The notes under the pieces: model-generated
What the model saw: only the letters and a program-made list of their open reading frames with translations
Databases searched by the model: none
What the model was told of the DNA's origin: nothing
Part shown: positions 1 to 32,000 of the stretch, piece after piece
Layout of the letters: the number at the start of each line of letters is the position of its first letter
Numbering within the stretch: the stretch's first letter is position 1
Translations under genes and position numbers: made by a program
Source: Deinococcus radiodurans R1 = ATCC 13939 = DSM 20539
GTDB lineage: Bacteria; Deinococcota; Deinococci; Deinococcales; Deinococcaceae
Direction: 5' to 3'
DNA length: 32,000 nt
Assembly: GCF_000008565.1 (NCBI RefSeq)
Contig: NC_000958.1
Location: 135,432 to 167,431 of the forward strand

Positions 1-710
1 CCGCCGATCAGCTGGATGACGTGCTGCTCGATCTCCGGACTGTTCAACAGCTTGATCTGGCTGCTGTCGTTGCCGACGGGAATTACGCGAAGGAACCCAT
101 CGTGGAGACCGTGACGGGTCACGGTCTCCCGTTTATCTCCAGATTGCCTCGCAACGCCAACCTCAACGACCTCTACACCGGTGAGCATCCCAGACGACGG
201 GGGCGAAAGAAGAAGTTCGACGGTAAGGTGGACTTCAGTGACCTGCAGCGCTTCGACCTCGTCTCTGCAAGGCCGACTGAGCGGGTGTGGACGCAGGTGG
301 TCTGGAGCGTGCAGTGGGCGCGGGAAGTGCGCGCAGTCGTCATTCAGCAGATTGGTAAAAAGGGTCAGGTCACCGGCTACGCGGTGCTGTTCAGCACCGC
401 TGTGACCATGCCGGCTCATGAGGTCATTGCGCTGTATCGAAGCCGCTTTGAGATCGAACTGATCTTCCGGGATGCCAAACAGTTCCTGGGGGGCCAGGAT
501 GTGCAACTGCGGTCACAGCAGGGCATCGAGGCGCATTGGAACGTGGTGCTGCTGACCCTGAATCTTTGCCGACTGGAGGCCCTGCGAGCGGCAGGTGGCG
601 GGCAGGATCTGGTGTTCAGTCTCGAAGACATGAAACGCAGGGCGTATAACGCCCTGCTGGCCCAGGTCATTTTATCCAATCTGGACCTCTCGGCTCGCTT
701 TGAAGAATGA
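1..710 (+). CDS. DDE transposase of IS-A, C-terminal part (5' end outside window)
   Basis: The frame is open from nt 3 (ADQLDDVLLDL...), identical to residues ~165-400 of the 400-aa ORF at 17435..18637. It contains ADGNY and a Y-x2-R-x3-E-x6-K motif (YRSRFEIELIFRDAK). Confidence 0.9.
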   Translation, partial: ADQLDDVLLDLRTVQQLDLAAVVADGNYAKEPIVETVTGHGLPFISRLPRNANLNDLYTGEHPRRRGRKKKFDGKVDFSDLQRFDLVSARPTERVWTQVVWSVQWAREVRAVVIQQIGKKGQVTGYAVLFSTAVTMPAHEVIALYRSRFEIELIFRDAKQFLGGQDVQLRSQQGIEAHWNVVLLTLNLCRLEALRAAGGGQDLVFSLEDMKRRAYNALLAQVILSNLDLSARFEE

Positions 711-775
711 GCGAATTCGCCGTTCAGTCCGCTGGATTTCGGACTTAAAGCCGCCTAAAACTGCACGAACCATTG
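1..775 (+). mobile_element. IS-A (IS4/IS701-like DDE family), 3' portion of a copy cut by the window edge
   Basis: nt 1-775 is the reverse complement of the right-hand ~775 nt of the full copy at 17370..18691. The shared 229 aa differ at one residue (HEVIALYRS vs HEVMALYRS). It ends with the terminal repeat AAAACTGCACGAACCATTG at 757-775. Confidence 0.9.
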
Positions 776-1117
776 TTTGACCTGTCCTGATCCCTATTCT
801 TTGTTTGTTCAAGCAGCTTTTCACTCCTAGAAGCCATCCAGAAAAATACCCTTTCAAGCCGCCAAATAGCGCCTGAGAGGGTATTTCTCTGCATTCACTT
901 CGAGTTTGACCAAAAACAACACATTCAAGTCGCTGTCTACTTCCATAGGCACTGTTGAAACTGCGGCCAAGCGCAAAGTGAGGCCTTTCACGAGCTACGG
1001 GGTAGATGTGGGGGGTCATTTTCGTTTTGCGGGCCTCACCCGGCCCAGTCAAGCGCGGCAGAGAGCCAAGTTCCTAAAGCCCACAGAAGCCCGCAGAAGG
1101 CAGCAGCGGGGCAGGCG

Positions 1118-1831
1118 CTACTTCACCGTGACGATGACGAAATCCAGGGAGATGTTCGGCCCTTCCACACCAGGGGCGTGGGCAGCCACGGTGATCAGCA
1201 GCGACTTCCCTTGCACGTCGACCCGCCTGAGTTCGTAGGCATAGACGCAGGGCGCAGCACTCGACTTCGGCCCCGCCAGCACCTGCTGCCGCCCGTCTGC
1301 CCCGGTCAACACCAGCGAGAATTCTGCTGGAGCGCCGAAGCCATCCATGATACTTGGGTCCGGGCAATACGCGCCGCTCCCTTTGCTCACGTTGAGTTTG
1401 AGGGTGGCTGTCTTGACCCACAGCTTCACGGGATACTTGACGCTTTGTCCGGCCCGCGACACCTGACTGGACTTCGCCGCGAAAACGGGCCGGGATTCGC
1501 GCTGCCTGCTGAAGCCGGAAGGGGCCAGCAGGGGCCAGAACCGATCAAGCAGCATGTTCGGGGCAGGGGACCGCGCTTTGCCTGTCGCGCCTTCCAGATC
1601 ATGCTGTGAGCTGACGTTCCAATCCTCACCGCCCCCCATGGTGAGCACTTTCAGGCGCTGGTCATCCAGCGCCCGCCCGCCGTTCTCCCCGTCGAAGGCC
1701 ACCAGCACCCGTTGGCCGTCAGGCGAGAAGTAGACGTGTTTGACCTGCTCATCACTCACCACCATCGCACGCTGAGCACTGCTGCTCAGGACAGAGGCAA
1801 GGGCCAGCAGCCAGAGAACATGCCAGGTCAT
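1118..1831 (-). CDS. hypothetical secreted protein (237 aa)
   Basis: Long ORF with coding-like composition and an N-terminal signal peptide (MTWHVLWLLALASVLSSSAQ). I recognise no family. Confidence 0.6.
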   Translation of the reverse strand: MTWHVLWLLALASVLSSSAQRAMVVSDEQVKHVYFSPDGQRVLVAFDGENGGRALDDQRLKVLTMGGGEDWNVSSQHDLEGATGKARSPAPNMLLDRFWPLLAPSGFSRQRESRPVFAAKSSQVSRAGQSVKYPVKLWVKTATLKLNVSKGSGAYCPDPSIMDGFGAPAEFSLVLTGADGRQQVLAGPKSSAAPCVYAYELRRVDVQGKSLLITVAAHAPGVEGPNISLDFVIVTVK

Positions 1832-1964
1832 AGCACCATTCTAGGAGGGCGGTGCGGCAACCTATGACTCATGAAACAGGAAGCCAACCCCAGGCGCTTA
1901 GGGCTTTGGCAGCCCCCTGAACAGGGATCGTTCAGGATCGACCCAAAAAATGCCGACCCCGCCT

Positions 1965-1973
1965 GAAACCGGT
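1965..1973. repeat. 9-bp direct repeat GAAACCGGT abutting the outer (left) end of IS-B copy 1; partner at 21512..21520
   Basis: Left junction is GAAACCGGT|CTCAGTAGGTGAC. Right junction of copy 2 is GTCACCTACTGAG|GAAACCGGT. The match is exact at both outer IS junctions. Confidence 0.85.
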
Positions 1974-2022
1974 CTCAGTAGGTGACAACTTCAGTTTGCC
2001 CTCGTCCCAGACGGCAAAAACC

Positions 2023-2060
2023 AACAGTCGGCCCCATCAAGCTTGATGGGGCCGACTGTT
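2023..2060 (-). terminator. 38-bp perfect palindrome inside the IS-B left end; candidate minus-strand intrinsic terminator
   Basis: AACAGTCGGCCCCATCAAG|CTTGATGGGGCCGACTGTT centred on AAGCTT. On the minus strand the hairpin is followed by GGTTTTTGCC. The plus strand has only a weak T tract. It is conserved exactly in copy 2 (20354..20391). Confidence 0.5.
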
Positions 2061-2195
2061 CGCGGTTTCCTGAGAGTGTGAAATCAACAGAGGGGAGCTG
2101 CCCAGCAGGCTACCGCACTCACCGGGCACTTCAAAACGCATGCCAGTCACCTCCGCATCGATACACTCCAGCGCCTAATTGACGTCCTCCTGGCG

Positions 2196-3179
2196 ATGAT
2201 TGCCGCGAGGAGCGTCAATCATCACGACCTGAGTGCCCATATGCCGGGGATGAGTACCCCGCAGGGCAAGAAGAGACGAGCAGACCGCACCTTCCGGGAT
2301 GAGCAGCTGGACAGGGGCTTTTTCATCGCTCTGCTTGTCGTCCATCTTCCACCGGGGAAGGTTTTGCTAAGTCTGGACCGCACCAATTGGGAGCACGGGG
2401 AAACGCCCATCAACTTTCTGGTGCTTGGAGCCGTGGTTCACGGCTTCACCCTGCCGCTCATCTGGGTGCCTCTCGACCAGTCTGGGAACAGTCACACCTA
2501 CGCTCGAATGTGGCTGGTGTTGAAGCTCCTTCGGGCCTTGCCAGCGAAACGCTGGCTGGGCCTGGTGGCCGATCGGGAGTTCATCGGCGCGGAATGGTTC
2601 CGCTTTCTTCGTCGTCAGGGCATCAAGAGGGCAATTCGTATCCGACAGACCGACATGCTAGACGACATGAAGGGGAAAGAGTGGTTTGAGCACGTCCAGC
2701 ACGGTCATTTTCACGAGATTGGCGAAAAGGTGTTCGTGTTCGGGGAGTTGATGCGGGTGGTCGCAACGAGGTCACCCACAGGTGACCTCGTCATCATCGC
2801 CACAGATTTCAGTGCTCGGAAGACCTGGAGGCTCTACAAACAGCGCTGGTCGATTGAGTGCACCTTCAGCAGTTTCAAAAAGCGAGGCTTTGACTTAGAG
2901 CGAACCGGAATGACGGAAAGGAGCCGTCTACAGCGACTCTTCGGCCTGGTGACATTGGCTTGGATGTTCTGTTTGCGCCTGGGGGTCTGGCTGAGCCAGA
3001 CCTGGCCCATCCCCGTTCTGAAGCATGGTCGGAGAGCGGTCAGTCTGGTGCGGCACGGTGCTCAGCATCTCGTGGATGCCCTACGGTGGAAACCCCAACA
3101 GTTCATGGCGGTCCTAGAGGTGTTAATACAGCCTTTTTCCCCGCCAGGAGCGGCTGGAAGCGAAGTTGTCACCTACTGA
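2196..3179 (+). CDS. IS4-family DDE transposase (327 aa from first ATG)
   Basis: Contains LSLDRTNWEHG, LVADREFIG and YKQRWSIECTFSSFK (Y-x2-R-x3-E-x6-K). The frame stays open upstream to the stop at 2079-2081 with protein-like sequence (..LRIDTLQRLIDVLLAM..) but no ATG/GTG/TTG, so the true N-terminus is uncertain. Confidence 0.9.
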   Translation: MIAARSVNHHDLSAHMPGMSTPQGKKRRADRTFRDEQLDRGFFIALLVVHLPPGKVLLSLDRTNWEHGETPINFLVLGAVVHGFTLPLIWVPLDQSGNSHTYARMWLVLKLLRALPAKRWLGLVADREFIGAEWFRFLRRQGIKRAIRIRQTDMLDDMKGKEWFEHVQHGHFHEIGEKVFVFGELMRVVATRSPTGDLVIIATDFSARKTWRLYKQRWSIECTFSSFKKRGFDLERTGMTERSRLQRLFGLVTLAWMFCLRLGVWLSQTWPIPVLKHGRRAVSLVRHGAQHLVDALRWKPQQFMAVLEVLIQPFSPPGAAGSEVVTY

Positions 3180-3194
3180 GCCTGAGAATACCTT

Positions 3195-4148
3195 TTACAG
3201 GCTGAGAATACTGCTGTAGTCGCCGGTGAGACCGTCGGGGAAGAAGCCGCCCCTGGCTGCCTTGCCGGTTGTGTCCAGGAAAACGATGTTGGCGACCTGC
3301 CGGGGCGTACGGCTGAAAGCGATACCGTTACTGTCCGTAGGGATGATATTGGCGTCACGCGCCAGAACCCCGGCGTTGCCATTCGCCGTGATCCCCTGAT
3401 CGCGGTCATCGGCGCCGTCCACGGAATCACGCAGATTGCTGATGGCCTGCACGACCTGTTCGACCGTCAGCCCAGCGGCGGCCTGCTCAGTGCGGCGCAT
3501 GAAAAGCTGCGTGCGAATGGAACCGGCGTGGTAGGCCTCGACGGCCAGGATGCCCGCCGCGTTTTCGAGGTTGCCGCCCGGCTTGTCGCCCACCAGCAGA
3601 CGCGCCGCACCCTTGTATGCCGTCACGCCTACGTCTTCAAACACGAAGGCGCCATGCAGGAAAAACAGCGGGTTGGCATAAGGGTTGAAGTTGGTGATGG
3701 CCCCATTCGAGGCGAGGCTGCCCGCCGCCAGGAAAGAAGCGCTGAGGTCAAGTCGGGGCTGCGCGACAGCGGCGCTGCCCAGCACGCTGCGGATGACCTT
3801 GACGTGTGCGAGCTCGTCGTCGGCGATTTCTTCCATCATCGCCCGGAGGTCGCCGGTCAGCCCTGGGACTGCGGTGCCGCCCATGCCCGTCACGCCGCTG
3901 GGCAAGGTCACCTTGCTGGCGTCACCGCCGGCTGCGGTCAGCTCGTTGAGGCGTCCCACAGCGGCGAGATAAAATGCCGCTTCGAGGTATTCGAGGTTCA
4001 GCGCGAAGTTGAAGATGGTCGCGTCAAGGTTGGTCTTGGTGGGCTCTGAGGCCCCTACATTGGCGCAACCGGCCAGGACAGCCCCAGCTCCCATAGCCCC
4101 TGCCATCCCCAAAAAACGGCGGCGGGTGCTTTGCATTTCTTCTTTCAT
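3195..4148 (-). CDS. ferritin-like domain protein, Tat-exported lipoprotein
   Basis: Twin-arginine signal plus lipobox (STRRRFLGMAGAMGAGAVLAGC). Ferritin_2-like core (FNFALNLEYLEAAFYLAAV ... DELAHVKVIRSVL). I chose the ATG at 4148 because GAGGAAGG lies just upstream; the longest ORF extends to 4208. Confidence 0.8.
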   Translation of the reverse strand: MKEEMQSTRRRFLGMAGAMGAGAVLAGCANVGASEPTKTNLDATIFNFALNLEYLEAAFYLAAVGRLNELTAAGGDASKVTLPSGVTGMGGTAVPGLTGDLRAMMEEIADDELAHVKVIRSVLGSAAVAQPRLDLSASFLAAGSLASNGAITNFNPYANPLFFLHGAFVFEDVGVTAYKGAARLLVGDKPGGNLENAAGILAVEAYHAGSIRTQLFMRRTEQAAAGLTVEQVVQAISNLRDSVDGADDRDQGITANGNAGVLARDANIIPTDSNGIAFSRTPRQVANIVFLDTTGKAARGGFFPDGLTGDYSSILSL

Positions 4149-4273
4149 GGCCTTCCTCGTGTCACAAACAGAAGACAAGCAAAGCAGCGGTTCCACAGGC
4201 GTGGACAACTGTCTCCCAAGACTTTTATCTTCTCTTTGATCGACTCATTTATAGTGCCTGAGTTCCCGCTCAA

Positions 4274-4293
4274 CATGAGTTTTAAAACACATG
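4274..4293. promoter_or_regulatory. 20-bp near-perfect palindrome CATGaGTTTTAAAACaCATG; candidate operator upstream of the ferritin-like gene
   Basis: Nine of 10 arm positions pair. It sits in an AT-rich intergenic stretch 126-145 nt upstream of the ATG at 4148. A minus-strand TATAAA (4248-4253) lies about 20 nt downstream of it. Confidence 0.3.
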
Positions 4294-4431
4294 TCTTGAC
4301 TTAAGGTCGGGTACTCAGACCGGCTGGCTGTCGCTCTGAGCTCTTTCCCTGAGCTGCCATTTCTTGAAGACAGACTGGCCTACTGATGCGGGACGCACTT
4401 GAGAGCCGCTGTCTGATGCTTCTTGAGTGGC

Positions 4432-5700
4432 TTAGCTGGCTTCAGGGTCAGCCGCGCTGGCGGCCTGCGCAGCGAGCCGGCTGACCGTTAGGCCCTGCAC
4501 GATGATGCTGAAGACCACCACGACATAAGTCATCACCAGAAACAGCTCCCGCTGTGGCCCGGCAGGAACCGTAAACGCCAGGGCCACACTGATGGCGCCG
4601 CGCAGGCCGCCCCAGATCATGAGCCGCCGGGTGTAAGGCTCAAACTCATGGGCACGGCTCAGGGCGGCGGCTGGCAGCACCACACTGACACTCCGGGCCA
4701 GCAGCACCAACGGAAGAGCGATCAGGCCTGCCAGCAGCGCCGACGCGCTGAACTTCACGGCCACGATTTCCAGCGCCAACAGTGAAAACAAAGAGATGTT
4801 GAGCAGCTCGTCGGTCAGGTGCCAGAACGAGTCGAACTTTTCCCGGCTCGACAGCGCCCCTGGCCGCCAGTCCGTGAGCGATCCCATCAGCAGGCCGGCA
4901 GCCACCGCTGCGAGAGGCCCAGAAACATGCAGGTGCGTGGCGATGGCGGTGCACGCCATCACGACGCCGAGGGTCAGCAGCACTTCGGTCACAAAGTCGT
5001 CGACCCGCTTCAGGGCCAGGAAGCCCAGCCATCCGAGGAACCCGCCCAGCAGCAGACCCCCTCCCGCTTCTTGCAGAAAGAAACGCAACACGCCGCCGGC
5101 GCTCAGCTCCGGCCCGTGACCCGCAGCGCTCGACGCCGCAACGCCCGCCAAGACAGAGAACGCCACCACACCTACCCCGTCGTTAAACAGGCTCTCTCCC
5201 GCCACCAACGTCTCAATGCGGCTGGGCACGTGGGCTTCTTTGAGCATGCCCAGCACCGCGACCGGATCAGTCGGTGAAATCAGCGCACCGAACAACAGGC
5301 AGTAGGCCAGAGGGGTAGGCAGGCCCACCAGCTCCAACAGCAAATAGGTGCCGCCCCCAACCAGCGCGGTGGAAAGGGCAGTCGAGAGCAGTGCGAAGAC
5401 AGTGACCGGTCCCCGCAGACGCCACAGGGCGTGGGTATCGACACTCAGGGCGCCAGCAAACAGCAGAAAGGAAAGGACCCCTTGGAACACGAATTCGTCA
5501 AACTGGATTTTGCGTACCAGCTCCACAGCCTCCTGCGCGAAAGGAACCTTGAGCGCCGTCAGCACCACCAGCAGCAGGCTGATCAGGAGGCCCCCCACCG
5601 TGACCCCGATGGCTGCCGGCAGATGAAGGACGCGGACATTCAGGAAAGCGAGCGCGGCAGTCACGCAGACCAGCAAGGCGCTCAGATCAAGGAGGTGCAT
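4432..5700 (-). CDS. Na+/H+ antiporter, CPA1/NhaP type (422 aa)
   Basis: Polytopic membrane protein with NhaP-like blocks (LFGALISPTDPVAVLGMLKE, AGESLFNDGVGVVAF). SD AGGTGG lies 4 nt upstream of the ATG. Confidence 0.85.
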   Translation of the reverse strand: MHLLDLSALLVCVTAALAFLNVRVLHLPAAIGVTVGGLLISLLLVVLTALKVPFAQEAVELVRKIQFDEFVFQGVLSFLLFAGALSVDTHALWRLRGPVTVFALLSTALSTALVGGGTYLLLELVGLPTPLAYCLLFGALISPTDPVAVLGMLKEAHVPSRIETLVAGESLFNDGVGVVAFSVLAGVAASSAAGHGPELSAGGVLRFFLQEAGGGLLLGGFLGWLGFLALKRVDDFVTEVLLTLGVVMACTAIATHLHVSGPLAAVAAGLLMGSLTDWRPGALSSREKFDSFWHLTDELLNISLFSLLALEIVAVKFSASALLAGLIALPLVLLARSVSVVLPAAALSRAHEFEPYTRRLMIWGGLRGAISVALAFTVPAGPQRELFLVMTYVVVVFSIIVQGLTVSRLAAQAASAADPEAS

Positions 5701-5709
5701 GGTTCCACC

Positions 5710-6718
5710 TTATTGATCGCGGCGTAGATTTGAGTCGATAAGTCGTTGAGGCAGTTCGATATACCGAAGGCGCTGCCACGCGCTGACCAGTCGCCCTTTG
5801 AGTTCAACGATCGAACGCGCACAGAAATTCCCCAACGCATTCCGCTTCACGTATGCCCACACCAGCTCAATCGGGTTCAATTCCGGGGCGTACGGCGGTA
5901 GAAACACCAGTGAGAGGCGTTCGTGGGTCTCCACGAACGCCTGAGTGGCTTTAGATCGATGAATGCCCGCGTTGTCCAGCACTACCACAAGCTCCCCTTG
6001 GATGTGCCGCAGGAGGTGTCGAAAGAACTGAGTGACATCCGTACTCCGAATCGCTCCAGATCTTGTGTTTTGGAAGAATCGTCCGTCCGAGGTTATTGCC
6101 CCGATGGTGGAGAGCTTCTCCCAATTCGCCGGAAGCTTGACCAGGGGCGTCACGCCCCTGGTTCCCCAAGTCCGCCTTCGCACGCCTTTCAGCGAGAAGC
6201 CGACCTCATCCAGATACACTAGGATTGCGCCCTCAGCGACCTTTTTTTTCCAACTCCGGTGCAACCTGTTCTTTCCAGGATGCGATCCGAAGTTCGTTGC
6301 GCTCGGCCGCTCGGCCATCTGGCATCTGGGGCGTAAACCCCAAGCGTCTGAGAATCTTCCGCACGTGGTCGTGGTGGTACCACACGTCAAAGTGCCGCCC
6401 AATCAGGTTGGTGACGCGTAGGGTCGTCCAGGTGTCATCAGGGAAGCCATGGTGCAGGGCGCCCTCCCGCAGGAAGGTGCGAAGCTGCTCGTGTTGCGTC
6501 GCGCTCAGACGTGCAGAAGCGCCACGGGCAACGGTGGCCTGAAGGCCACCGTTACGCTTCAGGCGGGCTTTCCAGGTGTACACGGTGTGTACCGACACGC
6601 CGAAGTGCTGAGCAATCTCTCGGTTTCGATGCGTCCCTCGTTCAATCCATTCAAGCGCGGCCAAGCGGCGCTCCTCAAGCTGAGCGCGGGAATACTGGGT
6701 CGGCTGCCATCCGGGCAT
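5710..6718 (-). CDS. IS630-family transposase in two overlapping frames (OrfA 6233..6718 HTH part; OrfB 5710..~6250 DDE part)
   Basis: OrfA ends ..APELEKKGR*. OrfB continues ..WKKKVAEGAILVYLDEVGF.. with DDE-type blocks (VLDNAGIHRS, LPPYAPELNPIE). The frames meet in an A8 run, and OrfB is +1 relative to OrfA. Confidence 0.8.
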
Positions 6719-6758
6719 ACGGCCAGCTTACCAATTCATACCTACACCGTTATCAATA
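5711..6758 (-). mobile_element. IS630-family element flanked by TA
   Basis: Imperfect terminal inverted repeats TTGATCGCGGCGTAG (5713-5727) and CTACACCGTTATCAA (6742-6756), 12 of 15 positions matching. TA dinucleotides lie at 5711-5712 and 6757-6758, as expected for IS630/Tc1 target duplication. Confidence 0.8.
6242..6249 (-). promoter_or_regulatory. A8 homopolymer at the OrfA/OrfB junction of the IS630 transposase
   Basis: The minus strand reads TTG GAA AAA AAA GGT CGC TGA (OrfA) and TGG AAA AAA AAG GTC GCT (OrfB). Losing one A would fuse the frames as ..ELEKKVAEGAIL.. Confidence 0.6.
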
Positions 6759-6891
6759 GGGGGAATTGAAGACGTGACCACCGTAGAGGCACCCTGCACA
6801 GCTTTTTAGGACTGACGCTGGACCTCAGGGACCTGGGCGCAGTTCCTTTGTCCCGCGTTTTACCCTCGTTCTCCAGTGATAGCGTGTCCGA

Positions 6892-6958
6892 ACGCTCCTT
6901 CAAAAGGAGCGTAGGCGCGGCTTATGAGCCTTGGAGAGGGTACGGGGCCGCGCTTTTT
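6892..6958. terminator. two adjacent hairpins downstream of the ABC operon; the second is followed by T5 on the plus strand
   Basis: ACGCTCCTT-CAA-AAGGAGCGT (6892-6912). GGCGCGGC (6914-6921) pairs with GCCGCGC (6947-6953), followed by TTTTT (6954-6958). The T tract favours plus-strand termination; the minus-strand version is weaker. Confidence 0.3.
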
Positions 6959-6995
6959 CGTCTGCCAAGCGGACTGAGAAGCCGCAGGTGGCCGG

Positions 6996-7801
<806 letters not shown>

Positions 7802-7805
<4 letters not shown>

Positions 7806-8857
7806 CGTGTCTTCCTCAGCAAGTACAGAAAGTAGGGCGCTCCTACCAGGGTCGTGAAGATGCCCGCCGGAATTTCCAGCGGCGGCAACAGCGACCGCCC
7901 CAGCGTGTCCGCCGCCAGCACCAGCGCCGCGCCGAGCAGCATGGCAATGGGAAGCAGCCGGATGTGTTTGCCGCCCACCAGCAGCCGCGCCAGATGGGGG
8001 GCCAGCAGCCCGACAAACCCCAGGATGCCTGCTCCCGTGACAGCCGCGCCCGCCAGCGCCACGCCGACGCTCAGGCACAGCAGCCGCGCCGCACCGACCC
8101 GCGTGCCCAGCGAGGTGGCGAGGTCGTCACCCAGACTCAGGACGTCGAGCGTGCGGGAGAGCAGCAACGCGGCAGGCAACAACAGGGCCGCCCAGGGCAG
8201 CAGGCGGGCGACCCGCGCGCTGTCCGCGCCGTAGACCGTGCCGGTCAGAAAGCTCAGCGCCGCGCCCAGGCCGTCTGGCGCCCGCACCAGCACGAGTTGC
8301 TGCGCCGCGCCGAGGGCCGCCGCCACCGCCACGCCCACCAGAGCCAGCCGGACGGGATGCAGGGAGCCCGGCCCGAGCCCGCTCCATTCTTTTGAGAGCA
8401 GCAGCACCAGCCCGAAGCCGCCCCACGCCCCCGTCAGCGCCGCCCAGGGCAGTCCCCCAGCAGGCGCGCCCGGCCAGGCGAGCAAAAAGAGGGTCGCCGC
8501 AAGGCCCGCGCCCGCACCTACCCCGATGAGGTCCGGCGAGGCGAGCGGATTGCGGATGACGCCCTGCAAGATCGCCCCACTCGCGGCGAACATCGCGCCT
8601 GTGAGCATCGCCGTCAGGACGCGTGGCAGGCGCAGCTCCAAGACGAGTTGCCGGGTGAGGTCGTCTCCCTGGCTCCGCAGCGCACCGAGCACGTCGGCAG
8701 GGGGCGTGCGGACCGCGCCGACACCGAGCGCCAGGACGCTCAGAACTGCCAGGAGGAGCAGCAGCAATATCCCGGCACTCAGGGTGCGGGCGGCAGGACT
8801 GGGCCGCAGCGGAGCAGCGCGCCGCACGTTCACCGCCCCACCCGCCGCGCCAGCCAC
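7802..8857 (-). CDS. iron-siderophore ABC permease (FecCD family)
   Basis: FecCD-like blocks (IRNPLASPDLIGVGAGAGLAA, GILGFVGLLAPHLARLL). The start may instead be the GTG at 8833, which forms a GTGA overlap with the upstream stop. Confidence 0.9.
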
Positions 8858-9804
8858 ACGAAAAAGGGTGCGCCCACGGCGGCCACCAACACGCCCACCG
8901 GCGTTTCGGCGGGGCGGGCAAACAAGCGGGCCCCGACGTCCGCGAGTGCCAGGAAGGCCCCGCCCAAGAGTGCGGCGAGCGGCAGGCTCCAGCGGTGGTC
9001 GGCGCCCATCAGCGCGCGCGCCAGATGAGGAATCACCAGCCCCACGAAGCCTACCGGCCCCACCACGCTCACCGACACCGACGCCAGCAGCACGCCCAGC
9101 CCGGTGACCAGCAGCGCGTCGCGCTCCGCGTCGGCGCCCAGGCTGCGGGCCACGTCCTCACCGAGGGCCAGCACGTTCAGCCGGGGCGTGAGCAGCAGCG
9201 CTCCGAACAGGCCCAGCAGCGTCGGCGGGGCCACCTGTCCCATCTGTTCCCAGGTGCGCCCCGCGACACTGCCCGCGAGCATAAACAGCGCCCCCTGAAC
9301 CCGTTCCTCCCACAGCAGTTGCAGGGTGCGGCTGCCCGCGCTCGCCAGGCTCGCCACCGCTACGCCCGCCAGCGCGAGCCGCAATGGCGTGACCCCGACA
9401 CTGCGGGCCGCCGAATACGCGGCCAGCGCCGCCACCACGCCCCCCGCGAAGGCCGCCGGCACAAAGGCCCAGGTCGGTGCCGCCGGAAAAAACACCACCA
9501 GCAGCAGCGCGGCGAACGCCCCGCCCGCCTCCACACCCAGGATGCCGGGGTCAGCGAGCGGGTTGCGCGTGACCGCCTGGAGCAGCAGCCCCGAGACGCC
9601 CAGCCCCGCCCCCGCCAGCAGCGCGACCAGCGTGCGCGGCAGCCGCAGGGTCTGCACCACCAGACTCTCGTTGGAGCCGTCGGGACGCAGCAGGACCTGC
9701 ACCGCTCGCGTGAAGGGCAAGTCGGTGGCCCCCAGCGCCAGAGAAGCAGTAAATGCCGCTGCCAGCGCCACCAGGCCCAGCAGCAGCCACAGGGGTCGGG
9801 TCAA
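8830..9804 (-). CDS. iron-siderophore ABC permease (FecCD family)
   Basis: TRNPLADPGILGVEAGGAFAA and GFVGLVIPHLARAL. TTG start in a TTGA overlap with the upstream gene stop. Confidence 0.9.
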   Translation of the reverse strand: MTRPLWLLLGLVALAAAFTASLALGATDLPFTRAVQVLLRPDGSNESLVVQTLRLPRTLVALLAGAGLGVSGLLLQAVTRNPLADPGILGVEAGGAFAALLLVVFFPAAPTWAFVPAAFAGGVVAALAAYSAARSVGVTPLRLALAGVAVASLASAGSRTLQLLWEERVQGALFMLAGSVAGRTWEQMGQVAPPTLLGLFGALLLTPRLNVLALGEDVARSLGADAERDALLVTGLGVLLASVSVSVVGPVGFVGLVIPHLARALMGADHRWSLPLAALLGGAFLALADVGARLFARPAETPVGVLVAAVGAPFFVWLARRVGR

Positions 9805-10724
9805 GGCGCTTGCCGCCAGTAACCGATGGTGTTCACGTCAGCCGCCGGAAAGCGGGCTTTCAGGGTCTTTTTCAGCGCCAGCGACGCGCCCACTTCCGCC
9901 GCGGCCCAGACCGCCGCCGGAGCAGTGCCGGGCCACCCGGCAGCGTCTTGCAAGTGATCCACCCAGGTCAGGCGGGCTTCTGGGGGCAGCGGAACCTCAT
10001 CCAGATAAGCCCGGTCGCCTGCGTCCCTGACCTGCAGCAGCACGTGAAGCGGGAAATGGTGCGGCCAGGTTTCGAGCAGGGCGGCGATGGTCGGCAGCGC
10101 GGTTTCGTCGCCGAGCAGCCAGGTTTCGCCCGCCGCGAAGTCGGGAAACAGCTCATGCCGCTCGCCACGTGCCGTGACCGTCTCACCGGGCCGCAGCTCC
10201 CTGGCCCAGCGACTGCCGGGACTGCTTTCGTGGCTGTAGATGTCCACCAGCACCCGCCCGGCGCCCACCCGGCGCAGGGTGTAGGGACGCGGCGTCTGGC
10301 CCTCGGCCACGTCAAAGCGGCAGCTGTCGCCGGGGCGCCAGTCGCTGCGGTCATCACCGTTCAGGGCGAGGGTCAGGCGGCGAAAGTGTGCGCCCACCCG
10401 CTCGTTTTTCTCCAGTTGCCAGTGGGCCACCCGGCGCGGCGGCCACACGCCGAGCCGCTTCATGGCCTCCAGAAAGGTCGCCTGCACCTGCTCTTCCAGC
10501 GTCCCCTCGCCCACGAAAGGCACGAAGGACCGCTGCCCGGCGCAGTCCACCTCGAGGCCATCGCTGAACAGCTGGCGCAGCTCGGCCCGCTCCGCCTTCC
10601 GCTGCGGCGTGAAGGCCCGCACGCAGTAGAGCAGCGCCTCGGCATGGTCGTCGTTGAGGTGCGTGATGGTGGCGCGAATCTCGTCGCCGGTGAGCGGCTG
10701 GCGAGCAGTCACAGCGCGGCTCAT
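9801..10724 (-). CDS. siderophore-interacting (ferric-reductase type) protein with an N-terminal DUF2470-like extension (307 aa)
   Basis: N-terminus [19 protein letters not shown] resembles DUF2470. The core has RPYTLRRV (FAD-binding RxYS/T-type motif) and [17 protein letters not shown] (SIP NAD(P)H-domain signature). ATGA overlap with the SBP stop. Confidence 0.75.
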
Positions 10725-11695
10725 TTCACCTTGTCCAGCAGCAGCCGGGTCACTTCGTTGCTGTTGCGGATACTGACCAACGGCCCGGAATACGGCGCGA
10801 AGGCCTCGGGGCGGTACACGACGCTCTGGGCGCGCAACTTCTGACCCACCGGGGTCTTCAAAAAGGCGTCGGCGCCGTCGTATTTGCCGCCGGGAGGAAA
10901 CAGGACCACCAGCGTTTTCCTGTCGAGGCCGAGCAGCGCCTCGTCACTGATCTGCGCGCCCACGTTCAGGGTGGTGGCTTTGGTGTTCAGTCCGTCTTTG
11001 AAACCGAGCGCCCGCAGATCGGGAATCAGCCGGACGTTGCTGTAGACCCAGTTGTTGCCGCCCGCGAAGGGAGCGACCACGACCACCTTGTCGTATTTCT
11101 TGAACACACCCGCCGCCAGCAGCTTCCTGGCGTTGGCACGGTTCACGTCGGCCACCTGCTGGATGACTTTTTCGGCCTCCACCTGTTTGCCGAAGACTTT
11201 GGCAAGGTCGCGCAGGCCTTTTTGCCAGAAGCCCGCGCCGCCTTCTTTGTATCCGACAGTGGGCGCCACCCGGCTGAGCTTGTCGTAATTCTGGTTGCCG
11301 TCCCAGGTCAGGCGCACGATCAGGTCAGGCCTGAGCGCCGTGAGGACTTCCAAATTGGGCGCCGTCCAGCTGCCGATGTAGGCGGGGCTGTTCAGGCCGA
11401 CCCGGCCGTAAAAGCCCTCTTTGAGGACATTCGCCTTGATCTTGCCGCCCTGAACGTCCTGCGGCTCAAAGTAAGTGGAGCCGATCCCCACCACGCGGCT
11501 TTGCACGCCCAGCGCAGCCAGCCAGCCCAGCGCCTCCTCGTCCATCGCGACGACCCGCTGCGGATTTTTCTTGACAGTGGCAGTGCCTTCGTCGTGCTTG
11601 AGGGTCAGGGTGGCTGCCTGCTGCGCCAGGACGTGCCCCTGGGTGGCCGCGAAGGCGCCGAGGGCGAGGGTCAGAAAAAGGGGCTGAAACTTCAT
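10721..11695 (-). CDS. iron-siderophore ABC substrate-binding protein (Peripla_BP_2 type)
   Basis: Signal peptide [25 protein letters not shown]. Typical [17 protein letters not shown] and PDLIV blocks. It is the first gene of the 5-gene operon 11695->6996. Confidence 0.85.
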
Positions 11696-11702
11696 GGCGC
11701 TG

Positions 11703-11732
11703 ATATTGGAGTAATCCGACCAATTAAGTCAA
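11703..11732 (-). promoter_or_regulatory. candidate promoter of the iron-uptake operon (TTGACT-N18-CAATAT), implying a (near-)leaderless mRNA
   Basis: On the minus strand TTGACT is 11732-11727 and CAATAT is 11708-11703, only 7 nt before the ATG at 11695. No SD is visible. TTAAGTCAAGTTAA (11724-11737) overlaps the -35. Confidence 0.3.
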
Positions 11733-11748
11733 GTTAAAAGTGGCCCTC

Positions 11749-11767
11749 GTTGTCCATGCATGACAAC
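11749..11767. promoter_or_regulatory. quasi-palindrome GTTGTCcATGCATGACAAC upstream of the iron-uptake operon; candidate operator
   Basis: 6-bp arms GTTGTC/GACAAC around an ATGCAT core with one extra base, 54-72 nt upstream of the SBP start. Confidence 0.25.
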
Positions 11768-12037
11768 GGCGAATTTCTCAGTTTCAGTGGGTTTTCGCTC
11801 GCTCCCCTGCTTTTGAGTCGCTTTGAAAGGTCAAGCCGTCGTCTCATGACCGCGTGGCGCTTGCCGCGTCGATATGCTGTCGGCAGGATTTCTGACTTTA
11901 TAGACACAGTGACCATCGGCACTGATACCCGGTCTGAACTTTTGTAATTGTCGCGGCTCCTGAACCCTCACCAGCTCCGCCGACCGCAGACTGAAGGGAA
12001 AGCCAGCAGCTCCCGGCCAGTCTCTGTGTCGCTGGTC

Positions 12038-12605
12038 TCAGTTCGGTTGCTGGCCGTTCACTGCCTGCACGCCGCCGCGTAAAAAGGCATTGAGTTGCTC
12101 GGCCACCTCCTGCGGATCGCCCGTGGGGGTTTCACGGACCACTGTCTCGTACACCACTCCACGCAGCAACCCCGAAATCAGTGGCAGCAGGGCGTCGGAA
12201 GCCAGACGCCGACTGCCGAGTGCCCCAGCCATGCCGCCAATCATGGCGTCGTCGAAAGCCTCGCGGCGCTCACGCAGCTCTGCGCTGCCACCACACGACA
12301 AGAGTAAAAGGAGTTGCCGGTGGTTGCTAAGCACCGTGAACAGGGCACCGAAATCCATCGGCTGACCGGGGACGACCAGTGACTCGAGGTCTGGATTAAT
12401 GGCGGCCAGACGCTCGTCGAGCAGGGCTTGGAGGATCCCTTCGGTGTGGTGAAAATAGGTGTAGATGGTGGGCCGTGAGGTGCCAATTTTCTCCGCGATC
12501 ATGCCCATGGAGACGCCCTCAAAGCCGTGGCGAATAAACAGCTCACCTGCCGCGGCCAAGAATCTCGGCGCGGCGCTGGTCTCCGGGAAGGCGTGTTTTG
12601 GTCAT
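12038..12605 (-). pseudogene. TetR-family transcriptional regulator with a 1-nt frameshift in codon ~16
   Basis: The ATG at 12605 gives MTKTRLPGDQRRAEILGRGR*. The main ORF, one frame over, starts (L)AAAGELFIRHGFEGVSMGMIAEKIGTSRPTIYTYF (TetR HTH). Removing one G from CTTGGCC (~12556-12560) yields a continuous ..RRAEILAAAGELFIRHGF.. N-terminus. Confidence 0.6.
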
Positions 12606-12800
12606 AGGCTAGGAGTGTATCGGGCGCAAACCTCAACGTGACCGCGTCAAGGACCCCCTTGAACAACTTGAGAATGGCCGTTGCCTAACAAGCGACACTT
12701 CAGAGCACAGAGCAAACTGGACAGAACCTGTGATGTCCTGTTCAGGCTCACAGCTTCCTGAAAAATCCGGGGCGCCGCTCCTTCGGGACCGATTGGCCTC

Positions 12801-13013
12801 TCATTCTGCACGCGCTCTGCTGCTGGAGAGGGCCTCAGACAGCCCACGCGGATGTCTCCAAACGTTCCGGAAAATTCTGCCTGATTTGTGAGTGCCCTCC
12901 GCAGACGCTTTGAGCAGCGCGATGACCTCTCCCATACCCGCTTCCGAAAGCTGGAGTTTGTCCGGTAACAGTTCATATCCAGATTCATCGGTGTATTTCT
13001 TTCTGATCTTCAC
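12801..13013 (-). CDS. small hypothetical ORF (70 aa) in a lower-GC orphan stretch
   Basis: GTG-initiated ORF (M/V)KIRKKYTDESGYELLPDKLQLSEAGMGEVIALLK... I recognise no family, and it overlaps another ORF in a different frame. Coding status is doubtful. Confidence 0.2.
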   Translation of the reverse strand: MKIRKKYTDESGYELLPDKLQLSEAGMGEVIALLKASAEGTHKSGRIFRNVWRHPRGLSEALSSSRARAE

Positions 13014-13088
13014 GCTCTGATCCGGACGATGCCGCGTTCATTCTTGAACAGTGAGGGCGGCTTGAGCCGCTCCACAAGCCCTACACTT

Positions 13089-14402
13089 TCAGTGCAGGGG
13101 CGTTGAGTCTCCAATCCGGCGCAGGCGTACCCGCGTGATTTTCAGCTCAGAGACTTCCTCCACCGTCAGGTCGACGCCTTGGACGTGTACCGTTACACCG
13201 GAGGCAGGCACTGTTCCGGTCTGCGCCAGAATCAGTCCGGCGACGGTGGAGACATCCATACTGCCCAGCGGCAAGCCGTAATCGTCGCGCAGTTCGCTGA
13301 GGGTCACCTCGCCGTCGAGGGTCAGTGAGCCGTCCCCATTTTCCTGAATCCAGAAGCCGTCGCTCTCTTCTTCCTCGTCCATCACGTCGGCAATCAGGTC
13401 GTCCATTGTGACGAAGCCCAGTGTGCCGCCGAATTCGTCCGCCACCAGCGCCGCGTGGACCCGCTCGCGCTTGAACATCGAAAGCAGTTCTTCTGCCTTC
13501 GCGGTGGCGGCCACACTGGGCAGCGGACGCACCAAGCGGCTCAGGTCGGGAACGCGGCCCGACGCCTGCGCCCGCATGAAGTCTTTGATGTGCAGCACGC
13601 CTATGATGTGGTCGAGGTTGTCCTCAAAGACAGGGTAACGGCTGCGGGGTGAAGCAGCGATCCGGGTCGCCACGTCCTGCGACAAGGCACGCACGCTGAG
13701 CACTTCCATGCGGCTGCGCGAGGTCATCAGCTCCTCGGCGGTGCGTTCTTCCAACTCGAAGATGTTGTGAATCAAATCACGCTGCACGTCGCCCAGCTGT
13801 CCGCTGTCAGCCACTTCCTCAGTCACGATGGCGAGTTCTTTGGACGTGTACAGCGTGGCTGACTTGTCCGGTTCCGGAATACGCAGCAGCCGCATCAGCC
13901 CCAAGGCCAGGAAGTTCAGCACTGCCACGAAGGGCCGGAAAATCAGGCCGAATACCCTCATCAGCGGATTGACGCTCAGACTCATCTGCTCGGGTGCCTG
14001 CAGGGCCAGCGCCTTGGGAATCATCTCCCCAAAGACGACATGCATAAATGTGATGGAACTCAGGGCGACGACGAAGCCGACGGTATGCGCGGTGTCGTGG
14101 CTCAGCCCCCACTTTTCGAAGGGGCCATACAGCCACCTGGCGACGGCAGGCTCGCCGTACATCCCCAGACCGATACTCGCCAGCGTGATGCCGAGCTGCG
14201 CGACAGCGATGTAGCCGTCTTTTCCAGTGGGACGGTCGAAGACCCCCAGCAGCCAGCGGGCCGCGCCGTTGCCACCCTCGGCCAGGGTCTGCAAGCGGCT
14301 GCGCTTGGCCCCTACCAGGGCGAACTCAGCAGCAACGAACAGGCCGTTGAGAACGACGAGCGCCAGGATGATGACAACAGGCAAGAAGACGTTCTGCATC
14401 AT
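13089..14402 (-). CDS. CNNM/HlyC-CorC family transporter (DUF21 + CBS pair + CorC_HlyC), 437 aa
   Basis: N-terminal DUF21 membrane domain (AEFALVGAKRSRL), a CBS-pair region, and a C-terminal CorC/HlyC domain (GFVTMDDLIADVM .. TLDGEVTLSEL). Confidence 0.85.
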   Translation of the reverse strand: MMQNVFLPVVIILALVVLNGLFVAAEFALVGAKRSRLQTLAEGGNGAARWLLGVFDRPTGKDGYIAVAQLGITLASIGLGMYGEPAVARWLYGPFEKWGLSHDTAHTVGFVVALSSITFMHVVFGEMIPKALALQAPEQMSLSVNPLMRVFGLIFRPFVAVLNFLALGLMRLLRIPEPDKSATLYTSKELAIVTEEVADSGQLGDVQRDLIHNIFELEERTAEELMTSRSRMEVLSVRALSQDVATRIAASPRSRYPVFEDNLDHIIGVLHIKDFMRAQASGRVPDLSRLVRPLPSVAATAKAEELLSMFKRERVHAALVADEFGGTLGFVTMDDLIADVMDEEEESDGFWIQENGDGSLTLDGEVTLSELRDDYGLPLGSMDVSTVAGLILAQTGTVPASGVTVHVQGVDLTVEEVSELKITRVRLRRIGDSTPLH

Positions 14403-15700
14403 GCCTGGCCCCCAGGCAGGTCAGTTTCAGGCAGGTCGAAGCTCGCCCGACGGATGGCGCGGCGCTCTACCGCGTCCACGCGCAGTCGCAGGCTCGTCGG
14501 CTCGATCACGATTTCGTCGCCCACCAGCGGCAGGCGGCCCAGCTCCAGCCACAGCAGACCGCTCACGGTGTCCACCTCGTCGGTGGGCAGCTTCAGAGAG
14601 AGACGGCTGTTGAGGGTTTCGAGCAGCACGTCACCGCGCACGCTCACCCGCCCGCCGGACACGGTAATGGGTTCTTCCTCCTGGTCGAACTCGTCCTGCA
14701 GCTCGCCAAAGATTTCTTCCAGGGCGTCTTCCAGCGTCACCATGCCGATGACAGTGCCGTACTCGTTGACCACCAGGGCGCTGTGTCTGCCACTCTCGCG
14801 CAGATGCGTCCAGAGGTCGGGGACACTCATCACCTCGGCGACGATGAGGGGAGAGACCATCACGCTCGACACCGGGGCCAGCGGGGTGCGCTGCGCGGCG
14901 AGGTACAAGCGGCGCAGGTGAACCACGCCCACGATCTCGTCACCTTGCGTGACCGGGAAGCGGGAGTAGGGGCTGCCTGCCAGACTCCGCAGGGCGTCGG
15001 CTACCGGCACGTTCACTGGTACAGTAAGCAGCTTCGTCCGGGCGCTCATGATTTCGCGCACGATCCGGTTTTCCACGTTCAGCACACCTGCCAGCATGTC
15101 GCGCTCCTCGGCGTCAATCAGCCCGCCCGCCGCACTCTCGCGGTACAGGCCTTCGAGTTCTTCCGGAGAATGGATGTGGGCGTGGCTGTGGTCGGCGCTG
15201 AGTTTCAGGCCCTTCATGAGCGCGAAGGCCGTGCCGTTGAACAGCGCAATCAGCGGCGTGAACAGCCACTGGCTCAGCTGCATCGGCACCAGGGTCGCCA
15301 GCGCCAGCCGCTCGGGATAGCGCAGGGCCACCGTCTTGGGCAGCAACTCACCCAGCACGACCTGCAAGATGGTGATGAGTACCAGCACGACGAGGACGGC
15401 CACCGCCTGCCCGGCTTCTCCGAAGTAGGGCGTGAGCAGCGGGGTCAGCTGCGCTTGGCCGTAGGACCCGGCCACCAAACTGGAGAGGGTAATGCCGGTC
15501 TGGCAGGCCGCCACATAATTGTCCAGCCGCTTGGGGTCTTTGAGGATATGCAGCAGCCGGCCCGCCGCGCTATTGCCCGCTTCGGCAGCTTCCTGTACCC
15601 GGGAACGGCGCGAACCGACGGTGGCGAACTCAGCGGCGACGTAGAGGGCATTGACGGCCACCATGACCAGAATGACGAGAAGAGGCACCAGGGCGTTCAT
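14399..15700 (-). CDS. CNNM/HlyC-CorC family transporter, tandem paralogue, 433 aa
   Basis: Same domain order (AEFATVGSRRSRV .. GMVTLEDALEEIFGEL .. VSVRGDVLLETL). Its stop overlaps the downstream paralogue start (ATGA at 14399-14402). Confidence 0.85.
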   Translation of the reverse strand: MNALVPLLVILVMVAVNALYVAAEFATVGSRRSRVQEAAEAGNSAAGRLLHILKDPKRLDNYVAACQTGITLSSLVAGSYGQAQLTPLLTPYFGEAGQAVAVLVVLVLITILQVVLGELLPKTVALRYPERLALATLVPMQLSQWLFTPLIALFNGTAFALMKGLKLSADHSHAHIHSPEELEGLYRESAAGGLIDAEERDMLAGVLNVENRIVREIMSARTKLLTVPVNVPVADALRSLAGSPYSRFPVTQGDEIVGVVHLRRLYLAAQRTPLAPVSSVMVSPLIVAEVMSVPDLWTHLRESGRHSALVVNEYGTVIGMVTLEDALEEIFGELQDEFDQEEEPITVSGGRVSVRGDVLLETLNSRLSLKLPTDEVDTVSGLLWLELGRLPLVGDEIVIEPTSLRLRVDAVERRAIRRASFDLPETDLPGGQA

Positions 15701-16143
15701 GCTGACCTGCTTATAGCGAAGCTGAACCGGAAGACTGAAGTAAACAAGAATTCTCCTGAGTGTGGTCTAGAGAAAAATAGAACCGCATGTGGGAACGGCT
15801 GCCACAAGAAGTAGGCACGCTCCCGTGAGCACGGAGCGAATTCATGAACAAATGACCAGGCCAAAAACCACCAGCTGGCTTGACCGCCCTCTGTATGACG
15901 CCGACACGACCAGTTCAGATCAGGATGTGAGGGCTTCCGACGGCTGATCATGCCGTGCCGGAGCAACCTTCCCGGGAAATGGAGAGCAACATATAACAGC
16001 ACTGGGAGGTTCGTCATTGTCGATAGGCGGCGCCATCAGAAGACAAAATAACTTGAGCAGAGCAGCGAAGGCATGAGGGACGGCTTACCTTTGAGCCGCG
16101 CCACAGCAGGCAGAAAACAAGATGTCCTCTGCGCTCCAGCGGT

Positions 16144-16923
16144 TCACTCTCTCCGACTTGAATCCCCTGTGACCTCAGGCTGATGAAGCTTGACGGGCTG
16201 ATGGCCGCGAACCCGCATGTTTAGTGCCTCGACCACAACAGCGAAGCCCATGGCGAAATAGGTGTACCCCTTGGGAATCTTGAGGTGGAACCCCTCGGCC
16301 ACCAAGTTCACGCCGATCAGCAGGAGGAACGACAGCGCCAGCATCTTCACGGTGGGATGCTTCTGCACGAACTCGCCAATTGGCCTGGCCGCGAACAGCA
16401 TGATTCCGACAGTCACAATGACGGCCCAGACCATCACGCCAATATCGTCGGCCATGCCGACGGCGGTAATCACGCTGTCGAGGCTGAACACGATATCCAG
16501 CACCATAATCTGCGCGATGATGGCGGCAAAGCTGGCTGTTCCGGCTTTCAGAGGAGTGGTTTCCTGGTGATCAGGCCCTTCAAGCAGTTCGTGCATTTCC
16601 TTGACGGCTTTGTACATCAGGAAGAGGCCACCACCCAGCAGCACGAGGTCTTTTCCGGAAAAGCCCAGCCCAAAGACCTGAAACAGTTCGTTTTTGAGGC
16701 TCACCACCCAGGCAATACTGGCCAGGAGCAATAGCCGGGTGATGGCGGCAGCGAGCAGGCCGATGGTGCGGGCACGGTCACGCTGTTCGGGGGGCAGTTT
16801 GCCTGACAGGATGCTGATGAAGATGACGTTGTCGATGCCGAGGACGATCTCCAGCAGCAGCAGGGTGCCGAACGCCAACCAGGCTTCAGGTTGGGCCATC
16901 CAGGCGAAGAGGGTACCGATCAC
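16144..16923 (-). CDS. TerC-family integral membrane protein
   Basis: LEIVLGIDNVIFISIL and a second TerC repeat (VLDIVFSLDSVITAVG). I chose the GTG at 16923 because GGAG lies 5 nt upstream and the resulting N-terminus ..LFAWMAQPEAWLAFGTL resembles other TerC-family N-termini as I remember them. Alternatives are the ATG at 16899 or the longest ORF to 17058. Confidence 0.8.
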   Translation of the reverse strand: MIGTLFAWMAQPEAWLAFGTLLLLEIVLGIDNVIFISILSGKLPPEQRDRARTIGLLAAAITRLLLLASIAWVVSLKNELFQVFGLGFSGKDLVLLGGGLFLMYKAVKEMHELLEGPDHQETTPLKAGTASFAAIIAQIMVLDIVFSLDSVITAVGMADDIGVMVWAVIVTVGIMLFAARPIGEFVQKHPTVKMLALSFLLLIGVNLVAEGFHLKIPKGYTYFAMGFAVVVEALNMRVRGHQPVKLHQPEVTGDSSRRE

Positions 16924-17369
16924 GAGAACTCCAATAGGGTATGGGCAAACGTGACTCACGAAAGTCGCGCTCTGGACGTATCCGCTGAGTTCAGGGTGAG
17001 GCGGAAGCGCAGGCAGGGAAGCGTGCGTTGAAACCATCGTCCGGGAGAAGTTGTGCACGAATCATGTCGGTTGCATGAAGGACCTTCATTTGACTGTCGC
17101 GCCTCTTTCTATAGTTGGTGCGTGATTGGGCGGGTCTGATTAGATCATTTGACAAAAAGAGTGCACCGCTTTTTGACGAGCGGAGCGAGTGCAAACCAAC
17201 GAGCAGGACGGACTTGCAAAGCTGCGAAGCAGAGAATGGAGCGGGTGGCGGCGCTGTTCCGACGCACGCGTAATTCGGAGAACTGCTCTAAGCCAGGCCC
17301 CGAATCGCAAAGGAAGAGCCCGCAGTAACGGGTGTATTGGAGGAGGAATTTTAAGGCAGCAGGTACGAA

Positions 17370-18691
17370 CAATGGTTCGTGCAGTTTTAGGCGGCTTTAA
17401 GTCCGAAATCCAGCGGACTGAACGGCGAATTCGCTCATTCTTCAAAGCGAGCCGAGAGGTCCAGATTGGATAAAATGACCTGGGCCAGCAGGGCGTTATA
17501 CGCCCTGCGTTTCATGTCTTCGAGACTGAACACCAGATCCTGCCCGCCACCTGCCGCTCGCAGGGCCTCCAGTCGGCAAAGATTCAGGGTCAGCAGCACC
17601 ACGTTCCAATGCGCCTCGATGCCCTGCTGTGACCGCAGTTGCACATCCTGGCCCCCCAGGAACTGTTTGGCATCCCGGAAGATCAGTTCGATCTCAAAGC
17701 GGCTTCGATACAGCGCCATGACCTCATGAGCCGGCATGGTCACAGCGGTGCTGAACAGCACCGCGTAGCCGGTGACCTGACCCTTTTTACCAATCTGCTG
17801 AATGACGACTGCGCGCACTTCCCGCGCCCACTGCACGCTCCAGACCACCTGCGTCCACACCCGCTCAGTCGGCCTTGCAGAGACGAGGTCGAAGCGCTGC
17901 AGGTCACTGAAGTCCACCTTACCGTCGAACTTCTTCTTTCGCCCCCGTCGTCTGGGATGCTCACCGGTGTAGAGGTCGTTGAGGTTGGCGTTGCGAGGCA
18001 ATCTGGAGATAAACGGGAGACCGTGACCCGTCACGGTCTCCACGATGGGTTCCTTCGCGTAATTCCCGTCGGCAACGACAGCAGCCAGATCAAGCTGTTG
18101 AACAGTCCGGAGATCGAGCAGCACGTCATCCAGCTGATCGGCGGCCTGTTCCAGACGAGTTGGAGCCTCAGACCCGGTCAGGGTCTGACGGACATCGACC
18201 GTCAAGGCCTGCCGGTGCTGGACATCAATGAGGGCACAACAGGATTGCTCGATTCCGCGTTCGGTCCGCGCGGCACAGCCATTCCAGAACGAGCCGAGGT
18301 GTGCGGTGTGCTGACCGGCTTTGCGGTGAAAAGAGGCGTCGATGGCCAGAACGCACAGTGGGCTGATCAGCCCACTCTCGATTGCTGTACTGACAGTCGC
18401 CTGGTGTAACGCGCCCCACGGAATGGCCCCATCGTCACTTCGGTGCAGCCAACGACGAATCGTACTCTCCGAGCAGGCTGCATACCGGGAGAGATTCAGG
18501 GCGTTCAGCCGTCCAGGAACAGCGAGAAAAACGCTGAGCAGCACGGTCAGGAAATTCCGCTGCGTCTTGCGCAGCGGGACCGCGCTGAGAACGTACTGTA
18601 GGATGGCCATCAGACCCATTGGAAGCGGTGATTTCACAGCTCCATTTTCAATGGGTCTTTCCTTTTGGGCTCAAAACTGCACGAACCATTG
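17370..18691 (-). mobile_element. IS-A (IS4/IS701-like DDE family), complete copy, 1322 bp
   Basis: 19-bp terminal inverted repeats CAATGGTTCGTGCAGTTTT (17370-17388) and AAAACTGCACGAACCATTG (18673-18691). It is inverted relative to the partial copy at 1..775. Confidence 0.9.
17435..18637 (-). CDS. DDE transposase of IS-A (400 aa)
   Basis: Candidate catalytic residues lie in VLAIDASFH, VVADGNYAKE and YRSRFEIELIFRDAK. It fills the element between the terminal repeats. Confidence 0.9.
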   Translation of the reverse strand: MKSPLPMGLMAILQYVLSAVPLRKTQRNFLTVLLSVFLAVPGRLNALNLSRYAACSESTIRRWLHRSDDGAIPWGALHQATVSTAIESGLISPLCVLAIDASFHRKAGQHTAHLGSFWNGCAARTERGIEQSCCALIDVQHRQALTVDVRQTLTGSEAPTRLEQAADQLDDVLLDLRTVQQLDLAAVVADGNYAKEPIVETVTGHGLPFISRLPRNANLNDLYTGEHPRRRGRKKKFDGKVDFSDLQRFDLVSARPTERVWTQVVWSVQWAREVRAVVIQQIGKKGQVTGYAVLFSTAVTMPAHEVMALYRSRFEIELIFRDAKQFLGGQDVQLRSQQGIEAHWNVVLLTLNLCRLEALRAAGGGQDLVFSLEDMKRRAYNALLAQVILSNLDLSARFEE

Positions 18692-18711
18692 GTCAAAGCC
18701 CCTACTCCTTT

Positions 18712-20220
18712 TTAATCCAGACGACCCGATCTGAAGTCCGCCCAGTAACTCTCCAGCTCACGGTGCACCACCGGCAACAGCAGGTATAGGCCAATGATGT
18801 TGGGAATAGAGGCGATAAACAGCAGCGCGTCGGAGAGGTTCACCACTGCGCCCAGACTCATGCTCGCGCCGATCACGACAAAGCTCAGAAAGACCAGCTT
18901 GAAGAGGTTGGTGGCCAGTTCGCTCGGACCAAGCAGATACCGCACCGCGCGGGTGCCGTAGTAGGCGTAGCTGATCATGGTGCTGAACGCGAAGAGGGCC
19001 ACGGCAATGGCGAGCACCGAGCTGAGCAGCGGCGAAACGCTGCGGAAGGCCGCGTTCGTCATCGCCACGCCCGCCACATCGGTCTGGGCGTAGGCACCGG
19101 TCACGATCAGGGCGAGCGCCGTCATCGTGCAAATGACCACCGTATCAATAAATGGCTCGAGCAGCGCGACGAAGCCCTCAGTGACGGGCCGGTACGTTTT
19201 GACAGGGCTGTGGGCGATGGCGGCCGAGCCGATGCCGGCTTCGTTGCTGAACGTTGCGCGCCGCATGCCCTGAATCATCACGCCGATAAAGCCACCGGCG
19301 ATGCCCTGCGGCGCAAAAGCGCCTTGCCAGATGGCAGAGAAGGCGGCGGGCAAGGCAGAAAAGTTCAGGGACAGAATCAAAATGATGGACACGATATAAA
19401 TCGCAGCCATGGCGGGGACGAGTTTGCTGGTCACGTTGGCGATGGCGCGAATCCCACCCAGGATGACCGCGCCGACGAGCAGCGCCAGGCCGAGCCCAAT
19501 CAACCAGGCCGAGCCTGACAGAGGGCTGGCCGGGCCACCCGTGGCGTTGATGATCTGCTGCGCCGCCTGGTTGCTCTGAAACATGTTGCCCGCCCCCAGA
19601 GAAGCAAAGATCATGCACAGGGCGTAAAACGGCCCCAAGACCCGGCCCAGCCCCGCTTTCCCTATTTCGGCCAGCCCCCGGGTCAGATAAAACATCGGGC
19701 CACCGTCTACGCGCCCATCGGGGTTGATGCGGCGGTATTTGACTCCGAGGGTACATTCCACAAACTTGGTGCTCATGCTGAGCAGGCCGACCAGAATCAT
19801 CCAGAACGTCGCGCCGGGCCCACCGAGGCTCAGGGCGACCGCGACCCCGGCGATATTTCCCAGACCCACCGTCCCGGAAACGGCTGTGGTCAGCGCCTGA
19901 AAATGCGTGACCATGCCTGGCGCGTCGGCGTCGTTGCCGTAGCGGCCACGCACGAGGTCGATCCCGTGTTTGAAGCCCCAGATATTGACGAAGCGGAAGC
20001 TGAGCGTGCAGACGATGGCGGCGACCGCCAGCCACACCACGATCAGCGGCACCTGGGCCTCACCGACGGAAATGCTGGCGAAAATGAGGCCTGATAAAAA
20101 GTGGCTGACGGGCGTGACCACCGCGTTGATCCGCTCATCCACGCTCGGGCCCTGGGCTGAAGCCCAAGAGACGGCGCCCAGCAGGCCAGTGAACACGAGT
20201 GCTGCTGGGAGGCGCCCCAT
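18712..20220 (-). CDS. alanine/glycine:cation symporter (AGCS family)
   Basis: AGCS blocks (GGPGATFWMILVGLLSMSTKFVECTLGVKYR, RATFSNEAGIGSAAIAHS). The track ORF runs to 20355, but its first 17 codons lie inside IS-B copy 2. The ATG at 20220 (MGRLPAALVF..) is the first plausible native start, though the start remains uncertain. Confidence 0.8.
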   Translation of the reverse strand: MGRLPAALVFTGLLGAVSWASAQGPSVDERINAVVTPVSHFLSGLIFASISVGEAQVPLIVVWLAVAAIVCTLSFRFVNIWGFKHGIDLVRGRYGNDADAPGMVTHFQALTTAVSGTVGLGNIAGVAVALSLGGPGATFWMILVGLLSMSTKFVECTLGVKYRRINPDGRVDGGPMFYLTRGLAEIGKAGLGRVLGPFYALCMIFASLGAGNMFQSNQAAQQIINATGGPASPLSGSAWLIGLGLALLVGAVILGGIRAIANVTSKLVPAMAAIYIVSIILILSLNFSALPAAFSAIWQGAFAPQGIAGGFIGVMIQGMRRATFSNEAGIGSAAIAHSPVKTYRPVTEGFVALLEPFIDTVVICTMTALALIVTGAYAQTDVAGVAMTNAAFRSVSPLLSSVLAIAVALFAFSTMISYAYYGTRAVRYLLGPSELATNLFKLVFLSFVVIGASMSLGAVVNLSDALLFIASIPNIIGLYLLLPVVHRELESYWADFRSGRLD

Positions 20221-20353
20221 CCATGGCTCTTGAGCAGAACTGCTGCCGCTCTCCGAACTCAACGGCCTGCTCCTTGCAGACGCCGTTCGACTCCAGTCGG
20301 CGCTCTCAGTAGGTGACAACTTCGGTTCGACGTTGTCCCAGACGGCAAAAACC

Positions 20354-20391
20354 AACAGTCGGCCCCATCAAGCTTGATGGGGCCGACTGTT
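20354..20391 (-). terminator. 38-bp perfect palindrome (copy 2 of the IS-B internal hairpin)
   Basis: Identical to 2023..2060 and followed on the minus strand by GGTTTTTGCC. Confidence 0.5.
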
Positions 20392-20526
20392 CGCGGTGTC
20401 CTGAGAGTGTGAAATCAACAGAGGGGAGCTGCCCAGCAGGCTACCGCACTCACCGGGCACTTCAAAACGCATGCCAGTCACCTCCGCATCGATACACTCC
20501 AGCGCCTCATTGACGTCCTCCTGGCG

Positions 20527-21510
20527 ATGATTGACGCGAGGAGCGTCAATCATCACGACCTGAGTGCCCATATGCCGGGGATGAGTACCCCGCAGGGCAA
20601 GAAGAGACGAGCAGACCGCACCTTCCGGGATGAGCAGCTGGACAGGGGCTTTTTCATCGCTCTGCTTGTCGTCCATCTTCCACCGGGGAAGGTTTTGCTA
20701 AGTCTGGACCGCACCAATTGGGAGCACGGGGAAACGCCCATCAACTTTCTGGTGCTTGGAGCCGTGGTTCACGGCTTCACCCTGCCGCTCATCTGGGTGC
20801 CTCTCGACCAGTCTGGGAACAGTCACACCTACGCTCGAATGTGGCTGGTGTTGAAGCTCCTTCGGGCCTGGCCAGCGAAACGCTGGCTGGGTCTGGTGGC
20901 CGATCGGGAGTTCATCGGCGCGGAATGGTTCCGCTTTCTTCGTCGTCAGGGCATCAAGAGGGCAATTCGTATCCGACAGACCGACATGCTAGACGACATG
21001 AATGGGAAAGAGTGGTTTGAGCATGTCCAGCACGGTCATTTTCACGAGATCGGCGAAAAGGTGTTCGTGTTCGGGGAGTTGATGCGGGTGGTCGCAACGA
21101 GGTCACCTGTGGGTGACCTCGTCATCATCGCCACAGATTTCAGTGCTCGGAAGACCTGGAGGCTCTACAAACAGCGCTGGTCGATTGAGTGCACCTTCAG
21201 CAGTTTCAAAAAGCGAGGCTTTGACTTAGAGCGAACCGGAATGACGGAAAGGAGCCGTCTACAGCGACTCTTCGGACTGGTGACATTGGCTTGGATGTTC
21301 TGTTTGCGCCTGGGGGTCTGGCTGAGCCAGACCTGGCCCATCCCTGTTCTAAAGCATGGTCGGAGAGCGGTCAGTCTGGTACGGCACGGCGCTCAGCATC
21401 TCGTGGATGCCCTACGGTGGAAACCCCAACAGTTCATGGCGATCCTGGAGGTGTTCATCCAGGCTTTTTGCCTGCCAGGAGCGGCTGAAAGTGAAGTTGT
21501 CACCTACTGA
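20527..21510 (+). CDS. IS4-family DDE transposase (327 aa from first ATG)
   Basis: Same motifs as 2196..3179. The frame is open upstream to the stop at 20410-20412. Confidence 0.9.
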   Translation: MIDARSVNHHDLSAHMPGMSTPQGKKRRADRTFRDEQLDRGFFIALLVVHLPPGKVLLSLDRTNWEHGETPINFLVLGAVVHGFTLPLIWVPLDQSGNSHTYARMWLVLKLLRAWPAKRWLGLVADREFIGAEWFRFLRRQGIKRAIRIRQTDMLDDMNGKEWFEHVQHGHFHEIGEKVFVFGELMRVVATRSPVGDLVIIATDFSARKTWRLYKQRWSIECTFSSFKKRGFDLERTGMTERSRLQRLFGLVTLAWMFCLRLGVWLSQTWPIPVLKHGRRAVSLVRHGAQHLVDALRWKPQQFMAILEVFIQAFCLPGAAESEVVTY

Positions 21511-21511
21511 G

Positions 21512-21520
21512 GAAACCGGT
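21512..21520. repeat. 9-bp direct repeat GAAACCGGT abutting the outer (right) end of IS-B copy 2; partner at 1965..1973
   Basis: See 1965..1973. Confidence 0.85.
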
Positions 21521-21741
21521 ACATTTCCACGACACGGCTTGTCAAATGGCTCACTTCGCATTTGGTCGCCGCTTCCTTCAGGGCCAACAGCGGTGCCTTC
21601 TATGACTGAAGTGTCCAATATCCGTTTTTTTCACACTACGGGGCCAAACAACGGAAGTTACAGCTTGTCATGGCTTAATGAACTTGCAATAACTAAAGCG
21701 ATGCACAGCCGACCTTCTTTCCTCTCTTCCCACCGCGCACT

Positions 21742-24700
21742 GTGAATATTTTCGAGTTCCGTCAGGAAGTCATCAACCAGTACGCCTCCTACGTCTCTTC
21801 CTTCGTTTATATCCGCGACCGGGACGTGCGCGCCTATGTGGACGCACAGATGCGGAGTGGGGTCTTCTGGCCTGATCCTCTTGCGCAACTCAACCCCAAC
21901 TTCACGCCGGGCGGCAGCGTCAGTGACCTTGTCAGTCAAGGGGTCCTGCACCCGGACTGCGCCGCGCTGTTTGCGGCTGGTGAGCCGCGCTCTCCCCTCA
22001 ACTTGCACGCCCACCAGCGCGACGCGGCTCGGCTGGCCCGTGAGGGGCGCTCGTATGTCGTGACCACCGGTACCGGTTCGGGCAAATCACTGACCTACAT
22101 CCTCCCTATCGTGGACCACGTGCTGCGCCGCGGCAGCGGCAAGGGCATCCAGGCCATCGTGGTCTACCCGATGAACGCGCTTGCCAACAGTCAGGTGGAA
22201 GAACTCAGCAAGTTCCTGGGCGACAACGGACCCGTGACTTTTCGGCGCTACACCGGCCAGGAAAAACGCGAAGAAAAAGACGCCATCATCGCCAATCCGC
22301 CGGACATCCTGCTGACCAACTACATGATGCTGGAACTGATTCTCACCCGGCAGGACGAAGCCGCGCTGGTCCGGGCTGCTGAGGGCGTGCGCTTCGTGGT
22401 TTTTGACGAGCTTCATACCTACCGTGGGCGGCAGGGGGCAGACGTAGCGCTGCTGATTCGCCGCCTGCGCGAGAGACTAAGGGCCCCCGACGCCATTTGC
22501 GTCGGTACCAGCGCCACGATGTCGTCCAGTCCGGTGTATGCCGAGCGGCAAAGGGCTGTCGCGGACGTGGCCTCGCGGCTCTTTGGGTTGGACATGACCC
22601 CCGAGCAGGTCATCGGGGAAATGTTGGAGCGCGTGACCTCAGGCGAGCCGGGCACCGCCGAGCTGAAAGCTGCCGTGGCCGCGCCAGTGCCGTCCACCTT
22701 TGAAACCTTTATTCGCGACGCCTTGGTGGTGTGGCTTGAAAACATGGTGGGCCTCCGGTGGGACGGCGAGGCGAAGCGCTATGACCGACAACCACCACAG
22801 GCCGTGGCGGGGGACGGGGGGCTGGCGGCGCAGCTCGCCCTGGAAACGGGCCTCCCCGTGATGCAGTGCCTGGAAGCCCTGCAAGGCCGCCTCCTCGCCG
22901 GCAACGCTCTGCAGCACCCGGCCACGGGGCGACCGGTGTTCGCGTTTCGGCTTCACCAGTTCATCAGCAAGGCGGCCACCGTCTACGCCCCGCTGCTGCC
23001 CTGCGCCGAGCGCCTGGAACACCTCACGTTGCGCGGACAGGTGTACGCCCCGGAGAGTGGGCGCACCCTGCGGCTTTACCCACTGGAGTTTTGCCGCAAC
23101 TGCGGGCAGGAATACTACTCAGTGCGCCGCGTCCCTGACCCTGACACGGGCCGTGAGGTGTTCGTGGCACGCGGCAATGAGGCCCGCCAAGAAAGCACGC
23201 CGGACGACGGCTATCTCTACCTCGGGGACCCCCCCTGGCCCCTGGACGAGGAGAAGCTGCTTGAGCGCCTGCCCGACAACTGGCTGGAGGAGAAGAACGG
23301 CCAACTGCGCGTGAAGTCCAGCCGCCGTGGGCAGCTCCCACGTACCGTGCGGGTGAGTGGTCTGGGTGAAGTGGGCCAAGCGGAAAGAGTCCGCGCCGCA
23401 TTCATAGAAGGCGAATTCCGCTTCTGCTTGTGCTGCGGCGTGAGTTATCTGGGCCGCACCGGCAAGCTGACCAAGCTTGCCACCCTGTCGAGCGAGGGGC
23501 GCTCCACGGCCACGACGCTGCTCAGCATGGCGGCGGTGCAGGGGCTGAGAAAGTCCGACCTGCGGGACACCGCCCGCAAGATTCTGTCGTTTACGGACAA
23601 CCGTCAAGACGCCTCTTTGCAGGCCGGGCACTTCAACGATTTCGTGTTCGTGGCCTCGCTGCGCGCCGCGTTGGCGCGGGCGCTTAAGGCAAGCCCACTC
23701 ACGCTCGAAGACGTAGCCCAGAAGGTGTTTGCAGCGTTAGAGCTGGACCTCGCTGCGTTCGCCAGCGACCCCAACGTGCGCTTCGGCGAGCGCGACCGCA
23801 CCCTCAAGACGGCCCACAACCTGATTGGCTACGCGCTCTATGCCGACCTTGCTGAAGGCCGCCGCCTGACCCTGCCCAACCTCGAAGGCGTGGACCTTGT
23901 GCGCTTCGAGTACCCCTACCTGCGAGAGGTTTGCGAAGCCCAAGACCTCTGGGAGCGGGCCCATCCGGCCCTGTCGGTGGTGCGCAGCGGCGTGGTCGAG
24001 GCGCGTGAGCGTGCCGCGCGGGCGCTGCTTGACTGGCTGCGGCAAAACCTCGCCATCAAGGCGCCTTACCTCGATCCCGACTATCTGGGCGCTGTGGTGC
24101 TGAACCTGGGCCTGATCCGCGAGGACAGCCCCCTGTCCCTACCGCCCGAAGAGGCGCAGAACCTCACCACAGCGCGGCGAGTGGTACTGGGCACGCTGCC
24201 ACGCGACGAGGGACGCTCCACCGGGCGACTCTCTTTGAGCGCCCAGGGGGCTGTTGGCCGCTACCTGACGCGCCCGGAAACGCTCGCCTGGAGCCAGGCC
24301 CTGAAGCGCGACGATGTGGACGCCATCTTGCATGACCTCTTGCTGGCCCTCTCTGAGTTCATCGAGCAGGTGGAGCCGGGCGCCTACCAACTCAAGGGAA
24401 CCAGTTTCACTTGGCACGCCGGGCCGGGCACCGAGCCGTCCGTGGACGCCTTGCGGGTGCTGCGTCCCGCGGGCAGCGAAGCGCCGCGCGTCAACTCGTT
24501 TTTCCTCTCGCTCTACCAGCAGCCCGCCGCCGAGTTTCGTGACCTTCACGGCGCCGAACACACCGCGCAGATTCGCGCTGAGGAACGCGAGAAGCGTGAA
24601 GAAGCCTTCCGCGCCGGCACCCTCCCCGCGCTGTTTTGCTCGCCCACCATGGAACTGGGCGTGGATATCAGCGACCTGAATGTGGTGCACCTGCGCAACG

Positions 24701-26862
24701 TGCCGCCCACCCCGGCCAACTACGCGCAGCGCTCCGGGCGTGCTGGGCGCAGCGGGCAGCCCGCACTGGTGATGACCTACGCCACCACCGGTAACAACCA
24801 TGACCAGTATTTCTTCCGGCGCCCGGGGCTCATGGTGGGCGGCAGCGTCTCTACCCCGCGGCTAGAACTGGGCAACGAGGCGCTGGTCAGGTCGCATGTG
24901 CACGCCATCTGGCTGGCCGAGACCGGCCAGAAGTTGCCGCCTTCGGTGGCCGAGCTGCTTGACGTGAATGGTGAAGACCCCACTCTGGCGCTGCTGCCGG
25001 ACTTCCAGCATCCGTTTCAGGATGAGGGCGTACAAAAGCGCACTCTGATTCGGGCACGGCAGCTCATCGCTGGTCTGGGCGTGGACCTCACAGGGACCGG
25101 GTGGTACAGCGAGGAATGGCTCACTTACACCGTCAAACACGCCGCCCGTGAGTTTGACCGGGCCTGCGACCGCTGGCGTGACCTTTACCGCAGCGCCCTC
25201 TCGCAGCTTCACCTCAACAACGCCGTGCTGGCCGACGCGGGCAAACGCCACCTTCAGGAACAGGCGCGCCGCCTGCACGCTGAGGCGAACACGCAGCTCA
25301 GCTTGCTGCGCAGTCCTGAAGGCGAGCTGTCGGACTTTTACACCTACCGCTACTTGGCTTCTGAGGGCTTCTTACCGGGATACAACTTCGCGCGTCTGCC
25401 CCTCTCGGCTTACATACCCGGACGGCGCGGCGCGAAGGCAGGAAGGGACAGCTACCTCTCGCGGCCCCGCTTTCTGGCGCTCTCTGAGTTCGGGCCAAAC
25501 GCCATCGTCTATCACAACGGCGCGAAGTACGAGGCCCACAAAGTCATCGTGCCGGCCCGCGGTGAAACCAGTGAACTGCCCACAGTGAGTGCCCAGCGCT
25601 GTGAGCAGTGCGGCTACCTTCACCATGGCAGCGGCGACGTTCAGGGCGATCAGGGTGCCCGCGACGTGTGCGAGAACTGTCAGGCCCAGCTCGCGCCCCC
25701 GCGCCCGGACCTCTTCCGCATGACCTCAGTGGCGACCCGCCGCCGCGAGCGCATCAGCAGTGACGAAGAAGAGCGGCGCCGGATCGGCTTTGACGTCAAG
25801 AGCGGCATGCGCTTCGCTTCGCGCGGGGGGCGGGCCGACCGCGTGCAGGCGCTGGCAGCCACCGACGCGCCGCTGCTGCGCCTGACTTACGGCGACGGCG
25901 CGACGCTCTGGCGCATCAACTATGGCTGGCGCAACCGCGAAAACAAGCAGGAACTCGGCTTTCTCTTTGACCCCGAGACCTCACAGTGGCTCAGCAAGCA
26001 GGGGCACGAACGGAAGCTCAAGGCCGCCGGAGGACGGGACGTGGCCGTGCAGCGAGTGATTCCCTATGTGGAAGACACCCGCAATGTGCTGCTGATTGAG
26101 CCGGCCCTTCCTCTGGATGCGGGCGGCATGGCTACGCTGATGAGCGCTCTCAAAAACGCTGCGCAGCTCACCTACCAGCTGGAGGACAGTGAGCTCGCGG
26201 CCGAGTTGCTGCCCGACAGCCAGGAGCCGCGCCAAATTCTGCTGTACGAAGCGTCCGAAGGCGGGGCCGGCGTACTGCAAGATTTGGTGTTCCGCTCGGG
26301 GGCGCTGGGTGAAGTGGCCGCCGCGGCGCTGGGCCTGCTGCACTTTGACCCCCTGACGGGCGAGGATCACGGGCACGCCCCCCACGCGGCGGAGCGCTGC
26401 GAAGCGGCCTGCTACGACTGTCTGATGACTTATGGCAACCAGACGTTTCATGACCTGCTTGACCGCTTCGCCGTGCGCGAACTGCTGCTGCGACTGCGTG
26501 AGGCGCGGGTCACCTTGCCCGGTGACGCAGGCGACCCTTTTGAGACCCTCTGCGCGGCGTGCGGCAGTGAACTGGAGCGCGAATGGTTGCGCTTTGTGCG
26601 GGATGAGGGCCGGCGTCTGCCGTCACACGCGCAACTGCTCGTGCCGGACCACTACGCCCGCCCGGACTTCGCGTACGCCGAGCAGGCGGCCCTGATCTTC
26701 ATCGACGGGCCCCACCACGACCAGCCTGGTCAGACAGGCCGCGACGCCCGACTGCGCGAAGAGTTGGAGTTTGCCGGGTATACCGTCGTGCCCTTTACGC
26801 ATGACCGCAGCACCTGGCCGGCGCAACTTGCCCGCTACGCATTCATTTTCGGGGAAGGATAA
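21742..26862 (+). CDS. 1706-aa DExH-box helicase fused to a DUF1998/MrfA-type Zn-binding domain and a C-terminal DUF559/Vsr-like nuclease-fold module (DrmA+DrmB-like fusion)
   Basis: GTG start. Walker A TGTGSGKS (aa 109-116), DELH (222-225), SAT (257-259). CxxC pairs at C451/C454 and C562/C564/C565. Helicase-C motif [12 protein letters not shown] (996-1005). DUF1998-type [15 protein letters not shown] (from aa 1202) with Cys clusters C1287/C1290/C1310/C1313 and [15 protein letters not shown] (1553-1560). C-terminal ~100 aa has RPDF (D1642) and IFIDGPHHD (D1655) followed by [20 protein letters not shown]. Confidence 0.85.
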
Positions 26863-26864
26863 CT

Positions 26865-29690
26865 ATGACGTTTGATATCGGTTCAATGGTGCGTGCCCGT
26901 GGGCGCGACTGGGTGGTGCTGCCTGAAAGCGGCGCGGACTTCCTGCTGCTGCGTCCCCTGGGCGGCAGCGACGCAGAAATCGCGGGCGTGTACGCCGGGG
27001 AGGGTGGGGAGGAGGTCACCTCGGCAGCGTTCGCCCCCCCGAGCCCCGCGGCCTTCGGGACCGCGAGTGGAGCGCGGCTGCTGCTGAACGCGGCCCGGCT
27101 GGCGGTGCGCAGCGGCGCTGGGCCCTTCCGGTCCCTGAGCCGCCTGGGCGTGGAGCCGCGCCCGTACCAGCTGGTGCCGCTCCTCATGGCCCTGCGCCAG
27201 AGCCCGGCCCGGCTGATGATCGCCGACGACGTGGGCATCGGGAAGACGGTGGAAGCCGCCTTAATCGCCCGCGAGCTGCTGGACCGGGGCGAGATCGACC
27301 GCCTGACGGTCCTGTGCCCACCGCACCTGGCGGGACAGTGGGTGGAGGAATTGCGGGTCAAGTTCGGCATCGACGCGGTGGCCGTGCTGCCCGGCACCGC
27401 CCGGCGCCTGGAAAAGGGCTGTAACCCTGGCCAGAGCGTCTTTGAGCGCTACAAATTCACGGTGGTCAGTCTCGACCTCGTGAAGTCGGACCGGTGGCGG
27501 CAGGACTTTCTGACCAATGCGCCCGATTTCGTCATCGTGGACGAGGCGCACGCCAGTGCTGAGGGCGAGGGCATGGGCACCAAGCGCCACCAACGCTACC
27601 GGCTGCTCGAAGACCTCGCCAGGAAGGAAGACCGGCACCTGATTCTGGTCACCGCCACGCCCCACAGCGGCAAGGAAGACGCCTTCCGCAGCCTGCTGCG
27701 GCTGCTCAATCCCGACTTCGCCAGGCTGCCACTCGACCTCAGCGGGGCGCAAAACGAGCGTGCCCGCGCGACCCTGGCCCGGCACCTCGTGCAGCGCGGG
27801 CGTAAGGACATCGCAGAGTACCTGCAGGAAGACACTCCTTTTCCAACCCGGCGCGACGCCGAGCTGCACTACGCCTTGCACCCGGACTACGCCGCCCTCT
27901 TTGACGACGTGCTGGCCTACGCCCGCGAGAGTGTCCACGTGCCCGGCGAGGCCCAGAGCCGCACCCGCATTCGCTGGTGGGCGGCGCTGGGGCTGCTGCG
28001 GGCGCTGGCGAGTAGTCCGCAGGCCGCCGCCGCCACCCTGCGCGAGCGGGCCATAGCGGCGGACGACGGAGAGACCGACGAAGCGGTGATCGACCGGCTG
28101 GGCCGCGAGCTGGTGCTTGACCCCGAAGAGGGCGAGGACAGTGCCCTGGACATGACTCCTGGGGCTCAGGTGGACGGTGAGCAGAGTGAAACCACCGGGC
28201 GGCTGCTGACGCTGGCGAGCCGGGCCGACGCCCTGGCCGGGGCCAAGGACAACAAACTGAAGCTGCTGACGGCGCAGGTGCAGGGGCTCGTCGATCAGGG
28301 ATTTGCGCCCATTGTGTTTTGCCGCTTTATTGCCACCGCAGAGGCCGTGGCCGAGCACCTCCGGGGGGCCCTGAAAGGCAGCGAAGTGCTGGCGGTCACC
28401 GGACGTCACACGCCCGACGAGCGGGTGGACCGGGTGGAAGAGCTCGCCCGCGCTGAGCGGCGGGTGCTGGTGGCGACCGACTGCCTCTCTGAGGGCATCA
28501 ACCTGCAGGCGGCTTTCAGCGCTGTGATCCACTACGACCTGCCCTGGAACCCCACCCGACTCGACCAGCGCGAAGGCCGGGTCGACCGCTACGGGCAGGC
28601 CAGCCCCGAGGTGCGGGTGCTGACCATCTACGGCGAGGACAACCGCATTGACACCCTGATTCTGGAGGTGCTGGTGCGCAAGCACCGCTTGATTCGCGCC
28701 ACGCTCGGCACCAGTGTGCCGGCGCCGGAAGAGGCCGAGAGCCTGCTCGACGTGCTGCTCAGCCGGGTGCTGAACGCGCAGGGGCGCGAAGTGATTCAGC
28801 CGCTGCTCTTTGAGGACGTGCAGGCCTTTGACCTCAAGTGGCGCGACGCCGCCGAAGGGGAAAAGAAATCGCGCAGCCGCTTTGCCCAGAACAGCATCCG
28901 CCCCGAAGAAGTGGCGAGCGAGTTGCGGGCAGTCCGTGAAGCGCTAGGGGACGCGCACGCGGCGCAAGACTTTGTGCTCGACGCTCTGAGTGGAGCCGGC
29001 GTGAGTGTTTCACCGCGTGTGGACGGCAGCTTCGAGGCCGACCCCGCGCAGGCGGACGTGAGGCCCGAGTACCGCGATTTCCTGCGTGGGGCGCGGCGTT
29101 TTCGCTTCGACGCCCAGACTGAGCGCGGCGTGACCCCGCTTGCCCGCAACCACCCCCTCGTGGAGCAGCTCGCCAGTACGGTGCTGGGGCAGGCGCTCGA
29201 CGCTCCGCTGGAGGCGGCGGCCAAACGGGTGGGCGTGATTCGCACCTCCAAGGTTGCCACGCAGACCACGCTGCTGCTGCTGCGTCACCGCTTTCACCTC
29301 ACGGGGCGCAAGGGCAACCGGACGTGGCAGACGCTGGCTGAGGAACTCGACCTGCTCGCCTACGCGGGGCGGGCACCGGCGGACGGGAAAGGCGGCTGGC
29401 TGGACGCCGAAGCCACCCGCGCCCTGCTCGCCCTGACGCCCGAAGGCAACCTCGACCCGGTGCAAAAAGAAGACCGCTTGACCCGCGTTCTGGCCGACGT
29501 TCAGGGCCTGGACGGGCCCCTGATGGCCCGCGCTCAGGAGCGCGCCGCCGCGCTGCTGGAGGCGCACGAGCGGGTGCGTGGGGCCGCGCGCGGGCAGGGC
29601 GTGACCTACAGCGTGGAACCGCCCGGCCCCCCAGACCTGCTCGGCATTTACGTCTTCCTGCCCCTGCCCAAACTTGGAGCCCTGTCTTGA
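26865..29690 (+). CDS. SNF2-family helicase (941 aa; DrmD-like)
   Basis: SD GGGGAAGGA lies 5 nt upstream of the ATG, which is 2 nt after the upstream stop. DDVGIGKT (K127), VIVDEAHAS (DEAH 226-229), [46 protein letters not shown]. Confidence 0.9.
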
Positions 29691-32000
29691 CCACCCAACT
29701 ACATCATGTCCGCCTGCACGGCCTGGGCCTGACCGACGATTTTCTGCTGCAACTTTCCGACCGCGCCCAGACGGGCAAGGTCGAGGGGGCCACTCCCGCC
29801 AGCTACGACCTGCCCCCCAAGACCAGTCTGGAAGAAGCCATTCAGGACGCCTGGGACGACGCCCGCAAAGCGTGGGCGAAATACCAGCAGCACGGCACCG
29901 ACGCCTGGGCTGGATGGGTGCGGCCTCTGCTGCGCGCGCTGGACTACAACTTCGTGGGGGGCGGCGCGGCGGGCGGCAAATACGCCGTGGGCCACCTCAC
30001 GGAAACCGGGGACGTGCCGCTGCATTTCACCCGGCAGCCGGACCTTGACCGCGTGACCGACGAAACCGGGCTGCGCGTCAGTCCGCACGGCCTGATGCAG
30101 GGCTACCTGAACGCGACGCCGGAGCATCTGTGGGGCCTCGTGACCAACGGCGAGACGCTGCGGCTGCTGCGCGACAACGCCCAGGTGACGCGCCCGGCCT
30201 ACGCCGAGTTCCAGATTGGCGAGATGCTGCGCACCGAGGACGCCCGCGCCTTCCGGGTGCTGTGGCTGCTGCTCCACCGCACCCGGCTGCGCGGCGGCAA
30301 GGTGGGGCCGCTGGAAGCCTGGAACGAGGCGAGCAAGGTGCTCGGCCAGCGCGCCAACGACACCCTGCGCGACGGGGTACAGCTCGCCATCGAGCACCTC
30401 GGGACCGGCTTTTTGCGGCACAACCCGGAGCTGCTGGAGCGCACGCGCAGCGGCGAAGTCAAGGCCGAGGACCTCTACCGCGCGGCCCTGACCACCGTGT
30501 ATCAGATGGTGTTCCTGTTCGTCACCGAGGACCGCGACCTGCTGTTTGCGCGGGATGAAGACGGCGAATACCTTCCCGACGCGCAGACCCGCGCCCGCGC
30601 CGCGCACTACCTGACCCGCGCCCTGCGGCAGAAAGCCGGCAGCGTAAACGGCAACCCGCTGCACCACGACGCTTACGTGGCCTGGGAGCGGCTGCTGGGC
30701 TACCTGCGCGGCGGCTTTGCCCCGCTGGGCCTGCCGGCGCTGGGCAGCCTGCTGTTTCAGCCGACCCTGCTCAGTGGCCTGAAACTCGGCAACGACGCTT
30801 TTTACGGCGCCGTGCGCGCCCTGAGCGAAATCAGCGTGAACGGCAGCCTGCGTCCGGTGAACTACGCGGGCCTGGACTCCGAGGAGCTGGGCAGCATCTA
30901 CGAGAGCCTGCTGGAACTGGTGCCCCGCATCGAGCCGGGGCCCCGCTTCTCGCTGACCGTGCTGCCCGGCAATGAGCGCAAAAGCACCGGCAGTTACTAC
31001 ACGCCGGGCAGCCTGATTGACCTGCTGCTGGACAGCGCCCTTGACCCGGTGATCGAAGACGCCGTACGTGACAAGCTCCCGGAAGACGCCATCGCCGCGC
31101 TTAAAGGTCTCAAGGTGATCGACCCGGCGTGCGGCTCGGGGCACTTCCTGATTGCCGCCGCCCGCCGCATTGGAGCGCGGCTGGCCGAACTGGAAGAGGA
31201 AACCAGCCTCCCCAGCCCCCGCGCCCTGCGAAAAGCCACCCGCACCGTCATCGCCCACTGCATCTACGGGGCGGACATCAACCCCATGGCGATTGAGCTG
31301 GCCAAAGTCGCCCTGTGGCTCGAAAGCCAGGACGCGGGCCGGCCCCTGGCCTTCCTCGACCACCGCCTGCGCGTGGGCAACAGCCTGCTGGGCGCCACGC
31401 CCGAGCTGATGAACGCCGAGGACGAGATTCCCGAAAAGACCGTGCGCGGCGTGACCAGCCGGGCCGTCAGGGCCCATACCCTTCACCTGCCCGACGAAGC
31501 GTTCAGCGCCATTTAAGGTGACGACAAGAAAACCGTCTCGGAGCTGAAAAAGCGCAACAAGGCCGAGCGTGAGGCCCTGATTCGCGCTGCCAAAGGCGAA
31601 CAGAGCCTGTTCGACGTGTCCGGCGACCTCGCGCCCCTCACGGCAATGGTGCGGGCGCTGGACAAAATCGAACCCGACAGCGCCGAGCACGTGCAGGCGC
31701 AGCAGAGTACCTACCACGCCATTCGCCAGAACGCCCGCTTGCAGGAGCAGCAGCGCCTGGCCGACGCCTGGTGCGCCGCCTTCGTCGCCCCCAAGACCCC
31801 CGGCCAACCCGCGCTAACCACCGCCACGCTGCACGCCCTGAAACGCACGCCGGACGCCCCCGCCCTGCAACCCGTGCGGCAACTGGTGAGCGACGTGGCC
31901 GCGCAGTACGCCTTCCTGCATCCGCACATCGAGTTTCCCGACGTGTTCGGAGACGCGCAAAAAGGTGGCTTCGACTGCGTGCTGGGCAACCCACCGTGGG
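29687..32000 (+). pseudogene. large Eco57I-type (gamma-class) N6-adenine DNA methyltransferase interrupted by an in-frame TAA at 31514-31516; 3' end outside window (DrmMI-like)
   Basis: TTG start in a TTGA overlap with the SNF2 stop. Motif I VIDPACGSGHFL (~31115-31150), [28 protein letters not shown]. After ..PDEAFSAI-TAA the same frame stays open to the window end ([19 protein letters not shown]...) and reaches motif [13 protein letters not shown] (NPPW at 31988-31999). Confidence 0.75.

Follow-up and report, generated by a model that had tools for sequence, protein, structure and literature searches.

Composite transposons of the IS4 family, such as Tn10 (IS10) and Tn5 (IS50), are associated with 9-bp target-site duplications, and the paired IS10 copies within Tn10 are themselves a few percent divergent. 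Annotators usually take a direct IS pair enclosed by a perfect outer duplication to be such a transposon. Another pattern, that of reciprocally exchanged target-site duplications, is the standard sign of inversions arising by homologous recombination between inverted IS copies in IS-rich genomes and on resistance plasmids, as with IS26 and IS1. D. radiodurans is known for accurate genome reassembly and is generally described as having several genome copies per cell. Work on the laboratory lineages of D. radiodurans R1 has reported transpositions, tandem-repeat changes and deletions, including mobility of IS2621, and discussed repeats as substrates for misrepair, but reports no inversion of the megaplasmid MP1 (PMC11276467). 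The locus described here belongs to the same genome and involves the same IS families. It lies in a window of 32,000 nucleotides, part of MP1 of strain R1, in which two direct copies of an insertion sequence, IS-B, bracket a block of 19.5 kb and carry the same 9-mer outside their outer ends. This pair of 9-mers is very probably the footprint of one old IS-B insertion, the halves of which were parted by IS recombination. The arrangement is an ordinary IS-mediated rearrangement rather than a mobile gene cassette, and calls for no new mechanism or mobile element.

Both copies of IS-B, B1 (1974..3180, plus strand) and B2 (20305..21511, plus strand), are 1207 bp long, end in perfect 19-bp terminal inverted repeats (CTCAGTAGGTGACAACTTC) and encode an intact 327-aa DDE_Tnp_1 transposase (2196-3179 and 20527-21510, respectively; Pfam PF01609, E = 1e-24), which PGAP names 'IS4-like element ISDra1 family'. 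With its DDE_Tnp_1 transposase, terminal inverted repeats and fixed 9-bp duplication, IS-B is an IS4-family insertion sequence of the ISDra1 group. The two copies differ at 31 positions (97.4% identity, 2.6% divergence), and an identical stretch shared by them, 335 bp at element positions 231-565, provides ample substrate for homologous recombination. The sub-terminal regions of B1 (positions 20-30 and 1138-1188) are unlike those of every other MP1 copy, and a comparison of IS-B variants with the copies on MP1, on plasmid CP1 and in other species, made in search of a mosaic, gave no interpretable crossover point. Pairing the terminal repeats crosswise gave only slightly higher complementarity (36 and 35 of 47 positions, against 33 and 34).

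The outer ends of the IS-B pair are flanked by the 9-mer GAAACCGGT (x) at 1965..1973 and at 21512..21520, both on the plus strand, whereas the inner flanks differ, with CCTGAGAAT (y) following B1 at 3181..3189 and GTCGGCGCT (z) preceding B2 at 20296..20304. The initial annotation had described exactly this combination, and coordinates and flank comparison bear it out. The 9-mer occurs exactly twice in the window, where the match between its two occurrences ends at 9 bp; counted over both strands, the 177-kb MP1 contains three. Related ISDra1-family copies, found by scanning genome contigs with the IS-B transposase (a scan that returned no D. radiodurans locus), carry the 9-bp duplications GAGGAGAAA, ACTGGAGAC, GCGAGACTC, GGAATGCTC and CGAAGTCGA, and copies on CP1 carry CGGCCTGAT and GGTGGTCAG. 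Nine base pairs is thus the target duplication length of the ISDra1 family, with variable sequence; since these seven duplications all differ, GAAACCGGT belongs to the flanking DNA rather than to the IS end. The two 9-mers are accordingly the left and right halves of a genuine split target-site duplication, as had been proposed. In none of the strains does an IS-B copy at these sites carry a matching duplication of its own. Neither inner flank could be paired: among the IS-B ends surveyed on MP1, on CP1 and in metagenome contigs, CCTGAGAAT never appears as a left flank or GTCGGCGCT as a right flank. All six ISDra1 copies on MP1 lack a duplication of their own, whereas two of the three on CP1 retain theirs. 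This suggests that ectopic recombination between repeats has reshaped MP1 repeatedly, and ectopic exchange among its ISDra1 copies looks common.

The history of the block can be read from a second insertion sequence, IS-A, an IS4-like element that PGAP assigns to the ISDra7 family and whose length of 1322 bp is that reported for IS2621 in the R1 lineages. Copy A1 lies outside the 19.5-kb block on the plus strand; its 3' part occupies 1..775 and the full element runs from window position -546 to 775. Copy A2 lies inside the block at 17370..18691 on the minus strand, inverted relative to A1, from which it differs only at position 975. The 6-bp flanks of the two copies are reciprocally swapped. 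Beyond the window edge, the left flank of A1 is TTCGTA (contig L011, 7448-7453), the same as the right flank of A2 (17364..17369, minus strand; TACGAA on the plus strand); the right flank of A1 at 776..781 (plus strand) is TTTGAC, the same as the left flank of A2 (18692..18697, minus strand; GTCAAA on the plus strand). The chance of such a swap is about 4^-12. A further copy of IS-A on chromosome II has an intact 6-bp duplication, GTTCAG, which shows that 6 bp is the normal footprint of the element. The AGCS gene inside the block and the DUF2259 gene outside it must therefore once have been adjacent across a single TTTGAC site. The IS-A pair bears the signature of an inversion, with inverted copies, reciprocal flanks and both flank pairs restored by one flip.

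When that flip was undone in silico, the sequences became TTCGTA-A1-TTCGTA and GTCAAA-A2-GTCAAA, and the IS-B pair was left with one flank pair that matches (GAAACCGGT) and one that does not (CCTGAGAAT versus GTCGGCGCT). Undoing an IS-B flip as well gave GAAACCGGT-IS-B-GAAACCGGT. Two reversed exchanges, IS-A with IS-A and then IS-B with IS-B, thus restore three perfect duplications totalling 21 bp (6 + 6 + 9) and yield an ancestor in which one IS-B forms a simple insertion separating the DUF2259 gene from a defence helicase gene. The same divergent junction, with GAAACCGGT between the two genes, had been predicted earlier, and is reached here by an independent reconstruction. Successive IS-mediated inversions, one of three origins offered in the initial annotation, fit these results.

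Under this scheme, an ISDra1-family element would have inserted between the DUF2259 gene and the helicase gene, duplicating GAAACCGGT. The ancestral order would have been IS630, IS-A (rightward), TerC to ferritin (plus strand), IS-B (leftward), AGCS (plus strand), IS-A (rightward), DUF2259 (minus strand), GAAACCGGT, IS-B (rightward), GAAACCGGT and helicase (plus strand). Two RecA-type homologous exchanges, one between inverted IS-B copies and one between the IS-A copies, would then have reshuffled the region. The simplest route comprises two nested inversions, in which the 4.1 kb between the IS-B copies would invert first and window positions 776-17369, between IS-A copies by then inverted, would follow. 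The outcome would be two GAAACCGGT halves outside a direct IS-B pair, mimicking a composite transposon; no transposition as a unit would be involved and the apparent cargo would be resident MP1 DNA. The sequence of the exchanges, the route they followed and their mechanism, homologous recombination, we infer from these flanks. As with inversions of the IS26 and IS1 type, there is an inverted pair of the same IS with left and right flanks swapped pairwise, and reversal restores the duplications, completely in the case of IS-A and for one flank pair out of two in the case of IS-B. Unlike those cases, two nested exchanges and two different IS families are involved here, and one IS-B copy has no recoverable duplication. 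Even in the reconstructed ancestor, the second IS-B, located between the ferritin-like and AGCS genes, lies between CCTGAGAAT and GTCGGCGCT, which points to at least one earlier event outside this scheme.

The genes listed for the block in the initial annotation (ferritin-like, NhaP, siderophore ABC system, two CNNM, TerC and AGCS) were correct, and a TetR gene, an IS630-family element and the IS-A copy are present in addition. From 3195 to 17058 the resident genes, all on the minus strand, are those for the ferritin-like protein, NhaP, the siderophore ABC system with SIP, TetR, both CNNM proteins and TerC, with the IS630-family element, which is frameshifted, at 5710-6718. The intact AGCS (sodium:alanine symporter) gene lies at 18712..20220 on the minus strand, with an annotated start at 20142 or 20220. 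To the left of the block is the gene for the secreted DUF2259 protein (1118..1831, minus strand; Pfam PF10016), for which no homologue other than itself was found at E<=1e-10, with only weak plasmid matches. To the right, the defence helicase (21742..26862, plus strand), with DEAD, Helicase_C and MZB/DUF1998 domains and resembling DruE and DrmA, is the first gene of a DISARM-like locus that continues with a DpdE/DrmD-like helicase (26865-29690) and a DrmMI-like methyltransferase (29687-31516). An Rfam search of the window gave no match.

The idea that these 19.5 kb are one inserted unit with a coherent cargo is contradicted by the swapped 6-bp duplications of IS-A. Insertion of IS-B, 17 kb of cargo and IS-B as a composite transposon, through the outer IS ends and with creation of the 9-bp duplication, has much in its favor on first inspection. 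As in Tn10 and Tn5, an IS4-family DDE transposase is encoded by flanking copies a few percent apart in sequence, transport genes lie between them, and a 9-bp duplication lies outside the outer ends. Here the copies are direct and 97.4% identical, the outer 19-bp inverted repeats are intact and GAAACCGGT, of family length, directly adjoins them; given the divergence of the IS10 copies in Tn10, a difference of 2.6% is no obstacle. Yet one partner of each IS-A flank pair lies inside the block and the other outside, and undoing the swap leaves the IS-B copies inverted with one 9-mer on the inner side. Any even number of flips would return the IS-A flanks to their original state; the swap is therefore incompatible with unit insertion in the present order and effectively excludes this origin, which we consider highly improbable. 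Unlike in Tn10 and Tn5, then, the interior did not form one continuous segment at the time the 9-bp duplication arose, no second location or empty site is known, and the resemblance results from recombination of resident ISs rather than unit transposition. The block was found at no other site among PLSDB plasmids, an absence whose weight is limited by scarce data, and the ISs reported to have moved between R1 laboratory lineages do not include ISDra1. Nor is coincidence, or a preferred target used twice by independent insertions, a credible source of the matching 9-mers, its probability being close to nil. One further GAAACCGGT does occur on MP1, and otherwise this is an a priori possibility only; the match has a probability of 4^-9, or about 4e-6, at fixed junctions, and of about 1e-4 if all 30 non-self left/right pairings of the six MP1 copies are allowed. 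The seven other family duplications share no consensus with GAAACCGGT, and two independent insertions would each have their own duplication on both sides.

Circles offer another way to the same appearance, since a cointegrate formed through a shared IS also has direct IS repeats bracketing DNA, with the resident duplication outside and inner flanks that do not match. A foreign circle carrying one IS-B and ion and metal transport genes could have integrated into a resident IS-B by homologous recombination, and the AGCS and TerC genes, which lack syntenic orthologues in other Deinococcus, may be of earlier horizontal origin. Nevertheless, the IS-A swap ties the interior of the block to neighboring DNA (AGCS to DUF2259; TerC to IS630/DUF3592), and no PLSDB plasmid has the block with a single IS-B, the arrangement that the initial annotation had proposed to look for; a foreign source is very unlikely. 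Of the proposal that a circle was involved, the part that stands concerns a local one, derived from adjacent MP1 DNA rather than from an incoming replicon. Here, the direct ancestral IS-A copies would excise IS-A, the genes from TerC to ferritin, IS-B and AGCS, and the circle would re-enter by exchange between its IS-B and the GAAACCGGT-flanked one. Worked through from the coordinates, this yields the exact present order and all observed flanks and, if several genome copies are present, exchange between sister MP1 molecules would give the same result without survival of an origin-less circle. On the other hand, it requires a non-replicating circle or an unequal sister exchange, plus a second specific exchange, whereas the inversion route leaves a complete, viable plasmid at every step; a circular or deleted form was absent from all assemblies examined. 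We regard the local circle as a possible, less probable variant of the split-insertion reading with the same ancestor, its probability being contained in that reading's own and not additional to it. The sequence does not discriminate between the inversion and circle routes.

The present order is shared by all 14 complete MP1 records, and the proposed events would be older than the divergence of all sequenced R1-type strains. Other genomes yielded neither an ancestral or intermediate arrangement nor an empty site; the exact empty-site junction CCGCCTGAAACCGGTACATTTCC had no match in metagenome contigs, and the genes of the 3181-20304 block were not found as a unit on another plasmid in PLSDB. 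GC skew across MP1 was too weak for dating or orienting the inverted segments. Synteny with the block region was absent in the relatives compared: orthologues of AGCS (74-78% identity) occur in unrelated chromosomal contexts, as does the TerC orthologue of D. wulumuqiensis, and the helicase homologue of D. radiophilus adjoins parAB-repA, not DUF2259. Considering the accuracy for which D. radiodurans is known, the repeated reshaping of MP1 bears on how often repeat-guided misrepair becomes fixed.

It is conceivable, though unlikely, that segments bounded by IS-A or IS-B still flip or excise at low frequency in living D. radiodurans, making MP1 a mixture of isomers. Such isomers would put DUF2259, AGCS or TerC beside the DISARM-like locus and beside transporter genes. 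Several JGI and ENA contigs crossing the ISs were considered as alternative arrangements and rejected. Three of them (L063, L065 and L066) have the consensus base at the A1-specific position and join one flank to three partners, in another (L006) IS-B is interrupted by a stretch of Ns, and a fifth (L083) combines the flanks of two separate IS-B copies. The predicted IS630-IS-A-TerC join is present in one JGI contig, and if flipping continues this contig would represent a genuine minority isomer rather than an artefact. At the A1-specific position, however, it has the consensus IS-A base, and the same flank meets other partners in sister contigs; the join probably reflects an assembler running through a collapsed repeat.

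The two copies of IS-B, a 1207-bp element that PGAP names "IS4-like element ISDra1 family", lie in direct orientation at 1974-3180 (B1) and 20305-21511 (B2), just where the initial annotation had placed them. The copies differ at 31 positions (97.4% identity by sequence comparison), and each carries perfect 19-bp terminal inverted repeats (CTCAGTAGGTGACAACTTC) and an uninterrupted 327-aa reading frame containing a DDE_Tnp_1 domain. The 9-mer GAAACCGGT abuts the left end of B1 (1965-1973) and the right end of B2 (21512-21520) and occurs nowhere else in the window. Identity of the outer flanks ends at 9 bp, and the inner flanks, CCTGAGAAT after B1 and GTCGGCGCT before B2, are unrelated. The observation that the same 9-mer lies outside both outer IS-B ends, with unmatched inner flanks, was therefore confirmed, and the interpretation originally attached to it is partly supported.

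Scanning representative genomes with the IS-B transposase yielded matches in other Deinococcus species, where five complete copies were bracketed by perfect 9-bp duplications (GAGGAGAAA, ACTGGAGAC, GCGAGACTC, GGAATGCTC and CGAAGTCGA), one by an 8-bp duplication, and three by none. On the D. radiodurans plasmid CP1, two of the three ISDra1 copies also have 9-bp duplications (CGGCCTGAT and GGTGGTCAG). Clearly, 9 bp is the duplication length of the ISDra1 family. Since these duplications are mutually unrelated in sequence, GAAACCGGT must be flanking DNA and not the end of the IS; this disposes of the concern that the 9-mer is part of a conserved IS-B terminus. Likewise, no strain was found in which each IS-B copy has its own duplication.

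A second pair of elements provides the decisive evidence on how this arrangement arose. IS-A, named "IS4-like element ISDra7 family" by PGAP, is 1322 bp long, the same length given for IS2621, which is among the ISs that moved between R1 laboratory lineages (PMC11276467); from this match we infer that IS-A is IS2621. Copy A1 ends at 775, outside the block bounded by the IS-B pair, and A2 (17370-18691) lies inside it, inverted relative to A1 and differing from it by one base. Read in IS orientation, A1 has TTCGTA on its left and TTTGAC on its right, and A2 has TTTGAC on its left and TTCGTA on its right. The chance probability of such a reciprocal swap is about 4^-12. Considering that the flanks are crosswise identical and that a chromosome II copy of IS-A has an ordinary 6-bp duplication (GTTCAG), the two copies on the megaplasmid MP1 hold each other's duplication halves. 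Such a swap is the textbook mark of two inverted copies having undergone exchange. It follows that the AGCS side of A2 formerly adjoined the DUF2259 gene and the left 9-mer, which today lie right of A1, and that the TerC side of A2 was formerly continuous with the IS630/DUF3592 side of A1.

In layout, the MP1 structure resembles a composite transposon of the Tn10/Tn5 type, in which IS-B, cargo and IS-B would have inserted as a unit, but it fails a defining test of one. With the genes in their present order, swapped IS-A flanks mean that the number of flips since IS-A inserted was odd, and a single flip back destroys the composite configuration. That reading, one of three put forward in the initial annotation, is thus incompatible with the IS-A flanks, and the notion of the block as cargo falls with it, as those flanks join the block interior to outside DNA. 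The same evidence excludes a foreign circle carrying one IS-B and integrating into a resident copy; a circle survives as an explanation only in modified form, excised by the local IS-A copies themselves. The remaining proposal, successive IS-mediated inversions, likewise survives; two flips restore duplications of 6, 6 and 9 bp.

This was established by reversing the inferred events in silico on the actual sequence. Flipping 776-17369 restored TTCGTA|A1|TTCGTA and GTCAAA|A2|GTCAAA and left the IS-B copies inverted relative to each other, 4133 bp apart. Flipping that 4133-bp interval in turn restored GAAACCGGT|IS-B|GAAACCGGT beside the helicase gene, so that two exchanges recover three perfect duplications. 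For the ancestor, we infer the order nrd genes, GDPD, DUF3592, IS630, IS-A(>), TerC to ferritin (+), IS-B(<), AGCS (+), IS-A(>), DUF2259 (-), GAAACCGGT, IS-B(>), GAAACCGGT, helicase (+). The junction originally proposed, with DUF2259 divergent from the helicase, was thereby recovered independently. From this ancestor, the present order could have arisen through nested inversions, IS-B with IS-B and then IS-A with IS-A; alternatively, the then-direct IS-A copies could have excised a circle that re-entered through IS-B. Each route would need a single exchange in each IS family, and the resulting sequences are identical. The inversion route is favoured because each of its intermediates is a complete plasmid. 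The mechanism is the same reshuffling by homologous recombination known from IS-rich replicons, where it is recognised through exchanged target duplications, and is no new kind of system; the literature searched contained no account of this specific MP1 history.

The ancestor's second IS-B, between the ferritin-like and AGCS genes, is without a duplication, and no matching flank partner for it was present among the copies on MP1 and CP1 or in the metagenome contigs. All six ISDra1 copies on MP1 (1625-2831, 17026-18232, 45028-46234, 63359-64565, 78909-80115 and 135586-137860 in NZ_CP050118.1) lack a 9-bp duplication of their own, whereas two of three on CP1 have one. Two of the six each adjoin a truncated IS-A copy at its position 79, with the left end of one ISDra1 copy and the right end of the other at the junction (around 78908/78909 and 135585/135586). 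Together, these features point to earlier and likely repeated ectopic exchange among the MP1 ISDra1 copies. An IS630-family element interrupts one of the two IS-A-abutting copies. Neither the variant patterns of the IS-B copies nor GC skew was informative on the exchanges.

Over its first 25 kb, the part covered by sequence comparison, the window is 100% identical to the 177-kb MP1 of D. radiodurans R1 and R1-like strains; in the last 7 kb the genes agree with the MP1 annotation. The present arrangement occurs in all 14 near-complete matches of the plasmid collection, two seeming exceptions being records numbered from inside the region. The reconstructed empty site without IS-B, a check proposed at the outset, was absent from the metagenome contigs searched. 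In other Deinococcus, AGCS and TerC orthologues lie in unrelated contexts, as does the helicase homologue in D. radiophilus, and none offers a confirming adjacency. The 19.3-kb JGI contig L063 has the IS630-IS-A-TerC join exactly as predicted. It was not accepted as evidence of a real variant: at the position where A1 differs, its IS-A carries the consensus base, and sister contigs continue from that left flank into two further partners. The join is treated as a product of assembly across a collapsed repeat. Five JGI/ENA metagenome contigs with D. radiodurans DNA that cross the ISs (L006, L063, L065, L066 and L083) link flanks that no finished genome shows adjacent; the IS in one of them contains a run of Ns, and in three, IS-A position 975, at which A1 differs, is the consensus base. 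Such contigs are unfit as evidence of structural variants without their underlying reads.

Within IS-B, an 18-bp perfect hairpin (GGTCACC-CACA-GGTGACC; 2770-2787 in B1, 21101-21118 in B2) accounts for four neighbouring mismatches as a single event, in which the 4-nt loop CACA flipped to TGTG and changed a transposase Thr to Val. Four MP1 copies have CACA; TGTG is present in B2, one further MP1 copy and a CP1 copy. Every IS-B copy also has a perfect 38-nt palindrome, AACAGTCGGCCCCATCAAGCTTGATGGGGCCGACTGTT, in its left part upstream of the transposase gene (2023-2060 and 20354-20391), which may act as a terminator or a regulatory hairpin and stop read-through from outside. The IS630-family element inside the block (5710-6718; HTH domains and DDE_3) encodes its transposase in two overlapping ORFs, fused in some annotations into a product of ~335 aa.

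Among 5.8 billion proteins, the DUF2259 protein (1118-1831) has only identical copies at E<=1e-10, and its plasmid matches, on Deinococcus sp. QL22 plasmids, reach only ~31% identity; it is effectively an orphan in the R1 genome. Beyond B2, the locus at 21742-31516 looks DISARM-like: its DruE/DrmA-like helicase, which carries a fused MZB/DUF1998 domain, is followed by a DpdE/DrmD-like SNF2 helicase and a DrmMI-like methyltransferase. The window has the 1706-aa helicase ORF unbroken; a number of other R1-type assemblies show it as two ORFs, owing to a genuine frameshift or to an error in sequencing. On D. radiophilus pRadio2 (NZ_CP086382.1, 73064-100316), a homologous run of helicase, second helicase, methylase and then HicA adjoins parA-parB-repA, unlike on MP1, where the genes for partition and replication are found at the opposite side of this defence island, past McrBC.

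Follow-up and report, generated by a model that had tools for sequence, protein, structure and literature searches.

What kind of system is encoded by DR_B0135 to DR_B0138, a locus on megaplasmid MP1 of Deinococcus radiodurans R1? The original prediction described three coupled plus-strand genes in the 32,000-nucleotide stretch that we analysed (the window) and read them as a class 1 DISARM-like defence locus with a non-canonical layout. The window matches pMP1 at 100%. Our data confirm the three large open reading frames and their coupling, and show that the last of them is interrupted. The locus is very probably an ARMADA Type I anti-phage operon that has lost its methyltransferase (MTase) in strain R1. 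The genes and the region upstream of them, in window coordinates, are as follows:

20301-21511, plus strand: copy of ISDra1 (IS4 family) directly upstream; another copy (1970-3180) shares 97.4% identity with it
20527-21510: annotated coding sequence of the ISDra1 transposase
21512-21741, plus strand: upstream intergenic region (alignment, consensus scan)
21742-26862, plus strand: gene 1, DR_B0135, a YprA/DruE-like DExH helicase-nuclease (1706 aa, GTG start, TAA stop)
26865-29690, plus strand: gene 2, DR_B0136, an SNF2 (RapA/BrxHII/DrmD-like) helicase (941 aa; Pfam, PADLOC, NCBIfam)
29687-31516, plus strand: 5' fragment of gene 3, DR_B0137, a PglX/DrmMI-like N6-adenine MTase (codons 1-609, TTG start)

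IS elements had been predicted to adjoin the locus and do so: with ISDra1 directly upstream, any native promoter region spans at most 230 bp. In alignments with D. radiophilus and D. marmoris the intergenic region shows no conservation. A consensus scan returned one sigma-70-like match (21497-21525) that spans the end of ISDra1 and is a pattern match only. Around the locus lie IS elements and genes for transporters, HicAB and McrBC.

The product of gene 1 is identical to AAF12564.1. Pfam profile searches found DEAD, Helicase_C and MZB domains in this protein, and across the three genes recovered the predicted helicase plus DUF1998, SNF2 and Eco57I-type MTase domains. Its features are:

22069-22089, plus strand: motif I, GTGSGKS
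22405-22416, plus strand: DELH
23092-23106, 23425-23439, 25600-25614 and 25669-25683, plus strand: CxxC pairs, with cysteines invariant among homologues
24727-24750, plus strand: further motif
26140-26424, plus strand: MZB/DUF1998 zinc-binding domain (residues 1467-1561; PF09369, 5.7e-9, 37 bits, cutoff 24.2)
26398-26421, plus strand: CEAACYDC within MZB/DUF1998
26539-26859, plus strand: predicted C-terminal Vsr-type PD-(D/E)xK nuclease domain (about residues 1600-1706)
26659-26676, 26698-26721 and 26737-26754, plus strand: nuclease motifs RPDF, FIDGPHHD and RDA

An AlphaFold2 model of residues 1380-1706 (pLDDT 88) matches MrfA (6znp, E = 1.5e-4), and together with PF09369 this model identifies a fused OB-CON-DUF1998 module, as in ARMADA Type I. 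The nuclease-fold tail of the original prediction is borderline in Pfam (PF04480, E = 8.6e-4, 19.6 bits versus a cutoff of 20.6) and is backed by homologues and by a predicted structure. PF04480 is present in many homologues 48-50% identical to gene 1, residues D1642, D1655 and D1668 are invariant in the homologue alignment, and Foldseek matches the tail model to the Vsr-like nuclease domain of I-Bth0305I (3r3p_B, probability 0.99, TMt 0.66). Sequence and model together predict an active Vsr-type nuclease at the C-terminus, another property of ARMADA Type I. The ARMADA Type I helicase lineage is also described as having a BrxA-like helical insert after RecA1, a beta-barrel zinc module and a MarR-like insert in RecA2; a Foldseek search with gene 1 did not confirm the BrxA-like insert.

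Gene 2, whose product is identical to AAF12565.1, contains SNF2-rel_dom and Helicase_C domains (Pfam) with intact helicase motifs, and matches the NCBIfam RapA model at 4e-37. It is thus a BrxHII/RapA-like SNF2 protein adjoining a YprA helicase, as expected of ARMADA Type I. Historic annotations of the two helicases read 'RNA helicase, putative' and 'HepA'. The features of gene 2 are:

26851-26859, plus strand: Shine-Dalgarno-like GGGGAAGGA for gene 2, within the 3' end of gene 1 (read from the sequence)
27225-27248, plus strand: DDVGIGKT
27540-27551, plus strand: DEAH
28566-28598, plus strand: further helicase motif

Only 2 nt separate the gene 1 TAA from the start of gene 2, and the gene 2 stop codon overlaps the TTG start of gene 3 as TTGA (29687-29690), with GGAG 7 nt upstream. 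Both junctions are as originally described, and the three genes are translationally coupled.

Gene 3 had been taken as open to position 32000, which missed its interruption:

31121-31147, plus strand: SAM-binding motif DPACGSGHF
31514-31516, plus strand: in-frame TAA nonsense codon (Glu in intact orthologues; GAA in an intact relative)
31517-32000, plus strand: continuation of the MTase frame, cut by the window end; DR_B0138 as annotated begins within it, with a GTG at 31616
31988-31999, plus strand: motif IV, NPPW

Where an intact orthologue reads SAIEGDDKK, R1 reads SAI*GDDKK, and the TAA splits the catalytic domain between motif I (SAM-binding) and motif IV (NPPW). Every R1-type assembly that we checked, strain BRD125 among them, has this stop codon. 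Further downstream, 1.2 kb past the window end, an ISDra3 element (IS630 family) is inserted after codon 1168. It occupies about window-equivalent 33157-34225, is bounded by inverted repeats and a TA duplication, and is followed by a 161-codon MTase tail, detected by tblastn with an intact orthologue. The reconstructed MTase reading frame has 1320 codons and one stop. Pfam finds N6_Mtase, MmeI_Mtase and Eco57I in gene 3 (Eco57I scores 60.5 bits in the intact orthologue), and type IIG and PglX models in PADLOC also match the family. Gene 3 therefore belongs to the PglX-like N6-adenine MTase family that supplies the third gene of ARMADA Type I, and in R1 it is a pseudogene, disrupted by both the TAA and ISDra3.

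To place the locus, we tabulated the neighbourhoods of gene 1 homologues, as the original prediction had proposed. SNF2 and MTase genes are linked to the helicase in many phyla, with the helicase-SNF2-MTase order in 50 of 81 homologous loci. The reversed order, also described in the ARMADA paper, occurs in three complete and three contig-truncated loci, and nearly all the others run into contig ends. No fourth gene recurs across the 81 loci, PLD genes included. This arrangement is already known under the name ARMADA Type I, in which a YprA/DruE-like helicase that also contains DUF1998 and ends in a Vsr nuclease is followed by a BrxHII/DrmD-like SNF2 protein and a PglX/DrmMI-like MTase (Bell et al. 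2025, bioRxiv 10.1101/2025.09.15.676423). Supplementary Table S1 of that study enters DR_B0135 (AAF12564.1) as "ARMADA Type I helicase", and our assignment of the protein to this clade follows that table, by sequence identity. The R1 locus has the gene order of Type I, from YprA helicase through SNF2 to MTase. The original prediction had stated beforehand that a match to another defined system would count against it, and ARMADA Type I is such a match. Its proposal of a separate architectural subtype stands insofar as the layout is distinct and DISARM-related; it is not new, since ARMADA Type I already combines this gene layout with a Vsr domain at the C-terminus of the helicase. In the ARMADA literature, all the published experimental tests we found concern Type II.

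The original assignment, a non-canonical class 1 DISARM with DrmA and DrmB fused and DrmC missing or elsewhere, is very unlikely, although parts of the locus do resemble DISARM and the literature explicitly terms ARMADA DISARM-related. DrmMI models are the best PADLOC matches of the MTase (2e-65, with partial coverage; 6e-74 for the intact orthologue), so that a DrmMI-type N6-adenine MTase is present, and DUF1998 is found in gene 1. Gene 2 resembles DrmD in PADLOC (5.6e-79, versus 3.9e-62 for BrxHI/II) and matches NCBIfam DISARM_DrmD over its full length, but at 312 bits against a cutoff of 610 it is a homologue and not an equivalog. Gene 1 speaks against a DrmA-DrmB fusion: its top PADLOC matches are DruE models (1e-88), far ahead of DrmA (6e-20), and its C-terminal 620 aa, the DUF1998 half, match DruE models only, with no DrmB model at E <= 0.01. 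Its closest solved relatives are DruE (9TU7, 3e-67, family profile) and then MrfA, and DISARM DrmA and DrmB chains are absent among its best 60 PDB matches. There is no separate DrmB, DUF1998 being fused into gene 1. In agreement with the original prediction, the 10 kb flanking the locus on each side in R1 contain no PLD gene (DrmC); the nuclease here is instead the fused Vsr domain. Finally, the published YprA tree groups ARMADA with Druantia, outside the DISARM/Dpd clade.

Less probable again is that these are housekeeping DNA-repair helicases of a radiation-resistant host, unrelated to defence. Mitomycin repair is indeed the task of the founding member of the YprA/MrfA family, to which gene 1 belongs, and Li et al. 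(2019, PMC6712171) list DR_B0136 among the DNA-processing genes whose expression changes when a methylase is mutated. However, the published tree separates repair from defence branches and places ARMADA in the latter, the operonic linkage to a large RM-type MTase is strict across phyla, and the sister system ARMADA Type II protects against phages. The plasmid location beside HicAB and McrBC, and the IS elements that flank and interrupt the locus, argue in the same direction.

The original prediction had offered a DruE-like helicase as an alternative for gene 1, and PADLOC and PDB searches bear this out, with DruE the best match in both. It is nevertheless more doubtful still that the locus is a variant of Druantia whose DruE-like protein has acquired new partners. 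No DruA-D, DruM/F/G or DruH gene is annotated near the locus, where IS elements, transporters, HicAB and McrBC are found instead, and none is conserved in the 81 loci; the partners conserved across phyla are the SNF2 protein and MTase that define ARMADA. DruE models also cover only parts of gene 1, and its tail is a predicted active Vsr domain rather than the PLD pair of Druantia III. Least likely of all is a Dpd-type (7-deazaguanine) restriction module, a reading that stems from the PADLOC label 'DpdE' on gene 2 (PDLC02853, matching end to end at 1.4e-231 and 769 bits) and finds weak PADLOC matches of DpdJ and DpdF models to gene 1, but the NCBIfam equivalogs score below their cutoffs (DpdE 204 bits versus 500, DpdJ 77 versus 800), no DpdA/TGT-like (dpdA-C) or 7-deazaguanine synthesis (que) genes lie nearby or recur in the 81 loci, gene 1 keeps the four-Cys DUF1998 cluster lost in canonical Dpd helicases, and the PDLC02853 model probably includes ARMADA-type SNF2 proteins.

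Taking the locus as ARMADA Type I, is the R1 copy active? In ARMADA Type II, deletion of the MTase or mutation of NPPW abolishes defence and is not lethal. By analogy, the R1 locus is probably inactive, because a stop codon and a transposon have knocked out an MTase that is essential in Type II; since MTase loss there carries no lethality, the R1 operon is most likely a recently inactivated, non-toxic remnant. In favour of this reading, SMRT sequencing of R1 found no 6mA motif (Li et al. 2019, PMC6712171). The same study states, on the other side, that 6mA measured by mass spectrometry was affected when the three MTase genes other than M.DraR1, ORF15360P among them, were deleted. By locus-tag position ORF15360P is gene 3, so the split MTase may retain some residual activity. 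Methylation is not discussed at all in the ARMADA paper (Bell et al. 2025, bioRxiv 10.1101/2025.09.15.676423). The helicase-nuclease and SNF2 genes are intact in both R1 and D. radiophilus, and different IS elements have inserted independently into the 3' end of the MTase gene in the two. It is conceivable, if improbable, that MTase loss or truncation is selected in these naturally transformable bacteria, and that the two genes left over, or a split MTase whose fragments reassemble, still act in DNA processing or defence independently of methylation.

In an intact system, the MTase would mark a host DNA motif at adenine and the Vsr nuclease would cut target DNA, so that phage is cleared and the cell survives. 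We infer the self mark, the substrate and what the Vsr domain does from the analogous systems DISARM class 1, BREX, Druantia III DruE and ARMADA Type II.

These systems share parts of the R1 locus to different extents. BREX has a PglX-like large gamma-class MTase, needed for defence and modification, and an SNF2-like BrxHII, as here; BREX lacks a YprA-like helicase-nuclease, and the R1 locus lacks BrxA/B/C, PglZ and BrxL. Druantia DruE (type III-A, 9TU7), the closest solved relative of gene 1, is likewise a large YprA-family helicase, moving 3' to 5' on DNA, with MZB/DUF1998 and zinc modules. Druantia pairs it with DruH, DruA-D or DruM/F/G in place of the SNF2-MTase pair of R1, and where gene 1 has a predicted active Vsr domain, type III DruE has PLD domains. 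DISARM class 1 (DrmD, DrmMI, DrmA, DrmB, DrmC) shares RM-like logic with this locus type, as well as a homologous SNF2 protein, a homologous N6-adenine MTase, and a helicase of the YprA family plus a DUF1998 module. In DISARM, however, DUF1998 forms a protein of its own apart from the helicase, a PLD enzyme (DrmC) takes the place of the Vsr-type nuclease, and DrmA is equipped with a trigger loop and an N-terminus that is EVE-like. Gene 1 is phylogenetically closer to DruE.

The experimentally validated ARMADA Type II (armABCD, E. coli NCTC 12900/EDL933) encodes homologues of all three R1 genes, namely ArmA (SNF2), ArmB (MTase) and ArmC (YprA-like helicase-nuclease), each needed for its non-abortive protection. 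In Type II, unlike R1, the order is SNF2-MTase-helicase, ArmD (RelE-UvrD/GajB-like) is present as a fourth gene, and ArmC bears additional EEP and Vsr domains that are inactive. ARMADA Type I agrees with R1 in all three genes and in their order, and its helicase, like gene 1, combines a fused OB-CON-DUF1998 module with several zinc modules of the CxxC kind and a Vsr-type nuclease at the C-terminus. R1 differs in its disrupted MTase gene, and because of the nonsense codon and ISDra3 insertion there, the R1 copy represents a degraded member of this type.

The window is 100% identical to megaplasmid MP1 of Deinococcus radiodurans R1, and the three genes considered here (the trio) lie on its plus strand:

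21742-26862, plus strand: gene 1 ORF, 1706 aa
26865-29690, plus strand: gene 2 ORF, 941 aa
29687-31516, plus strand: gene 3 ORF up to an in-frame stop, 609 aa

Their products match AAF12564.1 to AAF12566.1 exactly. Since AAF12564.1 is DR_B0135 in Supplementary Table S1 of Bell et al. (bioRxiv 10.1101/2025.09.15.676423), the next two products should be DR_B0136 and DR_B0137. The tight junctions noted in the original prediction were borne out: gene 1 has GGGGAAGGA at 26851-26859 just before its TAA, with two bases between that stop and the ATG of gene 2, and genes 2 and 3 overlap in a TTGA at 29687-29690 with GGAG upstream. Both the 2-nt gap and the 4-nt overlap are kept in the D. radiophilus orthologues, where the position of the gene 1 GTG start is taken by an ATG.

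Gene 1 matches the Pfam families DEAD (1.6e-28), Helicase_C (6.6e-14), and MZB/DUF1998 (5.7e-9, the last above cutoff). It retains intact helicase motifs (GTGSGKS, DELH, and QRSGRAGR), and four CxxC pairs and a CEAACYDC cluster are invariant among 14 diverse homologues. Over the last ~100 residues we detected a borderline DUF559 match (19.6 bits against a cutoff of 20.6). PF04480 is present in many full-length homologues of 48-50% identity, which are named “YprA/very-short-patch-repair endonuclease” by JGI. Residues D1642, D1655, and D1668 are invariant among homologues, and the model built with AlphaFold2 for residues 1380-1706 (pLDDT 88.2) matches MrfA (E = 1.5e-4) and also, with probability 0.99 and TMt 0.66, the Vsr-like catalytic domain of I-Bth0305I. 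The PF04480 matches in homologues, the invariant aspartates, and the model support the prediction of a Vsr-type PD-(D/E)xK nuclease in the C-terminal ~100 residues. Gene 2 encodes SNF2-rel_dom and Helicase_C domains with intact motifs, and gene 3 carries N6_Mtase, MmeI_Mtase, and Eco57I signatures, with an Eco57I score of 60.5 bits in an intact orthologue.

The original prediction read these genes as a new DISARM subtype with a distinct layout. PADLOC gave a hybrid pattern of matches: DruE models rank first for gene 1 (1.2e-88), with DrmA far lower (6e-20); gene 2 matches DrmD (5.6e-79), BrxHI/II (3.9e-62), and, over its full length, a model labeled DpdE; and DrmMI models rank first for gene 3. 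For the DUF1998 half of gene 1, the sole matches are to DruE models, none being to a DrmB model. Curated NCBIfam equivalog cutoffs were all missed (DISARM_DrmD, 312 of 610 bits; DpdE, 204 of 500; DpdJ, 77 of 800). The nearest solved structures to gene 1 are 9TU7, which is DruE of Druantia III-A, and then MrfA/YprA. The DISARM, Druantia, Dpd, and housekeeping-repair readings were all rejected. [quoted passage not shown] The locus thus falls in the ARMADA Type I family, has already been catalogued there, and does not represent a new kind of system. The underlying observation was largely correct, and its reading as a DISARM-related, DruE-like locus of distinct layout was sound in outline, but a published definition that is an exact fit now takes its place.

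The PADLOC v2 model labeled DpdE (PDLC02853) aligns with the whole of gene 2 (769 bits); the NCBIfam DpdE model scores below its cutoff. PDLC02853 is probably a model of ARMADA-type SNF2 helicases; it would give ARMADA loci a wrong DpdE label and mislead automated annotation.

We also examined homologue neighborhoods independently. A profile of gene 1 homologues retrieved 80 loci in GTDB species genomes, to which we added the D. radiophilus plasmid, giving 81 loci from Deinococcota, Chloroflexota, Planctomycetota, Actinomycetota, Pseudomonadota, Acidobacteriota, Cyanobacteria, and others. The order helicase-SNF2-MTase on one strand occurs in 50 of the 81. Three complete and three contig-truncated loci place SNF2-MTase 5′ of the helicase, the reversed order described by Bell et al., and in one more the trio is preceded by an additional MTase-like stretch. 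The other loci mostly run into a contig edge; a partner is missing despite sufficient room in only three. We clustered 828 flanking ORFs from the 81 loci in search of a PLD, DrmB, or ArmD-like gene, and found no PLD gene among them and no family present in more than 10 loci; the idea of a conserved fourth gene was rejected. The biggest cluster (10 loci) encodes an XRE-type regulator, lying for the most part on the opposite strand in Streptomyces. An ORF of ~690 aa with RelE-like and UvrD-like parts, resembling ArmD of ARMADA Type II, occurs in six of the 81 loci and lies between trio genes in four, one of which is L065 (L065:7597-9669).

The new elements are two inactivating lesions in the R1 MTase and several side observations. 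The original prediction missed an in-frame TAA at 31514-31516. The same frame runs on past this codon to NPPW at 31988-31999, so that the SAM-binding motif (31121-31147) lies before the stop and catalytic motif IV after it. The equivalent codon encodes Glu in D. radiophilus and in an intact 1330-aa orthologue from Deinococcus sp. PESE-13 (at least 90% identical), and the same TAA is present in every R1-type assembly checked and in strain BRD125. The second lesion lies ~1.2 kb past the window end, where ISDra3 (IS630 family; 27-nt inverted repeats, TA target duplication) is inserted after codon 1168; the tail of the MTase is the 161-aa “hypothetical protein” 3′ of the insertion. With the IS and one TA taken out, the gene regains a frame of 1320 codons with the TAA as its sole defect, showing that the decay is recent. 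Programmed readthrough of the TAA, also considered, would leave the insertion unrepaired. SMRT sequencing of R1 found no 6mA motif (PMC6712171). In the same work, deletion of putative MTases including ORF15360P, which by tag position is gene 3, is reported to have affected 6mA measured by mass spectrometry (PMC6712171), leaving some room for residual activity in R1.

Comparison of the R1 MTase (window 29687-32000; L007:17946-22969 in pMP1 sequence extending downstream) with the PESE-13 protein (P0037) revealed 97-100% identity over residues 1-700, merely 47-82% over residues 700-1200, and 90-100% over residues 1200-1320. Such a mosaic resembles the exchange of a target-recognition region, which would mean a different specificity. 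In D. radiophilus, an IS982-family element, different from ISDra3, likewise breaks the MTase on pRadio2 (L008:19921-24737) close to its 3′ end, at about codon 1207-1210, and the last 120 codons of the gene lie beyond it. Two species thus carry independent insertions within ~40 codons, which at n = 2 could be chance.

The presence of DR_B0136 in RNA-seq data indicates that the operon is transcribed. In alignments with D. radiophilus and D. marmoris, conservation starts at the gene 1 start codon, the sole shared upstream stretch being a short CCGCGC directly 5′ of it in D. radiophilus; we therefore found no conserved promoter. The one sigma-70-like match upstream of gene 1 (21497-21525; TTGTCA, 17 nt, TACATT; consensus match only) straddles the right end of ISDra1, and operon transcription might thus depend on an IS-borne or hybrid promoter. 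Two long antisense ORFs (29699-31807 and 27261-28685) and a 129-aa ORF (21356-21745) have no Pfam match and were treated as high-GC artifacts. No Rfam families were found in 20000-32000.

In R1 the trio is flanked upstream by ISDra1 and downstream by ISDra3, HicA/HicB, McrB/McrC, and RepA. HicA/HicB and a large McrB (DUF8425/8426 and AAA_5) with McrC (L007:22490-28627) form a small defense island between the ARMADA remnant and RepA, beside the plasmid replication genes. The D. radiophilus trio directly adjoins ParA/ParB/RepA and is followed by HicA. Upstream of the trio, two direct ISDra1 copies (1970-3180 and 20301-21511; 97.4% identical) flank ~17 kb of transporter and metal-related genes, including a siderophore ABC system, hemolysin-family genes, TerC, and a Na:Ala symporter, and may form a composite transposon. 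An inverted ISDra7 pair (1-784, cut by the window start, and 17360-18144) is 99.6% identical.

The architecture and conservation of the trio are established. For an intact system we infer that the MTase would mark host DNA, the SNF2 motor and YprA/DruE-like helicase would engage unmodified invading DNA, and the Vsr nuclease would cut it. DruE is a 3′-to-5′ DNA helicase that loads on exposed ssDNA. We found no experimental validation of ARMADA Type I in the literature read, and an intact Deinococcus trio would offer a compact three-gene test case. Because its MTase is disrupted, the R1 copy is poorly suited to being cloned and challenged with phage; the PESE-13 allele, intact at 1330 aa, would be better. 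ARMADA Type II provides direct, non-abortive protection for which every gene is required, the MTase and its NPPW motif among them, and deletion of its MTase is viable. By analogy, the R1 locus is most likely inactive in defense and harmless to its host.

What the first reader, a model, noticed from the sequence alone, without database searches (positions are those of the whole stretch)
21742..26862. Single 1706-aa polypeptide combining a split DExH helicase, zinc ribbons, DUF1998 and a C-terminal Vsr/DUF559-like nuclease fold
Seen directly: RecA1 motifs lie at aa 109-260, but motif VI is only at aa ~996, so about 700 aa are inserted between the helicase lobes. That insert includes CxxC pairs at 451/454 and 562-565, a probable zinc ribbon. 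A DUF1998-type region with two 4-Cys clusters spans aa ~1200-1560. The last ~100 aa read ..[43 protein letters not shown]. This resembles the D...(E/x)xDG..H...D..R...L...G core of DUF559/Vsr-like PD-(D/E)xK modules, except that Ile occupies the position where DUF559 usually has Glu. Inference: this tail could be the nuclease effector that replaces the missing PLD (DrmC). That would make gene 1 a sensor-motor-effector fusion.
Basis: partly seen in the sequence, partly recalled or inferred. Interest (0 to 1): 0.75.

Follow-up and report, generated by a model that had tools for sequence, protein, structure and literature searches.

The report
ARMADA type I helicase-nuclease, already described
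The giant gene is DR_B0135 of the Deinococcus radiodurans megaplasmid, a helicase fused to a Vsr-like nuclease that a 2025 preprint already lists as an ARMADA type I anti-phage gene; in this strain the partner methylase gene is broken.

Summary
Window 21742-26862 (+) is one intact 1706-aa ORF with a YprA/MrfA-type DExH helicase, invariant zinc-binding cysteine clusters, a DUF1998/MZB domain and a C-terminal Vsr/DUF559-like PD-(D/E)xK domain. The proposed catalytic residues D1642 and D1655, plus H1659 and D1668, are conserved in 109-117 of 118 homologues.

It is not new. The protein is 100% identical to AAF12564.1 (DR_B0135, D. radiodurans R1 megaplasmid MP1). Bell et al. 2025 (PMC12458937, Table S1) list that accession as an "ARMADA Type I helicase". 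They also describe the BrxA-like, zinc beta-barrel and MarR-like inserts and the C-terminal "predicted active" Vsr nuclease.

The locus fits ARMADA type I: YprA-like helicase, then an SNF2 helicase (26865-29690), then a PglX-like N6-adenine methyltransferase (from 29687). It fails the defining tests for DISARM and Druantia.

What I add: in R1 the methyltransferase is a pseudogene. It has a GAA>TAA nonsense codon at 31514-31516 and an ISDra3 insertion just beyond the window. An ISDra1 copy ends 230 bp upstream of the helicase. The system is therefore probably disabled here.

Nuclease activity has not been tested in any ARMADA system.

The parts
21742..26862 (+). armC-type gene (DR_B0135): 1706-aa YprA-family DExH helicase fused to a Vsr-like nuclease, intact ORF
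   Evidence: ORF found. It is 100% identical to P0001 = AAF12564.1 / Q9RZJ2_DEIRA. That accession is listed as an ARMADA Type I helicase in Bell et al. Table S1.
21997..22617 (+). RecA1 lobe (aa ~86-292): motif I GTGSGKS 109-116, DELH 222-225, SAT 257-259
   Evidence: Pfam DEAD 91-262, E=1.6e-28. Motifs are 97-100% conserved in 118 homologues.
22639..22917 (+). Helical insert after RecA1 (aa ~300-392), the position of the BrxA-like domain described for ARMADA helicases
   Evidence: AF2 secondary structure and the description in Bell et al.. No domain-level fold search was done here.
22981..23487 (+). Beta-rich zinc-binding module inserted in RecA2 (aa ~414-582) with invariant C451, C454, C562, C565
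   Evidence: The four Cys are 118/118 conserved. The AF2 model is mostly beta strands here. Bell et al. describe a beta-barrel ZBM at this position.
23494..23601 (+). RecA2 segment between inserts (aa ~585-620) with invariant motif-IV-like K[11 protein letters not shown]
   Evidence: Conservation and the helix-strand pattern in the AF2 model.
23602..24537 (+). Second large insert in RecA2 (aa ~621-932), helical with a three-stranded wing. This is the position of the MarR-like domain of ARMADA helicases.
   Evidence: AF2 secondary structure and Bell et al.. The assignment is inferred, not tested by fold search.
24538..24876 (+). C-terminal part of RecA2 (aa ~933-1045) with motif V (966-976) and motif VI (993-1004)
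   Evidence: Pfam Helicase_C 936-1005, matching model positions 41-110 only. Motifs are invariant.
24877..25341 (+). Long helical region (aa ~1046-1200), the position of the HTH plus coiled-coil finger of ARMADA helicases
   Evidence: AF2 shows long helices 1143-1190. Described by Bell et al..
25342..26139 (+). OB/connector region (aa ~1201-1466) with an inserted 4-Cys zinc module C1287, C1290, C1310, C1313
   Evidence: The four Cys are 118/118 conserved. NCBIfam gives a weak YgiT zinc-finger match at 1271-1291. One ZBM insert in this region is the type I pattern.
26140..26466 (+). DUF1998 / MZB domain (aa 1467-1575) with invariant C1553, C1557, C1560 and H1570
   Evidence: Pfam MZB E=5.7e-9. 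Conservation.
26530..26859 (+). Vsr/DUF559-like PD-(D/E)xK nuclease domain (aa ~1597-1706): E1612, D1642, F1653, D1655, H1659, D1668
   Evidence: Pfam DUF559 E=7e-4 on this sequence. 40/42 homologous tails hit DUF559 and 15/42 hit MTES_1575. A PDB profile search hits Vsr, 3hrl and 3r3p. AF2 pLDDT is 87.5. Foldseek top hit is 3r3p_B.
26865..29690 (+). armA-type gene (DR_B0136): 941-aa SNF2/RapA/BrxHII-like helicase. It starts 2 nt after the armC stop codon.
   Evidence: Pfam SNF2-rel_dom plus Helicase_C. PADLOC DpdE 769 bits and DrmD 265 bits. NCBIfam DrmD 312 bits, below its 610 cut-off.
29687..32000 (+). armB-type PglX/YeeA-like N6-adenine methyltransferase, a pseudogene that runs off the window. 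It overlaps the armA stop by 4 nt, and the NPPW motif lies at ~31988-31999.
   Evidence: PADLOC DrmMI 220 bits. Pfam N6_Mtase and MmeI_Mtase. tblastn with the intact 1336-aa D. wulumuqiensis enzyme gives 72% identity over aa 4-1142, then aa 1169-1329 beyond an ISDra3 copy.
31514..31516 (+). In-frame TAA nonsense codon inside armB. The reading frame continues unchanged after it. The aligned residue is Glu in D. radiophilus and D. wulumuqiensis.
   Evidence: The codon is identical in the independent assembly NZ_CP038993.1, where the gene is annotated as two CDS.
20305..21511 (+). ISDra1 (IS4 family) copy with terminal inverted repeats. Its right end lies 230 bp upstream of the armC start.
   Evidence: Inverted repeats 20305-20351 and 21465-21511. 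Pfam DDE_Tnp_1. Annotated as ISDra1.

Best explanation
The gene is DR_B0135 of the Deinococcus radiodurans R1 megaplasmid MP1. It is the YprA-family helicase-nuclease (ArmC type) of an ARMADA type I defence operon: armC-like helicase, then an SNF2 helicase, then a PglX-like N6-adenine methyltransferase.

Shown here:
- The identity of the gene.
- The domain order: RecA1, inserted helical and zinc modules, RecA2, a helical finger, OB/connector with a zinc module, DUF1998/MZB, then a Vsr-like domain.
- Conservation of the helicase motifs and the Vsr-type catalytic residues.
- The conserved three-gene neighbourhood.

Inferred mechanism, by analogy with MrfA, DrmAB and DruE:
- The helicase loads on single-stranded or forked ends of invading DNA and translocates using ATP.
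- The zinc and OB modules hold the DNA.
- The tethered Vsr-type domain nicks or cuts the DNA being tracked. It thereby does the job that the separate PLD protein DrmC is thought to do in DISARM.
- The SNF2 helicase and the methyltransferase supply self/non-self marking and are needed for defence, as in ARMADA type II.

In strain R1 specifically, the methyltransferase carries a nonsense codon and an IS insertion, and an IS sits just upstream of the operon. The system is therefore most likely a recently disabled relic whose two helicase genes are still intact.
For: Identity:
- The window is 100% identical to MP1 records.
- The ORF equals AAF12564.1, which Bell et al. Table S1 lists as an ARMADA Type I helicase, DR_B0135.

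Family:
- Pfam finds DEAD, Helicase_C and MZB.
- MrfA is the top PDB fold hit for aa 1-1200, whose model has pLDDT 88.6.
- PADLOC gives DruE 296 bits against DrmA 69 bits.

Operon:
- SNF2 and PglX-like methyltransferase genes are adjacent, with a 2-nt gap and a 4-nt overlap.
- The same trio occurs in six other loci from Deinococcus and from metagenomes.

Nuclease:
- DUF559 and MTES_1575 hits.
- Vsr, 3hrl and 3r3p hits by sequence profile and by fold.
- In the HMM alignment D1642 aligns with the Asp of Vsr's RPDF motif. D1668 aligns with the Asp of Vsr's ERD motif. From my own knowledge of Vsr numbering, these are D51 and D97.
- Conservation is 109-117 of 118.
- Bell et al. reach the same 'predicted active Vsr' call.

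Disabled state:
- TAA at 31514-31516 where relatives have Glu.
- ISDra3 splits the 3' part of the gene.
- Relatives carry intact 1300-1336-aa enzymes.
- ArmB deletion and its NPPW mutant abolish ARMADA II defence.
- SMRT sequencing of R1 found no 6mA motif (PMC6712171).
Against: - No nuclease activity or nuclease-dead phenotype has been reported for any ARMADA helicase.
- Only type II has been tested experimentally, not type I.
- This sequence alone scores 19.9 bits on DUF559, below the 20.6 gathering score. The Foldseek E-value for the tail is only 0.023.
- In the closest studied relative, DruE, one group found the C-terminal PLD nuclease domains dispensable and saw no nuclease activity.
- Nine of 118 homologues, all in the Deinococcus clade, have lost H1659 and in some cases D1642, D1655 or D1668 while keeping the helicase motifs. 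The nuclease is therefore not indispensable everywhere.
- The two helicase ORFs are fully intact despite the dead methyltransferase. That is also compatible with retained function.
- DR_B0136 transcripts are detected in R1.
Confidence: 0.8

Rival explanations
1. The C-terminal Vsr-like domain is not the effector. It is a structural, DNA-binding or partner-docking module, and defence works through helicase-driven displacement or unwinding or through another nuclease.
For: - Druantia I/II helicases carry inactivated Vsr domains.
- The DruE PLD domains were dispensable for defence and no nuclease activity was seen in one study.
- DrmC is dispensable against some phages.
- 9/118 homologues have degenerate Vsr motifs with intact helicase motifs.
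- The DUF559 Glu is replaced by Phe/Tyr across the whole family.
Against: - D1642, D1655, H1659 and D1668 are kept in 92-99% of homologues across phyla. That is unexpected for a purely structural module.
- Phe at the 'Glu' position is what active Vsr itself has.
- Another group reports helicase-coupled nuclease activity for DruE.
Confidence: 0.2
2. The locus is a class 1 DISARM system in which DrmA and DrmB have fused and the Vsr tail replaces a lost DrmC.
For: - The neighbours resemble DrmD and DrmMI (PADLOC 265 and 220 bits; NCBIfam DrmD 312 bits).
- No PLD gene is present in the operon.
Against: - The helicase matches DruE models at 296 bits against 69 bits for DrmA.
- NCBIfam DrmA scores 12.8 bits against a cut-off of 950, and DrmD 312 against 610.
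- The published phylogeny puts this protein in the ARMADA clade next to Druantia, not in DISARM.
- The gene order differs from DISARM.
Confidence: 0.04
3. DR_B0135 is a housekeeping DNA-repair helicase-nuclease of the MrfA/YprA type that contributes to Deinococcus radiation resistance, not a defence gene.
For: - MrfA is the best structural match.
- The host is D. radiodurans.
- The helicase and SNF2 ORFs are intact although the methyltransferase is dead.
- DR_B0136 is transcribed and stress-responsive.
Against: - The gene is plasmid-borne and flanked by IS elements.
- Across phyla it is always linked to an SNF2 helicase and a PglX-like methyltransferase.
- It often sits next to McrBC, toxin-antitoxin or pAgo genes.
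- It lies in the 'defence' branch of the YprA tree.
- The literature search found no paper linking DR_B0135 to repair.
Confidence: 0.05

Closest known systems
ARMADA type I (Bell et al. 2025, bioRxiv, PMC12458937), helicase component (ArmC type)
   Same: - The same protein: DR_B0135 / AAF12564.1 is in the paper's Table S1.
- The same gene order: YprA-like, then BrxHII-like SNF2, then PglX-like methyltransferase.
- The same domain plan, including one zinc module in the OB region and a single terminal Vsr domain.
   Different: Nothing in the helicase itself differs. In this strain the methyltransferase partner is a pseudogene (nonsense codon plus ISDra3), and an ISDra1 copy lies just upstream.
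ARMADA type II of E. coli (ArmABCD; Bell et al. 2025; mBio 2026, PMC13463889)
   Same: - A YprA-like helicase with a Vsr nuclease, an SNF2 helicase and a PglX-like methyltransferase.
- It is experimentally anti-phage, direct and non-abortive, and all genes are required.
   Different: - Type II has a strict order ArmA-ArmB-ArmC-ArmD.
- It has an extra GajB-like UvrD helicase with a RelE domain.
- ArmC there often carries extra inactive EEP and Vsr domains.
- None of these features is present here.
DruE of Druantia type III
   Same: - It gives the best PADLOC match (296 bits).
- It shares the YprA core with inserted winged-helix and zinc modules, the OB-zinc module, MZB and a C-terminal nuclease-type domain.
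- DruE is a 3'-to-5' ssDNA-dependent DNA helicase.
   Different: - DruE ends in two PLD domains, not a Vsr domain.
- It partners with DruH, not with an SNF2 helicase and a methyltransferase.
- Its MZB site has four Cys, whereas here there are three Cys plus His.
DISARM class 1 (DrmD, DrmMI, DrmA, DrmB, DrmC)
   Same: - An SNF2 helicase and a large N6-adenine methyltransferase partner a DUF1998-type helicase.
- A nuclease module is associated with the system.
   Different: - The helicase and the DUF1998 part are one polypeptide here.
- There is no PLD protein.
- The helicase is much closer to DruE than to DrmA.
- The curated DISARM models fall below their cut-offs.
Vsr endonuclease / DUF559 / I-Bth0305I (Vsr-like branch of PD-(D/E)xK)
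   Same: - The fold matches.
- The motifs are the same: RPDF, then hydrophobic-(F/Y)-x-D-G, then H, then R-D and G-(Y/W)-x-V.
- Phe/Tyr occupies the Vsr Phe62 position.
   Different: - It is fused to the end of a 1600-aa helicase rather than free-standing.
- It has Asp where E. coli Vsr has His64.
- It lacks the Glu of the DUF559 ExDG motif.
- Its activity and substrate are unknown.

Membership tests
ARMADA type I | YprA-family SF2 helicase with a DUF1998/MZB domain in one polypeptide | tested here: met
   Pfam DEAD, Helicase_C and MZB. Foldseek top hits are MrfA 6znp/6znq.
ARMADA type I | The helicase is closest to Druantia DruE rather than to DISARM DrmA | tested here: met
   PADLOC gives DruE 296 bits against DrmA 69 bits.
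ARMADA type I | Adjacent BrxHII/RapA-like SNF2 helicase gene | tested here: met
   The gene at 26865-29690 has SNF2-rel_dom plus Helicase_C. It matches PADLOC BrxHI/BrxHII-named models (209 and 187 bits), DrmD and DpdE and NCBIfam RapA.
ARMADA type I | Adjacent PglX/YeeA-like N6-adenine methyltransferase gene | tested here: met
   Homology is clear. The gene is nonetheless inactivated by TAA at 31514-31516 and by ISDra3.
ARMADA type I | Gene order helicase, SNF2, methyltransferase, with no GajB-like UvrD-RelE gene (which would indicate type II) | tested here: met
   The ORF map and the annotation of the MP1 region show no UvrD-type gene in the operon.
ARMADA type I | A single C-terminal Vsr-type nuclease domain with catalytic residues kept | tested here: met
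   The protein ends right after the domain.
ARMADA type I | BrxA-like, zinc beta-barrel and MarR-like modules inserted after RecA1 and within RecA2 | tested here: inconclusive
   The zinc module is supported by invariant C451/454/562/565 and a beta-rich model. The BrxA-like and MarR-like assignments rest on position and secondary structure only, because no domain-level fold search was possible.
ARMADA type I | Placement in the ARMADA type I clade of the YprA phylogeny | tested here: met
   AAF12564.1 / DR_B0135 is listed as an ARMADA Type I helicase in Table S1 of PMC12458937. The accession is tied to the window ORF by exact sequence.
ARMADA type I | Anti-phage activity | not testable with these tools
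   Only type II has been tested experimentally.
DISARM class 1 | DrmA helicase and DrmB (DUF1998) encoded as separate genes | tested here: not met
   A single ORF carries both parts.
DISARM class 1 | DrmC PLD nuclease gene | tested here: not met
   No PLD hit was found in the six ORFs scanned. No PLD-type product appears in the annotation of the MP1 region.
DISARM class 1 | Curated DrmA and DrmD equivalog models passed | tested here: not met
   NCBIfam DrmA scores 12.8 bits against a cut-off of 950, and DrmD 312 bits against 610.
Druantia (types I-III) | A DruE-type helicase together with DruH, DruABCD or DruMFG partners | tested here: not met
   The helicase matches DruE models only in part (two stretches). 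The operon partners are an SNF2 helicase and a methyltransferase, not Dru proteins.
Vsr / DUF559 branch of PD-(D/E)xK nucleases | Vsr-like alpha/beta fold | tested here: met
Vsr / DUF559 branch of PD-(D/E)xK nucleases | Pfam DUF559 gathering score | tested here: inconclusive
   This sequence scores 19.9 bits against a cut-off of 20.6. Of 42 homologous tails, 40 match at E<0.01, best 7e-9.
Vsr / DUF559 branch of PD-(D/E)xK nucleases | Catalytic Asp of the PD motif and the downstream acidic and His residues | tested here: met
   D1642 is kept in 117/118, D1655 in 114/118, H1659 in 109/118 and D1668 in 115/118.
Vsr / DUF559 branch of PD-(D/E)xK nucleases | Glu of the DUF559 ExDG motif | tested here: not met
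   The position holds F1653 (Tyr in 90 and Phe in 28 of 118), as in Vsr proper.
Vsr / DUF559 branch of PD-(D/E)xK nucleases | Metal-dependent endonuclease activity | not testable with these tools
   No biochemical data exist for this domain in any ARMADA helicase.

The most novel reading that the evidence does not exclude
In D. radiodurans R1 the intact helicase-nuclease (DR_B0135) and SNF2 helicase (DR_B0136) still work without their methyltransferase. They would form a methylation-independent DNA-end-processing or plasmid-restricting pair, possibly driven from the ISDra1 outward-facing promoter-like site. That would mean an ARMADA system can be stripped to a two-helicase nuclease module and be retained, or even co-opted for genome maintenance.
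Probability: 0.07. Interest if true: 0.55.

Novelty: already known. Interest (0 to 1): 0.18.

Why it matters
The architecture, the Vsr assignment and this very gene were published in 2025, so nothing new is claimed for the family. Two things remain useful:

- The nuclease role of the ARMADA Vsr domain is still untested. The analogous question for DruE is currently disputed. The residues listed here (D1642, D1655, H1659, D1668, and K115 as the helicase control) are therefore a ready mutagenesis set.
- R1 offers a natural 'methyltransferase-dead, helicases-intact' ARMADA locus. Anyone using R1 as a model, or annotating its defence systems and methylome, should know this.

Tried and rejected
- The Foldseek search with the whole 1200-aa model only recovered the helicase core: MrfA, Lhr, HamB and Ski2-like proteins. 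It could not test the BrxA-like and MarR-like assignments.
- The BRD125 plasmid assembly is broken into many short CDS across all three genes, most likely because of assembly errors. I did not use it as evidence about gene integrity.
- The literature search for DR_B0135 found no functional study. Only DR_B0136 appears, in expression lists.
- I could not verify that the REBASE name ORF14075P in PMC6712171 refers to this methyltransferase, so that link is left open.
- I considered and rejected DISARM and Druantia membership, and Dpd despite the strong PADLOC DpdE hit of the SNF2 gene. No 7-deazaguanine genes appear among the ORFs scanned or in the MP1 annotation.
- I did not use the large representative-protein search, because the family size and spread were already clear and from the published census.

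Full report
**1. What is there**

Window 21742-26862 (+) is a single uninterrupted 1706-codon ORF with a GTG start. Its first residues match the consensus N-terminus of 63 homologues, so the start is credible.

Pfam finds DEAD (aa 91-262, E=1.6e-28), Helicase_C (936-1005, E=6.6e-14, matching only model positions 41-110) and MZB/DUF1998 (1467-1561, E=5.7e-9).

- GTGSGKS at 109-116
- DELH at 222-225
- SAT at 257-259
- motif V at 966-976
- QRSGRAGR at 996-1003

The CxxC pairs at 451/454 and 562/565 are invariant (118/118), as is a second 4-Cys set at 1287/1290/1310/1313.

The DUF1998/MZB site has only three invariant cysteines (1553, 1557, 1560) plus an invariant H1570. The position of the first Cys of the DruE MZB motif is a conserved Glu here. 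'Two 4-Cys clusters' is therefore only half right.

**2. The 'split helicase'**

An AlphaFold2 model of aa 1-1200, built on a 64-sequence alignment, is confident (mean pLDDT 88.6, pTM 0.83). Its best PDB matches are the DUF1998 helicase MrfA (6znp, 6znq, 6zns) and then Lhr.

The secondary-structure map and the conservation pattern show that the ~700 aa between motif III and motif V are not one insert. RecA2 elements are interleaved:
- a strand at 402-409 (FAFRLHQF)
- a helix-strand unit at ~587-617 carrying the invariant [10 protein letters not shown]

Three modules are inserted around these:
- a helical one at ~300-392
- a beta-rich zinc module at ~414-582
- a long helical/winged one at ~621-932

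This is the arrangement Bell et al. describe for ARMADA, BRIGADE, TALON and Druantia helicases: a BrxA-like domain, a beta-barrel zinc-binding module and a MarR-like domain. The cryo-EM work on DruE calls the equivalent parts WH, dZBD, DBD and DD. I could not run domain-level fold searches, so the BrxA-like and MarR-like labels are taken from the literature, not tested here.

**3. The C-terminal tail**

- The last 139 aa alone hit Pfam DUF559 at E=7e-4 and 19.9 bits, against a gathering score of 20.6.
- Of 42 homologous tails, 40 hit DUF559 (best E 7e-9) and 15 hit the restriction-endonuclease-like family MTES_1575.
- A profile of the tails finds Vsr (1cw0, 1vsr, 1odg), the DUF559 structure 3hrl and I-Bth0305I (3r3p) as the top PDB sequences, interleaved with weak, presumably spurious cullin-4B chains. 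E-values are weak, 0.2-0.6.
- The AF2 model of aa 1568-1706 is good (pLDDT 87.5). Its best PDB fold match is 3r3p_B, the Vsr-like homing endonuclease catalytic domain (probability 1.00, TM 0.69 on the target, 97 columns, E=0.023). Other PD-(D/E)xK nucleases appear lower in the list: arenavirus cap-snatching endonucleases, FAN1 and PspGI.
- In the HMM alignments D1642 pairs with the Asp of Vsr's RPDF motif. F1653-I1654-D1655-G1656 pairs with Vsr F-T-H-G. R1667-D1668 pairs with Vsr R-D. From my own knowledge of E. coli Vsr numbering, these are D51, F62-G65 and D97.
- Conservation among 118 homologues: E1612 115, D1642 117, D1655 114, H1659 109, D1668 115.
This is the Vsr-type state.

Neither is met, so the fold and active-site prediction stands.

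**4. Context**

The next gene (26865-29690) starts 2 nt after the stop codon. It is an SNF2/RapA-like helicase:
- Pfam SNF2-rel_dom plus Helicase_C
- PADLOC DpdE 769 bits, DrmD 265 bits and BrxHI/BrxHII-named models at 209 and 187 bits
- NCBIfam DrmD 312 bits, below its cut-off of 610

The third gene (from 29687, overlapping by 4 nt) is a PglX/YeeA/DrmMI-like N6-adenine methyltransferase.

The same trio, in the same order, flanks homologues in:
- D. wulumuqiensis
- D. radiophilus
- Deinococcus sp. RL
- three other contigs: two JGI metagenome contigs and one NCBI assembly (GCA_053500175.1)

One contig has an extra UvrD gene.

**5. Identity and prior knowledge**

The window is identical to D. 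radiodurans R1 megaplasmid MP1, with 0 mismatches over 26,259 bp against NZ_CP038993.1. The protein is 100% identical to the cluster representative carrying accession AAF12564.1 / Q9RZJ2_DEIRA.

The finding is therefore a correct rediscovery of a published architecture in a listed member.

**6. Membership tests**

ARMADA type I features were met here, with two reservations noted at the end of the list:
- a YprA/MZB helicase
- a helicase closer to DruE than to DrmA (296 vs 69 bits)
- SNF2 and PglX-like neighbours
- type I gene order
- no UvrD-RelE gene
- one zinc module in the OB region
- a single terminal Vsr domain

The BrxA-like and MarR-like assignments were only partly testable. Clade placement was taken from the paper's table rather than a rebuilt tree.

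DISARM fails. The DrmA and DrmB parts are fused, there is no PLD gene, and NCBIfam DrmA scores 12.8 bits against a cut-off of 950. Druantia fails because none of its partner genes is present.

**7. What is particular to this genome**

The methyltransferase is a pseudogene.
- At 31514-31516 an in-frame TAA interrupts the reading frame, which continues unchanged to the NPPW motif at the window end.
- The aligned residue is Glu in the D. radiophilus and D. wulumuqiensis enzymes (…ALEGDDKK…). A single GAA>TAA change explains it.
- Just beyond the window an ISDra3 (IS630-family) copy separates the part matching aa 4-1142 of the intact 1336-aa D. wulumuqiensis enzyme from the part matching aa 1169-1329. 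The latter is annotated as a 161-aa hypothetical protein.
- The closest relatives (helicases 79-86% identical) have intact 1300-1309-aa enzymes, so the damage is recent and lineage-specific.
- An ISDra1 copy (20305-21511, terminal inverted repeats) ends 230 bp upstream of the helicase start. A weak promoter-like site spans its end.

In ARMADA type II, deleting the methyltransferase or mutating its NPPW motif abolishes defence. By analogy, the R1 locus is therefore probably non-functional as a defence system. This is consistent with SMRT sequencing that found no 6mA motif in R1 (PMC6712171). I could not confirm which REBASE ORF name in that paper corresponds to this gene.

The helicase-nuclease and SNF2 ORFs are nevertheless fully intact with all catalytic residues. 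DR_B0136 transcripts are detected in published expression studies.

**8. Mechanism**

Shown: domain composition, conserved catalytic residues of the helicase and the Vsr-like domain, and a conserved operon.

Inferred by analogy:
- MrfA and DruE are ssDNA-dependent helicases. DruE unwinds 3'-to-5', and from my own knowledge MrfA has the same polarity. Their OB/MZB 'canopy' closes over the tracking strand.
- DrmAB senses ssDNA overhangs.
- The most likely model is that ArmC loads on ssDNA-containing ends or forks of invading DNA and translocates. Its tethered Vsr-type domain would nick or cut the DNA. The SNF2 helicase and methyltransferase would provide self-marking and an essential, still undefined contribution to defence.

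The weakest step is the effector role of the nuclease.
- No ARMADA nuclease mutant is reported.
- For DruE, two 2026 preprints disagree on whether the C-terminal nuclease matters.
- Nine of 118 homologues, all in the Deinococcus clade, have lost H1659. Several have also lost D1642, D1655 or D1668. All nine keep the helicase motifs.

**9. Verdict**

- Novelty: already known.
- Residual value: a clean mutagenesis target list for an open question, and the note that the R1 copy has a dead methyltransferase.

Noticed in passing
window 31514-31516; L001 27463-28975 (outside the window): The ARMADA methyltransferase gene of R1 is broken twice. It has a GAA>TAA nonsense codon and an ISDra3 insertion, and the 161-aa 'hypothetical protein' after the IS is the displaced C-terminus of the enzyme.
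   Followed up: yes
window 20305-21511 and 21497-21525: An ISDra1 copy with 47-nt imperfect terminal inverted repeats ends 230 bp before the helicase start. A sigma-70-like site (TTGTCA, 17 nt, TACATT) spans the IS end and could be an outward hybrid promoter.
   Followed up: partly
window 20354-20391: A perfect 19+19-nt palindrome (AACAGTCGGCCCCATCAAG / CTTGATGGGGCCGACTGTT) with no spacer lies just inside the left end of ISDra1. Its function is unknown.
   Followed up: no
homologues P0009, P0012-P0017, P0020, P0027 (Deinococcus clade): Nine of 118 homologous helicases have a degenerate Vsr motif: H1659 is lost, and D1642, D1655 or D1668 are lost in some. Their helicase motifs are intact. D. 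wulumuqiensis (P0013) combines such a tail with an intact methyltransferase, the reverse of R1.
   Followed up: partly
homologues of ~1830-1855 aa, e.g. P0029, P0035, P0037, P0040, P0056: A subset of type I-like helicases carries an extra ~110-aa domain after the Vsr domain. It was not characterised.
   Followed up: no
L002 15499-17559: In one metagenomic locus a 686-aa UvrD-type helicase gene sits between the YprA-like helicase and the SNF2 gene. This arrangement matches neither the published type I order nor the type II order.
   Followed up: no
L001 30690-34627; L004 23517-25100; L007 23652-25109; L008 23422-25115: The Deinococcus ARMADA loci sit in defence islands. McrB/McrC-type genes follow in three of them, a Piwi-domain gene follows in one, and HicA or PIN toxin genes are nearby.
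   Followed up: no
L006 16921-21356 (D. radiophilus pRadio2): The D. radiophilus methyltransferase is only 1204 aa and is followed directly by an IS982 transposase. This may be a second, independent IS truncation of the same gene's 3' end.
   Followed up: partly
window 17435-18637 (-): A second IS4-family element (ISDra7) lies next to the sodium:alanine symporter gene, so the region upstream of the operon is IS-rich.
   Followed up: no

Follow-up and report, generated by a model that had tools for sequence, protein, structure and literature searches.

A nonsense codon and an insertion element interrupt the methyltransferase gene of an ARMADA Type I operon in Deinococcus radiodurans R1

Two intact helicase genes lie upstream of the methyltransferase gene

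We analyzed a 32,000-nucleotide stretch (the window) of megaplasmid MP1 from Deinococcus radiodurans R1 (NC_000958.1:135432-167431; positions are counted from its first letter). On its plus strand lie an insertion element and an operon of two helicase genes and a methyltransferase gene, DR_B0137/DR_B0138. The element, the IS4-like ISDra1, has its transposase gene at 20527..21510 (RefSeq; Pfam DDE_Tnp_1, E = 1.5e-24) and abuts the operon upstream. Similarity to an intact relative starts at 21512 (BLAST breakpoint), and approximately 230 bp of native upstream DNA is left before the start of the first helicase gene.

That gene, DR_B0135 (21742..26862, plus strand), encodes an intact, ArmC-like helicase of the YprA family (1706 aa; Pfam, PADLOC). 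It contains DEAD, Helicase_C, and MZB/DUF1998 domains (Pfam; MZB at residues 1467-1561). Its PADLOC matches are DruE/DrmA/DpdJ-like, and its best relatives in the PDB and PADLOC are of the DruE/YprA type. The Vsr-like DUF559 was matched by four of four orthologue C-termini (best E = 4.1e-5), DR_B0135 itself scored 18.9 bits, below the cut-off of 20.6, and the helicase C-terminus contains a conserved nuclease motif, RPDF..(I/V)DGxxHD..RD..GY.V..F. A PDB profile search with the helicase C-terminus gave no match to a Vsr structure. These weak but consistent signals suggest a C-terminal Vsr-type PD-(D/E)xK nuclease domain on DR_B0135.

The second gene, DR_B0136 (26865..29690, plus strand), encodes an intact, ArmA-like helicase of the SNF2/RapA/BrxHII kind (941 aa; Pfam, PADLOC, NCBIfam). 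It matches SNF2-rel_dom and Helicase_C in Pfam, BrxHI/BrxHII (best E = 3.9e-62) and DrmD/DpdE-like profiles in PADLOC, and RapA (4e-37) in NCBIfam. DR_B0136 is listed in an R1 transcriptome table and is therefore expressed.

Both helicase genes are intact. A first-pass annotation of the window had proposed, as one of its alternatives, an inactivated modification gene beside two intact helicase genes, and this description holds: the helicases have 1706 and 941 aa, as in the relative with an intact operon. Compared with the closest relative, each gene is of equal length, with 20 synonymous and 9 non-synonymous codon differences in DR_B0135 and 20 synonymous and 6 non-synonymous differences in DR_B0136.

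An in-frame TAA separates the two halves of the catalytic domain

The methyltransferase gene starts at a TTG (29687) that overlaps the TGA (29688-29690) of the SNF2 helicase gene. A GGAG at 29676-29679 precedes the TTG by 7 nt (GGAG at -8). The first part of the gene, DR_B0137 (29687..31516, plus strand), consists of 609 codons and a TAA. It encodes the N-terminal domain and the AdoMet-binding half of the catalytic domain (PADLOC, Pfam), and is the 5' part of a PglX/DrmMI-like, ArmB-like N6-adenine methyltransferase. The AdoMet-binding loop, motif I (DPACGSGHFL), was read directly at 31121-31150 (plus strand), and its columns, D479-L488, are nearly invariant in the orthologue alignment. The first 400 residues of the methylase matched no Pfam family, even at E values up to 10.

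The in-frame TAA is at 31514-31516 (plus strand). Beyond it, the methylase frame is open from 31517 to the window end at 32000 (plus strand, 161 codons), where it reaches the catalytic loop, motif IV (NPPW, 31988-31999, plus strand, read directly). GNPPW is kept in all full-length orthologues in the alignment. The frame extends approximately 1.16 kb further, past the window end, up to a second insertion element, ISDra3. We re-read the frame on both sides of the TAA and found it as the first-pass annotation had described it, from motif I at one end to GNPPW at the other.

The two pieces belong to a single protein. The piece before the TAA matches positions 543-721 of the PADLOC DrmMI profile (E = 1.7e-65) and the piece after it matches positions 733-878 (E = 3.8e-10). 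Similarly, the N-terminal fragment covers positions 1-66 of the Pfam Eco57I model and the C-terminal fragment positions 54-84, with the stop between the halves. With matches that adjoin each other in a single DrmMI profile and that cover opposite ends of a single Eco57I domain, the two pieces show that the continuity of the frame over the TAA is not due to chance. The TAA lies within a family-specific insertion between motifs I-III, in the AdoMet-binding half, and motif IV. Motifs I-III are thus split from motif IV, and neither fragment can be an active enzyme.

After the TAA, the frame has its first GTG at 31616 and its first ATG at 31646, with no start signal directly after the stop, as noted in the first pass. 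We found no usable Shine-Dalgarno sequence before either codon. RefSeq starts DR_B0138 at GTG 31616. Both pieces are ordinary coding sequences in RefSeq, with no pseudogene label, which counts against reading the gene as a pseudogene.

The TAA is real and replaces a conserved glutamate codon

The TAA was present in all three R1-type plasmid records that we read at the DNA level (L001, L003, and L004). In all, the TAA occurs in 14 complete plasmid records, whose identity over the stretch is 99.9-100%. The exact 609-aa product (AAF12566.1 and ANC73228.1) was found on 137 contigs and in 172 sample blocks, independent Illumina assemblies among them. The records with the stop range from a 1999 Sanger protein record to later PacBio and other assemblies, and all come from the R1 clone or from strains nearly identical to R1.

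The first-pass annotation had allowed for a sequencing error, in which the true codon would be a sense codon and the gene intact at this point. Errors do occur in the R1 genome of 1999 and in several long-read assemblies, and other records of this locus contain false homopolymer frameshifts. However, the remaining assemblies of the locus differ solely in having lost single bases from C or G homopolymers, whereas the TAA is a substitution outside any homopolymer and is identical across the records above. We conclude that the TAA is real; the chance that it is an error is negligible. The other alternative raised in the first pass, a strain polymorphism, stands in a narrow sense, in that the nearest non-R1 relative has GAA at this position.

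That relative (L002) is 98.95% identical to R1 at the nucleotide level over 10.5 kb and has an intact methylase gene of 1330 aa. The R1 stop corresponds to a single G-to-T change at 31514, in the codon for Glu610 at the beginning of a conserved EGDDKK segment, in agreement with the earlier remark that it is one substitution away from a sense codon. Alignment of orthologues, proposed in the first pass as a check, placed Glu at the stop position in 19 of 20 sequences, followed by a nearly invariant GD. The ancestral codon was GAA. We found 39 synonymous and 9 non-synonymous codon differences between the R1 methylase and that of the closest relative, indicating that the methylase was under purifying selection until recently.

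The first pass had also considered that the enzyme might naturally be encoded by two genes split at this position. A search for homologues found 6979, and among the best 120 nearly all were single proteins of approximately 1300-1340 aa. With Glu at the site and no start signal after it, a natural two-gene arrangement does not apply. The gene order (YprA, SNF2, methyltransferase) was also found in L002, D. arcticus, D. roseus, and Phototrophicus, such that both the single-gene methylase and the gene order are kept from Deinococcus to Chloroflexota.

For D. malanensis as for D. radiophilus, the gene is fragmented in one assembly but long in another assembly of that species. A recurrent or programmed break at this site in other Deinococcus was rejected: the break points in these two species differ from that in R1. 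We judged their breaks to be unrelated to that of R1 and probably assembly errors.

We also considered programmed recoding, in which ribosomes would pass the TAA at a useful rate and make a longer product. The sole reason to consider it is that the frame is open after the TAA, and nothing we found is specific for recoding. The youth of the mutation explains the open frame. Most differences from the relative, before as well as after the TAA, are synonymous, the relative has a plain GAA, no aligned orthologue has a conserved stop at the site, and a readthrough product would in any case end in ISDra3. UAA is also the most efficient bacterial terminator. Recoding is extremely improbable.

ISDra3 interrupts the same gene

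We found a second lesion beyond the window. ISDra3, an IS630-family element with 27-nt inverted repeats and a TA duplication, interrupts the same methylase gene and begins approximately 1.16 kb after the window end. ISDra3 is followed by the C-terminal remnant of the methylase, and the downstream fragment, cut by the element, is without its last ~160 residues. Removal of the insertion sequence in silico, together with a change of the TAA to GAA, restored a single uninterrupted open reading frame of 1320 aa. The methylase gene carries exactly two lesions and is a young pseudogene. All contigs with the 609-aa product include ISDra3 or stop a few bases into it, and we did not find the TAA without ISDra3 among them. 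The ISDra3 lesion is outside the window and so was not visible in the first pass.

DR_B0137, DR_B0138, and the small open reading frame after ISDra3 should be annotated as one pseudogene. That the methylase is broken is already known, as databases list the gene as split, and the correction matters little beyond housekeeping of the annotation.

The operon is an ARMADA Type I operon

We found that the operon is ARMADA Type I. A supplementary table of Bell et al. 2025 (PMC12458937) names DR_B0135 (AAF12564.1) as an "ARMADA Type I helicase", and we take its placement in the ARMADA I clade from that table. The order of genes is that of ARMADA Type I (YprA-like helicase, BrxHII/RapA-like SNF2 helicase, PglX-like methyltransferase), the helicase combines DUF1998/MZB with a Vsr/DUF559-type motif at its C-terminus, and a canonical McrBC operon adjoins the operon. 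R1 differs in having a pseudogene methylase and an IS4-like element abutting the operon upstream; its components are not all intact, with the TAA and ISDra3 both in the methyltransferase open reading frame. The intact operon is present in the close relative GCA_054352955.1, which would be the better source for study of ARMADA Type I in Deinococcus.

In ARMADA Type II (E. coli NCTC 12900, EDL933), genes for an SNF2 helicase and a YprA-like helicase share an operon with armB, whose product, ArmB, is likewise an N6-adenine methylase of the PglX/YeeA kind and contains GxG and NPPW motifs. Type II differs in its strict reversed order, armA-armB-armC, and in a fourth gene, armD (GajB-like), that is absent in R1. 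By analogy, what the R1 mutation does is at present best modeled on Type II ArmB.

DrmMI of class 1 DISARM (Serratia sp. SCBI) gives the best PADLOC profile for the R1 methylase (PDLC02643). It, too, is a large N6-adenine methylase, and its partners are a DUF1998 helicase and an SNF2 helicase. However, in DISARM drmA and drmB are separate genes and drmC is a PLD gene, whereas in R1 the helicase and DUF1998 are fused in one protein of 1706 aa. No PLD gene was found in the R1 locus or in that of the intact relative. We rejected assignment to canonical class 1 DISARM on the fused helicase-DUF1998, the lack of a PLD gene, and the score of DR_B0136 against NCBIfam DISARM_DrmD (312 bits versus a cut-off of 610).

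The sole named methylase matches in NCBIfam are BREX PglX models, but the scores were at most 49 bits against cut-offs of 400-900, and the other BREX genes are absent. In BREX, the methylase is required for modification and for exclusion. Against the PDB, the intact methylase gave a single, marginal match, to the MmeI methylase region (residues 423-577), and a PDB profile search with the methylase alignment gave no match.

Methylation in R1

REBASE treats DR_B0137 and DR_B0138 as one enzyme, DraR1ORF15360P, and labels it a Type IIG restriction-modification enzyme. R1 has other large m6A methylase or Type IIG-like genes, DraRI (DR_2267) and DR_A0119/DR_A0119.1, which differ in being MmeI/YeeA-type stand-alone enzymes located on the chromosomes, outside helicase operons. 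These are recorded as disrupted or split in REBASE and Li et al. 2019 (PMC6712171); the disrupted open reading frame in DraRI goes back to Morgan et al. 2009, as cited by Li et al. Taken together, the three large m6A genes of R1 show that decay of m6A systems is strain-wide. By SMRT sequencing, no m6A motif was detected in R1 (Li et al. 2019, PMC6712171), and we attribute this to the breakage of all three genes. The R1 methylase does not have the features of an active gamma-class N6-adenine methyltransferase: its catalytic domain is interrupted and the published SMRT data hold no m6A motif.

These data bear on the possibility that the 609-aa N-terminal fragment, together with a C-terminal fragment whose translation restarts at GTG 31616, forms an active methyltransferase. 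Some DNA methyltransferases do function as two polypeptides, and RefSeq has a coding sequence from this GTG. In addition, Li et al. 2019 (PMC6712171) concluded from LC-MS/MS that ORF15360P and the two other m6A genes are "involved in 6mA modification", which, if correct, implies residual ORF15360P activity. That claim is internally inconsistent, because the same paper reports no m6A motif and finds 6mA undetectable after deletion of DraRI alone; a contribution of ORF15360P to 6mA should be viewed with caution. Furthermore, none of the homologues examined is split at this point, the GTG lacks a Shine-Dalgarno sequence, and a restart there would lose 33 residues, among them the stretch of the insertion that is most conserved (EGDDKK..LKKRNK.ER). 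The C-terminal fragment is itself truncated by ISDra3. We consider a functional split enzyme very unlikely.

Consequence for defence

The first-pass annotation had asked whether the remaining genes are silenced, tolerated, or act independently of methylation. Related systems answer this in part. In ARMADA II, every gene is needed for defence, deletion of armB or mutation of its NPPW motif abolishes defence, and the mutants are viable (10.1101/2025.09.15.676423, PMC13463889). Class 1 DISARM without drmMI and drmMII causes no autoimmunity (10.1101/2021.12.28.474362). Cells of these systems are thus viable without the methylase, and in ARMADA II defence is lost.

The change of GAA to TAA at Glu610 and ISDra3 disable the armB-like gene of the R1 ARMADA Type I operon. 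By extension, loss of the methylase would be tolerated, as neither ARMADA II nor class 1 DISARM shows autoimmunity when its methylase is lost. The helicase genes are probably still intact because there has been too little time for decay. Since ARMADA II needs its methylase, the R1 operon is most likely defence-dead, its methylase loss tolerated; this extends results on ARMADA Type II and DISARM to Type I. Overall, we hold with high confidence that R1 carries a genuine, fixed GAA-to-TAA change in a young, two-lesion ARMADA Type I methylase pseudogene, and that the operon is likely defence-dead. R1 is a natural example of an ARMADA Type I operon losing its methylase without death of the host, in agreement with the knock-out data from ARMADA II and class 1 DISARM.

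Alternatively, the stop could be real and DR_B0135 and DR_B0136 could work without methylation, for example on incoming DNA or in repair. Both helicases are intact and DR_B0136 is expressed. DrmABC of class 1 DISARM protects against phage M13 without either methylase (10.1101/2021.12.28.474362), and housekeeping YprA/MrfA relatives have a role in DNA repair, according to the introduction of Bell et al. 2025 (10.1101/2025.09.15.676423). However, all genes of ARMADA II are required, including armB and its NPPW motif, and intact helicases are expected regardless, with the whole locus only ~1% from its relative. ISDra1, 230 bp upstream, may also have taken out regulatory DNA. This alternative is unlikely, and its stronger form, in which R1 is a natural armB-null ARMADA I whose helicases retain methylation-independent activity and are repurposed rather than decaying, is somewhat less likely still. 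The proposed target of such activity would be incoming or damaged DNA, and a stable 609-aa N-terminal fragment of the methylase might be part of a methylation-independent module.

The methylase gene is split by a single nonsense codon

We found that the two annotated methylase genes, DR_B0137 and DR_B0138, are parts of one gene. In the sequence read directly, a TTG at 29687 opens a frame that encodes a 609-residue product, carries methylase motif I (DPACGSGHFL, 31121-31150, + strand) and ends at TAA 31514-31516. Directly past the TAA, the same frame runs on for 161 codons, up to an 11-residue stretch at the window end. The TTG overlaps the stop codon of the upstream gene and has a GGAG 7 nt before it. 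Beyond the TAA, neither the first in-frame GTG (31616) nor the first in-frame ATG (31646) has a ribosome-binding sequence comparable to that of TTG 29687. The first-pass annotation had described this frame, its motif, its stop and its continuation, and had noted the lack of a start signal and the positions of the first GTG and ATG; every detail was borne out. We consider the pieces before and after the TAA to be one gene because one PADLOC DrmMI profile covers both with adjacent segments (543-721, 1.7e-65, and 733-878, 3.8e-10), and one Pfam Eco57I methylase domain has its two ends in them (model positions 1-66 before the TAA and 54-84 after it).

The stop codon is real

A sequencing error had been raised as an alternative, and such errors do occur at this locus. 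Across 13 kb, assemblies of the locus differ only by single-base deletions in C or G homopolymers, which are typical long-read errors. Compared to the window, CP015083 and CP094464 lack single bases in stretches of 5-7 C or G (window 23229, 27034, 29153, 29627, 29813 and 29956), and these deletions falsely split DR_B0135, DR_B0136 or DR_B0137 in the annotations. The helicase genes of CP050118 are similarly fragmented at the level of gene calls.

The TAA is a substitution outside any homopolymer. It is present in every R1-type record whose DNA was read (L001, L003 and L004, all plasmid records), and the window DNA is 99.9-100% identical to 14 complete MP1 megaplasmid records. The D. radiodurans R1 proteins AAF12566.1 and ANC73228.1 have exactly the sequence of the 609-aa product, which is indexed, without any change, in 172 sample blocks; among these are ENA and Logan short-read assemblies. 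The stop codon is real, and the sequencing-error alternative did not hold up.

All carriers of the TAA are R1 or nearly identical to R1. One is labelled a Korean soil isolate; only homopolymer deletions separate that record from R1 over the locus. The mutation may therefore date to any time before the laboratory sublines separated.

The ancestral codon is GAA

We found 6979 homologues of the methylase, and the best 120 are almost without exception single proteins of ~1300-1340 aa; they are not naturally encoded as two genes split at this site. In an alignment of 20 orthologues that span the site, the stop position is occupied by Glu in 19 and Thr in one, followed by a nearly invariant Gly-Asp. 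The closest relative, Deinococcus sp. GCA_054352955.1 (L002), shows 98.95% identity across 10,490 bases without a gap; its methylase gene is intact (1330 aa) and has GAA at the R1 stop site. From this GAA and the Glu in the orthologues, we conclude that the lesion is a single G-to-T change at 31514, in agreement with the initial proposal that the TAA was one substitution away from a sense codon. In the methylase, R1 and L002 differ by 23 synonymous and 7 non-synonymous codon changes on the 5' side of the stop and by 16 and 2 on its 3' side. By these counts, purifying selection acted on the gene until recently.

Orthologous methylases of two other species are fragmented in one assembly and present as a long copy in another: D. 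malanensis (P0037/P0130-P0132) and D. radiophilus (P0009/P0133/P0134). Their break points differ from that of R1. In D. malanensis the break falls ~15 codons 3' of where R1 has its stop; a homopolymer sequencing error there is a guess.

A second lesion: ISDra3

The same gene contains an insertion sequence, ISDra3 (IS630 family), at 16160-17226 of L001 (NZ_CP038993.1), ~1.16-2.2 kb past the window end. This copy ends in inverted repeats of 27 nt and has the TA target duplication that is typical of the IS630 family. The 161-aa "hypothetical protein" after ISDra3 is the methylase C-terminus. When ISDra3 and one copy of the TA were taken out in silico and TAA was changed to GAA, a single uninterrupted ORF of 1320 aa resulted. 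There are therefore exactly two lesions and no frameshift. Among contigs carrying the 609-aa product, we did not find one with one lesion but without the other.

The operon has the arrangement of ARMADA Type I

Upstream of the methylase gene are DR_B0135 (21742-26862, + strand), a 1706-aa helicase with DEAD, Helicase_C and MZB/DUF1998 domains, and DR_B0136 (26865-29690, + strand), a 941-aa SNF2 helicase. The same helicase-SNF2-methylase order is found in D. arcticus, D. roseus and one Chloroflexota genome, and in L002 mcrB and mcrC lie directly 3' of the methylase gene. [quoted passage not shown] 2025, 10.1101/2025.09.15.676423; PMC12458937). The R1 operon shares this gene arrangement and is of ARMADA Type I.

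The C-terminus of DR_B0135 (window ~26560-26859) has the conserved motif RPDF..IDGxxHD..RD..GY.V..F, in agreement with the nuclease of Vsr type that ARMADA helicases are reported to carry. C-termini of this type match Pfam DUF559 (Vsr-like nuclease) in 4/4 orthologues (best E 4.1e-5); the match of R1's own C-terminus is just below threshold.

Canonical DISARM was ruled out: one protein carries both the helicase and DUF1998, a PLD gene is missing, and the SNF2 protein, at 312 bits, does not reach the DrmD cut-off of 610. Over its full length the SNF2 protein is matched by PADLOC model PDLC02853 (labelled DpdE; 1.4e-231), and DrmD and BrxH models are far weaker. PDLC02853 probably stands for the ArmA-type helicases of ARMADA and not for Dpd.

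Consequences for the enzyme and for defence

The stop lies inside a family-specific insertion of ~190 residues; within the single catalytic domain, this insertion separates motifs I-III from motif IV. Given the established motif order of methylases and the Eco57I domain matches, the N-terminal fragment lacks the catalytic loop and any downstream fragment lacks the AdoMet site. The methylase gene is very probably a pseudogene.

Both helicase genes are intact in R1, as had been proposed, with the same lengths as in L002 and 20/9 (DR_B0135) and 20/6 (DR_B0136) synonymous/non-synonymous codon differences. The first reading, an inactivated modification gene beside intact helicase genes, thus stands, with the TAA and ISDra3 both in the methylase gene. 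The helicases would still be intact because the inactivation is recent.

In ARMADA Type II, defence is lost when the methylase gene armB is deleted or its NPPW motif is mutated, and such mutants are able to grow (10.1101/2025.09.15.676423; PMC13463889). Class 1 DISARM does not become autoimmune when its methylases are lost (10.1101/2021.12.28.474362). By analogy with these systems, the R1 operon is most likely inactive for defence and harmless to the host, and we think it likely that the whole system is dead for defence.

One published statement conflicts with complete inactivity. Based on LC-MS/MS, ORF15360P (the REBASE name for DR_B0137/DR_B0138) was said to be "involved in 6mA modification" (Li et al. 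2019, PMC6712171). The same paper reports no m6A motif by SMRT sequencing of R1, and undetectable 6mA after deletion of DraRI alone. In its Table S3 and text, each of the three large R1 genes of m6A methylase or Type IIG-like type (DR_2267, DR_A0119/0119.1 and DR_B0137/0138) is recorded as disrupted or split. The paper is internally inconsistent, attributing an LC-MS 6mA signal to disrupted or split genes with no SMRT m6A motif, and we regard its claim about ORF15360P as unreliable. A deletion primer of that study matches window 29666-29690.

The split was already on record in public annotation and REBASE: RefSeq has two CDS named "class I SAM-dependent DNA methyltransferase", of which the second begins at GTG 31616, and a REBASE-derived table lists DR_B0137 and DR_B0138 as one enzyme, DraR1ORF15360P (PMC6712171). 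What we add is modest: the ancestral codon GAA, a second lesion tied to the same gene, the sufficiency of the two lesions to explain everything, and placement in ARMADA Type I. A nonsense codon and an IS make this an ordinary pseudogene, and the strain's other large m6A methylase genes are broken as well.

Surroundings of the operon

Identity to L002 falls from 98.95% to unalignable or 82-89% directly after the NPPW codons (window 32000/32001, L001 15002). The divergent block ends at L001 19780, inside mcrB, where identity is back at 98.8%. The block contains the C-terminal (specificity) half of the methylase, a hicAB pair and the N-terminal DNA-binding part of McrB. C-terminal halves in the orthologue alignment are of a few types and discordant with the N-terminal phylogeny; this pattern suggests that modules have been exchanged at the NPPW motif.

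The hicA-hicB toxin-antitoxin pair and a 177-aa ORF lie between the R1 methylase remnant and mcrB (L001 17775-19135; L009 11088-12448); in L002 the methylase and mcrB genes are just 50 bp apart. D. arcticus and D. roseus have toxin-antitoxin-like genes right after the methylase.

On the other side, ISDra1 (IS4-like, window 20527-21510) abuts the operon; similarity to L002 starts at 21512, 230 bp before the helicase start, and L002 has a BTAD-domain gene in place of ISDra1. Insertion sequences are dense in the window (two ISDra7, two ISDra1 and one of the IS630 family, at 1-710, 2196-3179, 5710-6718, 17435-18619 and 20527-21510), among siderophore-uptake, hemolysin-family and transporter genes.
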